DNA from: an uncultured bacterium
Lineage (GTDB): Bacteria; Eisenbacteria; RBG-16-71-46; CAIMUX01
Length of the DNA stretch: 64,000 bases
NCBI GenBank assembly: GCA_964371055.1
Contig: CAYJLF010000016.1
Span: 72,628-136,627, forward strand
Reading direction: 5' to 3'
Shown: in pieces, positions 1 to 64,000 of the stretch
Layout: each line of letters begins with the position of its first letter
Position numbering within the stretch: the stretch's first letter is position 1
Notes under the pieces: model-generated
Database searches by the model: none
What the model was told of the DNA's origin: nothing
The model's input: the letters and a program-made list of their open reading frames with translations, nothing else
Made by a program: the position numbers and the translations under genes

Positions 1-3000
1 CCGTGACCCGGCAGCACTCCGGAGCCGTCCTCACGCTCCGCCCCTCGAACCGCACCGGGGCGGCATTGAGCACGGCCGCCTCGGCCTGGACGTCGGACGA
101 CACCAGCGACGCCGCATGCGGCAGGAGAGCATAGGTGAACCGGTGCCGGCCCAGATCGCAGTCGGGATCGGGATAGGTCGCTCCGCGCAGCAGGTTGAGA
201 TCGAGGTCGTGATTGTGGACCCGGTGGCCGTACTTGCTGTCATTGAGGAGGGCGACGCCGTACTCGCCCGAGGTGAGATCGACCCAGCGGTGCGCCACGA
301 CCTCGAAGCGCGCCTGATCCCAGCTGGTGTTGCGATGCGTCGGCCGACGGAGATGACCGTACTGGATCTCAAACGTCGCCTCAGCCGCGCGAACCGCGAC
401 GGGGAACGACACCCGCAGCATGCGATGGCGCTCCTGCCAGTCGACTTCGGTCACGAAATCGAGGCGACACGATCCCGTGGCGAGCCGAACCTCCTGCGTG
501 ATCGAAGACGCGCCGACGGCGAGATGGAACCGCAGGGCCTGGCGGACGGGTGGAGCACAGGCCCCGCTTACGCCGACGACGAGCCGCTCGAGCCGCACCG
601 CGCACGCCGTGTCGACCACCGCCCGCTCGTAGAAGAGATCGACGTCCCAGGCGTCCCAGTCGTTCGGGCGGTCCTCGTAGAGGGTCAGCCGGTTCCCGAC
701 CTCGCCCTCGGCCATGATTTCGCGGCCCGCCTCCTTGTCCCATCCGCGAAGCAGCCGTCCGTCGTGATCGAACTCGTAGCGGACCCGCTCGTTCTCGATC
801 TCGATCGGGCCGGCGGCGGGATCGACCGCGATCCACCTGCACCGCGCGGACCGCGAATCCGTTCCGTCCACGCCTCGGCCGCGCCCGTCAGGCCTCAGCG
901 AAAGGAACGAGTACGGCTCGATCCGCACGCGCGCGACCGACCGACCCTCCTCCTCCTGCAGCGGTACGCGGCGACCGGAGGAAGCATCGAACCAGCCCCC
1001 CGGCGCCACTGTCCCGAGCTCGACGACGCCGTCGAACGGATCGTCGTGCGGATGAAAGAGGGTCACCGCGCCCGCCTCGACCGTGAGCAGGCATCGGCCC
1101 GCCTCCTCGATCAGCCGCGAGCACTCCGCGAGGGCCGCCTCGTGATCTGCATGCGTACGGTCGTAGGCCCGATGGATGCTGGAGCCGGGCAGGATGTCGT
1201 GGAACTGGTGCAGCAGCGTCAGCTTCCAGAGCCGGTCGAGCGCGGCCGCCGGATACTCCTCGATCGGCCGCATGGACCAGAGCAGTTCCACGATCCTGAG
1301 CGCCTGCTCCAGGCGGCGGTTCCCCTGTTTCACCCTGGCCTGGCTGGTCAGGCTGCCGCGGTGGAGCTCGAGGTAGAGCTCGCCCACCCAGACCGGCAGA
1401 TCATCGCGCCGGGCGCGCAGCCGCGCGAAGAATCCGTCCGCCCGCCCGAAGACGACCCGAGGCGCGCCCTCGAGGTCGTGCATGCGCCGGCCAGTCTCCA
1501 GGTGCTCTTCCTTCGGTCCGCCGCCGCCATCGCCGACGCCGAAGAGGCAGAGGAACTCATCGAGGAACCCCTTCTCGCGGAAGTTCTCCCCCCCCGGGAT
1601 GATCGCCTCGGGATCGAGCGGCGAGTTGTAGGTGTTCTCGGGAGGAAAGTGCGCCAGGACCTCGCTGCCATCGAGGCCGCGCCAGACGAAGGAGGTGTGA
1701 GGAAAGTCGTTCCACTGGTTCCACGACATCTTCTGCGTCAGAAAGGAGTCGATGCCCGAACGCCGGAGGATCTGCGGCAAGGCGGCCGAGTAGCCAAACA
1801 CATCCGGCAGCCAGAGATTGTCGACGTCGACGCCGAACTCCTCGCGGAAGAAGCACAGGCCGTGCAGGAGCTGCCGCACCATCGACTCCCCGTCGATCAG
1901 ATTGCAGTCCGGCTCGACCCACATCCCGCCCTGCACCTCCCAACGACCCTCCGCGACCAACTCGCGGATCCTCTGGTAGAGCTCCGGGTGTCGCTCGCGG
2001 ACGAAGATGTAGTGCTGCGCCTGCGACGCGCCGAAGACATAGCCCGGATATCGATCGAGCAGCGAGACCTGCGACGCGAAGGTCCGCGCGCACTTGCGCA
2101 CCGTCTCTTCCACCGGCCAGAGCCAGGCCGTGTCGATATGAGCATGGCCGACCGCGGTGACGCCGAGGGCGGATGGCTCTGCCGGCCGGTACAGCTCGGC
2201 GGCCAGAATCGCCCGGGCATCCACGGCACGCTCCTCCAGACCGGCGAAGCGATCCGCGGCCAGCGATCCGGCCCGGATGAGCCGGGCCCGCCGGACGCTT
2301 TTCTCCGGCAGTCGCCGGATGAGGCCGAGCAGGCACTTGAGATCGAGCCAGAGGTGCCACAGTTCCGGCTGGAAGGCCGCCAGACGCGCGAATCTCAGCT
2401 CACCCTCGTACCGTCCGTAACGATGCGGATCGTCCGCCGCGGGATCGAACTCCGTGAAGACGCCGAAAAGAGACGCGGCCGTGGCCTCGATCAGGAGCTC
2501 CACCCTCTCGCCCCCGCGGCAGGCGTCGAAGAGCGGCACGCGGTCGCGCTTGAAGGCAGGCTCCCAGATCGATCCGGTCGTGATGCCGGTGAGCAGTCGT
2601 CCGTCCGGATCGAGGACCAGACCCTCGCTGCCGAAGTCGAGGTGCGCCACGACCGGGCGGCCCGCCCACTCGCGTGGGACGGAGCCTTGGACGCGAAACC
2701 AGGCCGTCTCCCACGCGCGTCCCCACGCTTCACCGATCGCGATCGGTCGCCACGGCCCGTCGGGAGGAGGAAGCTCGAAGCGCGCGTCGCGCAGCGCATC
2801 GAGACAGGAGGCCTCACGGGCCGGGGCGGGACCGTTCCCCGGCTCTGTCTCCGCCCCTCGCGGTCGCGCCCCTCCGGAGGGGGCCGGACCCGGCAGCCAC
2901 GCCACCGCGAGCGGCGAGGTCGCCGACAGCAGCATTCCGCCCAACCGTTCCTGCCACCGCGTCAGCCGCTTGATCCAGGTCTCTTCCTGCTTCCGTTCCA

Positions 3001-3001
3001 C
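1..3001 (-). CDS. Alpha-mannosidase, glycoside hydrolase family 38 (3'-truncated by window edge)
   Basis: Not in the ORF track because the stop lies outside the window. Manual translation from GTG at 3001 gives MERKQEETWIKR..., the GH38 Zn motif VGHAHIDTAWLWP (~2152) and a C-terminal LNLLRGATYPDPDCDLGRHRFTYAL. The start is 3 nt after the SSS stop. Confidence 0.9.
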   Translation of the reverse strand, partial: MERKQEETWIKRLTRWQERLGGMLLSATSPLAVAWLPGPAPSGGARPRGAETEPGNGPAPAREASCLDALRDARFELPPPDGPWRPIAIGEAWGRAWETAWFRVQGSVPREWAGRPVVAHLDFGSEGLVLDPDGRLLTGITTGSIWEPAFKRDRVPLFDACRGGERVELLIEATAASLFGVFTEFDPAADDPHRYGRYEGELRFARLAAFQPELWHLWLDLKCLLGLIRRLPEKSVRRARLIRAGSLAADRFAGLEERAVDARAILAAELYRPAEPSALGVTAVGHAHIDTAWLWPVEETVRKCARTFASQVSLLDRYPGYVFGASQAQHYIFVRERHPELYQRIRELVAEGRWEVQGGMWVEPDCNLIDGESMVRQLLHGLCFFREEFGVDVDNLWLPDVFGYSAALPQILRRSGIDSFLTQKMSWNQWNDFPHTSFVWRGLDGSEVLAHFPPENTYNSPLDPEAIIPGGENFREKGFLDEFLCLFGVGDGGGGPKEEHLETGRRMHDLEGAPRVVFGRADGFFARLRARRDDLPVWVGELYLELHRGSLTSQARVKQGNRRLEQALRIVELLWSMRPIEEYPAAALDRLWKLTLLHQFHDILPGSSIHRAYDRTHADHEAALAECSRLIEEAGRCLLTVEAGAVTLFHPHDDPFDGVVELGTVAPGGWFDASSGRRVPLQEEEGRSVARVRIEPYSFLSLRPDGRGRGVDGTDSRSARCRWIAVDPAAGPIEIENERVRYEFDHDGRLLRGWDKEAGREIMAEGEVGNRLTLYEDRPNDWDAWDVDLFYERAVVDTACAVRLERLVVGVSGACAPPVRQALRFHLAVGASSITQEVRLATGSCRLDFVTEVDWQERHRMLRVSFPVAVRAAEATFEIQYGHLRRPTHRNTSWDQARFEVVAHRWVDLTSGEYGVALLNDSKYGHRVHNHDLDLNLLRGATYPDPDCDLGRHRFTYALLPHAASLVSSDVQAEAAVLNAAPVRFEGRSVRTAPECCRVT

Positions 3002-3004
3002 GCC

Positions 3005-4924
3005 TCATTCCCCCCGCACGAAGCCGTTGTCGGTGTGATCCCGCTGCCGCGTGCGCAAGGTGCGGAACATCCGGGCAAGATCGACGCACCCCCCCGTCGT
3101 GAACCAGACCATCGTGACCGCGCCGAGCCCGAGGTGGATCCACAGGTGCACCCGCCAGAACCGCATCCAGGCGGCGTCGCTGGCGGGCCGGGTGACGTGA
3201 AGGACCGCGCCCACGATGAAGACGATGAACCACCCCAGAGTCCACACGTAGTTCGCCAGGAGGATCGCCTTGTCGCCCCGCGTGAAATCCGGTCCGGCCC
3301 AGAGCTGGCGCCAGCCACGCCGCCCGGGCGCTCCGTCGGCCGCATCCCTGGGCGCATGCGTTCCGCGGTGAAGCAAACGATCGAGGTCGAAACCCCGCCC
3401 CCGGCCCAAGAGCGACACCAGCACGAACATCACGCTGGAGGCCCCCATCGCCAGCGCCCAGAATTCCTGGCCGTTGATGAAGAAGTCGGCCTGGAACTGG
3501 TGCACGATGATCCCGCCGACCGAGATGACGGAACCGGTGATCATCGCGGCCCACGCCGCCGCCGTGGTGCCCCGCTTCCAGTAGAGCCCACCGATGATGA
3601 CCGCCCCCGAACCGCCGGCGAAGATTGCGCCCGTGATGGCGAAGAAGAGGAAGATGTACTGCGTCTGGCGGAAGAGGAGCGAGAAGAGGAAGACGAAAAT
3701 CGCCACGCCGAGGATCGACAGCCGCAGCGCCCGCAGATGGGACCGGGTCTCCAGAGGTCGTCCGCGCAACGGGATGATCACGTCCTGCACCAGGATGCTC
3801 CCCCAGGAGTGGAGGTAGGAGTTCAGGGTCGTGATCGAAGCCGCCATCATGATCGCGACAAAGAGCCCGATCAATCCCACCGGCATCATCTGCCGCATCA
3901 CCAGCGGCACCTTGAGCTGGCTTCGCACCGCCTCCGTCTCGCCCACCGGCAGGAGACCCTGCACCGCGGCGGACACCGCCCGGAAGTCAGGGTGGTGGAG
4001 CACCGTGTAGGCCGCGATCGGGATGAAGGAGAGCATGATCGCCTGCGGGATGCCCCGCCAGAGACCCACCACCCCCGCCATCCGCGCCTCGTGGGCGTTC
4101 TCGGCCGATGCGTTGTACGCCTGCGTTCCCTGCCACGACATGGTGCTGTAGAGGAACCCGAAGACGCCGATGAGGAAGTACCAGAAGTTGAAGTCCCGCA
4201 TCGCGCTCGTCTTGAAGGGATTGATGAGCGACTGGTCCGCGGGCGCCTGTTGCAGCGCCTGCGTGATCGTTCCCCAGTCCATCGTCAGGACGAAGTAGAC
4301 GGTGATCGCCAGAAGCCCGATGTTCAGCACCGCACCCTGGAGGAAGTCGGCCACGATCACCGCCACCTGCCCGCCCAGGAAGAGGAACGCCAGGGCGATG
4401 CCGAGCAGCAGGATCATGAGCAGCGCGAAGACCGAGAGGGTGATCGGTCCGAGCTGGATTTCGGCCGGGAAGCCGCAAAAATACTGGAAGAAGCGCGCCT
4501 CGACGGCGGGGAAGATCCCCATGTTGACGATCCCGGCGAAGAAGGCGAGAAGGCCCGTGAAGATCCGGAAGCGCCGGCTGTAGCGCACTTCGAAGAACTG
4601 CGCGAGGGTCAGGCACCGCGTCTGGCGGAACCGGTAGATGACCCACCCTCCGGCGATGGCCACCAGAACGACCACCCCCATGGTCAGTCCCCACCAGGTC
4701 ATCGAGAAACCGGCGAGAAGGTTCATCTCCAGGTTTCCGACGACGGTGATCGCGCCAAGTCCGGCCGCCCCGGCCGAGACGGCGATGAGATAGCGGCCCG
4801 CGCTCCGCCCCGCCGCCAGGAAGTCGGCGACGCTCCTCATGTGGCTCCGGCTCACGAGGGCCGAGCCGGCCATGAAGGCGAACATCAAGCCCACGATGAG
4901 CCAGTCGAGAGGGGCCAGGATCAT
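3005..4924 (-). CDS. Sodium:solute symporter (SSS) family transporter, likely sugar
   Basis: MILAPLDWLIVG... with 'DFLAAGRS' and 'LTLAQFFEVRYS' and many hydrophobic helices. ATGA overlap with the upstream gene. The ORF-track extension to 5443 overlaps that gene. Confidence 0.9.
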   Translation of the reverse strand: MILAPLDWLIVGLMFAFMAGSALVSRSHMRSVADFLAAGRSAGRYLIAVSAGAAGLGAITVVGNLEMNLLAGFSMTWWGLTMGVVVLVAIAGGWVIYRFRQTRCLTLAQFFEVRYSRRFRIFTGLLAFFAGIVNMGIFPAVEARFFQYFCGFPAEIQLGPITLSVFALLMILLLGIALAFLFLGGQVAVIVADFLQGAVLNIGLLAITVYFVLTMDWGTITQALQQAPADQSLINPFKTSAMRDFNFWYFLIGVFGFLYSTMSWQGTQAYNASAENAHEARMAGVVGLWRGIPQAIMLSFIPIAAYTVLHHPDFRAVSAAVQGLLPVGETEAVRSQLKVPLVMRQMMPVGLIGLFVAIMMAASITTLNSYLHSWGSILVQDVIIPLRGRPLETRSHLRALRLSILGVAIFVFLFSLLFRQTQYIFLFFAITGAIFAGGSGAVIIGGLYWKRGTTAAAWAAMITGSVISVGGIIVHQFQADFFINGQEFWALAMGASSVMFVLVSLLGRGRGFDLDRLLHRGTHAPRDAADGAPGRRGWRQLWAGPDFTRGDKAILLANYVWTLGWFIVFIVGAVLHVTRPASDAAWMRFWRVHLWIHLGLGAVTMVWFTTGGCVDLARMFRTLRTRQRDHTDNGFVRGE

Positions 4925-6036
4925 GGTGCACTCCGCCAGTTGCGTCCCTGGTGATCGATGTGGAGAGTCGCGCCGCCGGGCAGATCGAGTACGGCCTCGA
5001 AGCCGCTCGGGGTGGCCGATATCCGCGGAACCGCGGTCACGCGCGTCTCCGCTCCGATCGCGTCCCACCCGAGGAGCCCGGGATCGTCCGCGAAAGGCTC
5101 GCCTCGCTCCCTCCGTTCCTTCTGGGCGTAGTAGAGCTTCCGCAGAGCCGAGCGCGCCGACTCCTCCGGGTCGGGGCGAAGCTGGACCGGTCCGGCGGCG
5201 GGATCGAGGGATGAGAACTGCACGATTCCCCACATCTCCGGGTAGTGCATCGCGATCAGCCCCTGCGGGGACCAGACCCAGTTGTGTTCCGGCCACGCGC
5301 GACCCGTGGCCGGGTCGATCCGCTTGACGTAGGCGCCTTCGACCACATCGAGCGTCCACTCGACCCGTGAGAAGTTGACCCGCCACTGGTCGCCGTCCCG
5401 CGGCGGCACCTCCCGGCCCGCGCACTCCTTCAGGATCTCCCACGGGATCGCGATCTCGACCGACCAGCCGCGATCGACATCCGACGGATCGTTCAACGTG
5501 CCATCAAGGTGCACCGCGGTTCGGAGCCCCGCGATGTCCCACGCATGCACCGCCGGGCCGCCATCGCGGTACGGCCGGATCAACAGCAGGTCCCAGACGG
5601 TGTTCAGGGCATTGATCTCGAGCTCGTAATAGAGGTGCGTATCCCCGTCGGGGTCGAGGAACACCTCGAAGTCGTGTTCGTGGTAGATCACCGCGTCGCG
5701 CCGGTCATAGGTGGCCCAGAGGCCCCGCTCCTCCATCTCGGCATAGACGAAGAGATCGTGATCATCCCACAGCAACCTCGCGCGGGTCGCGAGCGCGGGG
5801 CGGGGCTTGAGGTCCCCCTCGATGTCGACGAACTCCGCCGTCCAGGGAGCGGCCTGCCATGACGCCTCGTCATCGCGGCCGTCGATCACGAGCGACTCGG
5901 ACGCCCGGTGACAGACATAGCGTTCGGGCTGCAGGGGAATGCGCGGAATCGGGAACTTCACCGAGTCTTCCGCCGTCGCCGCCGTGACCGCGAGCGCGCA
6001 GGCCGGCAGGAGCCATGAAAGCGTCGCGCACCCCAT
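4921..6036 (-). CDS. Exported carbohydrate-binding family 9-like (DOMON-type sugar-binding) protein
   Basis: Signal peptide MGCATLSWLLPACALAVTAATA, then 'IDGRDDEASWQAAPW', 'FEVFLDPDGD...YYELEINALNT.WDL' and 'WSVEIAIPW...WRVNFSRV', typical of CBM9-like proteins. Confidence 0.75.
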   Translation of the reverse strand: MGCATLSWLLPACALAVTAATAEDSVKFPIPRIPLQPERYVCHRASESLVIDGRDDEASWQAAPWTAEFVDIEGDLKPRPALATRARLLWDDHDLFVYAEMEERGLWATYDRRDAVIYHEHDFEVFLDPDGDTHLYYELEINALNTVWDLLLIRPYRDGGPAVHAWDIAGLRTAVHLDGTLNDPSDVDRGWSVEIAIPWEILKECAGREVPPRDGDQWRVNFSRVEWTLDVVEGAYVKRIDPATGRAWPEHNWVWSPQGLIAMHYPEMWGIVQFSSLDPAAGPVQLRPDPEESARSALRKLYYAQKERRERGEPFADDPGLLGWDAIGAETRVTAVPRISATPSGFEAVLDLPGGATLHIDHQGRNWRSAP

Positions 6037-6038
6037 CG

Positions 6039-7007
6039 TCAACCCCCCTCCCGGCAATCGGCGAGCAGTTCGCCGATCGTCGTCGTCGCCAGGCCGACCA
6101 CCGTGTCGGCCGCCCCGTAGTAGACCCTTACGCGGCTCTCGGGCCGGGCGAAGTCGTCGGCGTCGTGGCTTTCCACCACCCAACCACTGGGAAAGACTAC
6201 GTTGGGCACCTGCCCGGTCAGCTCATACCCTTCGCGCGGCTCCAGAAGGTTGTACCTCGTCCGCGCCACTACCCGACGCGGATCCTCGAGATCGAGGAGC
6301 AAGGCGCCGACCTGGTAGATCCCCACACTCGCGAAGTGGGTGGCGACTCCGTGGTAGAGCAAGAGCCAGCCCTCGCGGGTCCTGACGGGCGGCGTGCCCG
6401 CACCGATCCTTTCGTCCCAGGATCGCCAGCGCCCGCGGATCACCTCCCCCGCCCGCTCCCAGTGGCGCAGGTCATCCGAACGCGAGAGCACAATCGCGTC
6501 CCCGCTGGGCGGATCGCCCGGCACCGCGGCGAGGTTCGGGCGCTCCAGAAGGAGAGCACGCCCCCCGATCCGCTCCGGGAAGAGGACGCCATTGCGGCTG
6601 TCGTCATCGGTGATCAGCCCGAGGAAGTCCAGCGCTCGGAAGTCGTCCGTACGGCAGAGTCCGAGCCGGCACCCGTCGTCCCGGTCGAGGGCCAGGATCA
6701 CATACCAGACGCCAGCCAGGCGTGTGATGCGGGGATCATATGCGTGATACACCCGACCAGCCGCCTCCAGCCCCCGAACCGGAACCGCCTCCGGCTCGAG
6801 GGAGAATCGAACGCCGTCCTCGCTCTCGGCCCGCAGTAGAAAGGTCTCCCGCCCCCGGTTCTGCACGCGCAGCAGCAGCACGATCCGCCCCTCGACCAGG
6901 GCCGCTCCCGGGTTGAAGACCGAGCTGACGTCAACCAGGTGGGGAGCGACCGCCGGGATGCTCTCCCGAGTCAGGATCGGGTTGGCGGGATGGCGATGGA
7001 GCGGCAT
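6039..7007 (-). CDS. Glycoside hydrolase family 130 (mannoside phosphorylase/hydrolase)
   Basis: MPLHRHPANPIL..., 'SVFNPGA', 'YDPRIT', 'RNGVLFPERIGG', 'GWLLLYHGV' and 'GQVPNVVFPSG...VYYGAADT' are GH130 hallmarks. Confidence 0.9.
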   Translation of the reverse strand: MPLHRHPANPILTRESIPAVAPHLVDVSSVFNPGAALVEGRIVLLLRVQNRGRETFLLRAESEDGVRFSLEPEAVPVRGLEAAGRVYHAYDPRITRLAGVWYVILALDRDDGCRLGLCRTDDFRALDFLGLITDDDSRNGVLFPERIGGRALLLERPNLAAVPGDPPSGDAIVLSRSDDLRHWERAGEVIRGRWRSWDERIGAGTPPVRTREGWLLLYHGVATHFASVGIYQVGALLLDLEDPRRVVARTRYNLLEPREGYELTGQVPNVVFPSGWVVESHDADDFARPESRVRVYYGAADTVVGLATTTIGELLADCREGG

Positions 7008-7131
7008 GCAGGCTCGATGGTTGAGGGTGACAGCGCCTTCGTCGATGCGGCCCACGTGGAACGAGCCCACGCCGGCGGTCGATGTGGGCGCGCGCCGGTC
7101 TCCTCCGCCGGACCGGCCACGCGCCGCCGAG

Positions 7132-7159
7132 AAGATCCCACGGGTGCGGGACATGTCAA
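7132..7159 (-). promoter_or_regulatory. Putative sigma70 promoter of the mannoside operon
   Basis: Minus strand TTGACA (7159-7154), 16 nt spacer, then TG-n-GATCTT (7137-7132) upstream of GH130. Confidence 0.4.
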
Positions 7160-7204
7160 CCGGGTTCTGGGGTTCCCGGGTGGAGCCGTGAACGCGGCGC
7201 CAAC

Positions 7205-7239
7205 TTGATCGTGCCGTCGGTGGTCAGGTATCCTTGTGC
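7205..7239 (+). promoter_or_regulatory. Putative sigma70 promoter of the Cys-rich protein gene
   Basis: TTGATC (7205-7210), N18, TATCCT (7229-7234) followed by TGTGC. Confidence 0.4.
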
Positions 7240-7290
7240 ACGGAAGTAGGCAGTTCTGGTCGTTCTGGTTCTCTTCCCCTGGAGGCTGCC

Positions 7291-8040
7291 ATGCGACTCT
7301 GCCCCCTGTTCTCGTCTGTTGCGCTCGTCCTGGCCCTCTTCTCCGGCCGTTCGCTTGCCCAGTATGATTCCGGCGCCTGCTGCTTCGAGGAAGGGATCTG
7401 TGAAGTCCGCTCTCTCGAAGAGTGCTACGGCGCCCCAGGGGCCCGCTACTGGACCCAGGGATCAGGCTGCGATCCGAATCCGTGCCAGGTAATCACCCCC
7501 CATCTCGCCTGCTGCCTCCCGGATGGCACCTGTACCATTCTCAACTACCTGGTCTGCGAGGACTCCGGCGGCATGGCGCAGTGGTGGGGAGGCTGCGATC
7601 CCGATCCGTGTGGGGAGCACCTGCAGGCCTGCTGCCTCGCCTCCGGGGTTTGCGACCTGCTCATCCCATCCGTCTGCATATACCTGGGAGGAGAGCCGGC
7701 CGCGCCGACCTCCTGCGACCCGAATCCCTGTGGGTCCGAACCGGGAGCCTGCTGCATCGTTCCCGGGACATGCGTCATCCTGACCTTTGACGCCTGCTAC
7801 CACGCGGAGGACTCCTACGCCTGGCTGGAGGACCAGCCTTGTCTCCCGAACCCCTGTCCCAATACCCCGATGGTCGCCTGCTGCTTCGCCGATGGGCACT
7901 GCGAGCGCATTCCCGACTTCGAGTGTCAGGACCAGGGCGGGAGCAGCGCGGGGTATTGGATCGACTGCAGCCCCAACCCGTGCGCACCGACGCCGCTCGA
8001 GGTCGGATCCTGGGGTCGGATCAAGAGCTTCTATCGCTAG
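7291..8040 (+). CDS. Secreted Cys-rich repeat protein (5 x 6-Cys repeat) with C-terminal SWGRIKSFYR motif
   Basis: ATG 7291 after GGAGG. Signal peptide, five ACC-x5-C-x7-C-x10-14-CxP[ND]PC units, then TPLEVG-SWGRIKSFYR*. Confidence 0.85.
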   Translation: MRLCPLFSSVALVLALFSGRSLAQYDSGACCFEEGICEVRSLEECYGAPGARYWTQGSGCDPNPCQVITPHLACCLPDGTCTILNYLVCEDSGGMAQWWGGCDPDPCGEHLQACCLASGVCDLLIPSVCIYLGGEPAAPTSCDPNPCGSEPGACCIVPGTCVILTFDACYHAEDSYAWLEDQPCLPNPCPNTPMVACCFADGHCERIPDFECQDQGGSSAGYWIDCSPNPCAPTPLEVGSWGRIKSFYR

Positions 8041-8096
8041 CAGGTCCCGCGCCCTGCGGGCGACGCTCGTTGGCCGACGGCAAGATGGAGCAGGTC

Positions 8097-9479
8097 ATGA
8101 TCCGAGATTCGTTCCTCCTGGCCATGGCACTCGCCGCCGGAGTCGCCGGTGCCCAGCCGTCCACGCCGGGCACGTCGCCTCTGCTGCTGACCGGCGTTCG
8201 CATCTTCGACACGGAAGCAGGTGCGATGACCGAGGCGCGCGACATCCTGATCGAGGGCGAGGCGATTCGGACCATCGTCCCGGCGGGCGGCACCATCCCC
8301 GCGGGCGTCGATCCGATTCGTATCGACTGCAGAGGCCGCTACGCGGTGTCGGGGCTCTTCGACTGTCACACCCATGTCGCCCACCTCATGACCGGCGACA
8401 GCCTCGAGATCGTCCTCGACGAGTTCGTCCGGCGCGGGATCTTCTACCTGCGCGACGTGGGAGGACCGATCGACCAGTTGGAGAGCCTCGCGCAGCGGAT
8501 CAAGACGGGGGAGGTCATCGGACCGGAGATCTTCTACACCGGGCCGATGCTGGAAGGGAGCCCGTTGACCTGGGGGGCACAGAATGCCGCGCTGCCCGGC
8601 TTCACGGTGGCGATCGACTCTCCGGCCGCCGTCGACAGCCTCCTGCCGGAGCTGAAGCGGCAAGGCGCCTGCCTCGTGAAGACCTTCAACCGCATCGATC
8701 CCGCGGTCTACCGCGGGCTGGTCGCGACCGCCGGCCGGCTCGGACTCGGCATCGTGCACGATCCGGGCACGCCGCTCTTCCACCGCGTTCCCCTCGACCT
8801 GGCGCTCGAGCTTGGCGTGACGAGCTTCGAACACGCCAAGGCGCCCTGGCCGGTGGTACTGATCCCGGACCTTCAGGAGGAGCATGACCGGCTGATGAAG
8901 AGCTCGCCTGACCCGATGAGCCGGAGCGCCTTCATGGCCCGCGTCGCGGGGATGGGCGTCGAGTCGGTTTCGCCCGAGCGTCTCCGCGACCTCGGCGCGC
9001 GCATGGTGGCGCGAGGCGCCTATCTCTGCCCCACCCTGCACGTGCTCGCCGGCATGGAGGCGATGGCGATCGAGCAGACGAAGCGGCAGCTGGGGCTGCC
9101 GGAGCTCCCGGCGCCGATGCTGGCCATGGTCCACACGAACGTGAGCGGCATGGAGACGGTGAGCCGCATGTTCGTCCGGGAGTTGGCCGGCATGGGAGTG
9201 CCGATGCTGGTGGGCCAGGACAACGCCCGGCCCGCGGGCACGGTCGAGGAGATGCGGCTTCTGATCGGGTGCGGCCTCACTCCGGCCGAGGTGCTCAAGG
9301 GAGCAACGATCTACCCCGCCCGCTGGCTCCGAGTGACCGACCGCCTGGGCTCGATCGCGGCTGGGAAGGCGGCCGATCTACTGGTGGTGACCGGGGATCC
9401 GCTGGACGACATCGGCCACCTTGACGCCCCGATTCTGGTCGTGCGACACGGCGTCGTTCTCCCTGGCGGCGGAGACTGA
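8097..9479 (+). CDS. Exported amidohydrolase family protein (metal-dependent TIM barrel)
   Basis: Signal peptide, 'LLLTGVRIFD', HxH motif 'LFDCHTHV', and C-terminal 'GSIAAGKAADLLVV.GDPL.DI'. Confidence 0.85.
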   Translation: MIRDSFLLAMALAAGVAGAQPSTPGTSPLLLTGVRIFDTEAGAMTEARDILIEGEAIRTIVPAGGTIPAGVDPIRIDCRGRYAVSGLFDCHTHVAHLMTGDSLEIVLDEFVRRGIFYLRDVGGPIDQLESLAQRIKTGEVIGPEIFYTGPMLEGSPLTWGAQNAALPGFTVAIDSPAAVDSLLPELKRQGACLVKTFNRIDPAVYRGLVATAGRLGLGIVHDPGTPLFHRVPLDLALELGVTSFEHAKAPWPVVLIPDLQEEHDRLMKSSPDPMSRSAFMARVAGMGVESVSPERLRDLGARMVARGAYLCPTLHVLAGMEAMAIEQTKRQLGLPELPAPMLAMVHTNVSGMETVSRMFVRELAGMGVPMLVGQDNARPAGTVEEMRLLIGCGLTPAEVLKGATIYPARWLRVTDRLGSIAAGKAADLLVVTGDPLDDIGHLDAPILVVRHGVVLPGGGD

Positions 9480-9505
9480 CGCCGCGGCGGTGGGGGGCCG
9501 GTCGG

Positions 9506-10765
9506 TCAACCGTCTCCCCCACCCGACTCCGCCAATGCCCAACTCGCGATCGACCTGGAGTCGCTCCCCGCCTCGCCGGGTCGCAACACCCTCGAGGAGG
9601 CGCCGATCGGAGCACAGAACCCCGGATCGCTCGCGGCGACGAGAAGCGCCACCGTACGGCGGCCGTAGGCGGCGGCGAGGTGCACGACGCCTGAGTCGTG
9701 ACCGATCACCGCCGTCGCACCGCTGAGGAGACCACAGACCTCACCGAGCAAAGATCCGACCAGGACCGTGGCGCGCCCGTGATCCCCGCTCGTTCCATCC
9801 CTGCCCGGCGGATTGCCCGTGCCTCTGGTCCTCGCCAGCACCCTCGCTCCGCCTGATCGCACGCGCTCGCAGAGCTCCGCCTCGCTCGAGGAACCGACCA
9901 CCACCGTCTGCGCCCCGGCGGAGAGCACGGCTCCCGCGATCTCGACGAAGAGCTCCTCCGGCCATCGTTTCTCCGGCCAGCCGGCTCCGGGGGCCAGAAC
10001 GATGACCGGCTCTTCGGAGTCGAGGCCGCACGCTCTGCAGGCCGCGGGAAAGGAGAGCGACGGATCCGGAGGACGCACGTCCGCCGGCAGGCCGATTCCC
10101 GGAAGGATGCGTTCCAGCACACCGAACGGCTGCTCGCGCAGATGCGTCACGGCAGGGAGAACTCTCCCCCCGGCGGAATAGAGCCAGCCCACCTCATCCC
10201 CCGCGAAGCCGAGCGACCACCGCGGGCGGAGGAGGAAGGTGAAGAGCGCGGAGTAGCGATTCCCGGTCAGGTCGATCACCAGATCGAATCGGCGATCCCG
10301 CAGTGAGGCGGCGCGACGGAAGAGCCCCGTCCAGGTCGCTCTCTCCCGATGCCGGTCGCTGGTAATCTCAGGGGCGGACACCACACATTCCGCGGGGACG
10401 AATCCGCGCCACAGGTCGACGGCGTGCGGCTTGGTGATCACGGTGATCGCGGCGTTCGGCCAGGCCGACCGAAGCGCCGGGATCACCTGGGCGGCCCAGA
10501 GCGTGTCGCCGATCCAGTGACAGGCGATGATGGCGAGAGAACGGGGCGGATCGAACGGCGGCGTCTTCGCGAAGTAGGCGGGCCCCGCCCACAGACGCGC
10601 GAGGGGCCAGGCCAGGCGCGTCACCGGGCCCAGCCAACGTTTGACTGCGGTCCGGACGCCGCGGGGCACCACGGAGCGGGACGGAGCTACGGTCCACGCG
10701 CCCGGACTTCTGCGGCCCGCCTCGCATCGCATCGACGCGGGCCCCACGAGCGGCCGACCCTTCAC
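9506..10765 (-). CDS. Glycosyltransferase family 9 (heptosyltransferase-like)
   Basis: 'HWIGDTLW...ALRSAWPNAAITV', 'LAPGAGWPEKRWP' and 'HDSGVVHLAAA'. ATGA overlap with the upstream GT4. Exact start uncertain. Confidence 0.85.
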   Translation of the reverse strand: MKGRPLVGPASMRCEAGRRSPGAWTVAPSRSVVPRGVRTAVKRWLGPVTRLAWPLARLWAGPAYFAKTPPFDPPRSLAIIACHWIGDTLWAAQVIPALRSAWPNAAITVITKPHAVDLWRGFVPAECVVSAPEITSDRHRERATWTGLFRRAASLRDRRFDLVIDLTGNRYSALFTFLLRPRWSLGFAGDEVGWLYSAGGRVLPAVTHLREQPFGVLERILPGIGLPADVRPPDPSLSFPAACRACGLDSEEPVIVLAPGAGWPEKRWPEELFVEIAGAVLSAGAQTVVVGSSSEAELCERVRSGGARVLARTRGTGNPPGRDGTSGDHGRATVLVGSLLGEVCGLLSGATAVIGHDSGVVHLAAAYGRRTVALLVAASDPGFCAPIGASSRVLRPGEAGSDSRSIASWALAESGGGDG

Positions 10766-12135
10766 CTTCGGCCATCCCTTTCGGCCGGTCGCCCGGATTC
10801 ATCCAGGACCGACGCGAGCAGCCGGTCGAGTTGCCGGGCCTGAAAGGCCCGGGTGTATTCCTCCGGCACGCGCGGCTCGAGGGCATCGAACTCCCCCCTC
10901 TCCCAACGAGAGAAGAGGTCGAGGAGATCATCGGCAATCGCCTCCGGGGCGTCGGCGGGGGGAAAGGCCACGACCGGGGCGTGGCGCAGCACCTTCACCG
11001 CTTCGCTCCCCGGCGGCACCAGGGCCAGGATCGGCCGCCCCGCCGCGACATACTCGAAGCTCTTGCCCGAAGCGACGTGCGTTCCTCCTCCCACGATGCT
11101 CAACAGCACGGCCGCCGAGCGCTGCACGCGGACCACTTCGTCGTGCGGGAGATAGCCCCGCTCCTCCAGCCGATCCGCCAGGCCGGCAGACAACGCCATC
11201 TCGCGGTGGCGACGCGCCAGGAACTCCGTCGTCCCGATCCGCCCCGCCACCACGATCCGCAGACGACGCGCCAGCGCGGAGCAACGCTCCCCCGCCATCC
11301 GCGTCGCCTGGAAGAATGCTTCCGGTGATCGTTCCTCGTTCAGCACGCCGGTATAGACAACCTCGAATCGATCGGCTCGCGGCGGGGTCGGTTCGCGGCG
11401 CCACGGCTCGTCGAGGTCGACGCCGTTCTCGATCACTTCCAGGCGCCCGGCCCGGCCGGGATACGCCTCCGCGTAGAGGTCGCGCATCCCGGAGGTCACG
11501 ACGATCGTTCGGGCCGCTGCCTGCAGCACCGATTCCTCCATGCGCTGATGTCGAAAGAGACGCGCGCCGAGGGCGCGATTCCCCGCGCACCACGGATCGC
11601 GCAGATCGGCCACGAACGGGATCCGCCACCGGAGCGCGAGAGCGCGCGCGGCGAGAAGCGTCGAGTAGGGACTGCCGGTCGCGAGGATGACAGGCCAGCG
11701 TCGGCCGCGGGCGCCGAACTCGCGCCCGACGCGCTCCGCCCATCCCTGGCTTGGATCGGCGGCCTGGCGCGCCCACCACCAGCGCCGCAGAGACCGCGCC
11801 GGCTCGGGCCAACCGCCCGCGATCTCCTCCGGAGCGAGTGAGGCGAGCCAACGTTCGAAGCCGATTCGGCCCGGCGCCAGCGCTCCCCGCGGCGGCTCGG
11901 CCGGTCGCTCCGCGCTCTCGATCCGGCATAGCTCAACGTCGCCGGGGATCTCGTGCAGGAGCGACGCATCGTGGAGCCCGTGCAGCGTGCGATAAAGGGA
12001 GGCCTGGGTGGTCACGACCGTGATCCTCCAGCCCAGGCGACTCAGGTACTTCACGAACTTCACCGACCGCTGGACTCCGCCGCCGCCCGCGGGCGGGAAG
12101 GTGTGCGCCAGGAAGAGGAGCCTCCGTTCAGCCAT
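10762..12135 (-). CDS. Glycosyltransferase family 4
   Basis: 'LLFLAHTFPPAGGGGVQRSVKFVKYL', 'FVADLRDPW', 'VYTG' and 'SGKSFEY.AAGRPILA'. Confidence 0.85.
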   Translation of the reverse strand: MAERRLLFLAHTFPPAGGGGVQRSVKFVKYLSRLGWRITVVTTQASLYRTLHGLHDASLLHEIPGDVELCRIESAERPAEPPRGALAPGRIGFERWLASLAPEEIAGGWPEPARSLRRWWWARQAADPSQGWAERVGREFGARGRRWPVILATGSPYSTLLAARALALRWRIPFVADLRDPWCAGNRALGARLFRHQRMEESVLQAAARTIVVTSGMRDLYAEAYPGRAGRLEVIENGVDLDEPWRREPTPPRADRFEVVYTGVLNEERSPEAFFQATRMAGERCSALARRLRIVVAGRIGTTEFLARRHREMALSAGLADRLEERGYLPHDEVVRVQRSAAVLLSIVGGGTHVASGKSFEYVAAGRPILALVPPGSEAVKVLRHAPVVAFPPADAPEAIADDLLDLFSRWERGEFDALEPRVPEEYTRAFQARQLDRLLASVLDESGRPAERDGRR

Positions 12136-12470
12136 GGCTGCACACCGGCCCGCGATGAGGGCCGCTGAATCGCCGCATCGCCCCGTTGGCCTTGCCGGCA
12201 TTCCGCTCTTCACTCGCCACCCGCGTCATTGGAGGAGAGATTACCACCTGCCTGGCCTGGATGCAGGAGAGGGAGTCATCCAACCACGTCCTCCATCCAC
12301 CGCATCAGACCCGTGCATCGGGCTTAGCCCCGGGAGGATCTTCCTTAGCCGTGCGAGGTCGAAAATCGTTGGAGCGACACAGGATCCCCGCCGATCCCGA
12401 AACCGTGACGAACGAGCGTTCCCGGACGCCCGGGCTCCGGGGGATGAACCGATCGTGGGGGAGGCGGTCC

Positions 12471-14027
12471 ATGATGAGCAGTGACCCAACGAGTGAAGTG
12501 GCGATCATCACCGAAGGTGAAGTCGACGTTTCCAGCGCGACGGCGGGCGACCGGCGTGCGCATGCGGCGAAGTCCGTCTCCCCCGCCCTCACGGCGGTCC
12601 CCACACCATCGATCCTCGGCGCCGAGGACAAATGGATCGGTGACTGCATCCCGATCGACGGCGGTCATCCTCCGCTCGTCGCGAGGTTGGATCGACTCCG
12701 CTCGTCCGTCGCGGCCCGGTCGATCAGCCTCATGGTCCCGACGGCTGGGGACGAATCGCTGAGAGTGCTGGCCACCTCGAGCTCCAGGCCGCTGCCGGCG
12801 CAGGGACTCCGCGTCCAACCCGGCGACGGTGCGGCGGGCACCGCCTACTCCGAGGCGCGCTTCGAGTGCCGCCGTGGCATCGTGCCCGTCTTCGCCGAAG
12901 AGATCGACCGGCCGCGCCACCGGATCGCGGCCAGCACCCCGATCGTCGGCTGGGGGCGCGTCATCGGAGTGCTGAGCGCCAACATCGACACCACGGAGGA
13001 AGTCCCCGACGAGCGGATCCGGCAGGAACTCGAGCGTGGCGCCGGCGACGCGGCGCGGCTGATGCTCGGCGCCATCGACTTCCGCAGGATCGCCTCCGAT
13101 GTCCATGCGCACCTCGTCCCGCGCATCGTGGATCTCCTGCTCTCGATGGACGAATCTCTCCCCCTGCGGATCGCCGGCGTGACCGAGGTCCTTCACCGGG
13201 CCCTCGATTCCGAGCGAGGCCGATTCTATGTCGTCGATCGACTGCGCAACCGCGTCCACCCCGTTGACCAGGCGACGGACGGAGGGATCCTGAACCTGGA
13301 TTCGCTCCCGGTCGACCGCGGCATCCTGCGCCAGATCCTGCGTGCCCGCGAACCACAGCTCCTGGAGTTCGTCCCCGCGGATCATGACGTGCCCATCGGA
13401 CTCCTCTGCCAGCCGGTTCATGTGGTCCATCCCTTCGGGCTGATCACGTTGGAGGGCGTGCCCTTGGCCGGCGAGCGCCGGGAACACGCCTTGCGCCTCT
13501 TGCGCGAGACCATCGAACAGGTCGAAGAAGTCATCCAGATCGAAGACCAGGTCGCGGCACAGGATCTGACGCACGAACTGGAGATGCGCATCGCCGATCA
13601 GGCGAGCCGCGTCGCCGGACTCCCGGTCCCGATCGGCCTGCAGGTCGCTCTCTCCCTCGCCATCGACCTGATGGCAGCGGAGATCGCGCTGTGGGTCCCC
13701 TCCACCTCCGGGCGCCCCGTCTCCACGCCGCCGGAATCCCCGCAGGCGGCCCGGATCCTGGCGACGGCCTGGGAGAACCTCGACCCCCTGCTCGAGCACA
13801 CCAGGAGAGAGACTCTCGCGGAAGGGTTGCTTCCTCTCGACGCCTCCGTCCCCGGTACGCCTCCGGTCCGGGTCCCCTACCTCGGCGTGCTCGAGTCGAA
13901 GGGGCGCGGAACGCTGTTCGTCTTCTTCCCTCCGGAAGAAATCGCCGGTGTGCTGGCGCAGGTCTCCTCGGATGTCCTCTCGCGCGCGCTGCACCGCCTG
14001 GCGGAACTGATCCCAGGCGGCGACTGA
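12471..14027 (+). CDS. GAF domain-containing protein with no recognisable output domain
   Basis: ATG 12471 after GGGGAGG. GAF-like segments 'LRVQPGDGAAG..Y...ASTPIVGWGRVIGVLS' and 'PVDRGILRQIL...LLCQPV...FGLITLE'. Confidence 0.6.
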   Translation: MMSSDPTSEVAIITEGEVDVSSATAGDRRAHAAKSVSPALTAVPTPSILGAEDKWIGDCIPIDGGHPPLVARLDRLRSSVAARSISLMVPTAGDESLRVLATSSSRPLPAQGLRVQPGDGAAGTAYSEARFECRRGIVPVFAEEIDRPRHRIAASTPIVGWGRVIGVLSANIDTTEEVPDERIRQELERGAGDAARLMLGAIDFRRIASDVHAHLVPRIVDLLLSMDESLPLRIAGVTEVLHRALDSERGRFYVVDRLRNRVHPVDQATDGGILNLDSLPVDRGILRQILRAREPQLLEFVPADHDVPIGLLCQPVHVVHPFGLITLEGVPLAGERREHALRLLRETIEQVEEVIQIEDQVAAQDLTHELEMRIADQASRVAGLPVPIGLQVALSLAIDLMAAEIALWVPSTSGRPVSTPPESPQAARILATAWENLDPLLEHTRRETLAEGLLPLDASVPGTPPVRVPYLGVLESKGRGTLFVFFPPEEIAGVLAQVSSDVLSRALHRLAELIPGGD

Positions 14028-14163
14028 CGCCGTTCGCGCCAAGTGCCCGGGCGAGAGACGCCCCGTCGCCCGGGCCGGGCCGCAGGCCGTTGAGGTGGAA
14101 CGATCGCCCCCCCCTCCTTCGGCGATCGCCCCGGCTCTTCATGCTCTATACTCCGGTCCTGTC

Positions 14164-15252
14164 ATGACAGCTCCACGCGCCATCTTTCATCTCATCAGCA
14201 CGCTCGAGGCGGGTGGCGCGCAGACTCTGCTTCTGGCCACCCTGCCGCGACTCGACCCGGAGCGGTTCCGCCCGATCATCGGCTACCTGTGGGGACACGC
14301 CGAAGCCCTGGAGGGCCCGGGGCTGCGGGTCGTCGACTTCTCCCGCGGCGGCGCCTTCGATCCACGCGCGCTCTGGCGGGTCGCCGCCTTCCTCCGGCGG
14401 GAGCGCATCGAGATCGTCCACACCCATCTCGTGCATGCCGGCATCCTCGGTCGTCTCGCGGCGAGGATGGCAGGCGTGCCCCGCATCGTGACGACACGTC
14501 ACTACGCGGACGATCCCAAGGAGCGATCCCTCGCCTACCGGCTGGAGAACCGGCTGACACGAAGCTCGGATCGGGTGATCGCGGTGTCGGAGAGTGTGCG
14601 CCGTTACCTCATCGACCGGGGAATCGCGCCGGCCGATCGCACCGTCCTCCTCACCAACGGCATCGACCTCGACCGGTTCGATCCGAAGGTCGTCGCGAAA
14701 ACGCCCCCTCCCACCGGAATCATCGGCTCGGCCGGACGCCTGCGGCCGCAGAAGGGATTCGACGTGCTGCTGTGTGCCTTCGCCCAGCTGCACGGGTCGC
14801 ATCCGAACACGATCCTCGAGATCGCCGGGGAAGGGCCGGAACGCGGCGTTCTCGTCGCGCTCGCCCGCGAGCTGGGGATCGCCTCGTCGGTGCGTTTCCT
14901 CGGCGCCGTCCCGCCCGAGGCGATGCCACGACAATACCGCCGCTGGGACCTCTTTCTGCTCGCCTCGCGGTACGAGGCGTTCGGACTCGTCGCCCTCGAG
15001 GCGATGGCGATGGAGGTCCCCGTCGTCGCCACCAGAGCTGGAGGCCTGACGGAACTGCTCGAAGACGACGTCACCGGACTCCTCGTCTATCGGGAGGACC
15101 CCTCCGGGCTGGCTCGGGCGGCCCTCCGTCTTCTCGATCATCCGGACGAGGCGGCCGCGATCGCCGCCCGGGCCCGGGCCTGGGTGCTCGCGCACGGGTC
15201 GGTCCGGACGTCCGTCGAAGGACTGCAGGAGATCTACGACGGGCTGAGGTGA
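14164..15252 (+). CDS. Glycosyltransferase family 4
   Basis: 'HLISTLEAGGAQ', 'GRLRPQKGFDVL' and 'SRYEAFGLVALEAMAMEVPVVATRAGG' (E-x7-E). Confidence 0.92.
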   Translation: MTAPRAIFHLISTLEAGGAQTLLLATLPRLDPERFRPIIGYLWGHAEALEGPGLRVVDFSRGGAFDPRALWRVAAFLRRERIEIVHTHLVHAGILGRLAARMAGVPRIVTTRHYADDPKERSLAYRLENRLTRSSDRVIAVSESVRRYLIDRGIAPADRTVLLTNGIDLDRFDPKVVAKTPPPTGIIGSAGRLRPQKGFDVLLCAFAQLHGSHPNTILEIAGEGPERGVLVALARELGIASSVRFLGAVPPEAMPRQYRRWDLFLLASRYEAFGLVALEAMAMEVPVVATRAGGLTELLEDDVTGLLVYREDPSGLARAALRLLDHPDEAAAIAARARAWVLAHGSVRTSVEGLQEIYDGLR

Positions 15253-15321
15253 CGGCGAGCAGGGCCCACCCCGCGCTGGCGTCTCCCGACCAACGCCGGT
15301 ATGATCCCGACCGAGGAGCGG

Positions 15322-16866
<1,545 letters not shown>

Positions 16867-16913
16867 GATCTCTCGGCGGAACAGCGACCGACCCGCTGGG
16901 GTATACTTCGCTC

Positions 16914-19900
16914 GTGACCCTGACGACTCCATCGCGATCCCTGCCGGCGACGGTCCATCGGACGGCCTGGACGCTGGCCGTCGTCGTCATCCTCGCGGCA
17001 GGTCCAGCCCAGGCCTGGTCTAAACCCTGGCCGGCCGCGGACCGCAGCGGCTGGATGACCGAGTTCGGCGCTCCTGAACCGGATGGGATGATCTGCGCCC
17101 TCGGCGAATACCAGGGCGCTCTCATCATCGCCGGCGAGTTCACGATCCTGGAAGACACGCCCCTCTGGCACATCGCGCGCTGGGATGGCGAGCGATTCGA
17201 CCCGCTCGAAAGGGGCTTGAACGGGCCTGTTCGCGCGCTGGCCACCTATCGCGGGGACCTCATCGCTGCCGGCGACTTCACCGCGGCGGGCGAGGTAGCC
17301 GTCTCCTGCATCGCCCGGTGGGATGGAACCGAGTGGCATCCACTGGGCCGGGGATCCGACATCCCGATCCTGACGGTCGCAGTCGTGGGAGACACCCTCT
17401 TCGCCGGCGGGCCCTTCGGCGCGGAGTTCGGCACGCCGGCCCGCGCCGTGCGTGCCTGGGACGGCGTCCAATGGAGGGACGCGGGCTTCGATGAGTCGGT
17501 TCCCGTCAGCGAGGGATACGTCCACCAGCTCCTCGCGTTCGACGGCCGCCTGGTCGCCTGGTGGGACAATGACCGGCTCCACCCCGACTACGATGACGTG
17601 CCGAGCGGCGTCTTCCACCTGGCAGGCGAGCGGATCGCCGGTCGATGGCGGCAGATGCCGGAGGAGTATCCCGGCGAGTGGTTTCTCGATCACTTCCAGC
17701 CCGACGCGCTCCTGGTTCAGGATGGCCGACTCTATGCCGTCGGCGAACTCGGCTACGGACACCTCCTCGTCGAGTGGGACGGCCGCTCGTGGCGCCAGCT
17801 CGCCTCTCCCGGGCCCTACACTACGGCGAGCCTGGGCTTCTGGCGTGGTCAGCTTCTCGTCAGCACGGACGATCGACTCCACCGATGGACTGGATCCAAC
17901 CTCGAGCTCATGACCCCGCTCGATCTCTACCCGTCCACGCTCCACGCCTGGCGTGAGGATCTGTGGACGGCGGGGCGATACGCTCTCGCGCCCGGCTCTC
18001 CGCAGCCAGCGCTCTTTCGCTGGGACGGGACGATCTGGACGCACTACGGAAGACGCGAGGGGCTGGGGCTGTGCGGGGAAAACGAACCCTTCGTCGCCTC
18101 CCTCGCGATCTCGGGTCGTGCTCCGGCCGTCTACGGCCGCTTCGATCGCGCCGGAGGGGTCGCCTGCACCGATCTGATCGTGCGCGATGGCCACGGGTGG
18201 CAGCGCCGTCACACAGAGCGGCGGCAGCGGGCCGCGCCTGGATCGGCCCACTCCCTCTGGAGCCATGGGCCATGGCTCTACTTCGGCATCTACAGCAGCT
18301 TCGACGGTCCGTTCCTGATGCGCAGCTCTTCCGAGCAGGCCGAGGGGGTGTCAGGACTGGGCGCTACGCCGGTCGTGATCCATAACTGGGACGGCCGGCT
18401 CTTCATCGGCGGCCCGTTCACCCGACCGGCCCCCAGCTACATCGTCGAACGTGTCCCGGGAGACTGGCACTCGCCCCGGGGCGGACTGAATGGACCGGTC
18501 GAGGCCCTCTGTACCTATCGAGGAGTGCTCGTGGCAGGCGGATCGTTCACCGCGAGCATTCGGGAGACCGCTCCGTTGCGCTCGATCGCGTGCTGGGACG
18601 GGTGGAGGTGGTTCGACCTCGGCGGCGGCCTGCCGGATCCGGTCACGGCGCTCGCGCCCTTCCGCGGCGGGCTGGCGGCGGCCTGCACTCTGCCGGGAGA
18701 CTCCCTCGATCCCGGCTTCGATTCCGCCCGCCCGGCGCGCGGAGCGGTCTTCTGGTTCGACGGATCGGCGTGGCAGCCGCTCGGCGCAGCGTTCAACGGA
18801 CGCGTGCGCGATCTCGAGGTCTTCCACGGGCGGCTGATCGCCGCGGGGGACTTCACCCTCGCGCCCGGCCGGGGTGCCGTCGCCGCCCTCGAAGAGGGAG
18901 ATTGGGTCGCGATCGGAGAGGGGATGAACGGACCGGCGAACGCCCTCCTGGCGCATGACGACACGCTCTGGGTCGGCGGCCGGTTCACCGCCGCCGGATC
19001 GACCATCTCGGCACGGCTCGCCGGGTGGATCGAACCAACCGTTCCGCTCGAGGACTTCCTCGTCGAGCTGGCCGGCACACCCCGCTCCGGATCAGAAGCC
19101 ACCGCTGCGGACTCGGCCGGTCCGGTGCTTCCCCCAGACTCTCCCCGCGCGCGTGTGTCGTTCCGCCTGCCCGATGACCCGCGCTTCGATCGCGCCTTCC
19201 TGCGCACATCTTCGACCGGCTTTCCGGCCGACCCGGAGGAGGGAGATCCCCTTCGCCCCGGCACCGACGGTTCCTTCGACGGTGGGCCGGGAGATCGGGT
19301 GAGTCATGAGTTTCAGGTCGCCGAGGGGACCACGCTCTACATCGCAGGATTCGCGGCCGATCTCGATGGACAGGTCTCCCGGCCAAGCCGGTCGATCCTC
19401 CACGTCCCCGATCAGACCCCTCCCTGGTTCTCGGCTAACATCCGGCGCCTGCCGTCTCTCGGATCGGGCGCGATCAGGTTCCAGATCGACGCGCTTTGCC
19501 CCGAACCACCGCCGCCGCCGGGGCCGAGCGCCCGGTTCGGGGACGAGGTGACCCTGCTGGAGCGGCCGACCGGCGATCCGTTCGCCTGGTTCGGCGTCGT
19601 CGCCCGTCCGCCTTCGGCTCAGGGCGAGGCGGTCCTGATCTCGGTCGCGGACAGCGTGGGTAATGTCACCACCGCGATCTCCCGATGGGCGGCGGCGCCG
19701 GTCTTCGCCCAGGCGGGCGGGCGATGCACCTTCGATGACGCCACCTGGGTGGAGTATCGCGAGGATGTCGTCCATGACCCCGCCTGGCTGACCATCGTCG
19801 GCCAACCGGAATCTGCCGGGTTCGATCTCGACAGACTCGGAGCTTGGCACATCGCCCTCAATGAAGAGCCACGGCACCCGCTCCTCCTCTTCCACCGACC

Positions 19901-20345
19901 GTCATCACGTTCGACCCGCTCGATCGACCTCAGCCGCCTGGCCCTGGCAGCGCCTCACGGCGAGCGTCTGGCGGGCACGTTCGACTCCGACATCGGTGTC
20001 ATCTGGTTCTGGATCGATCGTAATGGCGACTATCGACTGGTCCGGAACGACACCCCGACCAGTTCACCCGCTGATCCCCATCTTCTCCGGCTCGAGGGTC
20101 CGTTTCCCAATCCGTCCTATCGCACGATCACCGTCCGCTGGGAGGTGGCAGCTCGACAACCGGTGCACTTCGAGCTCTTCGATGTCGCGGGGCGTCGCGT
20201 GGCACGGCTCTTCGACGGGCTCTCGGGGCCGGGACCCCAGACGTTCACCTGGTCCCCGTCCGTCGACCTGCCGGCCGGCATCTACTTCGGCCGGGTCCGG
20301 ACCGAGAACTCCGAGCGCAGCGTGCGGCTGGTCTGGAGGCCGTGA
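16914..20345 (+). CDS. Large secreted beta-propeller-repeat protein with C-terminal FlgD-Ig/T9SS-like domain
   Basis: GTG 16914 and signal peptide. Repeated 'G[LM]NGPV.AL......L..[AG]G.FT.......IA.WDG..W..LG.G' blades. CTD 'GPFPNPS...FDVAGRRVARL...PAGIYFGR'. Confidence 0.8.
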   Translation: MTLTTPSRSLPATVHRTAWTLAVVVILAAGPAQAWSKPWPAADRSGWMTEFGAPEPDGMICALGEYQGALIIAGEFTILEDTPLWHIARWDGERFDPLERGLNGPVRALATYRGDLIAAGDFTAAGEVAVSCIARWDGTEWHPLGRGSDIPILTVAVVGDTLFAGGPFGAEFGTPARAVRAWDGVQWRDAGFDESVPVSEGYVHQLLAFDGRLVAWWDNDRLHPDYDDVPSGVFHLAGERIAGRWRQMPEEYPGEWFLDHFQPDALLVQDGRLYAVGELGYGHLLVEWDGRSWRQLASPGPYTTASLGFWRGQLLVSTDDRLHRWTGSNLELMTPLDLYPSTLHAWREDLWTAGRYALAPGSPQPALFRWDGTIWTHYGRREGLGLCGENEPFVASLAISGRAPAVYGRFDRAGGVACTDLIVRDGHGWQRRHTERRQRAAPGSAHSLWSHGPWLYFGIYSSFDGPFLMRSSSEQAEGVSGLGATPVVIHNWDGRLFIGGPFTRPAPSYIVERVPGDWHSPRGGLNGPVEALCTYRGVLVAGGSFTASIRETAPLRSIACWDGWRWFDLGGGLPDPVTALAPFRGGLAAACTLPGDSLDPGFDSARPARGAVFWFDGSAWQPLGAAFNGRVRDLEVFHGRLIAAGDFTLAPGRGAVAALEEGDWVAIGEGMNGPANALLAHDDTLWVGGRFTAAGSTISARLAGWIEPTVPLEDFLVELAGTPRSGSEATAADSAGPVLPPDSPRARVSFRLPDDPRFDRAFLRTSSTGFPADPEEGDPLRPGTDGSFDGGPGDRVSHEFQVAEGTTLYIAGFAADLDGQVSRPSRSILHVPDQTPPWFSANIRRLPSLGSGAIRFQIDALCPEPPPPPGPSARFGDEVTLLERPTGDPFAWFGVVARPPSAQGEAVLISVADSVGNVTTAISRWAAAPVFAQAGGRCTFDDATWVEYREDVVHDPAWLTIVGQPESAGFDLDRLGAWHIALNEEPRHPLLLFHRPSSRSTRSIDLSRLALAAPHGERLAGTFDSDIGVIWFWIDRNGDYRLVRNDTPTSSPADPHLLRLEGPFPNPSYRTITVRWEVAARQPVHFELFDVAGRRVARLFDGLSGPGPQTFTWSPSVDLPAGIYFGRVRTENSERSVRLVWRP

Positions 20346-20413
20346 TCGCGCGCCCGAGCCGTCCTCCAGCGTCGACCCGAGCAGCCGACAAGCCGCTCGG
20401 TCCGCTGGTGTCG

Positions 20414-21943
20414 CTAGCGAACGGGTAGCCTAACGATCCTCCCCGCGGCCATCGGCGCACCCGCCGCTGACCCGCGATAGAGATAGACCCCGCCGGGCAT
20501 CACGACTCCACGCTCGTCCCGACCGTCCCAGAGCAACGCCGCCGCGCCGGAATCGGTCTCCGCACCCAGACGCCGCACCCGTCGCCCGTTGACATCGAAG
20601 ATCGTGAGAGAGACCGCGCTCGCGCCGATTCCACTCCACTCCAGTCGCACGGCATCGCGAAACGGATTCGGCCAGGCTCGCATCGTCCGGCCGACCAGGC
20701 TCGGAACCATCTCGCTCCCCGGCTCCTCCGGCGCCGCATCCGCCGTCAGCCACGACGCGTAATCGACCAGACCGAGCGATGGATTGTCCGGCTGATGGAA
20801 GATCGCGTCCTCGACCTCCTGCTGCGAGGCCCCGCCCCACCAGTTTCCCTGCGCCATCTGTGCGAGCGGGGTGTTGTTGTAGAGGCCGTAGGTCCGGCTG
20901 AGTCCGTTCTCGGCGATGCAGTTGCCGCCGTCGTCGTCGGTCGAGCCGTTCCCGAGGTTGCCGAGGTTTGGATGTCCCCCGTTGATGATCGCCACGCCAT
21001 ACCAGTGCCCGCGGATCATGTTCTGCGCCACGATCGGGGCGTTGTTGCCGTTGCAGGCGATCCCGAACCCCCAGTTCAGCGTGTCGGGATGGATCGTGTT
21101 CGCCAGAAGGACGTTTCCGCGGATCATCGGGTTCGCCCCGGTCTGGTAGCAGAGGATTCCGTAGCCGCATCCCTCGATGTGATTCCGCTCGATCAGGCCG
21201 TTGCTGGCGGCCCAGAGGGAGATCCCGCCGCTCATGTGGTGCCCGCTGCCGAGGATGGTGCAGCCGCGGATGGTCGGCGAGTTCGTCCCCTGCAGTCCGA
21301 TGTTGATGTAAGGATAGGGTGAGGTGTTCTCGATGTTGTTGTTTTCCATCCGACAGGACTCGATCAGGGGCGAGGAAGAGAGCGTCATGGTGATCGTCCG
21401 GCGGCGGTTATCGTGCAGATGGCAGCCCCGGACCACCCCGCCCGCGGCCGAGAAGTCGAGCACCTTGTCCAGGTTGTCGTGGAGGTCGCACGACTCGAGA
21501 AGGACCGCCCCACCCACCACATCGACGGCGGTGTGGGCATGGGCGATCTCGCACCAGGCCAGACGGAACTCCGATCCCGCCTGCGTGTCGCTGAAGCCGA
21601 GGCCGCGCCAGGCGCCGGGGGTCGGCGTCGCGGAGTCGAAGACGATCTTCGCCTCGCTCGTGCCGATCGCCTCCAGCGCGCCGCGGATCTCCAGCCCGAT
21701 CGTGCCGCCGGTGTCGAGGAACTCGAGGCGCGCGCCAGGCGCAACGACGAGGCGATCCGTCACCGAAACCACGACCGACTGGTGGACCTGATAGTCGCCC
21801 GACCCTCCGGTCACGGCGCCGCCGGACTGGGCCACCAGATCATCCATCGACCAGACGACACCGGTTCCCGGAGTGACGTAGTCGGCCACAGCCGGGCCGG
21901 CGAGCAGGATCAGCAACAGGGAGAGAAGAAGGATCGGCTTCAT
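20414..21943 (-). CDS. Secreted right-handed parallel beta-helix protein with FlgD-Ig CTD
   Basis: Signal peptide MKPILLLSLLLILLAGPAVA. Beta-helix repeats (SSPLIESC, NSPTIRGC, ANPMIRGN, NAPIVAQN). CTD 'AWPNPF...FDVNGRRVRRL...WDGRDERG...GVYLYR'. Confidence 0.8.
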   Translation of the reverse strand: MKPILLLSLLLILLAGPAVADYVTPGTGVVWSMDDLVAQSGGAVTGGSGDYQVHQSVVVSVTDRLVVAPGARLEFLDTGGTIGLEIRGALEAIGTSEAKIVFDSATPTPGAWRGLGFSDTQAGSEFRLAWCEIAHAHTAVDVVGGAVLLESCDLHDNLDKVLDFSAAGGVVRGCHLHDNRRRTITMTLSSSPLIESCRMENNNIENTSPYPYINIGLQGTNSPTIRGCTILGSGHHMSGGISLWAASNGLIERNHIEGCGYGILCYQTGANPMIRGNVLLANTIHPDTLNWGFGIACNGNNAPIVAQNMIRGHWYGVAIINGGHPNLGNLGNGSTDDDGGNCIAENGLSRTYGLYNNTPLAQMAQGNWWGGASQQEVEDAIFHQPDNPSLGLVDYASWLTADAAPEEPGSEMVPSLVGRTMRAWPNPFRDAVRLEWSGIGASAVSLTIFDVNGRRVRRLGAETDSGAAALLWDGRDERGVVMPGGVYLYRGSAAGAPMAAGRIVRLPVR

Positions 21944-22249
21944 GAGGGACCTCCGCGGTGATACCCGGCGGCTTGGATAGCAGAACGCCCCGCTATTGTA
22001 CCAAGAGCCGCCTGAGGGGAGCGAGGGGAAGGCCACGGGCGCCATAACAGCTCCGCATCGGCCCGGCCTGCTTCACCTCGAGTCGATCCTCTTGTGGTCC
22101 CGGGCGTCCGCGCGGTATGCTCGAATGCGGTCGTTCGAGCCCGGCCTCCGGGCATCCGATCACGAAGGAGTCGCTTGTCGCCGTCATCTCCCGGCCGCAT
22201 CGCCACCCATCTGGTCGCGCCGCGGTCGCCGGATCAGGAGTCGCCCACC

Positions 22250-23755
22250 ATGTCGCTTCGCATCCTCTGCGGTCTCGTGCTCATGATCTGCCTCGGCCTC
22301 GTGCCCGCCGCCGACACCGTCCTCGCCGCTCGGGTCGATGTCGGATCAGCGGGTTCGGTCGCGACGACCTTCGTCGCAAAGACAGCGGGGCACTCTGACC
22401 CATCCGCGATCGTGGTCGAGGTGACGGACAGTCCGTCGATCATCTCCCGCGACGGTCGGGACCTCGCCTACCTCTTCCGGCTGGCGCCTCGCGGCTACGT
22501 CGTGGTGGCGGCGGACGACGCGCTCCCCGCCGTTGTCGCCTACTCCCTGGAGGCCGATCCGCTCGAGGATGTGCAGAGCGACCACCCCCTCCTCCGCCTC
22601 GTCGCGGCCGACCTCGAGTCCCGCCTGCGGTCGCTCTCTTCCGTCGATCCGGACATCACGCGCGAGCGGGCGCGGCAGTGGACCGCACTGCGGCTCGGTT
22701 CCTGGGAACGCGCGCCGGGCGAGCGATTCCAGCAGTGGCCTCCCTCGGGATCGACCCCGACCGGCGGGTGGCTTCTCTCCAACTGGACCCAGAGCGCCCC
22801 CTACAACGCGCTCTGCCCCCTGGACCTGGCGCACGGAGGCGCGCGGAGCGTGGCCGGATGTCCCGCAGTCGCGATGGCGATGATCCTCAACTACCACGAA
22901 ACGATTCAGGCCACCGCCTTCGGTGCCGGCGACCGCTACTGGCACGCCTACGCCGGCAACAACTACTGGATCCCCGATGCCGCGGCCACCTATGGCTTCC
23001 CCGACTTTCCGACCCTGAACGGCCATCTCGCCACGCTGACCGCCCACTGGGGCTCGGGGACTCCGCTCACCAACACCGACAAGGCGGCTTTGACCTTCGC
23101 CTGTGGAGTCGCCGCAACCCAGGTCTACAGCGCGTCGGGATCCGGCACCTTCGGCGTCGACCAGGCCTACGACGCCTATCAGCGCTTCGCCTTCACCGGC
23201 TGCCGCCTCGCCTTCGACACCGATCCCGAGCTCTACTCCGATCTCGCCCTCAGCATGCAGAGCGCCCTTCCGGCCCACCTCGCCGTGGTGGACGAGGGAT
23301 GGACGATGGGGCACAACGTGGTGGTGGACGGCTACAACACCGACAACTACTTCCACCTGAACTTCGGATGGGGCGGAGCGTACAACGGATGGTACCTGCT
23401 CCCCTCGGAGATTCCCTACGGTCTCACCGTGATCGAGGGCGTGGTCCTCGACATCGTTCCGGAAACGACGGCGGCTCCCGAGTTCACCTCCATGGTCAAC
23501 GCTCGATCCCTCATCTGCGTCCCGAATCCCGGAACCGATCGGATCTCGCTCGACCTCGGAGGGCCGTTCGCCCCGGACCTGGAGCTCGAGATCTTCGACG
23601 CCGCGGGACGTCTGATCCGAACGCTGGGCGGCTCGTCGGGCGGCCCGATCGTCTGGATGACCGACGATGCCGGGGGACGCCCCGTCGCGCCCGGCGTCTA
23701 CTTCGCCCGGACTCAGGACGGATCGGCGGCCGCGCGCATCGTCGTCTGTCGCTGA
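22250..23755 (+). CDS. C10 (streptopain/SpeB-like) cysteine peptidase with FlgD-Ig CTD
   Basis: Propeptide 'GYVVVAADD.LP.VVAYS', 'W.Q..PYN..CP', catalytic 'AGCPAVAMA', His motif 'GHNVVVDGY' and 'FHLNFGWGG..NGWY'. CTD 'PNP...FDAAGRLIRTL...PGVYF'. Confidence 0.88.
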   Translation: MSLRILCGLVLMICLGLVPAADTVLAARVDVGSAGSVATTFVAKTAGHSDPSAIVVEVTDSPSIISRDGRDLAYLFRLAPRGYVVVAADDALPAVVAYSLEADPLEDVQSDHPLLRLVAADLESRLRSLSSVDPDITRERARQWTALRLGSWERAPGERFQQWPPSGSTPTGGWLLSNWTQSAPYNALCPLDLAHGGARSVAGCPAVAMAMILNYHETIQATAFGAGDRYWHAYAGNNYWIPDAAATYGFPDFPTLNGHLATLTAHWGSGTPLTNTDKAALTFACGVAATQVYSASGSGTFGVDQAYDAYQRFAFTGCRLAFDTDPELYSDLALSMQSALPAHLAVVDEGWTMGHNVVVDGYNTDNYFHLNFGWGGAYNGWYLLPSEIPYGLTVIEGVVLDIVPETTAAPEFTSMVNARSLICVPNPGTDRISLDLGGPFAPDLELEIFDAAGRLIRTLGGSSGGPIVWMTDDAGGRPVAPGVYFARTQDGSAAARIVVCR

Positions 23756-23852
23756 TCGCGGGCCGTCCTTTTCGGATCGGCCGTCCTGGACTAGACTGGG
23801 GCGGTCGTGGACGCTGGGGGGTATCGAGGTGGACGTCAGGGAGGGTATCCAA

Positions 23853-24587
23853 GTGGTTCGCTCGATCATCGTCTGGGCCGTTCGATCCGTCTGTCCAGCG
23901 CTGTTCGCCGGATGGCTGGCGTTGGCGCTCCCATCCGCCCCGGCACTCGCCGGAGCACAGTACCAGGGTTCGCTCCACTTGATGGGAGTGTTTCCGCAGG
24001 GCGAGTTCGCCGACAACCTGGATGATCCGGGGGTCGGACTCGGCGGTTCGTTCTTCGTCCGGGTACCGGACAGCCCGCTCTATCTCGGCGCCGACCTCGG
24101 CTTCTTCATCTACGGGCAATCGGAACGGACCGAGCCGTTCAACCCGAACATCCCGGAAGTGCAGATCAAGGTCCAGACCGACAACAGCCTGGTCCAGGGA
24201 GGTCTGGTGCTGCGGATCCAGCCGCCGGGCGGCGCGGTGCGGCCCTACCTCGACGGTTTTATCGGATTCAACTACCTCGCCACGAGTACGACGATTCGTG
24301 ATCGAAGTGATGACGACGAGATCGCCAGCGACACCAACCAGGACGACACGGCTTTCGCGTGGGGAGGAGGAGGAGGACTTCTGGTCCGGCTCCATCAGTC
24401 CAAGCCGGGCCCGGGCCGGCTGCGCGGCGTCTACCTCGACGGACGCGTCCGCTACCTCCTCGGCGGCGAGGCCGACTACCTGCGGGAGGGCTCGATCCGG
24501 CGCGAGGGCGGCCGGCTGGTCTACGACCTGCTCCGGTCGCGCACCGATGTGATTCAGGGCGGGCTGGGAGTCACGCTGGACTTCTGA
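23853..24587 (+). CDS. Outer-membrane beta-barrel protein (OmpW/OmpA-TM-like)
   Basis: GTG after GGGAGGG. Signal peptide, amphipathic strands and C-terminal 'GGLGVTLDF' (terminal Phe, BAM signal). Confidence 0.75.
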   Translation: MVRSIIVWAVRSVCPALFAGWLALALPSAPALAGAQYQGSLHLMGVFPQGEFADNLDDPGVGLGGSFFVRVPDSPLYLGADLGFFIYGQSERTEPFNPNIPEVQIKVQTDNSLVQGGLVLRIQPPGGAVRPYLDGFIGFNYLATSTTIRDRSDDDEIASDTNQDDTAFAWGGGGGLLVRLHQSKPGPGRLRGVYLDGRVRYLLGGEADYLREGSIRREGGRLVYDLLRSRTDVIQGGLGVTLDF

Positions 24588-24614
24588 TTCGCGCCGACCA
24601 CGGACGGCAGTCCC

Positions 24615-27600
24615 ATGAACAAGCGCCACGTCGAACCGGGCCCGCTCCCCGATGGGAACGGGCCTGACACATTGCCCCCGCTCCCCTGGCTGCGTGGCTA
24701 CGAGCGCACCCTCTCCGGCGAGCAGTGGCACTACCATGCTCCTCATCCGGAAGCGCAGACGGCGATCCTCGCCCGCGCCACCGACGGCCGGATGTCGATC
24801 GAGTGGGAGACCGAGCCGGTCCCCGAGGGGGACGACGAGGTCGCAGCCCGCCACGGTTCCGTGACCTTCATCTGGATGTGCGGGCTCGCCACGCAGAAGG
24901 GGGCACACGCCTTCACCCTCTCCGCCGACGGGCAACCGCTCGTCACGTTTCGAACCGGACGCGACTCGACCGAGAGGCGGTGGACGATCCGAGGCCACCA
25001 CGGGGCCACGCTTCGCTTCCGGACCGTCATGGTCGACCAGTTCGAGGAGCTCTTCGGCTACATGTGGCTGACGGTGCCTCGATCGCTCGTCAGCGCCGGC
25101 CTCCCGCTTCGCCTCCAGGTCGCCGCGGAAGCGGGAGGAAGCCCCGATTGGCACATGGTCTTCGAGCATGCCCTCGTGCCGTCGATCCAGGCGTACGCCG
25201 AAGAGGCGCTGGCCCGCCAGGGTGACGGCCTGGTTCGTCTCGCCCGCCTCGAGGTCTGCCATCTCGCTCCGCCGGCCCGCGTCGCGGTTCGGGTCACCCC
25301 AGATCCAGGAGCCGGCGCGCCGGGGCCGGTGATCGGCCCGCGACCGCTCTTTCCCGACGCCGGCGCGACGTTCGATCCGCCGTGGACCCTCCCTTTGGAA
25401 ATCGGCTACAACGCCTTTCTCCTCCCCGTGCCCGCCGACGCCACTCGGACCACGATCTCGATCGAGGAGGAAGCGGGTGTGCGGTCCCTCGAGCTTCCGC
25501 TGCCGCCGGTCGCCGCGCGCGAGCTCTGGTTCCTCCCCCACTCGCACGTCGACATCGGCTACTCCGACCCGCAGCCCGTCGTCGAACGCAAACAGTGGGC
25601 CCATCTGGAGCAGGCAATGGCGCTCGCCCGCGACACGCGGGAGAACCCCGCCGGGGCGCGCTTCCGGTGGAACGTGGAGGTGCTGTGGGCCATCACTTCC
25701 TGGTACGCGCAGGCCAGTGCCAACGAGAAAGCGGCCTTCATCGAGGCGGTACGGGCGGGAGAGATCGGGCTCCAGGGGACCTTTGCGAATGTGCTGACCG
25801 GTCTCTGCCACCCGGAGGAACTGCTGCACTTGACCGCCGCCGCGCGCGAACTGGCGCGGATCACCGGCGTACCGATCGACACGGCGATGATCACCGACAT
25901 CCCCGGCGCGACCTGGAGCCTCGCCCCCGCGCTGGCACAGGGCGGAGTGCGCCGTTTCTCTAGCGGACCGAATTACCTCCCCTGGCATGCCGACGGCGGC
26001 GATCGCATCGGCACTTCCGCCCGCGTGTGGGGCGACCGTCCGTTCTGGTGGATCTCCCCCTCGGGCGAGGAGCGCCTTCTCTTCTGGATGACCGGACGCG
26101 GCTACTCGTGGTTCCACGGCCTCAACTCCGGCCGGATCGGAGCCGGCTCCGTGCGCCCGATCCTCGACTACCTGCGGGAGCTCTCCACGCGCGAACACCC
26201 GTGGTCGATGGTCCAGGTCCGTTACACGATCGGCGGCGACAACGGGCCGCCCGACCCTGATCTTTCGGCCTTTGTGCGGGACTGGAACGAACGGTTCGCC
26301 TCACCAAGGCTCGTGATCGCCACCACCCAATCGATGTTCGATGAGTTCGAACGACGCCACGGCGCCGCGTTGCCGGAGTTTCGCGGCGACCTGACCCCCT
26401 ATTGGGAAGACGGCGCCGCTTCCACCGCGCGCGAGACCGCCCTGAACCGGCGCGCCGCATCCCTCCTCGTCGAGGCCGCGGCCCTCTGGAGCATGCGTCG
26501 GCCGAGGGAGTACCCGGCCACGGAGTTCCGCGCTGCCTGGAGGGAAGTCCTGCTCTTCAGCGAGCACACCTGGGGCGCGGCCGAGAGCGTCTCCGATCCG
26601 GACAGCGATGCCAGCCGCGCGCAGTGGGCCTGGAAGAAGGAGAGGGCCGAGGAGGCGCTCCGGCGCGCGCAGGCCCTGCAGGAGGCCGCGCTCGTCACCC
26701 GCGGGGCATCCCCGTCCATCGATCTTCTCAATCCCACCGGCTGGCGTCGCAACGACCTCGTCCTGCTCCCGCCACCCCTCGGCGCGAACACGGCCAGCGT
26801 GACCGACGCCCGGGACCAGCCGCTCCGTTTCCAGCGGCTCGCAGGGGGTGAAATCCTCGTCGAGGCAGGTGAGCTGCCCCCCTTCGCCGGAGTGCGCATC
26901 ACCCTCTCTCCGGCGTTACCCGCTCTATCCGCGGCGCGAACGCAGCCGGTCGAGATCGCCGACCCTCGCCGGCGGGCACGGCCCGGCACCACCGCGGATC
27001 GCGCCAGAGCCTCGCTCGATGCGAGCGGGGGAACGATCGAGAACGCAACCTTGCGCGCGCGCATCGACGGCGCGACCGGCGCGATCCAAAGCGTCATCCT
27101 GAAGGGAACCGCCGGGGCCGACGGAGTCGAGTGCGTCGACCCGAGCCGGTATCCGGGACTCAACGCCTACCTCTACGTCGCCGGCTTTGACCCCGAACAG
27201 GCCCTCGGTCTCACCACCGCGACCCTGCGCCTCGGCGAACAAGGCCCGTTGCGTGCGTCCCTCATCCTCGAGGGTGAAGCGCCGGGCTGCCGCCTGTTCC
27301 GCGCCGAGATCCGCCTGGCTGCGGGCAGCGAGGAGCTCGAGATCATCAACACGCTCGACAAGCTCGCCGTGCGGGCGAAGGAAAGCGTCCACTTCGCCTT
27401 TCCGTTCCAGGTCCCGGACGGCCGGGTCGAGGTCGATCTCGGCTGGGGCATGATCGAACCCGACCGTGATCAACTCCCGGGATCATGCCGGGACTACTTC
27501 TGCCCGCACGACACGGTTCGGATCGAGGGAGAGAAGGCCGGCGTAGTCTTCGCCAGCCTCGACGCGCCGCTGGTCGAGATCGGTGCGATGACCGACGAGT

Positions 27601-28112
27601 CGCCGCGGACGGGTGGCTTCCGCCGCTGGCGCGAGCGGACGGGTCCGTCCACGACGCTTTTCTCGTACGCGATGAACAACGCCTGGCACACCAACTACAA
27701 GGCTGACCAGGAAGGGTGGATCGAGCTTCGGTACGCGATCCGTTTCCGCACCCCGCGCCTCGGCCGTTTCCCGGCGTCGCCCGAGGCATCGGCCCGGCGC
27801 TTCGCGGCGACCTGGCTCCATCCCGTGGTCGCGGTCCCGGCAGATACGGCGATGCCGCCACCCCCGTCGCTGCTCTCGCCGGACAACCCACAGATCGAAA
27901 TCACGAGCCTTGCTCCGACCGACGACCGCCGAGGCTGGATGGCGCGGCTCTACAACCCGACGCGCGTCCCGCAGGACGTGTCGCTCGGGGGGGCGCTCGC
28001 CGCCGGTGCCGTGTCCTTCCGGAGCGACCTCGACCAGACCCGGGTAGAACCCGTCTCGTTCCCGATGCGGATTCCGCCGCATGGAATCCGATCTCTGAGA
28101 CTCGAAGGGTGA
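24615..28112 (+). CDS. GH38-related glycoside hydrolase with N-terminal extension
   Basis: 'LWFLPHSHVDIGY', 'FRWNVE', 'MITDIPG.TW', 'PFWW.SPSGE..L.W', 'YWEDGA.S' and 'LFSEHTWGA'. Confidence 0.8.
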   Translation: MNKRHVEPGPLPDGNGPDTLPPLPWLRGYERTLSGEQWHYHAPHPEAQTAILARATDGRMSIEWETEPVPEGDDEVAARHGSVTFIWMCGLATQKGAHAFTLSADGQPLVTFRTGRDSTERRWTIRGHHGATLRFRTVMVDQFEELFGYMWLTVPRSLVSAGLPLRLQVAAEAGGSPDWHMVFEHALVPSIQAYAEEALARQGDGLVRLARLEVCHLAPPARVAVRVTPDPGAGAPGPVIGPRPLFPDAGATFDPPWTLPLEIGYNAFLLPVPADATRTTISIEEEAGVRSLELPLPPVAARELWFLPHSHVDIGYSDPQPVVERKQWAHLEQAMALARDTRENPAGARFRWNVEVLWAITSWYAQASANEKAAFIEAVRAGEIGLQGTFANVLTGLCHPEELLHLTAAARELARITGVPIDTAMITDIPGATWSLAPALAQGGVRRFSSGPNYLPWHADGGDRIGTSARVWGDRPFWWISPSGEERLLFWMTGRGYSWFHGLNSGRIGAGSVRPILDYLRELSTREHPWSMVQVRYTIGGDNGPPDPDLSAFVRDWNERFASPRLVIATTQSMFDEFERRHGAALPEFRGDLTPYWEDGAASTARETALNRRAASLLVEAAALWSMRRPREYPATEFRAAWREVLLFSEHTWGAAESVSDPDSDASRAQWAWKKERAEEALRRAQALQEAALVTRGASPSIDLLNPTGWRRNDLVLLPPPLGANTASVTDARDQPLRFQRLAGGEILVEAGELPPFAGVRITLSPALPALSAARTQPVEIADPRRRARPGTTADRARASLDASGGTIENATLRARIDGATGAIQSVILKGTAGADGVECVDPSRYPGLNAYLYVAGFDPEQALGLTTATLRLGEQGPLRASLILEGEAPGCRLFRAEIRLAAGSEELEIINTLDKLAVRAKESVHFAFPFQVPDGRVEVDLGWGMIEPDRDQLPGSCRDYFCPHDTVRIEGEKAGVVFASLDAPLVEIGAMTDESPRTGGFRRWRERTGPSTTLFSYAMNNAWHTNYKADQEGWIELRYAIRFRTPRLGRFPASPEASARRFAATWLHPVVAVPADTAMPPPPSLLSPDNPQIEITSLAPTDDRRGWMARLYNPTRVPQDVSLGGALAAGAVSFRSDLDQTRVEPVSFPMRIPPHGIRSLRLEG

Positions 28113-28537
28113 CACCCGATCGTTCGCCCCCCCCCCGCAAAACAGCGCCTTCTGGACCGTCGAGAGTCCGCGACGCACCCCACCTGGTGAGTCGAGCGCC
28201 GAGTCGGAGACCCGCTCTCACCAATCGGCCAAATGCCATCCACATGGCGTTCCTGGCGAAGATCAGTTAAGATTTCCTGTCTCGCTGCCGATCTAATTCT
28301 AGTCGGCTGACAGCGACGTCAGCCCGGTGTCCCGACCCGCCTCGGGGGTAGCCTTCGAGGACGGAGAGCGGCACTCAGGGACGGATACACACGATCCGAT
28401 CGCTCGCAGACGGATCGGCGCGCTCGCCGGGGGACTCAATTCTGGTGTCACGCCCACCGATCGATGCACAGGACGCTCCTCTCGGGCGGACTGCCGGGGC
28501 GCCCGCAGTCTCGGCCCGGGTGGCGCGCTCCCCCGCG

Positions 28538-29242
28538 ATGCGTCCTGTCGCCTGGGTCGCGTCGTGCGCCTTGCTCCTCCTCGCTCCGGCCTGCGCCCTG
28601 CTGCCTCGTCCCTACCCGGCCGGACCACCCCCCTCCGGCCTGGAGTCGTTGGAGAGTGGAATCTGGCGCGAGGTCAACCTGGCGCGCTCCCATCCGGCTG
28701 CGATGGCCGACTATCTCGCAAGCTGGCTCCCCGCCTTCGAAGGGACGCGCCTCACCCGTCCCGGACACCGTCGTTTCAAGATGAAGGAAGGGCGCATCGC
28801 GGTGGAGGAGGCGATCCGCTATCTCCGCCAGGTGGAGCCCGTACCTCCGCTCGCCTTCTCCACCGGTTTGTCGTGCGGGGCGCGCGATCTCGTCCAGGAC
28901 CTCGGCCCGCGGGCTGTGGTGAGCCACGTCGGATCCGACGGGAGCCTCGTCAAGGACCGCGTCGCGCGCTACGGGACGATCCGCCGCAAGGCGGCCGAGC
29001 TGATCCAGTTCGGCACGACCGACGCGAGGGAGATCGTCGCGCTCCTCATCGTGGACGACGGCGTTCAAGACCGCGGGCACCGCCGGGTTCTCTTCGACGA
29101 CGACTACCACCTCATGGGTGTCGCCCTGGGGCCGCACGCCGGCTATCGGTCGATGTGCGTGATCACTCTCGCCGCGGGCTATCACGAGAATCTCGCCGGC
29201 CTGGCACCGGCGGCGGGGGCGGACGACAACCTGACCTGGTGA
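28538..29242 (+). CDS. CAP (SCP-like) domain protein, probable lipoprotein
   Basis: 'LLLLAPAC' lipobox-like segment, 'EVNLARSHP', and 'LIVDDGVQDRGHRRVLF...MGVA.GPH..Y..MCVI'. Start uncertain (28445 or 28538). Confidence 0.8.
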   Translation: MRPVAWVASCALLLLAPACALLPRPYPAGPPPSGLESLESGIWREVNLARSHPAAMADYLASWLPAFEGTRLTRPGHRRFKMKEGRIAVEEAIRYLRQVEPVPPLAFSTGLSCGARDLVQDLGPRAVVSHVGSDGSLVKDRVARYGTIRRKAAELIQFGTTDAREIVALLIVDDGVQDRGHRRVLFDDDYHLMGVALGPHAGYRSMCVITLAAGYHENLAGLAPAAGADDNLTW

Positions 29243-29345
29243 TCGACCCCTTGGGCAGCGAGGGGGTAGGTGGCGCGTTTCACTTTGGGGTCCGGCCGCG
29301 GAATCTGGTGGGCTTCCGCGGCCGCCGTGACCCCTCCGTACTCGT

Positions 29346-30260
29346 CTAGAAGTAGCTCTGCTTCACCCGGCCCCAGGTCACGATATGGGTCGGCGTCGGG
29401 CACGGGTTCGGATCGCATGGCACGCCCGCGCCGAAGAACTCTCCTCCGCCCGCCGTGCACTGCTCCGGCGTGTACCAGCGGCACTCGATTCCGATGCAGC
29501 AGGCCCCCTCGGCCGGCGGCTGCAGACACGGATTCGGCTCACAGCTCAACCCGAGGAACGTCCCTCCCGCCGCCGCGCAGGCGCTCGGGGGAAGGATCTG
29601 GCAGGAGCCGTCCGCGAAGCAGCAGGCGCCCGGATCATCATTGCCCGGGGGGCAGGTCACAACGCCCGCCTGTCCGAAGCCGAGGCTGCCAAGAGCGACG
29701 ATCGTATCCTCGACCGGGGGAACGCTGTCGTCCACGAAGACCATGCCCTGCGAAGGGTGGGCCGTGATCGCCCATGAGCCCGGCGGGCCGTAGCCATAGC
29801 CGGCCAGCCAGTAGCACTCGACCATCGTCGTCGTCTTGACCAGGCCAAAGCTGAGGCCCACGCCGCCGCCGCTCGTCAAGGGCCAGCCGGCTTGCGCGAT
29901 CTCGAAGTCGGCGACCGGATCGGGAAGACCGCCGGCGACGACGGCAACCTCCGATGGGAACTGCGCGCCAAAGACCAGCGCCTTCAGGCGCGGCGCCGCG
30001 TCGGGTGGGAAGGCGGCGTAGACCTTCCAGACCCATCCAGCTCCGCTCTCCGGCACCCCGAGCGGCAACTCGGCGTCGACCCCCACACACGCGGGCGCCT
30101 GGCTGGGATAGGCCGACGCGTCCGAGGTGTAGACGAGGCCGGTGTCATGCACGACCAGGGTGCCACCGAAGTTCGGCCCCGCCAGCGCCTGGCCCGAGAC
30201 CAGCCCCCAGGAAGCCCCGAACAGGATCGCCAAGGTCAGGATCGTAAGCCGCCGGATCAT
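29346..30260 (-). CDS. Secreted protein: unknown N-terminal domain, 2 Cys-rich repeats, C-terminal TWGRVKQSYF
   Basis: MIRRLTILTLAILFG... signal peptide after GGAGGG. Paralog of 30592-31482. Confidence 0.85.
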   Translation of the reverse strand: MIRRLTILTLAILFGASWGLVSGQALAGPNFGGTLVVHDTGLVYTSDASAYPSQAPACVGVDAELPLGVPESGAGWVWKVYAAFPPDAAPRLKALVFGAQFPSEVAVVAGGLPDPVADFEIAQAGWPLTSGGGVGLSFGLVKTTTMVECYWLAGYGYGPPGSWAITAHPSQGMVFVDDSVPPVEDTIVALGSLGFGQAGVVTCPPGNDDPGACCFADGSCQILPPSACAAAGGTFLGLSCEPNPCLQPPAEGACCIGIECRWYTPEQCTAGGGEFFGAGVPCDPNPCPTPTHIVTWGRVKQSYF

Positions 30261-30591
30261 CTCTTCGCCCTCCCTGATGCCACCGAACCGGCACCCGTGC
30301 GGATGCCCCGCCATCGCCCCACGCCCGGACTCGAGCGTGGAGCGGGACGAGCCCCGGATCGCCGCGTATTGGATCGCTGGGTTGGTTATCGGCTGCAATC
30401 GAGCGGATGTGCAGGGAGAAGCTGGGGAGCGCAACCTGCCTCCCGCGCCCGGTCCCGGGGTTGGGCACCGGGCGGCGGGGGCACCCCCGCCCCCACCCGG
30501 TCGGCCCGCCCGGGGTATCAACCCCCCCGGCGGGCCCGGCACATCGCTCCGGCTGGCAGGCAGCCGTCTGTTCGCGCGACCTTCCAGCCGT

Positions 30592-31482
30592 CTATGGGCG
30601 GTGGATCGCCTTGATCCGTCCCCAGGAGGTCTCCTCGATCGGCGTTCCGTCGCACGGATTGGGGTCGCAGGTGAAGATCTCCAGGAGAGTGACCCCGCCC
30701 AGGCACTCGCAAACGTTGGGCCAGTGGAGCTCGCAGGTGCCGTCGGGGAGACAGCAGGCGCTGCCGGCGAGCGGCGGGCACGGGTTCGGGTCGCAGGAGA
30801 CGTCCTCTCCGAACCACAGGCCGCAGAGCTCGACACACTCCGCCTCCAGGACGATCAGGCAGTTACCCGGCTCCAGGCAGCAGGCCCCAACCTGCGGGAT
30901 TGGGGCCGGACAAGGCAGGCTCCCGGGGACTCCGAAGCCAAGCGAGCCGAACGCCGCCACCGGGTCCTCCACCGGCGGAACCGAGTCATCCACGAAGAGC
31001 GTCGGCCCCTGGGGATGCGGCGTCAGGGACCAGACGCCCTGGTTGTAGGCGTACCCGGCCAGCCAGTAGCAGTCGTTCACGGTGGCGGTCTTGACCTCGC
31101 CAAAGACCACTCCGACCCCACCGCCGCTGACGGACGGCCAACCATCCTGCCCGATTTCGAAGTCGTGCAACGGGTCGATCAGGCCGGCCGCCTCGACGAT
31201 CACCTCGGGCGGGAACTGCGATCCCATGACGAAGGCCTTCAGGCGCGGCGACGAGCCTGGCGGAAAGGCCGCCCAGACATGCCACAGGATCGGGATGCCG
31301 AGGTCCGCCTGCACGTCGGCGTTTACGCAGGCGTCCAGGGCGCAGTCGTACTCGTAGGTCCGGAGGATCTGGCACTCGTGAACGATCAGCACGCCGCCGG
31401 CGTTGGGCCCGGCGAAAGCGGGCACGAACGAGACGCCGAGGAGAAGAGTCAAGGCCGTAGTCAGACGAACGAAGAATCGCAT
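30592..31482 (-). CDS. Secreted protein: unknown N-terminal domain, 2 Cys-rich repeats, C-terminal SWGRIKAIHRP
   Basis: MRFFVRLTTALTLLLGVSFVPAFA signal peptide after GGAGG. Shares AAFPP..PRLKA, DFEI.Q.GWP..SGGGVG, CYWLAGY and FVDDSVPPVED with 29346-30260. Confidence 0.85.
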   Translation of the reverse strand: MRFFVRLTTALTLLLGVSFVPAFAGPNAGGVLIVHECQILRTYEYDCALDACVNADVQADLGIPILWHVWAAFPPGSSPRLKAFVMGSQFPPEVIVEAAGLIDPLHDFEIGQDGWPSVSGGGVGVVFGEVKTATVNDCYWLAGYAYNQGVWSLTPHPQGPTLFVDDSVPPVEDPVAAFGSLGFGVPGSLPCPAPIPQVGACCLEPGNCLIVLEAECVELCGLWFGEDVSCDPNPCPPLAGSACCLPDGTCELHWPNVCECLGGVTLLEIFTCDPNPCDGTPIEETSWGRIKAIHRP

Positions 31483-31746
31483 CGGGGCCTCCTTTTCCGC
31501 AGGTTCACATCGCGGGATCGCGTCTGCGCAGCGGCGGAAACCTGGCCGTCGGAGCCGGCGCGGCACAAGTATAGCGCAACTCCACGACAAGTGCTACCTG
31601 ACGAACTTGGTCTTCTCTTTGCCCATGCCTCGGATAGCCCGGACGGAGGGCGGGGCCGGTGGCCGGTCCCCGGATGGCCGGATCTCCAAAGTCCGAGCCT
31701 GCCGAAGTGCGCGCTCGCCGGGTGCCTGGCCCGCAGGCCCGCCGAG

Positions 31747-32715
31747 CTACTCGCGGTATCCTTCCTTGACCGCCCCCCAGCTCAGCCGGCGGGTCTCCGG
31801 TTCCGGATCGTCCCCCGGGGCGGACTCAGAACCGGTCACATAGATCGTGGCGGGAAGGCAGGCCTGGCAGACCGAGTCGGCGAAGATCTGGGCCTCGTAC
31901 GTGCCGGGGCCGATCACGCCGGCATCGACGGTCACGGTGATCGATCTCTGGTAGTCGTCGATCCAATCGGCCTGGACGTGAATCCACGGGTAGCTGGCCC
32001 CCCAGGCCACATTGCAGGGAGATCCGTCGGGCCGGGAGCGGACCCACGCATCGAGATGCCCTTGTCCCTCCTCGCCCACCGGTACCGTGATGACGAGGCC
32101 CGACTGCAGGAAGGTCGCCCCGCAGGCCAGCCCGTAGGTCGAGCAGTCATGCCAGCACCAGCAATCGACGGGACCGGCGTGGGCGGGCCAGGTCTCCATT
32201 TCCCAGTCGAATCCGTCCTCGCGCCAGCTCGCTTGCGCGATCTCCACCTGTCCGCGTGCGGTGACGTCCAGGACGACACGCCCGACCAGGAAGAACGAAC
32301 CCGACATCGGAGTCGGACCTCCGAAGGAGATCTGCGCGGCGAGGGAGCCGGGACCGTCCGAACGCACGAGGGCTCCGCCGACGCAGTTCTCGAACTCCAC
32401 GAGTTGCCAGTCGGCGGGCCAGGCCAGTTCGAAGGTGAGTCGGTCAGGCATCGGTGGGTAGGTGATCAGGCACTCGAAGAAGAGATCGAACTCCAGAGGT
32501 CCGGCCTGATCGAGGTGCTGCACCACCTCCTCGCAGGTGGTGATCGGGTTGGTGGTACAGAATCCGTCGTTCACCGGCTGCACGTGCAGCCTGGCGGTTC
32601 CCGCCGGCAGCGGGTTGGCGACCGTGATCGCCGGGGTGAGCACGGCGACCAGGCACACGACCACGAAGACGGCCAGAACCGGCCCGGGGCCTTGGAAACG
32701 GTTCAGCGCTCTCAT
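31747..32715 (-). CDS. Secreted Cys-containing protein with BACON/Ig-like C-terminal region and SWGAVKEGYRE terminus
   Basis: Signal peptide after GGAGG. About 11 Cys in the mature part. 'W.ASYPWI.V...ITVTVDA..IGPGTYEAQI' resembles BACON-type Ig domains. Confidence 0.75.
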   Translation of the reverse strand: MRALNRFQGPGPVLAVFVVVCLVAVLTPAITVANPLPAGTARLHVQPVNDGFCTTNPITTCEEVVQHLDQAGPLEFDLFFECLITYPPMPDRLTFELAWPADWQLVEFENCVGGALVRSDGPGSLAAQISFGGPTPMSGSFFLVGRVVLDVTARGQVEIAQASWREDGFDWEMETWPAHAGPVDCWCWHDCSTYGLACGATFLQSGLVITVPVGEEGQGHLDAWVRSRPDGSPCNVAWGASYPWIHVQADWIDDYQRSITVTVDAGVIGPGTYEAQIFADSVCQACLPATIYVTGSESAPGDDPEPETRRLSWGAVKEGYRE

Positions 32716-32992
32716 GGCGTCCTCCCTGGTGGGAATCCGAATCGAATGGCGCAACACTCGCGTCGTTCGGCATGGAGACGGAGGAACTCAGACGCGACAA
32801 GGATACCACCCCCGCCGGGCACCGGCAACCGGCAGCCACGGACCGACGGCCGGAACCTCCGCTGACCGCGCTGGTTCATCCAAGGAGTGGGCGCGGTCGA
32901 CCTGGGTCACCCGCTGACCCCGGGGCCGCGCCCTCGACTTCACATCGCCAAAGAAGACCGAATATCCCCTCAACACGGAAAGAAGGAAGCCG

Positions 32993-33760
32993 ATGAAGAT
33001 CAGCGCATCCCGTCCGGTCGGCCTGCCGGCTGTTCTCCTCCCGCTGCTGGCGTGGTCGGTTCTCGCGAGCCCATCGCCGGGGAACGCCGCGGACCACCCC
33101 GAGACGACGCGGTCAACCGCGGACGACGCAACCGGCTCGCCGGTGGTCCTGCGGGTCTACACCGACTACGTGTGACCCTGGTGTTACCTCAGCACCGTGC
33201 GTGTTGAACGGCTGCAACGGGAGTACGACATCCGGGTCGAGTACGTGAACTTCCCGCTTCACGCCGACACGCCCCAGGAGGGCGTGGCGCTGTTGGAGCT
33301 CTTCGGCGGCGAGGCCGCGCGGCCGCGCCTGCGGGAGTCCCAGCAACGGTTGAAGGCACTCGCGGCCGCGGAGGGACTGCCGATCTCCGATCGGGAGATG
33401 ACGTACAACAGCCGATCGGCCCAGGAACTGGGCGCGTGGGCCACGCGCCAGGGCAAGGGAAAGGAGTTCCACGACGCCGTCTACCGCGCCTACTTCGTCG
33501 ATGGGCGGAACATCGCCGAGCGCGACGTGCTGCTCGCCCTCGCCGCTTCGGCGGGGCTCGATCCGAAGGAAGCCGCCGGCGTGCTCGATCACCGCACGTT
33601 CAAGAGCGTCGTGGATCAGGAGTGGGCCGCGAGCCGGACCGCGGGTGTCACGGCCGTGCCGACGTTCGAAGCCGGCGGACGGAAGGTCGTCGGGGCACAG
33701 CCCTACGAGGAGCTGGTCCGGCTCTTGCAGCAGGCGGGGGCGAAGAAGCGGGCGGGCTGA
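32993..33760 (+). CDS. Exported DsbA/FrnE-like thioredoxin-fold selenoprotein (Sec61, UxxC)
   Basis: ORFs 32993-33175 and 33197-33760 are in frame across a single TGA (33173-33175). Read-through gives VYTDYV-U-PWCYL, matching the DsbA/FrnE 'YSDYVCPWCY' active site. The rest has 'FPLH..TP.EG', 'YNSR.AQEL..WA' and 'GVTAVPTF...GAQPYE'. Confidence 0.88.
33190..33214 (+). promoter_or_regulatory. Candidate bacterial SECIS hairpin
   Basis: CAG-CA-CCGT/GCGTGTTGA/ACGG-CTG. The apical loop begins with G, 24 nt after the UGA. Folded by eye only. Confidence 0.5.
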
Positions 33761-33771
33761 GGGAGGGCGCC

Positions 33772-34605
33772 TCAAGGCAAGGCCAGGTGGTGCCCCCTCA
33801 AACCCGCGTCCGATGCGTACAGGATCTCCGGATCTTCTCCCTCGACCTCGAGGCGTCCCTGCACGCGCTGGCGTACGATCCCGACCTCGTCGCGGATGAA
33901 GTAGTCGATCTGCTGCACATTCCTGATCTTGGTCGACGGACCGGAGGTGTCCGGAGTGATATCGAGGACGACGGTCACCCGTCCATGGTGAGCGTCGGTC
34001 CAGGTGCCGGAGGGCGTGACGATGTTCCACCGCCCCTTGCTCTCGGCCGTCACGCTGAGCGCCACGTGCACCGGGATGCCGTTGACCTCGCCGTCCGCCT
34101 GCCCGCCGGCCAGGGGCCAGGTGGTCCCGGGCGGCGCGGCGAAGTCGAGCGCCTTCCAGGGCAGGCTTCCCTCCAGGATGCCGATGATCCGGCGTGAGAG
34201 CGAATCCGACCCGAAGCCGGTGAATCCGACGCGCAGGTAGGCCGTCTGCCCGGACGTCCGCCACCAGGTCGTGTCGGCCGGATCGCCATCGAGAAGGGAG
34301 ACGACACCGCTGAAGCTCACCCCCCCGAACTCACGCCTCACGGTCACGCTGTCGATCCGCTGATAGAGAGGACGAGGCTGGCCGGACAGGGTGTCACGGA
34401 CGTCGTAGGTCCAGCGACTCCCGACCGACAGCGGGAAGTCGATCGGCTCCGGGCTCCAGGGCGGAGGCTTGGTGCCGCCGTCGTCGTCACTGCAGGAAAG
34501 CGCGAACAGGAAGACGAACGCGAGCAGGCAGAGAGCCCGCACGTGACCAGAGCGACGACCCCACGGACCCGGCGATGACCGGTGAAGATCTCTTGAGACG
34601 GTCAT
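33772..34605 (-). CDS. Hypothetical lipoprotein
   Basis: Lipobox 'FLFALSC' then 'SDDDGGTKPP...FPLSVGSRWTY', a pattern common in FCB-type lipoproteins. Start uncertain (34605 or GTG ~34543). Confidence 0.7.
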   Translation of the reverse strand: MTVSRDLHRSSPGPWGRRSGHVRALCLLAFVFLFALSCSDDDGGTKPPPWSPEPIDFPLSVGSRWTYDVRDTLSGQPRPLYQRIDSVTVRREFGGVSFSGVVSLLDGDPADTTWWRTSGQTAYLRVGFTGFGSDSLSRRIIGILEGSLPWKALDFAAPPGTTWPLAGGQADGEVNGIPVHVALSVTAESKGRWNIVTPSGTWTDAHHGRVTVVLDITPDTSGPSTKIRNVQQIDYFIRDEVGIVRQRVQGRLEVEGEDPEILYASDAGLRGHHLALP

Positions 34606-34777
34606 GAACGGCCCCTCCCTGGACCGATCGGCGCTCCGAACGCGGCTCGCCCAGTTCCTCAGCATCCTGCTGGTTCCCGACGATCGCGCCGGCGCCGGGT
34701 TGGCTGCCAGCCGGTTCGGAGCGCGCCGTGGGCGAAGATACGCCCGGCTCTCCCGGCGTGCTAATCTCTCTCCCGCC

Positions 34778-36616
34778 ATGCCTCGCGCCATCCGGTACCG
34801 GGAGCTCTACGAAGGAGCGCAGTTTCTGTTGCTGCTCAGCCGCGACCTCGAGCGGGTCTCGGCCCAGCAGGATCCGTCACGGGTCATCCGCATGGCCGTC
34901 CGGCGCCTCGGGGAGTACTTCCATGCCGACCTCGCGGTCCAGGTCGACGTTCGCCGCGCCGACGGCGGCCTCGAGCGCCCCTTCGCACTCGGTCTCAGCC
35001 CGCGGGGACAGCGCCTCGTTTCAGGGCCGGCGGAGTCGGGCTTCCTCGAGGAGTGCCGCGCGTTCCTCCGCCGCCCTATCGGGCCCGCGGATCACACCCG
35101 GATTCTGTTGCGGGTGCTGAACGACGACCGGCCCGAGGCGGTCCTCGCACTCTTTCGTCCAGGGCGCAAGTTCTCGCGGCGGGAGACGCAGCTGGGACAG
35201 GCGGCGGCCGAGATCCTGAGCGAGAACCTCCGTCACCGCGAACGCGAGCGGGCCCAGGCGATGCGGGAGCGGATCTACGCGAAGATCCTGGGCGAGATCC
35301 GACCCCAGGACGTCCTCTACCAGATCCTGCACGGCCTGAAGCGACTCCTGCAGTACGACCACGGCGGTGCCGTGCTTCTGGTCGATCCCGACCAGAGGGA
35401 GCTGGCGGTGCGGGCCGAGATCATCGCGTGGACCAAGGCGAAATCGGAACGGATCGGACAGCGCCTGCCGCTCACCGAGGAGTTGCGCTCCTGGATCGAA
35501 GCGAACCGGCGGCCGGTCCTGCTGCGGGCGGACCTCCCTTCCACCGACCCGCCGCAGGTCGACATGGTCGATCCGGGGGCCGGCGGCGCGGCGGTTCCCC
35601 CCTGCCTGCGGCGCGAGTTGACCGACCCGCCCCCCGGCACGCCACCGGCGCGCGCGATGATCGTGGCCGTCCTGCGCCATCGCGGCGACACGCTCGGCAT
35701 CCTGCAACTTCGCTCCACTTCGCTGTCTGCGTTCGCCCCGTCGGACCTGCGCCTCCTGGAGGAGTTCCTTCCGCTCGCCTCGCTGACCTTGCACAACTCG
35801 ACCCTGTACAAGACCCAGCACGATCTGCTTCTCACCGCGGAGCGGCGGACGGCTTTGGCGGTCCTGGCCCGCGCCATCGCGCACGATCTGGCGAACGCTT
35901 TCACGGTGATGCTCCCCCTGCTGCAGCAGATGCGGGTCGATGTCGGCCGCGGCGAGGCTGGAACGACGTCTCTCCCGCCGTCCCTCGACGGGCTCGCCCC
36001 ACAACCCAAGGCGACGGATCGTGAGCGCCTGGCCCGGGACCTGGAGGTGCTCGAGCACTATGCCAGGTCTTCGTCCCGGATCTTCCAGGGGCTCCTGTCG
36101 ATGGCCAAGGGCGTGCAGGAGCCCGCCGCCTGGATCGATCCGGCCGGCGTGCTCGAGTCGATCCAGCGGATGCTCGGCCCCTCGCTGCACGCGCGGCGAA
36201 TCGAGCTGCGGCGCGAGGTCGAGGGCACTCTGCCGAAGGTCTTCGCCCGGCGCGGCGACCTGGAACAGGTCATACTCAACCTGGTCTACAACGCGCGCGA
36301 CGCGATGCCGGACGGCGGAGCACTCACCTTGCGGGCGCGCGGGAGGGACGACGGCGTGGAGATCGCGGTCATCGATACCGGCCACGGCATGACCGAGGAG
36401 GTGAAACGACGGATCTTCGAACCGTTCTTCACCACCAAGCGGGCCGGCTCGGGACTCGGACTCGACATCTGCCGGTCGATCCTCTGGGACTACGACGGCC
36501 GGATCGAGCTCGACTCGGAACCGGGACGCGGAACGGTGGTCACGATCTGGCTGCCGCGCGTCGCCGAGCGGCTGGCGTCGGGCCGATCGACGCGAGGACC
36601 GGCCGATGGAATCTGA
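34778..36616 (+). CDS. GAF-containing sensor histidine kinase
   Basis: H-box 'AIAHDLAN', N-box 'EQVILNLVYNARDAM', G1 'DTGHGM', F 'FEPFFTTK' and G2 'GSGLGL'. Start uncertain. Confidence 0.9.
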   Translation: MPRAIRYRELYEGAQFLLLLSRDLERVSAQQDPSRVIRMAVRRLGEYFHADLAVQVDVRRADGGLERPFALGLSPRGQRLVSGPAESGFLEECRAFLRRPIGPADHTRILLRVLNDDRPEAVLALFRPGRKFSRRETQLGQAAAEILSENLRHRERERAQAMRERIYAKILGEIRPQDVLYQILHGLKRLLQYDHGGAVLLVDPDQRELAVRAEIIAWTKAKSERIGQRLPLTEELRSWIEANRRPVLLRADLPSTDPPQVDMVDPGAGGAAVPPCLRRELTDPPPGTPPARAMIVAVLRHRGDTLGILQLRSTSLSAFAPSDLRLLEEFLPLASLTLHNSTLYKTQHDLLLTAERRTALAVLARAIAHDLANAFTVMLPLLQQMRVDVGRGEAGTTSLPPSLDGLAPQPKATDRERLARDLEVLEHYARSSSRIFQGLLSMAKGVQEPAAWIDPAGVLESIQRMLGPSLHARRIELRREVEGTLPKVFARRGDLEQVILNLVYNARDAMPDGGALTLRARGRDDGVEIAVIDTGHGMTEEVKRRIFEPFFTTKRAGSGLGLDICRSILWDYDGRIELDSEPGRGTVVTIWLPRVAERLASGRSTRGPADGI

Positions 36617-37934
36617 CGCGATCCGCCCGCCCCGCCTTCTCCCCTCGATCCTGCCGCCGGGACCGGGGGAACGACGCCGCGTCCTGGTGGTCGACGACGA
36701 GCCGGGGATCTGCTACATGGCGCGGCGGGTGCTCGAGCCCCGTTTCGAAGTTCACGACGCCCTCTCCGGCGAGGATGCGCTCCGCCTGCTCGAGACCGAG
36801 GCCTTTCACATCGCCATGGTCGACGTCCGCCTCCCGGGGATGTCAGGGCTCGATCTGCTCACGACGCTCAAGACCGTCTCCCCCTCCACCGACGTGATCG
36901 TCATGACCGGCAGCGCGGTCGACGTCGACGAAGCGCTCGAAGCCGCCATCCGCCGGCGCGCCTTCTTCTTTCTCCGCAAACCGTTTCCGATGACGATCCT
37001 CGAGACGCTCGCCACGCGCGTGGCGGAAAAGCAGGAACTGGAAGAGCAGCTCGACCGCTACACCCGAACCTTGGAGCAGAACCTCGAAGCGGCGCGGATC
37101 TTTCAGCGGGGACTCCTCCCGGCCTTCTCCTGGCGGGGCGAGCAGCTGCGGATCTCCGCCGCGTACCGACCCAGCGAGCAACTCGGCGGCGACTTCTTCG
37201 ACTACTGGACGTTGCCGTCGGGGGGCACCGGCATCGTCATCGCCGACGTCATGGGACACGGCCCGGGGGCAGCGATGGTGACCGGGATCGTCAAGAGCCA
37301 GCTCCGGTCCCTGAGCGCGGAGATCCTCGATCCGGGATCGGTGCTGGAAGCGCTCGAGGAGGAGTTGGAGCGGATTACGCTCTCCCGCTTCCTCAGCGCA
37401 TTCCTCCTCTTCGATCGTCCGGACGAAGGGGAGTTCGCCTGGGCGAGCGCCGGACATCCGCCGGCCCTCCTCTGGACCCGCGCCCATCCGGCCGGAGAGC
37501 CCCGCCTCGAACCTCTGGTCGCCGCCGGATTCCTGCTCAATACCGGGCTACCTCGCCAGCCCCGCGCGACCCGGACGCTGCGGCGAACGACGGGGAGCCG
37601 CCTCCTCCTCTACACCGACGGCTATCCCGAGGCGCGGAATCGCGCCGGAGCGCCGTTCGACAGCCCGGCCGAGCCCGGAGCGCAGGCTCCGGCGATCGCG
37701 TCCCCTCCACCGCCGATCCCGGAGTCCGCCGTTCCGGCAGTCTCCGCCTCCCTCGACTCGACCGATCCACGCCTGATCGACCCCCGGTCGCTCTTCGTGC
37801 AGGCCGCGGTCCATGCGCTCGGCGCCGCCGACCCATCCGCGGGGATCGAGATTCTGGAGAAATTCCTCGAAGCCTTCGCGGGGGAGTTCCCGCCGGCGGA
37901 CGATCGGGCCGCGATCCTGATCCACCTGGACTGA
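36606..37934 (+). CDS. Response regulator with PP2C/SpoIIE phosphatase domain (RsbU-like)
   Basis: REC 'VLVVDDE...DVRLPGMSG...FLRKPF'. PP2C 'LGGDFFD...IADVMGHG...LYTDG...DDRA'. Overlaps the kinase stop by 11 nt. Confidence 0.9.
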   Translation: MESDAIRPPRLLPSILPPGPGERRRVLVVDDEPGICYMARRVLEPRFEVHDALSGEDALRLLETEAFHIAMVDVRLPGMSGLDLLTTLKTVSPSTDVIVMTGSAVDVDEALEAAIRRRAFFFLRKPFPMTILETLATRVAEKQELEEQLDRYTRTLEQNLEAARIFQRGLLPAFSWRGEQLRISAAYRPSEQLGGDFFDYWTLPSGGTGIVIADVMGHGPGAAMVTGIVKSQLRSLSAEILDPGSVLEALEEELERITLSRFLSAFLLFDRPDEGEFAWASAGHPPALLWTRAHPAGEPRLEPLVAAGFLLNTGLPRQPRATRTLRRTTGSRLLLYTDGYPEARNRAGAPFDSPAEPGAQAPAIASPPPPIPESAVPAVSASLDSTDPRLIDPRSLFVQAAVHALGAADPSAGIEILEKFLEAFAGEFPPADDRAAILIHLD

Positions 37935-38187
37935 TCGGCGCCGCCGCCGCGACGGCCGGAACGCCCCGGACTGGCGGGCGGACCGTCCACCCGGCTGGCC
38001 CAGGGGGACTTGGTCGGACCGGGCCTCGCCCTTCTTGCGATCAGGAATCCGCGGACCCCGAGGGCTCCGAGACCTTAGGATGCCCGATTTCTCACGGGTT
38101 CCCCTATACTTGTGCTGCGGGCTGTCGGGGGGCCCGCACTTTCTTCCTTCGCCATCTTTCCCCAGACATTTACGCAGGGAGGTTCGC

Positions 38188-41148
38188 ATGCTGCGACCGG
38201 TATCGATCGAGACCACGCGACGGGACCGGAGCGTCCGTCGCCGGCTGGCGGCTTCACTCGGGCTCGCGCTTGTCGTAGGCGCCATCCTCCTGGGATCGGT
38301 GTTCAGCAGCGCGGAGGCCGGAAGACTCCACCCGGCGGTCCAGGATCAGTTCGCCGACCTGGCCCCGACGGACGAGGCCACCGTCCTTCTGATCCTGACG
38401 GATCAGGCCGACATCAGCGCCCTCAACGGCGCGCTCAAGATGCAGCGAGCGACCCGGCAGGAACGGCATCGCCAGGTGATCGAGGAACTGCAGAAGGCGG
38501 CGGCGCGCTCGCAGGGGCCTCTGATTGATGAGTTGAACCGGCGGAGGGGGCTGGGGCAGATCTCCGGCTTCACGCCCTACTGGATCACGAACCTCATCGT
38601 CGTCCGAGGTCAGCGCGGCGCGATCGAGGAACTGGCGGCCCGACTCGACATCGACGTGGTCGAACCTGAAGTCCGCCCCGAATTGATCGAGCCGATCGGC
38701 GGCCTCCCGGCGCTCGGAGCGACCGAGAAGAACGAGCGCGCGGGCCTGACCCCCGGCGTCCGCGCCGTGCGCGCCAACGAGGTCTGGCACAACCTGGGGA
38801 TCGACGGCACCGGCGCCCTGGTCGCCGTGATCGACACCGGTGTCGACGGAAATCACCAGGCGCTTCGCTACAACTGGCGCGGCTACCAGGGCGCGCACCC
38901 CTGGCAGGAATGCTGGCTCGACGTCCTCGGGACCAACACGCAGTTTCCTAACGATGGCTATGGCCACGGCACGCACGTGATGGGGACGATCGCCGGGATG
39001 ACGGCGGCCGACTCGATCGGCGTCGCCTACGGCGCGCAGTGGATCGCCTGCAACGCCATCAACCAGGGCGTCGGCTCCGGCTTCGACCAGGACGTGATCG
39101 ACTGTTTCCAGTGGCTGGCCGATCCCGACGGGAATCCGAACACCGTCGATGACGTGCCGGACGTGGTGCAAAACTCCTGGCGGATCAACGAGGGCTTCGG
39201 CGGCGGCTACACCGATTGCGATACCCGCTGGTGGGCCGCGATCGACAACTGCGAGGCCTCCGGCGTGGTGGTGACCTTCTCCGCCGGCAACGAGGGGCCG
39301 GGCGCGCAGACGATCGGGTCGCCTTCGGACCGCGCCACCACCGCGTACAACGTCTTCTCCGTCGGAGCGGTCGACGCGACCAACTATCAGTTCCCCTACC
39401 CGATCGCCGGCTTCTCCAGCCGCGGCCCGACCGGGTGCAACGTTCCCGTGGAGCTGAAGATCAAGCCGGAGATCAGCGCGCCGGGCGTCGCGGTCTATTC
39501 CGCGTGGCCGGGTGGCGGATACACCAATCTCGACGGCACGTCGATGGCCGGCCCGCACGTGGCCGGCGTGGTGGGGCTGATGCGCGCGGCCAACCCCGAC
39601 GTCGATGTCGACACGATCAAGCAGATCCTCTTCGACACCGCGCGTGATGAGGGACCGGCCGGCGAAGACAACACCTACGGCTGGGGAATGATCGATGCCT
39701 ACGAGTCGGTCATCCGCGTCCTCACCGGCTATGGCACGCTGGCGGGTGAGGTGACCAACGCCAGCAACGGCGGTACGCCGATCGATGGCGCGACCGTGCG
39801 GCTGGTGGAGATCAACCGCAACTTCGTCAGCGACGCGGTCGGCCACTACTCCGGCATGGCGGCGGAGGGGACCTACACCGCCGAGGTGACCCACCCCTCC
39901 TTCGCCACGGTCAACCTCCCCGGAGTCAGCCTGCTGGCCGGCGAGACGACCACGCAGGACTTCGCCCTCAACGACACCGGCAGCCCGACCTTCGTCGATC
40001 TCGACTCCCCGGAGGCGGTGCAGGATCCGAACGCACCGATCCCGGTCTCGGTCCTGATCGAGGACTACAGCGCCATCGCGGCGGCCACCCTGACCTGGCG
40101 CGTGAACGGCGGCTCCTTCAGCGACGTGCCGATGGCGCTCCAGCCGTCCGGCCGGCACCTGGCCCTGATCCCGGGCCAGGCGGTCGGATCGAACATCGAG
40201 TTCTACCTCACGGCCGAAGACATCGAGGGGAATGACGGCATCGATCCGCCCGGAGCGCCGATCGACCTGCACCAGATCCTCGTGACCTTCGCCTTCTTCG
40301 TCGAGGACGGCGAGACCGAACAGGGCTGGACTCTCTCCGCGCCCGGCGACGCGGTCAACGGCCGTTGGGTGCGGATGGATCCGTACGGCACGCAGTCGGG
40401 CGGCATCCAGGTGGAGCCGGCGGACGATCACACGGCGGCGCCCGGCACGCAGTGCTTCGTCACCGGAGCGGGTACGCCCGGGGGACCCGCGAGCGGATCC
40501 GACGTCGACGGCGGGTGCGTGACTCTCCTCTCGCCGGTGATCGACCTCGCGACCGCCGAGGAGGCGATCGTCCGTTACTGGCGGTGGTTCATCAACACCG
40601 GCGGCATGGGCGGTTACATGCTCGCTTATGTCAGCAACAACAACGGCAACTCCTGGGTCATCCTCGAGCAGCTCCCGGGCGGCCTGGCCAACCAGTGGAC
40701 GCAGCGGAGCTACAACCTCGCCGACCTCCTTCCGCTGACCGACCGGATGCGGTTCCGCTTCCTGGTCTGTGACAACGGGGAGGAGTCACTGGTCGAGGCG
40801 GCGATCGATGACTTCATCATCGAAGGGATCCCCGGCGTGACCGCGATCGAAGGGACGCTCGCGGAGGGCGGCTCCACGCGATTGATGCCGAATCGTCCGA
40901 ACCCGTTCTCACGGGAGACCTCGATCCGATTCCACCTCGCCGAGTCCGGTCCGGCCGACCTGGTGGTCTACGATCCCGCCGGACGCCGCGTCCGCGCACT
41001 GGTTTCGGGTCCTCAGGGTGCCGGCGAGCACGCCGTCACCTGGGACGGGCGGGACGACCAGGGGCACGTGGTCAGCGCCGGCGTCTACTTTTACGAGCTG
41101 CGCGCGTCCGGAGTCGAGACGCAGAGGAAGATGCTGCTGCTGAGGTGA
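38188..41148 (+). CDS. Secreted S8 subtilase, paralog 1 (FlgD-Ig CTD)
   Basis: Catalytic motifs 'IDTGVD', 'HGTHVMG' and 'GTSMAGPHV', oxyanion 'FSAGNEG'. CTD 'PNRPNPF...RKMLLLR'. RBS GGGAGG. Confidence 0.93.
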   Translation: MLRPVSIETTRRDRSVRRRLAASLGLALVVGAILLGSVFSSAEAGRLHPAVQDQFADLAPTDEATVLLILTDQADISALNGALKMQRATRQERHRQVIEELQKAAARSQGPLIDELNRRRGLGQISGFTPYWITNLIVVRGQRGAIEELAARLDIDVVEPEVRPELIEPIGGLPALGATEKNERAGLTPGVRAVRANEVWHNLGIDGTGALVAVIDTGVDGNHQALRYNWRGYQGAHPWQECWLDVLGTNTQFPNDGYGHGTHVMGTIAGMTAADSIGVAYGAQWIACNAINQGVGSGFDQDVIDCFQWLADPDGNPNTVDDVPDVVQNSWRINEGFGGGYTDCDTRWWAAIDNCEASGVVVTFSAGNEGPGAQTIGSPSDRATTAYNVFSVGAVDATNYQFPYPIAGFSSRGPTGCNVPVELKIKPEISAPGVAVYSAWPGGGYTNLDGTSMAGPHVAGVVGLMRAANPDVDVDTIKQILFDTARDEGPAGEDNTYGWGMIDAYESVIRVLTGYGTLAGEVTNASNGGTPIDGATVRLVEINRNFVSDAVGHYSGMAAEGTYTAEVTHPSFATVNLPGVSLLAGETTTQDFALNDTGSPTFVDLDSPEAVQDPNAPIPVSVLIEDYSAIAAATLTWRVNGGSFSDVPMALQPSGRHLALIPGQAVGSNIEFYLTAEDIEGNDGIDPPGAPIDLHQILVTFAFFVEDGETEQGWTLSAPGDAVNGRWVRMDPYGTQSGGIQVEPADDHTAAPGTQCFVTGAGTPGGPASGSDVDGGCVTLLSPVIDLATAEEAIVRYWRWFINTGGMGGYMLAYVSNNNGNSWVILEQLPGGLANQWTQRSYNLADLLPLTDRMRFRFLVCDNGEESLVEAAIDDFIIEGIPGVTAIEGTLAEGGSTRLMPNRPNPFSRETSIRFHLAESGPADLVVYDPAGRRVRALVSGPQGAGEHAVTWDGRDDQGHVVSAGVYFYELRASGVETQRKMLLLR

Positions 41149-41230
41149 TCGCACCGTTTCCGTCCTCCTCTCTCGAGCCGGAAGTCTGACGACCGGAGAG
41201 CGACGGAGACAGCGGTCGGCGGCATCGGAA

Positions 41231-41266
41231 GGGCGGAGAGTCGTAAGACTCTCCGCCCGGTTTTTT
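41231..41266 (+). terminator. Rho-independent terminator after subtilase 1
   Basis: Perfect 12-bp stem GGGCGGAGAGTC-GTAA-GACTCTCCGCCC followed by GGTTTTTT. Confidence 0.85.
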
Positions 41267-41491
41267 CCCCGGCCACGGGAAGGGCGATCCGTGCCTGCGG
41301 ATACGCCACCGCCCCTCCCTGCTGAACACGCCCGTATCATCCCGAGCCCCAATGCGGTATCATTTTACGCGGACTGTGCAGTCCCCGGCTTCGCCGGATC
41401 GGTTCCCGCAGCGCCGCCTCCGGGCGCCCGCCGCCCTCGGGACCGCGCCCCGCAGCCAGGGGCGCCGAACTTCCGCCAGGAGGAGACACCA

Positions 41492-44440
41492 ATGTCGCGT
41501 CACCCATCGCGCCCCTCGTTCCGGGCCCTCTCGCCCCCCACCCTGGCAGCGCTCCTCTTCGCCTCCGCGCTGGCGGCCCTCCCGCCGGCTTCCCTGGCCG
41601 GCACGCTGCACCCGGCCGCGGCCGAGGAATTGAACCGCCTGAGACCGGCCGATGAGGCCACCGTGCTCCTGATCCTCGACGACCAGGCCCCGATTCCGGC
41701 CCTGAACGACGCGTTGAAGCGGGAGAGAACGGGGCTGGCGGAGCGCCACCGGCGGGTGCTGCTCGAACTGCAGCAGGCGGCCTCGCGCTCGCAAGGGCCG
41801 CTGCTGCAGGAGTTGGAGCGGCTCCGCGCCCGCGGAATGGTCTCCCGTTACCGGTCGTACTGGATCAGCAACCTGGTCCGGGTGAGGGGACAGCGTGCCG
41901 CGATCGAAGCACTCGTCTCGCGCGCCGACATCGCCGTGGTCGAACGGGCTGTCCGGCCGCAACTCATCGCTCCGGTCGGGGAACGTCCGGTCATCGGTGC
42001 AGGAAAGGGCCGGGGCGAAGCGACCCCCGGCCTGCGCGCGATCCGAGCGCCCGAGGTCTGGCGCGACTTCGGTCTGAACGGCGCGGGGGTACTCGTCGCC
42101 AACATGGACACCGGGGTCGATGGAACCCACCCGGCGCTGGCCGACCGCTGGCGGGGGCGGAACGGGCAGCATCCCTGGCCGGAGTGCTGGCTGGATGTCG
42201 TGGGCACCAACACCGAGTTCCCGACCGACGCCGGATCGCACGGCACGCACGTGATGGGGACGATCTGCGGCCTGGATGCCGGCACAGAGGACTCGATCGG
42301 CGTCGCCTGGGGAGCCGAGTGGATCGCCTGCAACGCGATCGGACAGAATTCGAACCCCGACTTCGACGGAGATGTCATCGCCTGCTTCGAGTGGCTGGCC
42401 GACCCCGACGGCAATCCGAACACGATCGACGACGTGCCGGCGGTGGTGCAGAACTCCTGGCGCGTCCACGAGGGATTCTCCGGCTACACCGACTGCGACA
42501 GCCGCTGGTGGGAGGCGATCGACAACTGCGAAGCGGCCGGTGTCGTCGTGACCTTCTCCGCCGGGAACGAGGGGCCGAACCCGTCGACGATCGGTTCGCC
42601 CCCGGACCGCGCCCTCACGCCGTACAACGCCTTCTCGATCGGCGCAGTCGATGCCACCCACTACGAGTTCCCCTACCCGATCGCGTCCTTCTCCAGCCGC
42701 GGTCCGACTGGCTGCGACGTGATTCCCTCCCTTAAGATCAAGCCGGAGGTCTCGGCCCCGGGCGTGACCGTCTGGTCCTCGATCCCCGACAGCGGCTACA
42801 CCAACATGGACGGAACTTCGATGGCCGGCCCGCATGTGGCCGGAGCGGTCGCCCTGATTCGCGCCGCCAATCCTGACCTGGATGTCGACAGCATCAAGCA
42901 GATCCTGATGGAGACCGCTCGCGATCTCGGCGACCCCGGCGAGGACAACACGTTCGGCTGGGGCGTGATCGACGTCTACGCGGCGGTCAGCTACGCCCTC
43001 TCCGATCTCGGTCGCATCGAGGGCTCGGCCACCAACGGCAGTAACGGCGGGAGCCCGGTCCATCTCGCGCAGGTCCGGCTGGCGGAGATCGGCCGCGATC
43101 TCTACACCAACCAGGCGGGGTTCTACACCGGCGTCGCCGCGCCGGGGACCTACACGCTGGAGGTGACTCATCCCTCCTTCGCCTCGGTGGTCCTTCCGGG
43201 TGTGACCCTCGTCAACCAGCAGACCACGGTACAGGATGTTGTCCTGACCGACATCCTCGGTCCGCAGTTCCTTGACCTGCAATTCCCGGAGACCTGGCAG
43301 GATCCCGACCACCCCGTGGCGGTCTCGACACGCATCTACGAAGAGAGTTCGCTCGATCTCGCCGAAGTGCACTGGCGCGTCGACGGTGGGCCCTTCCAGA
43401 CCGTACCCCTCATCGCGCAACCGACCGGCCGCCACGAGGGCCTCATCCCGGGGCAGCCGGTCGGCTCGCTGATCGAGTTCTACCTCCGCGGAGTCGACCG
43501 TGTCGCCAACGAGGGGATCGACCCGCCCGGCGCCCCGGCCGACCTCTATGCGATCCGCATGACCCGGGCCTACTTTGTCGACGACGCCGAGGAAGACCGC
43601 GGGTGGGTTCTCTCCGCGTCGGGCGATGCCGTCAACGGGCGCTGGGTCCGGATGGACCCCTACGGCACGATGCATCTCTCCACGCCGGTCGAGCCGGCCG
43701 ATGACCACACTCCCGACCCGGGGGTGAATTGCTTCGTCACCGGCGCCGGAATGCCGGACGGACCTGCATCCGGGTCCGACGTCGACGCCGGCTGCGTCAC
43801 ACTTCTCTCGCCGGTGATCGATCTCGCCGGCGCGCAGGAAGCGGTCCTCTCCTACTGGCGGTGGTTTGCCAACGTCAATGGACCCGGCGGCAGCTTCACC
43901 GTCACCGCCAGCCACGACAATGGCACGACCTGGGTCCAGGTCGAGCAGCTCCTCAATCTGAGTGCGAACCAGTGGACGTTCCGGAGCTTCGACCTCGGAA
44001 CGCTGCTCCCGCTGACCAGCCAGCTGCGCGTCCGTTTCGTCGCGTGTGATACCGGCATCGAGTCCCTGGTCGAGGCCGCGGTCGACGACTTTCTGGTCGA
44101 GGGGATGCCGGTCCCGGCCGCGGTCCCGGGTGACGACGACTCGAACGGCTCGTCGATGCTCCCGGCGACGGCCCTCCGCCCGGGACGGCCCAGTCCTTTC
44201 GAAAGGGAGACTCTGATCTCCTACCGCCTCGGCGTGGCGGGTCCCGTGCGGCTGACGGTCTATGATCCGTCGGGACGCTCGGTCCGCACGCTGGTGCGCG
44301 GCGATCAGGCCGCGGGCGAGCAGGTGGCCCGCTGGGACGGTCGGGATGACTCCGGACGTGAGCTCGGGGCTGGAGTCTATTTCTACGAGTTGCGCGCGGC
44401 CGACCAGGCCGCGCAGCGGAAGATTCTGCTGCTGCGCTGA
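41492..44440 (+). CDS. Secreted S8 subtilase, paralog 2 (FlgD-Ig CTD)
   Basis: 'MDTGVD', 'HGTHVMG', 'FSAGNEG', 'GTSMAGPHV'. RBS AGGAGG. Ends RKILLLR. Confidence 0.93.
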   Translation: MSRHPSRPSFRALSPPTLAALLFASALAALPPASLAGTLHPAAAEELNRLRPADEATVLLILDDQAPIPALNDALKRERTGLAERHRRVLLELQQAASRSQGPLLQELERLRARGMVSRYRSYWISNLVRVRGQRAAIEALVSRADIAVVERAVRPQLIAPVGERPVIGAGKGRGEATPGLRAIRAPEVWRDFGLNGAGVLVANMDTGVDGTHPALADRWRGRNGQHPWPECWLDVVGTNTEFPTDAGSHGTHVMGTICGLDAGTEDSIGVAWGAEWIACNAIGQNSNPDFDGDVIACFEWLADPDGNPNTIDDVPAVVQNSWRVHEGFSGYTDCDSRWWEAIDNCEAAGVVVTFSAGNEGPNPSTIGSPPDRALTPYNAFSIGAVDATHYEFPYPIASFSSRGPTGCDVIPSLKIKPEVSAPGVTVWSSIPDSGYTNMDGTSMAGPHVAGAVALIRAANPDLDVDSIKQILMETARDLGDPGEDNTFGWGVIDVYAAVSYALSDLGRIEGSATNGSNGGSPVHLAQVRLAEIGRDLYTNQAGFYTGVAAPGTYTLEVTHPSFASVVLPGVTLVNQQTTVQDVVLTDILGPQFLDLQFPETWQDPDHPVAVSTRIYEESSLDLAEVHWRVDGGPFQTVPLIAQPTGRHEGLIPGQPVGSLIEFYLRGVDRVANEGIDPPGAPADLYAIRMTRAYFVDDAEEDRGWVLSASGDAVNGRWVRMDPYGTMHLSTPVEPADDHTPDPGVNCFVTGAGMPDGPASGSDVDAGCVTLLSPVIDLAGAQEAVLSYWRWFANVNGPGGSFTVTASHDNGTTWVQVEQLLNLSANQWTFRSFDLGTLLPLTSQLRVRFVACDTGIESLVEAAVDDFLVEGMPVPAAVPGDDDSNGSSMLPATALRPGRPSPFERETLISYRLGVAGPVRLTVYDPSGRSVRTLVRGDQAAGEQVARWDGRDDSGRELGAGVYFYELRAADQAAQRKILLLR

Positions 44441-44499
44441 GCGCCGGGCGCGCGGCCCGCGGAATCGATCGGATCGTTGGCTCGCAGATTCACGGGAGG

Positions 44500-47493
44500 A
44501 TGACATCGATGCAGATTCACCGAATTGGTAGACCCGGAGCCGGAATCGCCGCGGCGCTGCTCGCTCTGACCGCCTGCCTGGCACCCGGTTTCGTCCCGGC
44601 CTCCCGGGCCGGGGACCTCCATCCGGAGGTCGCGGCCCAGATGGACCGGCTCGCCCCCGGCGAGTCGATGACCGCACTCGTCGTGCTGGAGACGCAGGCT
44701 CGTATCCCGGCGATCGATCACGCCCTCAAGGTTGAACGCGCCGGGCGGGCCGAGCGCCACCGCCGGGTGATCGATGCGCTGCGGCGCACCGCCCGGGTCA
44801 CGCAGGCTCCACTCCTCGACGAACTCGAGTCGTTGCGCGCGCGAGGTGAAGTGCAGGCCTGGACGCCCTATTGGATCGCGAACATCATCCGGGTCACCGG
44901 CACGCGCGACGCGATCAGCCGGCTGGCCGCCCGAGCCGACGTCGCGGTCGTCGAGCCACGCGAGCGCGTTCGACTGATCGATCCGGTCTGGAGCGAGACA
45001 GCGCCTGCCCCGATCCCGGGAGCGGACCGCGACGGCACACGCCCCTCCCGAACCGGCAGCCGGGGAATCGGCGTCACTCCCGGCCTGCGCGCCATCGGGG
45101 CCGACCGCGTCTGGTCCGAGCTCGGCATCAATGGCCAGGGAGCGCTGATCGGCGGCCTCGACACCGGCGTCGACGGCAACCATCCCGCCCTCGGCAGTCG
45201 CTGGCGCGGCAACAACGGCCACGACTGGCAGGCCTGCTGGCTCGACGTGCTGGGAACCAACACCCAGTACCCGACCGACACCGGCAGCCACGGCACGCAC
45301 ACGATGGGGACGATGACCGGCCTCGGTGCGGCGACCGGGGATACGATCGGCGTCGCCTGGGGCGCCCAGTGGATCGCTGCCAACGCGATCGGCCAGGGTG
45401 CGAACGCGGACTTCGATACGGACATCATCGCCTGCTATCAGTGGTTCGCCGACCCGGACGGTGACCTCGGAACCATCGACGACGTCCCCGACGTCGTGCA
45501 GAACTCCTGGGGAGTCTACGAAGGGCTCGACAGCGCCTACGTGGACTGCTTCGATCTCTGGTGGACCGCGATCGACAATTGCGAGGCGGCCGGCGTGGCG
45601 ATCATCTTCTCCGCCGGCAACGAAGGCCCGAACCCCGGCACCCTGCGCTCGCCTTCCGATCGCGCGACGACTCCGTACAACGTCTTCAGCGTCGGCGCGG
45701 TCGACGCGACGAACTACGCCTTTCCCTATCCGATCGAGGATTTCTCCAGTCGCGGGCCGACGCTCTGTCCGGTCTCTTTCGAGCTCTTGACCAAGCCGGA
45801 GGTTTCCGCGCCGGGCGACTCGGTCTACTCCTGCACCCCGAACGGGCTCTACGGACTGAACAGCGGAACGTCCATGGCCGGACCGCACGTCTCCGGCGTG
45901 GTCACCCTGATGCGTGCGGCCAATCCGGACATCGACGTCGATACGATCAAGGAGATCCTGCTCCAGACGTCACGCGACGAAGGGGCGCCCGGCGAGGATA
46001 ACGACTACGGCTGGGGCTGCATCGATGCCTACGAGGCGGTGCTGCTCTGCCTGGGCGGCGGCTACGGCAGCGTGGCGGGGACCGTGATCAACAACGACGG
46101 CGGCGGCATCCCGGTGCCCTTCGCGCGCATCCACCTGTTGGAGAACAATCGCGCGTTCACCGCGGATATCGACGGGCAGTACTGGGGCCTGACGATGCCG
46201 GGCACCTACACCCTGGAGGCCTCCCACCCGTCCTTCGCCGCGGTCATGCAGCCGGGAGTCGAGGTGCTCGCCGACCAGACCACTGTGACCGACTTCGGCC
46301 TCGAGGATGTCGCGGCACCGGTGCTCACCGACCGCTGGCATCCGCAGTGGATCGAGAACCCGGCGCTGCCGGTCCCGGTCCGGGTCGACCTGACCGACTT
46401 CAGCCCGGTCCCGACCCTGGAGATCCGGTGGCGCGTCGACGTCGGATCGTGGTCCGCCGCCACGATGAACTCGATCGGAAACGGACGCTACGAGGGCTTC
46501 ATCCCGGGACAGCCGGTCGGCTCCCGTATCGACTACTACCTCCGCGCCGTCGACGCCGCCGGCAACCAGGCGCTGGACCCACCGAACGCGCCGGCCTCGT
46601 GGTATGAAATCCCGGTCCAGCCGATCTTCTTCGCCGATGACGCGGAGACCGACCAGGGCTGGGTCCTCGTGCAGTCGGGCGACGCGACGAACGGACGTTG
46701 GGTGCGGCACGATCCCTATGGAACCCTCTGGCAGGGCATGTGGATCGAACCGGCGGACGATCACACGGCGGAAACCGGGACGGCCTGTTTCGTCACCGGC
46801 GCCGGTTCGCCCAACGGCACCGCCGGCCAGTCGGATGTCGACAACGGCTGCGTCACGCTGACCAGTCCGACCATCGACCTCTCCTCCGCCCTCGACCCGA
46901 TCCTGACCTACTGGCGGTGGTTCGCCCTGGGAGGCCCGCAGAGCGGTTCGTTCGAGGCGAAGATCAGCAACAACAACGGCACGAGCTGGACGACGCTCGA
47001 GACGCTGAGCGCCATGGCGAATGAGTGGACCATCGCCTCATTCGACGTGGAGGCCATCCTCCCTTTGACATCGCAGATGAAGCTGCGCTTCATCGCCTGC
47101 GATACCGCCACCGAATCGCTGGTCGAAGCGGCCGTCGATGACATCGCGTTCCGCAGCCCCGTGACGCCGGCGGCCGGCCTCGACGACGGGTCCGGCCCGG
47201 CCGTCGCGGCCGGGGAGACCCGCCTCCTGGCGAATCGCCCGAACCCGTTCGCGCGCGAGACCGAGCTTCGCTTCCGGATCGGCCTCCCCGGAGAGGTGAG
47301 CCTCGTCGTCTACGACTGCGCGGGGAGAAAGGTACGGACACTCATCAACGGTCGTCTCGACGCGGGAGAACACGCCGTGCGCTGGGACGGTCGCGACGAT
47401 GGCGGGCGACCGGCGGCCAGCGGCGTCTACTTCCATGAGCTGCGTTCGGGAGAGAGCGTGTCCGAGCGGAAGCTGCTGCTCCTGCGCGACTGA
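44500..47493 (+). CDS. Secreted S8 subtilase, paralog 3 (FlgD-Ig CTD)
   Basis: 'LDTGVD', 'HGTHTMG', 'FSAGNEG', 'GTSMAGPHV'. Ends RKLLLLRD. Start 44500 or 44509. Confidence 0.93.
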   Translation: MTSMQIHRIGRPGAGIAAALLALTACLAPGFVPASRAGDLHPEVAAQMDRLAPGESMTALVVLETQARIPAIDHALKVERAGRAERHRRVIDALRRTARVTQAPLLDELESLRARGEVQAWTPYWIANIIRVTGTRDAISRLAARADVAVVEPRERVRLIDPVWSETAPAPIPGADRDGTRPSRTGSRGIGVTPGLRAIGADRVWSELGINGQGALIGGLDTGVDGNHPALGSRWRGNNGHDWQACWLDVLGTNTQYPTDTGSHGTHTMGTMTGLGAATGDTIGVAWGAQWIAANAIGQGANADFDTDIIACYQWFADPDGDLGTIDDVPDVVQNSWGVYEGLDSAYVDCFDLWWTAIDNCEAAGVAIIFSAGNEGPNPGTLRSPSDRATTPYNVFSVGAVDATNYAFPYPIEDFSSRGPTLCPVSFELLTKPEVSAPGDSVYSCTPNGLYGLNSGTSMAGPHVSGVVTLMRAANPDIDVDTIKEILLQTSRDEGAPGEDNDYGWGCIDAYEAVLLCLGGGYGSVAGTVINNDGGGIPVPFARIHLLENNRAFTADIDGQYWGLTMPGTYTLEASHPSFAAVMQPGVEVLADQTTVTDFGLEDVAAPVLTDRWHPQWIENPALPVPVRVDLTDFSPVPTLEIRWRVDVGSWSAATMNSIGNGRYEGFIPGQPVGSRIDYYLRAVDAAGNQALDPPNAPASWYEIPVQPIFFADDAETDQGWVLVQSGDATNGRWVRHDPYGTLWQGMWIEPADDHTAETGTACFVTGAGSPNGTAGQSDVDNGCVTLTSPTIDLSSALDPILTYWRWFALGGPQSGSFEAKISNNNGTSWTTLETLSAMANEWTIASFDVEAILPLTSQMKLRFIACDTATESLVEAAVDDIAFRSPVTPAAGLDDGSGPAVAAGETRLLANRPNPFARETELRFRIGLPGEVSLVVYDCAGRKVRTLINGRLDAGEHAVRWDGRDDGGRPAASGVYFHELRSGESVSERKLLLLRD

Positions 47494-47522
47494 CCCGCGT
47501 CCTCTCCCGGGATCGAGGGAAC

Positions 47523-47551
47523 GGGCCGGCCGGAGAGAATCCGGTCGGCCC
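47523..47551. terminator. GC-rich hairpin between convergent subtilase 3 and uup
   Basis: GGGCCGGCCGGA-GAGAA-TCCGGTCGGCCC stem (one G-U pair). No clear U-tract. Confidence 0.45.
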
Positions 47552-47579
47552 TGACCCGTCGCGGCGTCGTCGATCCCGG

Positions 47580-49469
47580 CTAGCCCGGAAGCGAATCCAG
47601 TTCGTCCCAACGGTGGAGCGCTGCCTCCAACTCCTGATCGATCGCGGCGAGCCGTGCGTTCAGCTCCGACGCCTTCGTTCCCGCGTTCCGGTAGAACTCA
47701 GGGTCGGCCAGCGTCGCGTGGATTTCCGCCTGCTCGCGCTCGAGCCGGGTGATGCGATCGGGGAGTTCGGCCAGCTCCCGAGCCTCCTTGAACGTCAGCT
47801 TGCGCGGCCGTTCGGACACCCGCCGGGGCTTCGAGGGGGCCTTCTTCGCGGGCGCAGGTGCGCTCTCGACCGCGGCCGCGGCCTGGCGAACCCAGTCGTC
47901 GTAGCCGCCGACGTACTCCCGCACGCTCCCACCGGCGTCGACCACCAGCGTGCTGGTCACGGCGTTGTTCAAGAAGTCGCGGTCGTGGCTGACCAGGAGG
48001 AGCGTCCCTGTGTACGCGAGCAGGAGATCCTCCAGGAGATCGAGGGTGTCGGTATCGAGATCGTTGGTGGGCTCATCCATCACGAGCACGTTGCAGGGCC
48101 GGGCGAAGAGCCGGGCCAGGAGCAGCCGGTTCCGTTCTCCCCCCGAAAGGACCCGGACCGGCGTGGCCGCCCGCTCCGGGCTGAAGAGGAAATCCTGCAG
48201 ATACCCCAGGACGTGGCGCGGCCGCCCGTCGATCGTCACCGTGTCGCCACCGTCCCCCACGTTCTCGCGCACGCTCCGGTCGAGGTCGAGTTCCTCGCGG
48301 AGCTGATCGAAGTAGAGAACCTCGAGGCCTCGCCCGAACCGCAGCGCCCCCTCCCGCGGTTTGAGCCCTCCGGCGAGCAGACGGAGCAGCGTGGTCTTGC
48401 CGGCGCCGTTGGGCCCGATGATCCCGACCTTGTCGCCCTGCATGACGGTGGTGGTCAGGTCGCGGATGACGGTCCTCTCGCCGTACCCGGCCGACACGCC
48501 CCGGGCCTCGACCACCAGCCGTCCCGAACTCTCCGCACCGGAGAGCTGCAGCTTCACCTGACCGGTACGCTCCCGCCGCTGCCGGCGCTCGTCGCGCATC
48601 TCCTGCAGCGCCCGCACGCGGCCTTCGTTCCGGGTCCGCCTCGCCTTGATCCCCTGACGGATCCACGCCTCTTCCTGCGCGAGCTTCCGATCGAAGGCGG
48701 CCCGACGCGTCATCTCCGCCTCGAGGAGCGCCTCGCGCCGCTCCACGAACAGGTCGTAGCCGCAACCGAAGGCATAGAGCCGGCCGCGGTCGAGCTCGGC
48801 GACGCGGTTGGCAAGGCGGCGCGCCAGGGCGCGGTCGTGGGTCACGAACACGCTGGTCCTCACCTCATGCAGAAGAAACTCCTCGAGCCACAGGATCGTG
48901 TCGATGTCGAGCTGGTTGGTCGGCTCGTCCAGGAGGAGGATGTCGGGGGCTCCGACCAGCGCGCGAGCCAGGAGGACCCGGCGCTTGGTGCCGCCGGAGA
49001 GGACCGGGAACGCAGCCTCCGGATCGAGGGAGAGACGGGAGAGGAGACGCTCCACCTCCTGATGCACGCCCCATCCCCCCGTGTCCTCGAGGGTCTTCTG
49101 GAGCGCCTCCATGCGGGCCAGCAGGGCATCGGTCGGAGCCTCCGCGAAGGTGTGGCTCGCGTGATGATACTCGGCGAGCGCGGTGGCGGCGGTTCCCAGG
49201 CCGGACGCCACGACCTCGAAGACGGTCCCCGTCAGGTCGGCCGGCACGTCCTGGGAGAGACGGGCCACGCGCAATCCCGGCTGGCGCGTGACCTCCCCGG
49301 ACTCGGGAAGGAGTTCCCCGGCGATGACCTGCAGGAGGGTGGACTTCCCGGCGCCGTTCCTTCCGAGAAGACAGAGGCGGTCGCCCGCCTCGATCTGCAG
49401 GCTCAGTTCCTCCAGGATCGGCGGGCCGCCGAAGGCCAGCGAGATATTGCGCAGCGTGAGCAGGGCCAA
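47580..49469 (-). CDS. uup: ABC-F family ATPase (Uup-like)
   Basis: TTG start 'MALLTLRNISLAFGG'. Two ABC cassettes (GRNGAGKST/LSGG/LDEPTN and GPNGAGKTT/LSGGE/MDEPTN), linker 'EEAWIRQGIKARRTRNEGRV', and C-terminal 'KLTFKE.REL..LP..I..LE'. Confidence 0.9.
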   Translation of the reverse strand: MALLTLRNISLAFGGPPILEELSLQIEAGDRLCLLGRNGAGKSTLLQVIAGELLPESGEVTRQPGLRVARLSQDVPADLTGTVFEVVASGLGTAATALAEYHHASHTFAEAPTDALLARMEALQKTLEDTGGWGVHQEVERLLSRLSLDPEAAFPVLSGGTKRRVLLARALVGAPDILLLDEPTNQLDIDTILWLEEFLLHEVRTSVFVTHDRALARRLANRVAELDRGRLYAFGCGYDLFVERREALLEAEMTRRAAFDRKLAQEEAWIRQGIKARRTRNEGRVRALQEMRDERRQRRERTGQVKLQLSGAESSGRLVVEARGVSAGYGERTVIRDLTTTVMQGDKVGIIGPNGAGKTTLLRLLAGGLKPREGALRFGRGLEVLYFDQLREELDLDRSVRENVGDGGDTVTIDGRPRHVLGYLQDFLFSPERAATPVRVLSGGERNRLLLARLFARPCNVLVMDEPTNDLDTDTLDLLEDLLLAYTGTLLLVSHDRDFLNNAVTSTLVVDAGGSVREYVGGYDDWVRQAAAAVESAPAPAKKAPSKPRRVSERPRKLTFKEARELAELPDRITRLEREQAEIHATLADPEFYRNAGTKASELNARLAAIDQELEAALHRWDELDSLPG

Positions 49470-49636
49470 AGGCTCTCCGGTTCCTTTTTCCGGGGGGAAC
49501 AGGCGCGGCGGTATGCCGCGAGAAGGGGAAGGGTAGCAGAAGGTCAGCTTCCGGGAGCCAATCCATCGCCCGGCCACCCGACTCGGGCCGGCTCAACCTT
49601 CGTCGGCTCATTTTCCCTGCAACCCGGCAGCCTGAA

Positions 49637-49671
49637 TGCTAGTAATCTAGCACATGGTTGTTTTCCTAGCA
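49637..49671. promoter_or_regulatory. Palindromic operator candidate (BlaI-family)
   Basis: Perfect TGCTAG-TAAT-CTAGCA (49637-49652) plus a degenerate TGGTTG-N5-CTAGCA copy, in an AT-rich patch about 100 nt upstream of the S41-BlaI-M56 genes. Confidence 0.6.
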
Positions 49672-49751
49672 TATCGGGTCCGTCCGGCTGTCCCTCGGCC
49701 CGGCGGCCCCTCTCGCCTCCCATCTTATTCCCGGGAAAGGAGCGGGCCACG

Positions 49752-51551
49752 ATGAACCGCCTGATCCCCCTGCTGGTCGGGTGCGGCCTGCTGGTCGCCG
49801 GCAGCGTCGCGGGTGGCGCGGAGTCCGGGGATCCGCGCGACCCCGAGCTGAACTTCGAGTACGTCTGGAGATCGATGGATCGGACCTATGCCCAGTTCGG
49901 CCTGAAGCACGTCGATTGGGATGCCCTCTACCGGGTCTACCGACCGCAGATCACGCCGCAGACCACGGACGAGGAGTTGTGGGACACCCTGCTCACCCTG
50001 CTGCGGCACCTGAACGATGAGCACGTCTGCCTGGCCGACGGTAAGCGCCGCATCTGCGCCGGCCGTTCCGAGGAGCTGGAGGGGAACGACTTCTCCCTGG
50101 AGCTGGTGAAGTCGAAGTACCTGCGGGGCGCCTCCACGCCGGCCTTGGAGGGCAAGTTCACCTCCGGTTGGCTGACGGAGAAGATCGCCTACCTGCACAT
50201 CGGCGACTTCAAGGAGGAAGACCTCCCGACCGCTGGAGCGATCGACACCTTCCTGAACGAGCACGCCTGGGCTTCCGCAATCATCGTCGACGTGCGCGAC
50301 AACCCCGGCGGCACCAGTCGGGCCGCCAACCTGGTGGCGAATCGATTCGCCGACCGCAAGCGGCAATACATGCGCGTGCAGACCCGCTATGGCCCGCGAC
50401 ACGACGACCTGGGTTCGATGGACTTCCGCCATGTCGAGCCGGACGGCCCGATCCAGTTCACGCGTCCCACGGTACTCCTGGCGAACCGGCGCAGCGCGAG
50501 CGCCGCCGACGGCTTCGTGCTGGCCATGCGCGTCCTGCCGCATGTCACCGTGGTGGGAGACCTGACCGAGGGGGCCCTCGCCGCGCAGTTCCCCGACCGG
50601 ATGCCCAACGGCTGGGTGCTGTGGGTGGCCTTCAAGCTGGCCACCGACCACAGCGGTTTCTGCTATGACGGGCTCGGAGTACCACCCGACCTCCGCATCC
50701 GGAACGCGCCCGCGGACATCGCCGCCGGTACCGACCGGGTGCTGGAATTCGCGCAGACGGTGCTGGAACGAGGCGCCCCCGCGCCGCAGGACGAGGCCGC
50801 CAGCCTGGCGGACCTGCGGACGTCTTTGGTGGATACGTATGTGCGCACCGTCGACGAACAGAACCTCGCGGCCGCCGTCGAAGATCTCAACCGGGCGCGC
50901 GTGGCCGGGAGCAAGGCGAACTTCTTCAGCGCCGACGAGGCCATGCAGCAGGCCGGGCAGTACCTGGGACAAGAGCGGTACCCGGAGGCGATCGGCCTGT
51001 TGCGGGCGTGCCGCGAGGAGTTCCCGCAGTTCGCCAGCACCTACGGGATGCTCGCTCGGGCCTACCTGGGCTCCGGGGAGATCGCGGCCGCCGAAGCCAC
51101 CCTGAGAGAGAGCGAGTCGGTCGAAGCGATGTTTCCCTGGGAGCCGCCGCAGATCGAGCGGGCGCGCACCGCGGTCCAGATCGCGAGACGGGGATCCGCC
51201 GCCGACAGCATCGGACAGGCGCTCGCCGTCGGGGGCATCCCGGCCGCGGAGAAGACGTTCCAGGCGATGCTGCCCCGTCGGGACACGGGACCAGTGTTCG
51301 ACGAGAACGGCTTCAACAACCTCGGATACAGCCTGCTGCAGGAAAGCAACTTCGAGGCCGCTGTCTACGTCTTCGAAATGAACGCCCGACTCCACCCCGG
51401 CTCCTGGAATGTCCATGACAGCCTGGGCGAGGCGCTGGTGCGGGCCGGTCAGACGGAGCGCGCGGTCGAGAGCTTCCGCCGGTCGCTCGAGCTGAATCCG
51501 CACAACGCGAACGGACGCAAGATGCTGCAACAACTGCAAGCGGTACGGTAG
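49752..51551 (+). CDS. Exported S41 family peptidase with C-terminal TPR repeats
   Basis: Signal peptide, 'LNFEYVW...Y..F..K.VDW', 'IIVDVRDNPGG' and 'SASAAD'. TPR tail 'FNNLGYSLL...NVHDSLGEA...SLELNP'. Confidence 0.88.
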   Translation: MNRLIPLLVGCGLLVAGSVAGGAESGDPRDPELNFEYVWRSMDRTYAQFGLKHVDWDALYRVYRPQITPQTTDEELWDTLLTLLRHLNDEHVCLADGKRRICAGRSEELEGNDFSLELVKSKYLRGASTPALEGKFTSGWLTEKIAYLHIGDFKEEDLPTAGAIDTFLNEHAWASAIIVDVRDNPGGTSRAANLVANRFADRKRQYMRVQTRYGPRHDDLGSMDFRHVEPDGPIQFTRPTVLLANRRSASAADGFVLAMRVLPHVTVVGDLTEGALAAQFPDRMPNGWVLWVAFKLATDHSGFCYDGLGVPPDLRIRNAPADIAAGTDRVLEFAQTVLERGAPAPQDEAASLADLRTSLVDTYVRTVDEQNLAAAVEDLNRARVAGSKANFFSADEAMQQAGQYLGQERYPEAIGLLRACREEFPQFASTYGMLARAYLGSGEIAAAEATLRESESVEAMFPWEPPQIERARTAVQIARRGSAADSIGQALAVGGIPAAEKTFQAMLPRRDTGPVFDENGFNNLGYSLLQESNFEAAVYVFEMNARLHPGSWNVHDSLGEALVRAGQTERAVESFRRSLELNPHNANGRKMLQQLQAVR

Positions 51552-51603
51552 TCATCGAGGGGGGCCGTCCCGAGACCGGGGCGACCACGGGAGGACGAAG
51601 ATC

Positions 51604-51993
51604 ATGGCAGGTGATCCGCATGCAGGCCTCAGCCGTCGCGAACGGCAGATCATGGACATCGTCTACCGGCTCGGGCGGGCCACGGCGCAGGAAGTCCGGG
51701 ACAACCTCGAGGACCCGCCCAGCTACTCGGCGGTTCGGGCCCACCTGAAGGTCCTGGAGGAGAAGCAGCACCTGCGCCACCGGTGGGACGGCCCGCGCCA
51801 CGTCTTCGAACCGGTCGTCTCGCGGGAGCGTGCGCGCCGTTCGGCGCTGAGGAGTCTCCTGCGCAACTTCTTCGACGACTCCTACGAAGAGATGATCGCG
51901 ACCTTGCTCGAGAACTCGGGTCAGGACCTGTCGGACGCCGAACGGAAGAAGCTGGCCCGCATGATCGAGCAGGCCCGCCAGGAGGGACGGTAG
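51604..51993 (+). CDS. BlaI/MecI/CopY family transcriptional repressor
   Basis: 'LSRRERQIMDIVYRLG.ATAQEV...SYSAVR..L..LEEK'. Confidence 0.92.
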   Translation: MAGDPHAGLSRRERQIMDIVYRLGRATAQEVRDNLEDPPSYSAVRAHLKVLEEKQHLRHRWDGPRHVFEPVVSRERARRSALRSLLRNFFDDSYEEMIATLLENSGQDLSDAERKKLARMIEQARQEGR

Positions 51994-51995
51994 GC

Positions 51996-54137
51996 ATGCA
52001 CGCGTTCTTGGATCCCCTCTTCTTCGCCATGACCTACGATCCGTGGATCGCGCAACTCCTGCCCGTCACGCTCAAGGGGAGCCTGCTGGTGGGATCGCTC
52101 CTGTTGGGCGGTCACCTGTTGCGTTCCGCCTCGGCCGCAACCCGCCACCTGATGTGGACGCTGGGCATGGGCGGCCTCCTGGTTCTGCCGATCCTGGAGG
52201 CGGGGCTACCTTCCTGGCGGATCGTGCCGGTCCCCGACGCGATCACCGCGCTCGTCGCGGGTCCGACTTCCGGCCCTGCCGCATCACCCGCTTCGGTCGG
52301 GGGCGCGGGAAACAGCCCGCGCGAGGAATCCCTGCTCTCTTCGGGTCCAGGTCGCCCGGGCTCGCCGATCGTGACGCGCCCGCAGGCCGATCCACCCTCC
52401 GCCGCGGTGCCCTCTGACCCCGCGCGCCTGTCCGCCGAGTGGAAGCTCCGGGGCCTCGGACCGGCCCTGACCTGGTCCCTTTCGTGCTGGCTGGCGGGCG
52501 TGATTGTCCTCGCGCTCTCCTTCGCCCGGGGGCTGATCCGGCTGGAGCGCATCCGACGCGAGGCCCGCGCCCTGACCTCCGACGGATGGCCGCGTCTTCT
52601 GCGGTCGCTTTGCCACAAGCTCGGCCTGGAAGCGGATCCGGTCCTGCTCGTCAGCCCGCGCTCCCTCGCTCCGATGACCTGGGGTGTGCGCCGCCCGATC
52701 TTGCTTCTGCCCCGCGAATGCCACGACTGGCCCGAGGAGCTCCGCCGCCAGGTGTTGCTTCACGAACTGGCGCATGTCCGGCGACACGACTGCCAGACAC
52801 AACTCGTCGCCCAGTGCGTCTGCCTGATCCATTGGATCAACCCCCTGGTCTGGTTCGCCGCGCGGCAGATGCGCGTCGAGCGCGAGCGGGCGTGCGATGA
52901 CCTGGTCCTCGGGACCGGCGCCCGACCCTCGATCTACGCGGGTCACCTGCTGGAGTTCGCCTGCCATCTCAGCGGTCGCGAGCGGGCCATCTCGACCGGG
53001 CTCCCGCTGGCACGCCGGTCGCGTATCTTCGATCGGCTGGACGCGGTGCTCGATCCCCGCCGTTGCCGCCGGGCGCCGGGCCGATGGGCATCCGCGCTGG
53101 CCGCCGCCGTCATCCTGACGATCGTCGCGGGTTTGGCGACGCTGGGCCCGGTTGCGGAGGCGCGCGGCGGAGACTCGACCCGCCCCGCGGCGGCAGCCCC
53201 GTTCGCCTCGGGGCGGCCGGTGTCGTGTGAGTACCGGGTGGACGGTGTCACCGTGAAGATGGAAACGGAGGGCAGAGTCGAGTTCAACCACGACTACACC
53301 GGCATCGAGCGCCTGGACGATGGCGCGAGGTTTGCGATCGAAGAGAAGCGGGGGCGCCGAAAGACGAGCCTCTGCGTAACACGCGGCGAAGAGGGACGAC
53401 CCGTGTACGACTTCCGCGTGGGGCGAAACTCCCGACCCTTCGACGCGGAGGGGGCCGCCTGGCTGGCGAACTCGATCGAGTTCCTCCTGGTGGAGGCCGC
53501 CATCGACGCCGACGTGCGCGTGCGGCGCGTGCACGAGCAGGAGGGACTCCGGGGTGTGCTGGAGTTGGTCGAGAGCGTCGAGTCGGAAGAGACGCGAGGT
53601 ATCTACTGCGCGGAATTCCTTGGGCTGGACGACCTGGGGGACGAGGAGATCGTCGAGATCCTGCGGCGCAGCCGGAGTGACTTCGACTCGGACTACACGC
53701 GCGCGAATATCCTGATCGCTTACCTGGACGACCACCTGGGGCGGGCCTCTACGCACGGGGCCTTCCTCGCGACTCTGGCCGCCATGAAGTCCGACCACGA
53801 GGTGCGCCGCGTGCTCCAGAGCGCCCTGGACCGCGATGGCCGGACGCCCGAGGAACTGGCGGTCCTGCTCGCGGCACTGCCCGACGTGCGCTCCGACTAT
53901 GAGTCAGCGCAGTTTCTCTCCGCTTTCGACCCTGCGTTGCTGGCCGACGAGGCCACGAGTCGCGCCTATTTCGCGGCGTTGGAGAGCCTCGATTCGGATT
54001 ACGAGAAGGCCGGCGTTCTCATCTCGCTCGCCCGCCGGACCGCGAACGACGACCGCCTGCGCGCCGACTGCCTCGCCGCGGCCGACCGCATTCGGTCGTA
54101 CCACGAGTACTCGCGGGTCAGGCGCGCGCTGCAGTAG
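51996..54137 (+). CDS. M56 family (BlaR1-like) metallopeptidase/sensor with helical-repeat extracytoplasmic domain
   Basis: 'PMTWG..RP..LLP', zincin 'LLHELAHVRR.D', and 'WINPLVW...RE.ACDD'. The C-terminal region has ~35-aa 'SD[YH]E...L' repeats instead of a penicillin-binding domain. Confidence 0.9.
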   Translation: MHAFLDPLFFAMTYDPWIAQLLPVTLKGSLLVGSLLLGGHLLRSASAATRHLMWTLGMGGLLVLPILEAGLPSWRIVPVPDAITALVAGPTSGPAASPASVGGAGNSPREESLLSSGPGRPGSPIVTRPQADPPSAAVPSDPARLSAEWKLRGLGPALTWSLSCWLAGVIVLALSFARGLIRLERIRREARALTSDGWPRLLRSLCHKLGLEADPVLLVSPRSLAPMTWGVRRPILLLPRECHDWPEELRRQVLLHELAHVRRHDCQTQLVAQCVCLIHWINPLVWFAARQMRVERERACDDLVLGTGARPSIYAGHLLEFACHLSGRERAISTGLPLARRSRIFDRLDAVLDPRRCRRAPGRWASALAAAVILTIVAGLATLGPVAEARGGDSTRPAAAAPFASGRPVSCEYRVDGVTVKMETEGRVEFNHDYTGIERLDDGARFAIEEKRGRRKTSLCVTRGEEGRPVYDFRVGRNSRPFDAEGAAWLANSIEFLLVEAAIDADVRVRRVHEQEGLRGVLELVESVESEETRGIYCAEFLGLDDLGDEEIVEILRRSRSDFDSDYTRANILIAYLDDHLGRASTHGAFLATLAAMKSDHEVRRVLQSALDRDGRTPEELAVLLAALPDVRSDYESAQFLSAFDPALLADEATSRAYFAALESLDSDYEKAGVLISLARRTANDDRLRADCLAAADRIRSYHEYSRVRRALQ

Positions 54138-54192
54138 CGGCTGGCGGACGGGCCCCTGGCGTCCGCCCGATCCCCGCTCGGTTCGCACGCCC

Positions 54193-55512
54193 CTACGCGC
54201 TGACTTTGACCCGCACGGGGGAGATCGGCACCGGCCGGTCGCACGGGATCCATCCGCGGATCACGTAGACTCCGGGGCCGACCGGCGTCCGTTCGTTCGT
54301 CAGACCAGGCCACCTCTCGCGAAAGACCGTGATCTCGCCCGGTTGCAGCGTCAGCGTCGTGATGACCTCCGGGAACGCCATTCCGTAGGACCACTGCCAG
54401 AGCAGGGTGGGCCGCGGAGGAACCGAATCGGGGGGGGCCCAGATCGTGTCGGGAGGCGGCACCCAACCGGAGTCCGGCGGAGTCCAGGTCGTGTCCGGCG
54501 GCCAGGTCGGATCACCGGGATCACCGCCCGGCAGGGAATCGCAGGGACCGCCTCCATGCGGCGGCCGCTCACCGGGACCGTGGGGTCCGCCGCCCGGTGG
54601 ATCGCACGGCCCGCCGGGACCGCCGCCGTGAGGCGGGGGATCTTCCGGATCGCCGCCGGGAGGCGGCTCTCCCGGTTCCCACGCCGGATCGAAGAGGACG
54701 AAGTCATACAACTGCCCGTTCCGGAAGGTCAGCGTCACCGGCTCCACCCCGGCGTTGTGCAGCCGCAGGCTGATCTCGCGCGGCGTGCCGGGCAGCCCAT
54801 CCACCGGTTCGACCGACAGGTCTCCACGCACGTCGATCGGTCGAGGCGGCGGGGGCGGCGGGGGCGGGGGAGGTGGAGGCGGCAGCGAATCGCCATGCAC
54901 CAGAATCCACCGAGCGAGACCGTTCAGCCGCCGTGCGAGGTCCCGGGCCGGCTCGGGGATCAGCGTCTCTTCACCCCGAAGGCCATAGGTCGGACCGTCC
55001 GGAGTCGGCTGGTAGATGAGTTCCAGCAGGCGCGTCCGCACGGGTCGCGGCGAGAAGAACTCGCCGCTCAACTCCGTGAACCGCGCCTCGTCGAACCAGT
55101 CCTGAACCATCGCCACAGAGTCGGGTGAGAGGAGATAGTGCACGCCCCGGCCCGCCTCGCATTGGACGACCGCGGCGTCCCCGCTCCGCAGGATCCACAG
55201 GCCGAAACCGGGCTCTCCCGGATCGCCGAAGGACCGCATCCGGATCCACAAGTCCCCCGCGTCCGCCGGAGGTCCCGGTTCGCCCACTTCGGGCGGAGTA
55301 CCCGGGTAGGAGTCGGGCAGATCGGCCGGCGGGTTCCGGAGGCTGCTGTCGTCCGGCACCGGCGCCGGCGGCTTCGACTCGTCGCCGCAACCGAGCGGCA
55401 GCAGCATCGTCAAGAGCGCGAGCGCGACACCCGAGATCGCGACGACCCCGGCCCGGCGCACCCCGAGGCCGGTGGTGCACGCCACCAGATCCCACCGCGG
55501 ATGGAACTTCAT
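54193..55512 (-). CDS. Lipoprotein with BsuPI-like (intracellular proteinase inhibitor) domain split by a Pro/Gly-rich insertion
   Basis: Lipobox 'LLPLGC'. 'LRLHNAGVEPVTLTFRNGQLYDFVL' ... 'WQWSYGMAFPEVIT..TLQPGE...F...W...GPGVYVIRGW' matches the BsuPI pattern from memory. Confidence 0.7.
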   Translation of the reverse strand: MKFHPRWDLVACTTGLGVRRAGVVAISGVALALLTMLLPLGCGDESKPPAPVPDDSSLRNPPADLPDSYPGTPPEVGEPGPPADAGDLWIRMRSFGDPGEPGFGLWILRSGDAAVVQCEAGRGVHYLLSPDSVAMVQDWFDEARFTELSGEFFSPRPVRTRLLELIYQPTPDGPTYGLRGEETLIPEPARDLARRLNGLARWILVHGDSLPPPPPPPPPPPPPRPIDVRGDLSVEPVDGLPGTPREISLRLHNAGVEPVTLTFRNGQLYDFVLFDPAWEPGEPPPGGDPEDPPPHGGGPGGPCDPPGGGPHGPGERPPHGGGPCDSLPGGDPGDPTWPPDTTWTPPDSGWVPPPDTIWAPPDSVPPRPTLLWQWSYGMAFPEVITTLTLQPGEITVFRERWPGLTNERTPVGPGVYVIRGWIPCDRPVPISPVRVKVSA

Positions 55513-55656
55513 GATCGAGTCTCCTTTCGCCCGCACGACTGGCGATGCTCGCGACTCGCCGGGCCGAGTGGTCCGGCCCGGTTCCGCCGTTCGATGCCCC
55601 CACAGTGTACACATTCCGAACGTCCAAGATGAACCGGCCCACGCACCCTTAAGGGG

Positions 55657-56580
55657 TCAGAGTGGGGGCGCCGGTGGAATCCGTTCCCAGAACCTCAGTT
55701 GCCTGGGGACCGCCGGTGGATCCGCCCCATCGACCGCCACCGGCAGGTCCGTCCCTTCGAGTCGATCCCGGGTCATCCTGATCGCCAGCTCCGAGCGATC
55801 GCACGCCAGCCACGCCCTCCCGAGTCGGCGCGCGGCCACGGCGGTCGTCCCGGAGCCGCAGCAGAAGTCAGCCACGCGCATGCCGGGATCGGTCGTCGCG
55901 AGGACGATCCGCTCCAGCAGCGCCACCGGCTTCTGCGTCGGATACCCCGTCCGCTCCTTCGCGTCCTGCGTGAGCCACGGAATCGTCCAGACGTCATCGA
56001 GAAAGCGATACCGGTACCAGCCGGCAGCATCACGGAACTCCTCGACGCCGGGGCGATGGATGCGGTGCGCCAGACGCTTCTTCTCCCGGAGTCGATGGAA
56101 CGTGTGCCCGGGACCGGTGCGATAGTAGAGGATCGTGTCATGCTTCCGCGCGAACGCCGCGCGCGGGACTCCGCCCGTCGCATAGTGCCAGATGATCTCG
56201 TTCAGGAAGTTCTCCTGGCCCAGAAGGTTATCGAGAAAGAGGCGCGCCCGCGGCGCGGCCCGTGCATCGAGATGGAGGAAGAGGGCGCCGCCGGGTCTCA
56301 GCAGCCGCCGGCACTCGACGAGCAGAGCTCCCAACCAGGGATCGAGTCTGGAATCGCCGGCCCGACCGGGCCGCTCGTCTTCGTCGTTCCGTGCATGTTT
56401 CGGATCCTCGAAGGCCACGACATCCGCCAGACCGAAGCTCCCGCCCCGACCGCGAAGCCCACGGCGCGACCTGCCGGTCCCGAAGGGTGGATCGAGATAG
56501 ACGAGGTCGAGGCAACCATCAGGAAGGGTGCGCGCCAGTTCGAGCCCGTCGGCCCGCACGAGAAGATCGTGATCCAGAAT
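55657..56580 (-). CDS. Site-specific DNA methyltransferase (N4/N6, beta class)
   Basis: Motif IV 'LVYLDPPF', 'NEIIWHY', 'YPTQKPVALLERIV' and motif I 'DFCCGSGTT'. Start is ATT 56580/CTG 56577 (good SD) or GTG 56559. Confidence 0.88.
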   Translation of the reverse strand: MLDHDLLVRADGLELARTLPDGCLDLVYLDPPFGTGRSRRGLRGRGGSFGLADVVAFEDPKHARNDEDERPGRAGDSRLDPWLGALLVECRRLLRPGGALFLHLDARAAPRARLFLDNLLGQENFLNEIIWHYATGGVPRAAFARKHDTILYYRTGPGHTFHRLREKKRLAHRIHRPGVEEFRDAAGWYRYRFLDDVWTIPWLTQDAKERTGYPTQKPVALLERIVLATTDPGMRVADFCCGSGTTAVAARRLGRAWLACDRSELAIRMTRDRLEGTDLPVAVDGADPPAVPRQLRFWERIPPAPPL

Positions 56581-56583
56581 CCC

Positions 56584-57186
56584 CTACTCCTCCAGCTCGA
56601 CGTTCCAGTACTCGCGGGCGATGAACTGCTGCCACGACGTCCGGCGCTTGCCGAGCGGGATCGAGATGCAGGGGGTCCAGGTCGGCTCGACCGGCGCATG
56701 GATCAGCCGCATGCCCGCATCCTCCGCCGTGCGGCTCCCCTTGCGGCGATTGCAGCGCAGGCAGGAGAGGACGCAATTGGTCCAGGTCGAGATCCCGCCG
56801 CGCGAACGCGGTACAACATGGTCGATCGACAGCTCATCGATGCGGGGACGATCCCCGCAGTACTGGCAGGTGTGGCGGTCGCGGCGGAAGATGTTCTTAC
56901 GGGAGAAGGTGACCCGGTGACGGGGGAAGGAATCGTAACCGGTGAGCAGCACCACCTCGGGAACCTTGAGGCGCAGACTGACCGTGCGTATGCACGGCTC
57001 CTCCTCGGCGACACGGAGGCTGGCCCACGAATCGAAGTCGTGGAGCGAGTAGTCCTCCGGCGAGATCGCCCGGGCCGTCTGCCGGTAGAGAAGGCAGATC
57101 GCCGCCCGGACCGAAGTCGTCCCGATGGGAACCCAGTGCCGGTTGAGAACCAGCGTCTGTTCGTTGAGGATGCCCATGGCGTTCAT
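56584..57186 (-). CDS. HNH endonuclease (McrA-like stand-alone family)
   Basis: 'TLVLNRHWVP', 'FSRKNIFRRD..TCQYCG', and 'SIDHVVPRSRGG..TWTNCV.SC..CN..KG'. Start 57186 or 57177. Confidence 0.9.
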   Translation of the reverse strand: MNAMGILNEQTLVLNRHWVPIGTTSVRAAICLLYRQTARAISPEDYSLHDFDSWASLRVAEEEPCIRTVSLRLKVPEVVLLTGYDSFPRHRVTFSRKNIFRRDRHTCQYCGDRPRIDELSIDHVVPRSRGGISTWTNCVLSCLRCNRRKGSRTAEDAGMRLIHAPVEPTWTPCISIPLGKRRTSWQQFIAREYWNVELEE

Positions 57187-57257
57187 CCAGCCCCCAGGAT
57201 CGCTCAAAATGTAAGCCGAACAGAGGGTTGGTGGCAATGGGGAAGCGCGATTCTCTC

Positions 57258-57878
57258 CTACCGGCGCCAGCGCCCGAGGATGCCGGCCTGGCGTCCTGGA
57301 TCCTCCACGCGCACGTGGATCGAAGCGATCCCCGGGCTCTGCGGAAAGAGCCGGACGGTGTAGGTACCGGTCGTATCGGGCGTAAAGGGCAGCCGCACCT
57401 CGCCCCACGCCGGAGGGGCCGATGGCCGCTTCCGATCCTGCTCCGGGATGAACTTGAGCTCCGCGTTGAAGACCACCTTTTCGTCCGGCCGCACGAAGCG
57501 ATAGCGGATCCGGGCCGGATGGGTGGCCGGTTTCGCGCGGTCCGCCACCGGTCGCACGACCAGGAACAGCTGGTCACCCGCATGCGTGATCGGGAATCGA
57601 ACGGTGCGCACGATGCCTGGGTCCCCCGTTTGCAGCGCGCCCGTCCCCTCGACCTCCGTGGCGAAGAGGATCGGGGAGTTGAGCAGACGCCCGAGGAGGA
57701 AGACCACGAGCGCCATCAGGAGACCCGCTCCCAGGACGATCGAAGCCATCCGGGCGACCCGAGCCTCGGTCACGTCATAGCGGCGGCAGAAGTGGCGCCG
57801 CATGGCCCAGACGAAGGCGGCCATCCCCGCGAAGAGCGCAAACACGATCGCGGACTGAATCAGGCTCGGCACACGCAC
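57258..57878 (-). CDS. Hypothetical membrane protein (2 N-terminal TM helices, soluble beta-rich C-terminus)
   Basis: Hydrophobic segments 'SAIVFALFAGMAAFVWAM' and 'IVLGAGLLMALVVFLLG'. SD GGAGG before GTG. Fills the gap between neighbouring genes. Confidence 0.65.
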   Translation of the reverse strand: MRVPSLIQSAIVFALFAGMAAFVWAMRRHFCRRYDVTEARVARMASIVLGAGLLMALVVFLLGRLLNSPILFATEVEGTGALQTGDPGIVRTVRFPITHAGDQLFLVVRPVADRAKPATHPARIRYRFVRPDEKVVFNAELKFIPEQDRKRPSAPPAWGEVRLPFTPDTTGTYTVRLFPQSPGIASIHVRVEDPGRQAGILGRWRR

Positions 57879-58098
57879 CTCCGTCCGATCCCTCGACGGT
57901 GAACTACGCGGGCGATTCTACATGATTCCGGCGGACCGGGCTGTGGACGGATGGCGGCGCACGGCGGTCGCCGCCGCGCGGCCTCGCGGATCCGGCGTTG
58001 TCGGCCCCGGGATCCCGGGGTACCATCCGCTCCTCTCCGGCGGGAACCAGAGTCTGGTCTCCGGGGTTGCTGGCCGGTCAATCCATGAGGAGGGCGGA

Positions 58099-58713
58099 AT
58101 GCTCCAGGCCTCTCGCCGCAGACGACCGCTGTCGTTCTCGATGCTGGCCACGGCCGGTATCTGCGCCATCTTTGGGCCGGCGACGACTCGCGTCGATGCG
58201 TCCCCAACCCCGTTCGCGACTCCCGCCGCCGCCCAGGGATCGATCCTCGCGGCCGACCTCGGCGCGGCCCCACCGGAGTCCGGGGCCCGCGGTTCGCGCG
58301 GTGCAGAGGCCGATACGCTCGATCTGGCCGCCTATCACGGAAAGGTCGTCTATCTCGACTTCTGGGCCTCCTGGTGCAAGCCGTGCCGCGCATCCTTCCC
58401 CTGGATGGCAGACATCCAGAAGCGCCTCGGCGACCAGGGGCTGGCCGTCGTCACGGTCAACCTGGACAAGAAGCGGGAGGCCGCGGCGAAGTTCCTTCAG
58501 GAGTTCTCTCCGGACATCCACGTCCTGTACGACCCCGAGGGGAAGCTGGCCTCGCTCCATGGGCTGAAGGCGATGCCGACATCCTGCCTTTACGGCCGGG
58601 ACGGCACCCTGCGTGCCACCCACACGGGATTCTCGAAGGAGCAGGCTGCCGGGATCGAGAAGGAGATCCTGGGACTTCTCGGAGAGGAGGCTCCTGATGC
58701 CACGAAACCATGA
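58099..58713 (+). CDS. TlpA-like thiol-disulfide oxidoreductase
   Basis: 'GKVVYLDFWASWCKPCRASFPW' and 'MPTSCLYGRDG'. Confidence 0.9.
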   Translation: MLQASRRRRPLSFSMLATAGICAIFGPATTRVDASPTPFATPAAAQGSILAADLGAAPPESGARGSRGAEADTLDLAAYHGKVVYLDFWASWCKPCRASFPWMADIQKRLGDQGLAVVTVNLDKKREAAAKFLQEFSPDIHVLYDPEGKLASLHGLKAMPTSCLYGRDGTLRATHTGFSKEQAAGIEKEILGLLGEEAPDATKP

Positions 58714-58972
58714 CTGCGCCGAGACGCGTGAGGCCGGCCGGCACCGTTACCTCCTCGCCGGCCTGGGTGTTCTGATGGTGGGGTGGGTCGTGTTCATGGG
58801 CGGGTGCGCGCATCTCGGCGTCCAACCGTGGGAGCGGGATCAACTGGCCCGCGAGGAAATGACCTTCGGATCGGATCCGGTGGAGTCCGGCCTGGACGAC
58901 CACATCTATTTCAGCAAGGAGGCTTCGAGCGGGGGCCGGGGCTTCGGCGGCGGCGGGTGCGGTTGCAACTAG
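58697..58972 (+). CDS. DUF4266 domain small lipoprotein
   Basis: 'GGC...VQPWER..LA...M...H.YFSKE.SSGG.G.GGGGCGCN*' is the DUF4266 signature. Confidence 0.85.
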   Translation: MPRNHDCAETREAGRHRYLLAGLGVLMVGWVVFMGGCAHLGVQPWERDQLAREEMTFGSDPVESGLDDHIYFSKEASSGGRGFGGGGCGCN

Positions 58973-59013
58973 CGGCGCGAAACGATCCCCACCGGAAAGC
59001 AGGGAGAGCTGAA

Positions 59014-60303
59014 TTGGACGCACCCGGAACGAAGCCAACCCTCCGCGCTGCGCTCGCCGCGGCGGTCTGCACCCTGCTTGCGCCCGGCGCCCGGGCGGGA
59101 CTGCCGCCGGTGGAGACACAATCGGCCGTCCTGATCTACAGCGAGCCCGGCCGCGTGTCGGCCGTCGAGACCGTGGCTCGAACTTCGTTCGAACTGGCCG
59201 GCGATCGGCGTCTGGGAGTCCGGCTGGTCTTCGACGCCCTGACCGGCGCCTCCGCCAACGGCGGGGTTCCATCCCGCCTGGCACAGACCTTCACCCGCCC
59301 CTCGGGTCGAGGCAGCTATGTCGTCCCGCCGGGAGATACTCCTCTGGACGACACCTTTCATGACACGAGGGTGGCCGGGAACGTCGACTATGACACGCCA
59401 CTCGGCCGACTCGCCCGCATCGACCTGGGCGCCAACGTCTCCAGCGAGTTCGACTACCGGTCGATCGGACTGAGCGCGATCCTCTCGAAAGATCTCCATC
59501 TCCGGAACACGACGATCACCGCCGGGGTCTCGGGATCCTTCGACACCGTGAACCCGGTGGGAGGCGTACCGCAGCCGTTCGGCGCGATGAGAACCGCGGG
59601 ACAACAGCCGATCCGGATCGGCGACACGCGAGAGAAGCGCATCCTCGACGTGCTGGCCGGAGTCACCCAGGTGATCGACCGATCGACCCTGATGCAGTTC
59701 AACTACTCCTACAGCCGGTCCAGCGGCTACCTCACCGATCCATACAAGGTTCTCAGCGTGGTGGGCTCTCCCTCCGGATCCCGGAGCGGCCAGCCGATCG
59801 GCCTCGAGAACGACGGTTACCGGTACGAAAAGCGTCCCGATGCCAGGACCAAGCATGGCTTGTTCTGGGAAGGCCGTCACACGCCCGGGTCGGATGTCAT
59901 CGGGCTCTCGTACCGCTTCCTCTGGGATGATTGGGGGGTGCGCTCCCACACCGTCGAAGGGCGCTACCGGTGGGCCGCCGGCGAGCACACCTACCTGGAG
60001 CCGCAGATGCGCTACTACCGTCAGACGGCCGCCGACTTCTACCGACACAGCCTCGTCGAGGGTGATCCCTTGCCGCGTCACGCCACGGCCGACTACCGGC
60101 TGGGAGAGATGGACACGATGACCCAAGGGGTGAAGATCGGCCGGGTGCTGGGCCGGAGCCAGGAAGCGGCGGTCCGGGTCCAGTACTACCGGCAATCTGG
60201 CAACGGTTCGCCTTCCGACGCGATCGGAGACGAGCGCCAGTTCGACCTCTTCCCGACGGTCGGTGCCTGGATCGGCCAGATCTCCTACAACATCTCGTTC
60301 TGA
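59014..60303 (+). CDS. DUF3570 domain outer-membrane protein
   Basis: TTG after GGGAGAG. Signal peptide, 'YSEPGRVS', 'DALTGAS', 'S.EFDY.S.G', 'GYLTDPYK', 'YRFLWDDWGV.SHT' and 'RYYRQTAADFY'. Position in the TlpA-DUF4266-X-ApbE cluster. Confidence 0.82.
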   Translation: MDAPGTKPTLRAALAAAVCTLLAPGARAGLPPVETQSAVLIYSEPGRVSAVETVARTSFELAGDRRLGVRLVFDALTGASANGGVPSRLAQTFTRPSGRGSYVVPPGDTPLDDTFHDTRVAGNVDYDTPLGRLARIDLGANVSSEFDYRSIGLSAILSKDLHLRNTTITAGVSGSFDTVNPVGGVPQPFGAMRTAGQQPIRIGDTREKRILDVLAGVTQVIDRSTLMQFNYSYSRSSGYLTDPYKVLSVVGSPSGSRSGQPIGLENDGYRYEKRPDARTKHGLFWEGRHTPGSDVIGLSYRFLWDDWGVRSHTVEGRYRWAAGEHTYLEPQMRYYRQTAADFYRHSLVEGDPLPRHATADYRLGEMDTMTQGVKIGRVLGRSQEAAVRVQYYRQSGNGSPSDAIGDERQFDLFPTVGAWIGQISYNISF

Positions 60304-60343
60304 CTCCGGGAGGATGGCGCGCGGCCGTCCGGAGAACGCATCG

Positions 60344-61288
60344 ATGAAGAACAGGCGGCAGGCGGCTCCGGCTCAGGGACGATCCGGAAGGCGGGCCGCG
60401 CCGATCGCTTCCTCGCTGACGAGGGACGGCGATCACTGGAAGGGTTCGTTCTCGGCCATGGCCAGCCCGTGCGAGCTGTTGCTCGATCCGATTCCGTTCG
60501 GCGAAGCCCAGCGCCTTCTTCGCCTCGTCTCCCGCGAGGTCTGGAGGATCGAGCGGAAGTTCAGCCGCTATCGAAGGGATAGCGTCCTGGGGCGCCTCCA
60601 TGCCGCCGCCGGCGTACCCTTCGAGGTGGACGACGAGACCGCAGGCCTGCTTGACTTCGCGACGCAATGCTGGTCCCTGAGCGGCGGGCTCTTCGACATC
60701 ACGTCGGGGGTCCTGCGCCGCGCCTGGAGTTTCGACGGCAGCGACCGGATCCCTACGTCCGCCCAGATCCGGAACCTCCTTCCCTTCGTCGGCTGGTCGA
60801 AGGTCGAGTGGACGCGGCCCCGTCTCCGCCTCCCCGCCGGGATGGAGATCGACCTCGGGGGCCTGGGCAAGGAGTACGCCGTCGACCGGGCCGCCGACAT
60901 GGCACGAGCAGAAACCAATGCCTCCTTCCTGCTCAATCTGGGTGGCGACCTGACGGCGTCGGGCCCTCGCGCTGACGGGTGGCCGTGGCGCGTCGGCATC
61001 GAGGATCCAGCCGCTCCCGACCGGGCGACGCGGTTGATCGAGATCCGGGGCGGCGCTCTGGCCACCAGCGGGGACAGCCGCCGGTATCTTCTCAAAGACG
61101 GGGTGCGCTACTCGCACATCCTGAGTCCGGTCACCGGCTGGCCCATTCCGGACGCGCCCCGATCGGTCACGGTCGCGGCCCCGCGCTGTACCGAAGCAGG
61201 GATGCTCGCGACTCTCGCGCTGCTTCAGGGGTCCCGCGCGGAGGAGTTTCTCGAGTCCGGGGGGACGCAGTCATGGTGCGTGCGGTGA
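60344..61288 (+). CDS. apbE: FAD:protein FMN transferase (ApbE)
   Basis: 'FSAMAS', 'FSRYR.DS', 'GLFDIT', 'IDLGGLGKEYAVD', 'NLGGD', 'ALATSGD.RRY' and 'YSHIL.PVTGWP'. Confidence 0.92.
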   Translation: MKNRRQAAPAQGRSGRRAAPIASSLTRDGDHWKGSFSAMASPCELLLDPIPFGEAQRLLRLVSREVWRIERKFSRYRRDSVLGRLHAAAGVPFEVDDETAGLLDFATQCWSLSGGLFDITSGVLRRAWSFDGSDRIPTSAQIRNLLPFVGWSKVEWTRPRLRLPAGMEIDLGGLGKEYAVDRAADMARAETNASFLLNLGGDLTASGPRADGWPWRVGIEDPAAPDRATRLIEIRGGALATSGDSRRYLLKDGVRYSHILSPVTGWPIPDAPRSVTVAAPRCTEAGMLATLALLQGSRAEEFLESGGTQSWCVR

Positions 61289-61343
61289 GTCCGCCCGCCG
61301 CGCCGGCGATCACCCATCGCGCTCCCCTTCATCACCTCGGACG

Positions 61344-62909
61344 CTACCGATACCGCCACAGAATCAGCGCGTTCTCCTCCGCGGGGGCCAGGGCCGCCGG
61401 GCTGGACCGGATCCGTCGCCGCGCGACTTCGTCCTCGCGTCGCAGGACGATCTCTCCCGCCACCCGCCACTCCGGGTAGTACCAGATTCGCATCCGCCGC
61501 TCCGTGTAGCTTCCCTCGATGAGGTCGGGACGCCCGTACGTGTACTGGTCGAAGAGATAGCCGATGCGCCGCGCTCGGAGATACTCCTCGAGTCGACCGG
61601 CGCGGAGCGCCTCCTGGTAGCGATAGTTGTTGATCAACCCATCCAGGTTTATGACCTGCCGGCCGCTGAACCAGGCGAAGACCCCGGAGTCGGTCATGCC
61701 GAAGACGGCATCGGAGGGAAGATGATCACGCGCCCACTCGGCGATCTGTCGTGCGGCATCGAGATGGCGGTCGTCGCGTCGCGACAGGGACCAGGCCTGC
61801 ACCGTGATCGCCGCGACCAATCCCAGCAGCACGACACCGGAGCGCAGGAAGGACGGCGACGCGCGCCGGACGACAAGCCGACGCCGGGGGTCGATCCAGC
61901 GGTGGAACGCATGGTCCAGGAACCACGGCACGCCCAGGAGCGCGAGCGGGACCAGATGCACGAAGTGCCAGCGGTCCACTCCCCAGTTCATGAAAAGGAG
62001 TGTCCAGGCGAGGTGGAGCAGTCCGCCGAGCCCCAGCCACCCCATCACCCGGACCCAACGGGACGCGGACGGGCGCAGGGAGGCGAGGAAGAAGAGCCCG
62101 CCGAAGAGGCCGAGGGCCGTGAATTCCTTGAACTCGAGCAGATAGGCGAGATGCAGCTTCGGGTGGGGAAAGGTCGACTTCACCGCTCCCGAGACCGGCT
62201 GCAGGTGGCCGAAGGTGACCAGGTTCCAGACGAGATAGGGGGTGACGATCACCGCGCAAGCCAGACCTCCGAGCAGCACGGATCGCCAGGCACGACGCCA
62301 CAGACCGAGCACACCCCAGGCCACGACCAGAAAGACGGTGTCCAGGCGCGCCAGGCAGGCCGCCCCCAGCAGCAGCCCGATCGCGATCGAACGCCTCGCC
62401 CCCGGCGGGCGTTCGATGGCTGGCTCAGCCTCGGTCTCGGAGCGCAGCATCTGACGGACCAGGACGAGAAGGAGGAGGAGCAGGAGTCCCGATTCGAGCA
62501 AACTGACCGTCAGCCCGAAGAAGCGCGGCCAGGCGAGGATCAGGATCCCGACCTGCGCGGCCCACTCTCCCCGCTCCCGTGCCAGCAGGGTTCGCACCTG
62601 AAACAGCACGCCGAGGCCGAGCAGTCCCGAGAGGAGCAGGGCAACCCGCAACGTCGCCTCCGGGGCGCCTCCCGTGATCCACTGGCACGGTACGAGGCAG
62701 AGCATCCAGAGGGGGTGGTACCCGTTGGTCGGCTCGGAGAGATCGAACGTGGAACCGAGCCCGCGGGCGACGTTTCGGGCCACCTGCAGGTAATAGAACG
62801 AGTCATCCAAGAGACCGTTGACGATCGCCGGCAGGCCGGCCCCGAGCGCGAGCCAGAGATACCAGGCGGCATAGGCCGAGAGGAGAAGCCAGGTCAGGCG
62901 CCGCGACAT
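61344..62909 (-). CDS. Polytopic GT-C-fold glycosyltransferase-like membrane protein
   Basis: First loop 'DDSFYYLQVARN...TNGYHPLW', 'LARLD' and many TM helices. Soluble C-terminal tail 'DSGVFAWFSGRQVINLDGLIN'. Confidence 0.7.
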   Translation of the reverse strand: MSRRLTWLLLSAYAAWYLWLALGAGLPAIVNGLLDDSFYYLQVARNVARGLGSTFDLSEPTNGYHPLWMLCLVPCQWITGGAPEATLRVALLLSGLLGLGVLFQVRTLLARERGEWAAQVGILILAWPRFFGLTVSLLESGLLLLLLLVLVRQMLRSETEAEPAIERPPGARRSIAIGLLLGAACLARLDTVFLVVAWGVLGLWRRAWRSVLLGGLACAVIVTPYLVWNLVTFGHLQPVSGAVKSTFPHPKLHLAYLLEFKEFTALGLFGGLFFLASLRPSASRWVRVMGWLGLGGLLHLAWTLLFMNWGVDRWHFVHLVPLALLGVPWFLDHAFHRWIDPRRRLVVRRASPSFLRSGVVLLGLVAAITVQAWSLSRRDDRHLDAARQIAEWARDHLPSDAVFGMTDSGVFAWFSGRQVINLDGLINNYRYQEALRAGRLEEYLRARRIGYLFDQYTYGRPDLIEGSYTERRMRIWYYPEWRVAGEIVLRREDEVARRRIRSSPAALAPAEENALILWRYR

Positions 62910-62953
62910 CGCTCACCCAGACGGTAAAAACGCCGGTCTTCCCCGAAGTCAGA

Positions 62954-62977
62954 GGGATCGGGACATGGCCCGATCCC
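62954..62977. terminator. Hairpin downstream of the dehydrogenase gene
   Basis: GGGATCGGG-ACATGG-CCCGATCCC, a 9-bp perfect stem. No adjacent U-tract on the minus strand. Confidence 0.35.
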
Positions 62978-63011
62978 CCTTGCCCTGAACCGACTCAACG
63001 CGACCACTCCG

Positions 63012-64000
63012 TCACAGGCGGGAGATGATCGCGTCGGTCATCTGCGTGGTGTTGGCCGCGCCGTGCGCGAAGACATCGGGACCGCCCTTCAGGTGCATCA
63101 TGTCATAAGTCCGCACCTTCCCCTCGGCGATGACCGAGGCGACCGCCCGCTTGATGCGGGCCGCCCCCGCCTCTTCCCCGACATGCTCGAGCATCATCGC
63201 CGCCGACAGGATCATCGCGATCGGGTTGACGATCGAAGGGGAGAGCATCTCGTACTTCGGCGCGGAGCCGTGGGTCGGCTCGAACACCGCCACGTCTCTC
63301 CCGATATTGGCGCTGGCGGCGAAGCCGAGTCCGCCCACGAGACCCGCGAACCCGTCGCTGACGATGTCACCGAACATGTTGCCGGCCACGATGACGTTGT
63401 AGTCCTCCGGATTCTTGGTCAGCCACATCATCATCGCGTCAATGTTCGTGTCCCAGACCGCGATCCCGGGGAAGTCAGCGGCGATCTTCCTCGCCTCGGA
63501 GAGCATCATGCCCGACGTCTCCCGGATCACGTTCGGCTTCTCGCAGACCGTGACGGCCTTGAAGCCGCGCTTCTTCGCATATTCGAACGCGGCTCGCACG
63601 ATGCGCCGGCAGGCGCCGCGGCTCATGATCCGGCAGCTGATCGCAAGGTCCTCTCCCGGAACGGCGGCGAAGTTCTTCATCGCCGCATGGGTGTTCAGAG
63701 CGTCGCGGACCTGGGCCGGAGGGTTGGTCCACTCGACGCCGCTATAGAGGCACTCGGTGTTCTGCCGGAAGATCGTGGCGTCGATCCCGGGCTCCACGAA
63801 ACCGTCCCCGTGGCGGCGGATGAAGTTCAGTGGATTCTTCGGAAAGCTGACGCAGGGCCGCACGCTGATGTCGAGATCGAAGAGCTGCCGCATCCGTACG
63901 ATCGGGCTGCGGTAGACATGCCCTTTCCCCTTCAGCCCGGCCGCCAGTTCGGCCTCGGCCTTGTCCTTCGGCTTGCTCGTGATGGCGCCGAAGAGGGCCA
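63012..64000 (-). CDS. Isocitrate/isopropylmalate dehydrogenase family protein (5'-truncated by window edge)
   Basis: The frame is open to the window end (LFGAITSKP...). 'RQNTECLY', 'NMFGDIVSD..AGLVGGLG', 'FEPTHGSAPKY' and 'NPIAMILSAAMML.H'. Confidence 0.9.
   Translation of the reverse strand, partial: ALFGAITSKPKDKAEAELAAGLKGKGHVYRSPIVRMRQLFDLDISVRPCVSFPKNPLNFIRRHGDGFVEPGIDATIFRQNTECLYSGVEWTNPPAQVRDALNTHAAMKNFAAVPGEDLAISCRIMSRGACRRIVRAAFEYAKKRGFKAVTVCEKPNVIRETSGMMLSEARKIAADFPGIAVWDTNIDAMMMWLTKNPEDYNVIVAGNMFGDIVSDGFAGLVGGLGFAASANIGRDVAVFEPTHGSAPKYEMLSPSIVNPIAMILSAAMMLEHVGEEAGAARIKRAVASVIAEGKVRTYDMMHLKGGPDVFAHGAANTTQMTDAIISRL

Follow-up and report, generated by a model that had tools for sequence, protein, structure and literature searches.

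A ten-residue C-terminal motif with the features of a portable sorting tag on secreted proteins of uncultured bacteria

Many otherwise unrelated secreted proteins, all from uncultured organisms, end in the same ten residues, with the consensus [ST]WGxIKxxYR. Judged by its sequence, this tail appears to be a tag: its terminal position is strict, it is portable between bodies, its cargo is exported, it excludes the T9SS-type CTD and its phyletic range can be traced. We consider it probable that the tail serves as a portable C-terminal tag for sorting or anchoring, recognised by a putative envelope receptor. The tag would extend over some 17 residues, made up of the stalk P-x-P-[VT]-E-x-x and, after it, [ST]-W-G-x-I-K-[small]-x-Y-R-COOH.

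Results

The window (the whole 64 kb stretch of DNA analysed) contains exactly four WG.[IVLM]K sites in a six-frame scan, each 9 to 10 residues ahead of a stop codon and each belonging to a gene with a signal peptide (Table 1). The four peptides sit where the original prediction, which did not state strands, had placed them; P1 is on the forward strand and the other three are on the reverse strand. The DNA pattern TGGGGNNNNRTNAAR matched the window four times, against 0.17 ± 0.38 matches expected from 100 dinucleotide shuffles, none of which gave four. The window tails depart from the consensus by V for I, F or H within the Y-R pair and extra residues. All four translations open with a Sec signal of AxA type, complete with n-region and hydrophobic core, in agreement with the claim that the carriers possess signal peptides. 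The bodies also differ in the manner described: P1 consists of repeats only, P2 and P3 combine an N-terminal domain with two repeats, and P4 has no repeats. P1 has no match in Pfam, NCBIfam or PDB. P2 and P3 are one protein family, P2 being returned as hit P0029 in the search with P3; this search found 207 homologues, and the AF2 model of P3 (mean pLDDT 90.7) has a cohesin-like fold. P4 is a near-orphan with a poor AF2 model and two homologues, both of which keep the tail. Genes called independently on other assemblies of this organism gave P2 to P4 the same lengths. The neighbouring DsbA-family gene is plausibly relevant to the Cys-rich cargo.

Table 1 Features of the window that bear on the C-terminal tail
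Feature	Position	Strand	Remarks
P1	7291..8040	+	249 aa, secreted; five Cys-rich ~38-aa repeats (ACC..G.C...C...C.PNPC), linker, tail, TAG stop
P1 signal peptide	7291-7362	+	from translation
P1 linker APTPLEVG	7984..8007	+	local form of the conserved P-x-P-[VT]-E stalk (logo positions -8 to -4)
P1 tail SWGRIKSFYR-COOH	8008..8037 (8008-8040 with stop)	+	six-frame scan and DNA-pattern match
Large protein with T9SS-type CTD at end	16902..20345	+	16902 is an in-frame position only, not a start
Beta-helix protein with FlgD_ig/T9SS type-A-like CTD at end	20414..22045	-	alternative C-terminal module, same genome
C10 peptidase with I69 inhibitor domain and T9SS-type CTD	22094..23755	+	
P2	29346..30260	-	304 aa, secreted; signal peptide, cohesin-like beta-sandwich, two Cys repeats, linker PTPTHIV, tail
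P2 tail TWGRVKQSYF-COOH	29349..29378 (29346-29378 with stop)	-	V for I, without terminal R
P3	30592..31482	-	296 aa, secreted; architecture as P2 (shared N-domain and two repeats)
P3 tail SWGRIKAIHRP-COOH	30595..30627 (30592-30627 with stop)	-	H for Y, one residue more
P4	31747..32715	-	322 aa, secreted, beta-rich; body unrelated to the others, without repeats
P4 tail SWGAVKEGYRE-COOH	31750..31782 (31747-31782 with stop)	-	V for I, one residue more
DsbA-family oxidoreductase	33197..33760	+	adjoins the P2-P4 cluster
Three tandem S8 subtilases	38035-41148, 41291-44440, 44500-47493	+	each with CarboxypepD_reg and FlgD_ig/T9SS-type CTD
S41 peptidase fused to TPR repeats	49599-51548		

The position of the motif is tightly kept. 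In 118 of 120 P3 homologues, retrieved by body similarity alone, WG lies 8 to 14 residues from the C-terminal end; the tryptophan is exactly nine from the C-terminus in 102 of the 120 and the last residue is arginine in 101. The same register is seen in 145 of 151 tail ORFs of other genomes (among the loci listed), and arginine is the last residue in 84–96% of tail cases. About 14% of the P3 family have one to five residues more or lack the last one, which speaks against a strict requirement for a carboxylate at one set distance. In an alignment of 129 tail proteins, W, G and K are the sole invariant residues. Every synonymous codon is used for the G, I, K, Y and R of the tail in loci of 33–73% GC, thus selection acts on the tail as protein. 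The motif has no internal site in the window, and across 801 kb of related loci it is terminal in 151 ORFs, against two with a longer C-terminal extension.

A DNA-pattern scan of species-representative genomes gave at least 119 loci. Those listed belong to Eisenbacteria (38), Latescibacterota (6), Krumholzibacteriota (5), MAGs labelled Gemmatimonadota (4), Cloacimonadota (3), Zixibacteria (1), Effluviviacota (1) and unlabelled MAGs (56), with three chance hits. They encode at least 151 tail proteins in at least 74 unrelated body families; among the matches listed, 34 of 112 loci have more than one tail gene, and separate loci number three or four in several MAGs. The motif sits on exported proteins, 96% of the 129 full-length tail ORFs having a Sec-type signal; by eye, the listed signal peptides mostly show AxA-type cleavage sites and no lipobox Cys. 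Domains recognised in the cargo by Pfam and NCBIfam include choice-of-anchor J/V/W, beta-helix, LTD, PMP repeats, thioester and adhesin domains, together with rhombosortase- and myxosortase-dependent M36 peptidases, ExeM/NucH nucleases, PEP-CTERM ScyF-like proteins and MYXO-CTERM family bodies. In other lineages the choice-of-anchor J/V/W, beta-helix, ExeM/NucH nuclease and M36 peptidase domains bear PEP-CTERM, GlyGly-CTERM, MYXO-CTERM or T9SS anchors. The name ‘choice-of-anchor’ denotes domains of surface proteins with alternative C-terminal anchors (bioRxiv 10.1101/2023.03.06.531300).

The tail itself appears to be undescribed, as the original prediction supposed and as far as this can be tested in family libraries, solved structures and searchable papers. 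The four window proteins gave no Pfam or NCBIfam hit at E ≤ 1, no model of either library covers the tail, no PDB chain matches it, and its motif strings were not found in the searchable literature. No sorting-domain model is among the best 25 of the 47 NCBIfam families of the 129 tail proteins, and no such model is matched by more than nine of them; a CTD family is likewise absent from the best 25 families, and RTX from the best 25 Pfam families.

Directly before the tail the logo shows a conserved linker signature, P-x-P-[VT]-E. The linkers had been likened to those preceding the FlgD-type CTDs; this likeness did not hold, the signature being unseen before the T9SS-type CTDs of related loci. 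In the AF2 model of P3, residues 264 to 286 are coil and residues 287 to 293 form a helix (pLDDT ~65), and the tail stands free of the body. The conservation moment of the tail is 0.38 at 100 degrees compared with 0.02–0.09 at 160–180 degrees (permutation p = 0.007). The conserved residues may therefore share one side of the short helix predicted after the linker; the prediction of helicity draws on one AF2 model of modest confidence in the tail and on the conservation periodicity. The longest run of AVLIFMW residues in the last 30 is at most five in all 151 tail proteins of the loci listed, and only nine residues follow the tryptophan. The tail has neither a transmembrane helix nor a folded domain. 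A free short helix in the model and 74 unrelated body clusters among the 151 proteins also speak against the tail as part of one shared domain.

Six further window genes end in a FlgD_ig/T9SS-type CTD (at 20345, 20414, 23755, 41148, 44440 and 47493). The proposed mutual exclusivity of tail and CTD stands in the window (four tail genes, six CTD genes), because none of the six carries the tail. An HMM built from the window CTDs and run on tail-bearing loci identified 36 CTD ORFs in the loci listed, none with a tail (0/36, and 0/6 in the window). These CTDs are canonical and T9SS type-A-like (PNPF...GVYFYRL...RKMVLLK/R), and their carriers in the same genomes are mostly larger proteins. Six tail proteins have body homologues with a CTD at E ≤ 1e-10. 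In the P3 homologue P0024, a CTD stands where P3 has its tail.

The flanking ORFs of tail genes revealed no recurrent gene family, at most 3 of 132 sharing a common Pfam family, and the only recurrent BLAST cluster comprises Ser/Thr-kinase/TPR regulators. No receptor, peptidase or translocon for the tail was found among these ORFs, nor was a sortase, exosortase or rhombosortase seen there.

Discussion

Taken operationally, a sorting tag has a fixed terminal position, unrelated exported cargo, exclusivity with the CTD and multiple copies, and the tail has all of these. The earlier interpretation as a sorting signal is supported: the motif proved terminal, exported and attached to unrelated bodies, its cargo families carry other anchors elsewhere, and bodies swap the tail for a CTD. 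It is from these observations that we infer the function.

Several known signals resemble the tail in part. LPXTG/sortase, PEP-CTERM/exosortase, GlyGly-CTERM/rhombosortase and MYXO-CTERM also place a short C-terminal signature on many unrelated secreted proteins. These tripartite signals share cargo families with the tail (choice-of-anchor, M36 peptidase, ExeM/NucH, ScyF) and, like it, have a small motif (here P-x-P-[VT]-E) a short way ahead of a terminal basic residue; unlike the tail, they require a transmembrane helix between motif and basic cluster. Hydrophobic runs of at most five in the last 30 residues and the absence of sorting models from the best 25 of the 47 NCBIfam families led us to reject a tripartite signal. 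The type I secretion signal is an uncleaved C-terminal signal of ~50 residues on proteins that have no N-terminal signal peptide and often have RTX repeats; it was rejected given the Sec-type signals in 96% of tail ORFs and the absence of RTX from the 25 best Pfam families.

Peptides read at the C-terminus, namely PTS1 by the Pex5 TPR domain, the OMP YxF by the DegS PDZ domain and the OMP beta-signal by BAM, share with the tail a fixed register to the carboxylate and few invariant side chains. PTS1 is eukaryotic and three residues long. The OMP beta-signal has an aromatic last residue and alternating hydrophobics and is found on beta-barrels; it was rejected for the tail, which has R as last residue (101/120), a 100-degree periodicity and soluble-type cargo (beta-helix, LTD, cohesin-like). 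The nearest mechanistic analogue of the proposed action is the docking of secretin S-domains to pilotins (PulD–PulS, MxiD–MxiM), where a short, otherwise disordered C-terminal peptide becomes an amphipathic helix on a carrier, which then brings the cargo to the outer membrane. This is an analogy only, with no sequence similarity between tail and S-domain, and pilotin docking is not known outside the secretins or as a portable tag across many cargo families.

In the mechanism we propose, Sec would export the cargo by its N-terminal signal peptide and the cargo would fold in the periplasm, with disulfides forming where cysteines are present. The tail, exposed on its stalk, would then form about two helix turns. 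A putative conserved envelope protein would read the face made up of W1, I4, K5, Y8 and R9 with the nearby free carboxylate, and would either hand the cargo on to the cell surface or exterior or retain it there. The tail would thereby be a compact alternative to the ~80-residue T9SS-type CTD of the same genomes. The helix, the recognition of one face, the receptor and the destination of the cargo are all predicted features of this scheme.

A more specific form of this proposal, at somewhat less than an even chance, makes the tail the address label of a new sorting pathway of the envelope. Such a pathway would have a dedicated receptor, and perhaps also an outer-membrane route or an attachment enzyme to itself, and would not extend beyond the Eisenbacteria–Krumholzibacteriota–Latescibacterota–Cloacimonadota–Zixibacteria part of the FCB group. 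In a variant of this proposal, the abundant cohesin-like P2/P3 family would be a candidate surface scaffold to which other proteins bind by their tails.

It is unlikely that the tail is a minimal or piggy-back T9SS signal, using the resident type IX machinery by binding a PorV-like shuttle or translocon or by docking on a CTD-bearing carrier. In FCB-group bacteria the type-A CTD, like the tail, forms the very end of surface or extracellular cargo exported by Sec, and it is portable across unrelated bodies. Tail genes and canonical CTD genes share loci as well as the window, homologous bodies bear either module, and both typically finish with hydrophobic residues and then R or K. In P. gingivalis the extreme C-terminus of the CTD matters for function, and further FCB phyla, Cloacimonadota among them, are suspected of having a T9SS (PMC11285876). 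Against this, the known signal is described as a folded beta-sandwich domain (PMC4804311; PMC11285876), whereas the tail is 10 to 17 residues long, predicted to be helical and without a CTD model among the best 25 families of the tail proteins. Bacteroidota, large in the collection, are absent among the matches listed, which is weak counter-evidence. Membership of the type-A CTD class itself (TIGR04183/PF18962/PF13860-like) is ruled out by a region of ~17 residues, a coil with a seven-residue helix and unrelated bodies; the class (Por_Secre_tail/FlgD_ig-like) is an Ig-like beta-sandwich of ~80 (70–100) residues with PNPF, GxY and K-hhh-K, and neither its profiles (four window proteins, and the best 25 families of the 129 tail proteins) nor its motifs (PNPF, GxY, K/R-hhh-K/R) match the tail.

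Rather improbable, too, is an anchor that needs no receptor, in which an in-plane amphipathic helix would lay W/Y and K/R on a membrane leaflet, lipopolysaccharide or another anionic polymer. These residues are typical of membrane interfaces, positions +4 and +7 are hydrophobic (I, L/M) in most families, and TWGAIKALYR has a hydrophobic moment of 0.52 as a helix. Position +7 is usually polar (N, R, T) in the P3 family, so only three hydrophobic side chains are left, and nine residues are very few for stable lipid binding. Invariant W, G and K and a fixed register across phyla and 74 listed cargo families are far above what generic amphipathic anchors show.

Very little probability attaches to a proteolysis or quality-control tag, whose exposed C-terminus an envelope protease with PDZ or TPR domains (S41/Ctp or DegS/DegP type) would recognise for processing, turnover or stress signalling. 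PDZ-type readers do need strict C-terminal placement and the window encodes an S41 peptidase–TPR fusion, but nothing links that gene to the tail, and S41 or PDZ genes are not enriched beside tail genes. A degron on 74 surface-type families that are anchored elsewhere and can exchange it for a secretion CTD is hard to explain.

Fainter still is the prospect of a covalent tether in which, by analogy with Braun's lipoprotein, the invariant lysine would be cross-linked to peptidoglycan or another polymer. The lipoprotein ends in ...YRK and is linked by L,D-transpeptidases, and the terminal Y-R pair of the tail recalls this ending. The lysine of the tail is five residues from the end and not terminal, and its cargo is of extracellular or surface type, not periplasmic structural proteins; with R last and K invariant at -5, the tail was rejected as a member of this class. 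That the motif is no tag has a negligible probability: chance, which only the small count of four window sites could suggest, is ruled out by 0.17 expected, a nucleotide-level element at gene ends by heavy synonymous variation across 33–73% GC, and the last secondary-structure element of one shared domain by the 74 unrelated body clusters (listed loci) and the undocked tail of the AF2 model.

Conclusions

LPXTG, PEP-CTERM, GlyGly-CTERM and the T9SS CTD each led to dedicated envelope machinery, and C-terminal sorting tags are routinely used to predict displayed and secreted proteins. The tag described here marks a large and currently unannotated share of the secretome in several phyla known wholly from uncultured organisms and common in soils, sediments, groundwater and digesters; almost all of the carriers seen are ‘hypothetical proteins’. 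A model of the tag would improve proteome annotation at once and provide a profile for a partner search by phylogenetic profiling, and the short peptide is directly usable as bait. Were the tail to have a pathway of its own, it would be the first C-terminal sorting signal of bacteria to consist of a nine-residue helix recognised at its free C-terminus, and to be neither a folded domain nor of the transmembrane tripartite kind. A new partner would reveal a further sorting route among diderm bacteria; should T9SS prove to be the partner, the folded CTD would not be the sole entry into that system.

The four tails and their genes

The original prediction had read a shared terminal peptide on four secreted proteins. 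All four peptides are present at the positions first given, one encoded on the + strand and three on the − strand (P1 to P4, Table). A six-frame scan of the 64-kb window (68.6% GC) for WG.[IVLM]K returned only these four sites, all 9–10 residues before a stop codon; the matching DNA pattern occurs four times against 0.17 expected from shuffles. A Sec-type signal peptide is found at the N-terminus of every one (4/4). Searches of P1 to P4 against Pfam and NCBIfam gave no matches, even at E ≤ 1. Independent gene calls in other assemblies of the same organism give 322, 296 and 304 residues for P4, P3 and P2. In one assembly of the same population (L121) the P3/P2 pair is called as 445 and 268 residues rather than 296 and 304, which suggests that these paralogues have rearranged or recombined at strain level.

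Coordinates of the tail genes and of other features discussed (L numbers are loci from the DNA-pattern scan, except L121, an assembly of the same population)
Feature	Sequence	Coordinates	Strand	Description
P1	window	7291-8040	+	249 aa; five Cys-rich repeats; TAG stop 8038-8040
P2	window	29346-30260	−	304 aa; N-domain common to P3, two Cys-rich repeats; TAG stop 29346-29348
P3	window	30592-31482	−	296 aa; N-domain common to P2, two Cys-rich repeats; TAG stop 30592-30594
P4	window	31747-32715	−	322 aa; body unrelated to P1-P3; TAG stop 31747-31749
P3/P2 pair	L121	11234-13370		445 aa + 268 aa
Sensor kinase	window	34604-36616		GAF and HATPase_c domains
Response regulator	window	36606-37934		SpoIIE phosphatase
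S8 subtilases	window	38035-47493		three tandem paralogues, each with CarboxypepD_reg and T9SS-type CTD
Probable ABC-F ATPase	window	47580-49577	−	read from its translation
1312-aa ORF	window	47613-51551	+	overlaps the − strand gene 47580-49577
S41-TPR peptidase	window	49599-51548		tail-specific/tricorn-type S41 peptidase fused to C-terminal TPR repeats
Large regulator	L032	2059-5478
Large regulator	L027	2622-5621
Large regulator	L111	4101-7298
Large regulator	L080	4479-7517
Large regulator	L077	4087-6429
Large regulator	L073	2334-4925
Large regulator	L023	1857-5777
Large regulator	L106	17-3799

The AF2 model of P3 (83 sequences, mean pLDDT 90.7) consists of a beta-sandwich followed by two small Cys-knot repeats. 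The N-domain of the P2/P3 family is cohesin-like, with target-normalised Foldseek TM-scores of up to 0.73 against the cohesin modules 2vo8 and 2jh2. The Cys-rich repeat that follows it, of about 38 residues (ACC..G.C......C.......C[DE]PNPC), has no sequence match in Pfam, NCBIfam or the PDB, and a PDB sequence search with P1, which comprises five copies, returned nothing. P4 stands almost alone, with two homologues, both ending in [ST]WGxVKxxYR plus one residue; its AF2 model (pLDDT 44) is unusable.

Anatomy of the tail

The tail reads W-G-x-I-K-[A/S/N]-x-Y-R-COOH and is preceded by a proline-rich stalk, P (−8), [TVS] (−7), P (−6), [VT] (−5), E (−4), x, [ST], [ST]. The stalk was absent from the search pattern, thus its conservation is independent evidence. 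A structural Cys often lies 9–12 residues N-terminal of the tail W. Synonymous codons vary freely in the tail (four Gly and six Arg codons) at loci of 33–73% GC, which indicates selection on the peptide rather than on DNA and rules out a nucleotide-level element at gene ends. The longest hydrophobic run in the last 30 residues is five or fewer in every tail protein, so the tail region contains no membrane-spanning segment.

In the P3 model a coil (264–286) leads into a short helix (287–293) that spans the tail, with pLDDT there of about 65. The P3 homologues were retrieved through their bodies and hence sample the tail without bias. In this family conservation along the tail follows the period of an alpha-helix, with a moment of 0.38 at 100 degrees versus 0.02–0.09 at strand angles (permutation p = 0.007); W1, I4, K5, Y8 and R9 fall on one face with the variable positions opposite.

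We note that TAG stops are over-represented among tail genes, at 88 of 143 (62%); at the same loci they close 72 of 215 long control ORFs (33%) and 16 of 35 CTD genes. P1 to P4 all end in TAG. Read-through of this codon to add a further segment, such as a transmembrane helix, was considered and rejected, as the in-frame sequence past the stop shows no conservation and does not exceed controls in length.

Generality and phyletic range

The P3 search gave 207 homologues, and all those with a named source are Candidatus Eisenbacteria. Among the best 120 of the 207, WG lies 8–14 residues from the end in 118, W is exactly nine residues from the C-terminus in 102, and R is the last residue in 101. 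A species-representative genome collection was then scanned with a degenerate DNA pattern for [ST]WGxIKxxY[RS]-stop, yielding at least 119 loci, where about 50 chance matches are expected over the whole collection (hand calculation). By record title, the matches listed comprise at least 38 Eisenbacteria / Eiseniibacteriota, at least 6 Latescibacterota, at least 5 Krumholzibacteriota, at least 4 Gemmatimonadota-labelled MAGs, at least 3 Cloacimonadota, at least 1 each of Zixibacteria and Effluviviacota, at least 56 unlabelled MAGs and at least 5 with other labels. Three of five loci in this last group (Sulfurimonas, Herpetosiphon, Methylococcales) are chance matches lacking a plausible gene. 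The contigs of L062 (an Acidobacteriota-labelled MAG) and L100 (a Udaeobacter-labelled MAG) both carry typical tail genes, and the protein of L062 is closely similar to one encoded by an Eisenbacteria MAG (L057), which suggests that the contigs are mis-binned and that the tail does not genuinely occur in those phyla. All carriers among the matches listed are uncultured, which is probably why the tag has so far gone unnoticed.

A relaxed protein pattern applied to the 801 kb of listed loci identified 151 tail ORFs, many outside the DNA match. Two or more occur in 34 of these loci, with 31 same-strand neighbour pairs. In just two cases in the 801 kb does the ORF continue beyond the complete motif by more than a few residues: a + strand ORF in L001, 89 residues from the stop (extension ...SWGQIKALFPLADER...), and one in L073, 22 residues from the stop (extension ...TWGAMKARYRGERVAAQPAPQAR). 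Possible explanations are decay of the tag or loss of the stop codon. Searching a 5.8-billion-protein collection with the tail profile gave 20 candidates and three weak matches; its word index is unsuited to a motif of 10–17 residues.

Cargo and the T9SS-type domain

Of 129 full-length tail ORFs, 96% have a Sec-type signal. When the tail is trimmed off, the bodies of the 151 proteins fall into 74 BLAST clusters; the proteins have a median length of 236 aa versus 713 aa for CTD-bearing ORFs at the same loci (CTD denotes the FlgD_ig/T9SS type-A-like C-terminal domain). Most have no Pfam domain. Among the matches listed, Pfam families include right-handed beta-helix/NosD, lamin-tail domain, Chlamydia PMP repeats, InhA-like MAM, pectate lyase, DUF11, FG-GAP, NHL, CBM20, thioester domain, cleaved-adhesin, Big_1 and plastocyanin. 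NCBIfam matches listed include choice-of-anchor J, V and W domains, rhombosortase- and myxosortase-dependent M36 peptidases, ExeM/NucH extracellular nucleases, a PEP-CTERM ScyF-like protein and a MYXO-CTERM family. Families of this kind are defined by having, in other lineages, one out of several possible C-terminal anchors, which is the meaning of the term choice-of-anchor (bioRxiv 10.1101/2023.03.06.531300).

A FlgD_ig-type domain with T9SS type-A motifs (PNPF ... GVYFY ... RK-LLL-R) forms the end of six other window proteins: three S8 subtilases, a C10 peptidase, a beta-helix protein and a further large protein. The mutual exclusivity of tail and CTD proposed for the window holds, as none of the six has a tail; the linker signature thought to be common to both was not seen. 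Across the listed loci the tail is likewise absent from all 36 CTD ORFs. The bodies of six tail proteins have homologues (E ≤ 1e-10) that carry the CTD, and in P0024, a homologue from the P3 search, a P3-type body carries a T9SS-type CTD directly after the last Cys repeat and no tail. Exclusive yet found on homologous bodies, the tail thus behaves as another ‘choice of anchor’, exchangeable for the CTD. The window subtilases lie in tandem, and a sensor kinase and a response regulator are encoded upstream of them (Table).

Gene neighbourhood

Tail genes are dispersed among unrelated genes. An all-against-all BLAST of 2770 ORFs from the 119 listed loci, seeking a partner gene, found no recurrent family except regulators, and in a Pfam scan of 132 ORFs flanking tail genes any one family was common to three at most. 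Large regulators, either Ser/Thr kinase with STAND NTPase and TPR, or TPR with sigma-54 activator and Fis HTH, occur in 12 of the 119 listed loci, about ten directly adjoining a tail gene. They may reflect dedicated control of the secreted tail proteins, or mere abundance in these genomes.

Only the downstream part of the 1312-aa window ORF, from about 49600, looks real; it corresponds to the S41-TPR peptidase. S41 enzymes read C-termini. The peptidase is a candidate tail reader; nothing links the two.

Interpretation

The fixed C-terminal register, invariance across several phyla and 74 cargo families, exported surface-type cargo and exclusivity with the CTD are features of a sorting or anchoring signal. 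With neither transmembrane helix nor fold, the tail cannot work like sortase-type signals or the T9SS CTD. It lacks the defining features testable here of the T9SS CTD, tripartite sortase-type signals, the OMP beta-signal and type I secretion signals. That one face of a short helix, carried on a proline-rich stalk, is conserved suggests that the tail docks on a conserved protein. We think it somewhat probable that the tail is a receptor-read C-terminal tag, which would bring cargo to the surface or outside of the cell, or keep it there; the short helix, presented on its stalk, would dock on the conserved protein. The secretin S-domain, a C-terminal segment that folds onto its pilotin carrier, is the nearest known mechanistic analogue, by analogy only.

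That this receptor belongs to the T9SS, or is a carrier with a CTD, is unlikely. Slightly less likely again is a receptor-independent interfacial anchor; the invariant W, G and K speak against it, as does the polar residue at +7 in the P3 family. We regard a protease or quality-control tag as improbable, and a covalent tether through the Lys as more improbable still; the tail lacks the defining features testable here of the Lpp-type tether. An artefact or a shared domain is refuted, the 74 body clusters ruling out the latter.

The motif was originally taken to be undescribed, and this stands. Among the matches listed it is not covered by Pfam-A (2025) or NCBIfam (June 2026) models, a PDB search with the tail profile found no chain carrying it, and literature searches of the searchable papers with motif strings, and on Eisenbacteria or related phyla with secretion or sorting, found no match and nothing relevant, respectively. 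That the tail marks a categorically new pathway is possible, and we lean slightly against it. We rate the tail as a putative C-terminal sorting tag whose architecture would be one not described for bacteria.

Follow-up and report, generated by a model that had tools for sequence, protein, structure and literature searches.

We analysed a stretch of DNA 64,000 nucleotides in length (the window), which carries on its forward strand a complete selenoprotein gene of 255 codons. The product is predicted to consist of an N-terminal signal peptide, a short linker and a DsbA/FrnE-like thioredoxin-fold domain, and the features of the gene are as follows.

32983–32989, plus strand: Shine-Dalgarno-like AAGGAAG, 3 nt before the ATG, read from the sequence
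32993–33760, plus strand: complete selenoprotein gene, 255 codons including selenocysteine 61 (Sec61), with the terminal TGA at 33758–33760
32993–33067, plus strand: predicted Sec-type signal peptide MKISASRPVGLPAVLLPLLAWSVLA, probably cleaved after VLA25
33068–33136, plus strand: linker rich in Pro, Ser, Thr and Asp, residues 26–48 of the translation, joining the signal peptide to the DsbA domain
33137–33748, plus strand: DsbA/FrnE-like thioredoxin-fold domain, residues 49–252 (Pfam PF01323; FrnE 5cnw)
33173–33175, plus strand: UGA for selenocysteine 61, first residue of U-P-W-C, at a column that holds TGA or Cys in homologues
33182–33184, plus strand: Cys64 (TGT), resolving residue of the UxxC motif and sole Cys in the protein
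33189–33207, plus strand: SECIS hairpin, with the 5' arm UCAGCAC at 33189–33195, the loop CGUGC at 33196–33200 and the 3' arm GUGUUGA at 33201–33207
33653–33667, plus strand: A-V-P-T-F loop, residues 221–225, at the position of the thioredoxin-fold cis-proline loop

Translation of 32993–33760 (+) meets only one internal stop, the TGA at 33173–33175, in the motif ...LRVYTDYV-*-PWCYLSTV.... A preliminary description of this DNA had placed a single in-frame TGA exactly at the first position of a CxxC motif, and the translation bears this out (DYV-U-PWC). The same description had noted a ribosome-binding site before the upstream ATG; AAGGAAG stands there, and in each of the 11 orthologues examined the distal start has a purine-rich motif in front of it. 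It had further stated that ORF callers split the gene. In the ORF listing of the window the gene is indeed divided, within one frame, into 32993–33175 (60 aa) and 33197–33760 (187 aa, with a GTG start), and orthologues in public assemblies are likewise called as an ORF of 43–69 aa and another of 171–209 aa. The coding signal that was said to continue on both sides of the TGA is visible in the GC content at the three codon positions (GC1/2/3), which is coding-like both upstream (0.64/0.56/0.84) and downstream (0.74/0.47/0.88). A six-frame screen of the window for in-frame TGA codons flanked on both sides by coding signal gave three sites, one of which is the selenoprotein TGA, while the other two are ordinary junctions between adjacent genes. 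TGA is the normal stop of 25 of the 36 plausible genes in the window and the commonest ordinary stop there, which indicates that the codon is not reassigned genome-wide.

The status of the internal TGA was assessed by comparison with homologue DNA from 80 loci drawn from a collection with one genome per species, 80 metagenome loci and 10 loci from individual assemblies. Of the 170 motif-bearing sequences, window included, 161 have TGA at the Sec61 column and the other nine have TGT or TGC; nothing else was found at this position, in agreement with the earlier expectation of either Cys or selenocysteine at this column. The TGA-bearing loci span many phyla, and among the homologues is a locus of the Olavius delta-3 symbiont (L049), a taxon named in published selenoprotein surveys. 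The residues directly before the TGA are in frame and conserved (V-L-x-V-[YF]-[ST]-D-Y-V). Two close relatives are of particular weight. Locus L161, from an independent assembly with 99.77% DNA identity to the window over 12.2 kb (20 mismatches), has the same TGA, and locus L165, from a separate species with 79% DNA identity to the window, has kept it. The retention of the codon in both argues against a sequencing or assembly error, a private nonsense mutation or a pseudogene. Among database proteins, the nearest (60–99% identity) are 168–209 residues long and all begin just past the CxxC motif, and the farther matches (50–57% identity) have CPWC and are full-length, at about 200 residues.

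If the TGA were nevertheless a nonsense mutation or an error, only a 60-residue peptide or a 187-residue fragment lacking the active site would be made. Gene callers do treat the codon as a stop, and the machinery for selenocysteine insertion is not seen in the window, as is consistent with such a reading. The identical TGA recurs, however, in 160 further loci, which come from independent assemblies and represent many taxa; Cys is the sole alternative at the codon; both flanks are in frame and conserved; and the TGA is followed, in TGA forms only, by a structured element with compensatory changes, which is described below. A fragment beginning past the TGA would also lose the first beta-strand and the entire redox motif. 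We regard a pseudogene or an error as extremely improbable.

The structured element is a hairpin of 7–8 bp that starts 13 nt past the UGA and has a G-U in its loop at +25/+26 (counting the U of UGA as 1). Folding the window sequence by itself was of limited use. The hairpin sequence alone folds with −7.8 kcal/mol, four segments around the UGA, each folded as a single sequence, had z-scores of −0.4 to +0.6, not distinguishable from shuffled sequence, and scans of the window and 11 related loci at Rfam gathering thresholds matched no family. Since lone folding could not decide, support for a SECIS element comes from the comparison across homologues. An alignment of 75 UGA genes contains a nucleotide block CUCAGUAC-CGUGC-GUAUUGAG that begins 12–13 nt after the UGA. 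Helix positions pair in 90% of the sequence-by-pair cells (73 distinct sequences), compared with 22–47% when the 3' partners are slid by 1–3 columns, and five of the eight helix pairs show changes on both sides. The covariation score of the hairpin was reached by none of 500 column shuffles, and RNAalifold independently predicts the same helix.

The same contrast is apparent when UGA and Cys genes are compared. In 156 UGA genes the pair +21/+31 is U-A in 138 and C-G in 18, the latter being the pair found in the window, and is broken in none; all of the inner 7 bp can form in 123 of these genes, and at least six of them in 155. By comparison, the inner 7 bp are fully paired in none of the nine Cys genes, where only 2–5 of the 7 positions pair. 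The encoded peptide differs between the two forms, with LST[VG]R[IV]EKL at the hairpin in TGA forms versus LGDNRVKKL in Cys forms. Its restriction to TGA forms, together with the compensatory changes, shows that the hairpin behaves as a bacterial SECIS element, and the SECIS-like hairpin of the preliminary description is thus upheld. In the SECIS element of E. coli fdhF, the G-U of the apical loop is located at +23/+24. The hairpin in the window resembles that element in being a short stem-loop at a fixed distance past the UGA with a G-U in the apical loop, but its stem sequence differs, the conserved helix has no obvious bulged U, and the hairpin sits within, and constrains, the codons for L-S-T-V-R-V-E.

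Neither the 64 kb window nor the flanking DNA of the loci in its clade yielded a selA, selB, selD or tRNA-Sec gene. About 38 ORFs that cover the window were scanned with Pfam and gave no SelA, SelB, SelD, DsbB, VKOR or DsbD domain, and ARAGORN detected no tRNA there. The window and all loci were also scanned for motifs of SelD (GxGCK), SelA (SGDKLLGGPQ) and the SelB N-terminus. Only one of the 165 loci scanned, L059, has selenocysteine machinery adjoining, with selA-selB directly upstream of the DsbA-like selenocysteine gene (at about 80–700, where the SelA motif SGDKLLGGPQAG and the SelB N-terminus GHVDHGKT occur). Since no such machinery was seen in the window, we infer the use of selenocysteine by the organism from the conservation of the UGA and the hairpin. 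Two candidates in related loci were rejected. The molybdopterin enzyme neighbouring the gene in L163 was considered as a selenocysteine-containing formate dehydrogenase and has Cys at the relevant position (ARICHSPS), and a 97-nt 'tRNA-Gly(tcc)' at 2321–2417 of L004, the sole ARAGORN hit in the related loci, is a false positive, lying within an fdhD-like frame (YTTSSCGICGK...) and having no Rfam match. An fdhD-like gene directly precedes the selenoprotein gene in both L004 and L163.

It is conceivable that the UGA is read through without selenium, by a near-cognate Cys or Trp tRNA or by Cys-tRNA(Sec), so that an ordinary CxxC or WxxC protein results. In favour of this, the window showed no selenocysteine machinery, and Cys is functionally acceptable at the column, where nine homologues have it. 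Readthrough of this kind would leave unexplained a SECIS-type hairpin that lies at the canonical distance and has conserved loop G residues and compensatory substitutions, and the constraint that this hairpin places on the peptide LST[VG]R[IV]E in all TGA forms. The adjoining selA-selB genes in L059 also speak against it, as does the role of TGA as the commonest ordinary stop in the window, and we consider selenium-free decoding very unlikely. The locus is a genuine but routinely mis-annotated selenoprotein gene of a known thiol-disulfide oxidoreductase family.

The selenoprotein gene stands alone, divergent from 31747–32757 (−) and convergent with a hypothetical gene at 33772–34791. Further downstream are genes for a histidine kinase with a GAF domain, a PP2C/SpoIIE-domain response regulator and three S8 subtilases that have FlgD_ig tails. 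The divergent pairing with 31747–32757 (−) is kept only in the closest relatives, L161 and L165; the gene context is not conserved among the more distant members of the clade, which have unrelated neighbours, and no gene for a DsbB, VKOR or DsbD partner lies near the selenoprotein gene in the window. The products of 30592–31590 (−) and 31747–32757 (−) are secreted-looking Cys-rich proteins with 22 and 12 Cys, respectively, and no Pfam match, the former with repeated ACCxxxGxC...CDPNPC motifs. At 57922–61288 (+), a TlpA/redoxin-like protein (57922–58713), a DUF3570 protein (E 7e-119) and an ApbE flavin transferase are encoded in a row, and these genes may form an envelope redox or flavinylation cluster.

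Several other features of the window were recorded. The S8 subtilases are three tandem paralogues of about 1,000 aa each (38035–47493, +), with CarboxypepD_reg and a C-terminal FlgD_ig domain, and a beta-helix protein encoded at 20414–22045 (−) has the same C-terminal FlgD_ig domain, which looks like a common sorting or attachment tag. Segments 2–7154 and 24615–28112 contain a mannoside-utilisation set comprising two GH38 alpha-mannosidases, a sodium:solute symporter, a CBM9 protein and a GH130 mannoside phosphorylase. At 51604–54137 (+), a gene for a BlaI-type repressor precedes those for a BlaR1/M56 sensor-protease pair. There are also very long stop-free ORFs antisense or out of frame to real genes (30142–32865, +; 33113–34264, −; 41360–44677, −; and others). 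These are non-coding by codon-position GC and typical of DNA with 68.6% GC, and were rejected as genes.

With U replaced by C, the protein matches the Pfam DSBA family (PF01323) with E 5.4e-35 over residues 53–246, which covers profile positions 2–191 of 191. Its best match among solved structures is D. radiodurans FrnE (5cnw/5cp1; E 1e-20, residues 49–252), whose CPWC aligns with U-P-W-C. The V, P and T of the A-V-P-T-F loop are invariant in the alignments, and the loop aligns with GVPFF of FrnE.

The N-terminus sets this protein apart from most of its homologues. Outside the clade described here, most UGA homologues have an ATG 14 codons before the selenocysteine and no hydrophobic leader, whereas the window and 16 relatives (L161, L165, L001–L005, L081, L162–L164 and L166–L170) have an N-terminal extension of 43–69 residues before it. 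All 17 extension-bearing sequences have a hydrophobic leader, and these leaders are not alignable with one another, nor is the linker stretch alignable between orthologues at the DNA level. The leader in the window has an n-region with net charge +2 and an h-region VLLPLLAWSVLA, whose Kyte-Doolittle mean over 12 residues is 2.31, followed by a VLA|S site; the predicted mature protein would start with SPSPGNAADHPE..., and the leader is without a lipobox Cys. We scored 11 distinct N-termini representing 12 sequences, the leader of L161 being identical to that of the window. Their n-regions range from +1 to +4, their cores have Kyte-Doolittle means of 1.9–2.8 over 12 residues, and small-residue sites resembling A-x-A occur past the core (VLA|S in the window; SMA|A, AFA|G and ARA|D in others). 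On inspection, five leader sequences added later are of the same kind. The leaders of L002, L163 and perhaps L005 contain an RR pair, which could suggest Tat export of those proteins; there is none in the window leader.

In a neighbor-joining tree of 165 sequences, the 12 leader-bearing members then placed form an exclusive clade, three members of which, L001, L004 and L005, come from MAGs labelled Candidatus Eisenbacteria (JAXLXQ01, CAWANH01 and CAVSKL01, respectively). The phylum of the window organism is suggested by these relatives of the selenoprotein gene; homologues of an ABC-F housekeeping protein from the window were about 70% identical, those with names belonged to Geobacteraceae/Desulfuromonadales, and they gave no useful placement. 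The scan of metagenomes yielded nearly all leaderless forms and one further leader-bearing locus, L081. The preliminary description had pointed out that FrnE-type proteins are usually cytoplasmic, whereas this one has an apparent signal peptide. As a prediction this holds, given the leaders of the 17 sequences and the published description of FrnE proteins as predicted cytoplasmic (PMC8945050).

The latter description is also among the points that favour a genuine selenoprotein that is not released, either because translation begins at an internal GTG at 33143, giving a cytoplasmic protein, or because the leader stays uncleaved as a membrane anchor. Of the 11 orthologues checked, 8 have a GTG or ATG 9–10 codons before U (the window, L001–L004, L163, L164 and L165), and the internal start of L165 is preceded by GGAGG. 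Moreover, the leaderless form makes up most of the family, and the leaders of L001 and L005 are without a clear A-x-A site. Nevertheless, L005 and L162 have no start codon near the internal position, and the GTG 33143 of the window, 10 codons before U, has no Shine-Dalgarno-like motif while all distal starts have one. The leader extension has coding-type GC3, against an internal start, and in 17 of 17 orthologues the frame is open from the distal start and encodes a positive n-region and a hydrophobic h-region despite the lack of sequence conservation. On balance retention in the cytoplasm or membrane appears unlikely, and we conclude, as a well-supported prediction from these sequence properties, that the window protein is probably exported from the cytoplasm.

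Taken as a whole, the evidence makes it likely that a single gene encodes an exported, 255-residue precursor of a DsbA/FrnE-type oxidoreductase in which the attacking residue is the selenocysteine of U61-P-W-C64. In the proposed mechanism, a ribosome arriving at UGA 33173–33175 would be met by SelB, bound with Sec-tRNA(Sec) to the hairpin at 33189–33207, and selenocysteine would be inserted, as the conserved RNA structure suggests. Translation would then continue as far as the ordinary TGA at 33758, a stop codon without a hairpin of this kind. Residues 1–25 would act as a Sec-type signal peptide, judging from the properties of the 17 orthologous leaders, in which case the mature protein of about 230 residues, some 24 kDa compared with about 27 kDa for the precursor, would function beyond the cytoplasm, either in the periplasm or in the cell envelope. 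There, by analogy with what is known of the family, it may take part in disulfide exchange with secreted or envelope proteins by way of a Sec61-Cys64 selenenylsulfide.

Selenocysteine has a low pKa and is both a better nucleophile and a better leaving group than Cys. Because of this chemistry, the FrnE-like lineage of the protein and the isomerase and reductase activities of drFrnE (PMC8945050), the most likely role is that of a fast disulfide isomerase/reductase rather than a strongly oxidising DsbA. The protein has no Cys besides Cys64, so the regeneration route of drFrnE through a C-terminal CxxxxC is impossible for it.

What may be new in these observations is narrow. The selenoprotein family was described in 2005 and the export of bacterial selenoproteins has precedents, so that only the exported clade, a monophyletic signal-peptide-bearing branch of the DsbA-like selenoprotein family, is possibly new. 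It is tempting to speculate that a branch of FrnE-type selenoproteins gained a signal peptide in Candidatus Eisenbacteria and relatives and now serves as an envelope thiol-disulfide catalyst acting through a selenenylsulfide, a broader proposal that we hold only tentatively. If this is correct, selenocysteine would have a periplasmic role in disulfide chemistry that has not been described before. The proposal would also give the first hint of selenocysteine use in the uncultured phylum Candidatus Eisenbacteria and would join this soil phylum to the selenocysteine-using bacteria; a literature search combining 'Eisenbacteria' and 'selenocysteine' found no paper. Export would in addition raise the question of what re-reduces or re-oxidises the selenenylsulfide, as the means of cytoplasmic recycling (thioredoxin reductase, the C-terminal tail of FrnE) would be absent in the envelope. 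The understanding of selenocysteine decoding and of DsbA-type enzymes is unchanged by the finding.

There is also a consequence for annotation. Every public protein entry retrieved for the leader clade is truncated at the UGA, with a separate upstream ORF of 43–69 aa called, and no NCBIfam model scores above its cut-off for the DsbA-like selenocysteine family. Pipelines will therefore go on reporting a 60-residue orphan and a DsbA fragment without an active site.

Among known systems, the classical periplasmic DsbA of the E. coli type and the actinobacterial DsbA (4pwo) share with the window protein an exported thioredoxin fold with an inserted helical domain and an xxC pair. The similarity is weak and limited to the C-terminal part (E 2e-6; about 1e-6 for DsbA structures in the PDB), and the window protein differs from classical DsbA in having U-P-W-C, not C-P-H-C, and in having no dsbB or VKOR gene among the approximately 38 window ORFs scanned.

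FrnE (DR_0659; PDB 5cnw, 5cp1; cd03024) is closer, with a CP(W/F)C-type site and a V-P-[TF] cis-Pro loop (PMC8945050), although it has Cys where the window protein has selenocysteine. FrnE is described as a cytoplasmic disulfide reductase whose C-terminal CxxxxC tail helps regenerate the active site (PMC8945050), a tail found in many members of the subfamily and not in all. The window protein, with Cys64 as its sole Cys, is without this tail, and it differs from the cytoplasmic FrnE subfamily further in its predicted signal-peptide-like leader of 25 residues.

The Rcas_1661 thioredoxin-like (seleno)lipoprotein family (NF041057) is likewise an exported, DsbA-related family with some selenoprotein members, and its entry means that envelope-located thioredoxin-fold selenoproteins are already catalogued. 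The window protein scores 49.1 bits against this model, compared with a cut-off of 190, over the C-terminal 100 residues only, and its leader has no lipobox. The binding proteins of the SAO system are another example of exported bacterial selenoproteins (bioRxiv 10.1101/2022.07.06.499078).

The nearest known system is the 'DsbA-like protein' selenoprotein family (COG2761, UxxC), which was described from nine sequences of the Sargasso Sea metagenome in 2005 (PMC1088965), in accord with the earlier remark that such selenoproteins are known from metagenomic surveys. It was found in several genomes in 2006 (PMC1794560), is included as 'DsbA-like protein form 1, PF01323, UxxC' in a 2026 review (PMC13188914), and is also listed in PMC9312934. 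The term 'signal peptide' is absent from the texts of PMC1088965, PMC1794560 and PMC13188914, an absence of mention that does not prove novelty. The window gene shares with form 1 (COG2761/PF01323) the Pfam domain, the UxxC motif with selenocysteine first, the occurrence of selenocysteine/Cys pairs among homologues and a SECIS element after the UGA; to these, the window gene and its 16 relatives add the signal-peptide-like extension of 43–69 residues.
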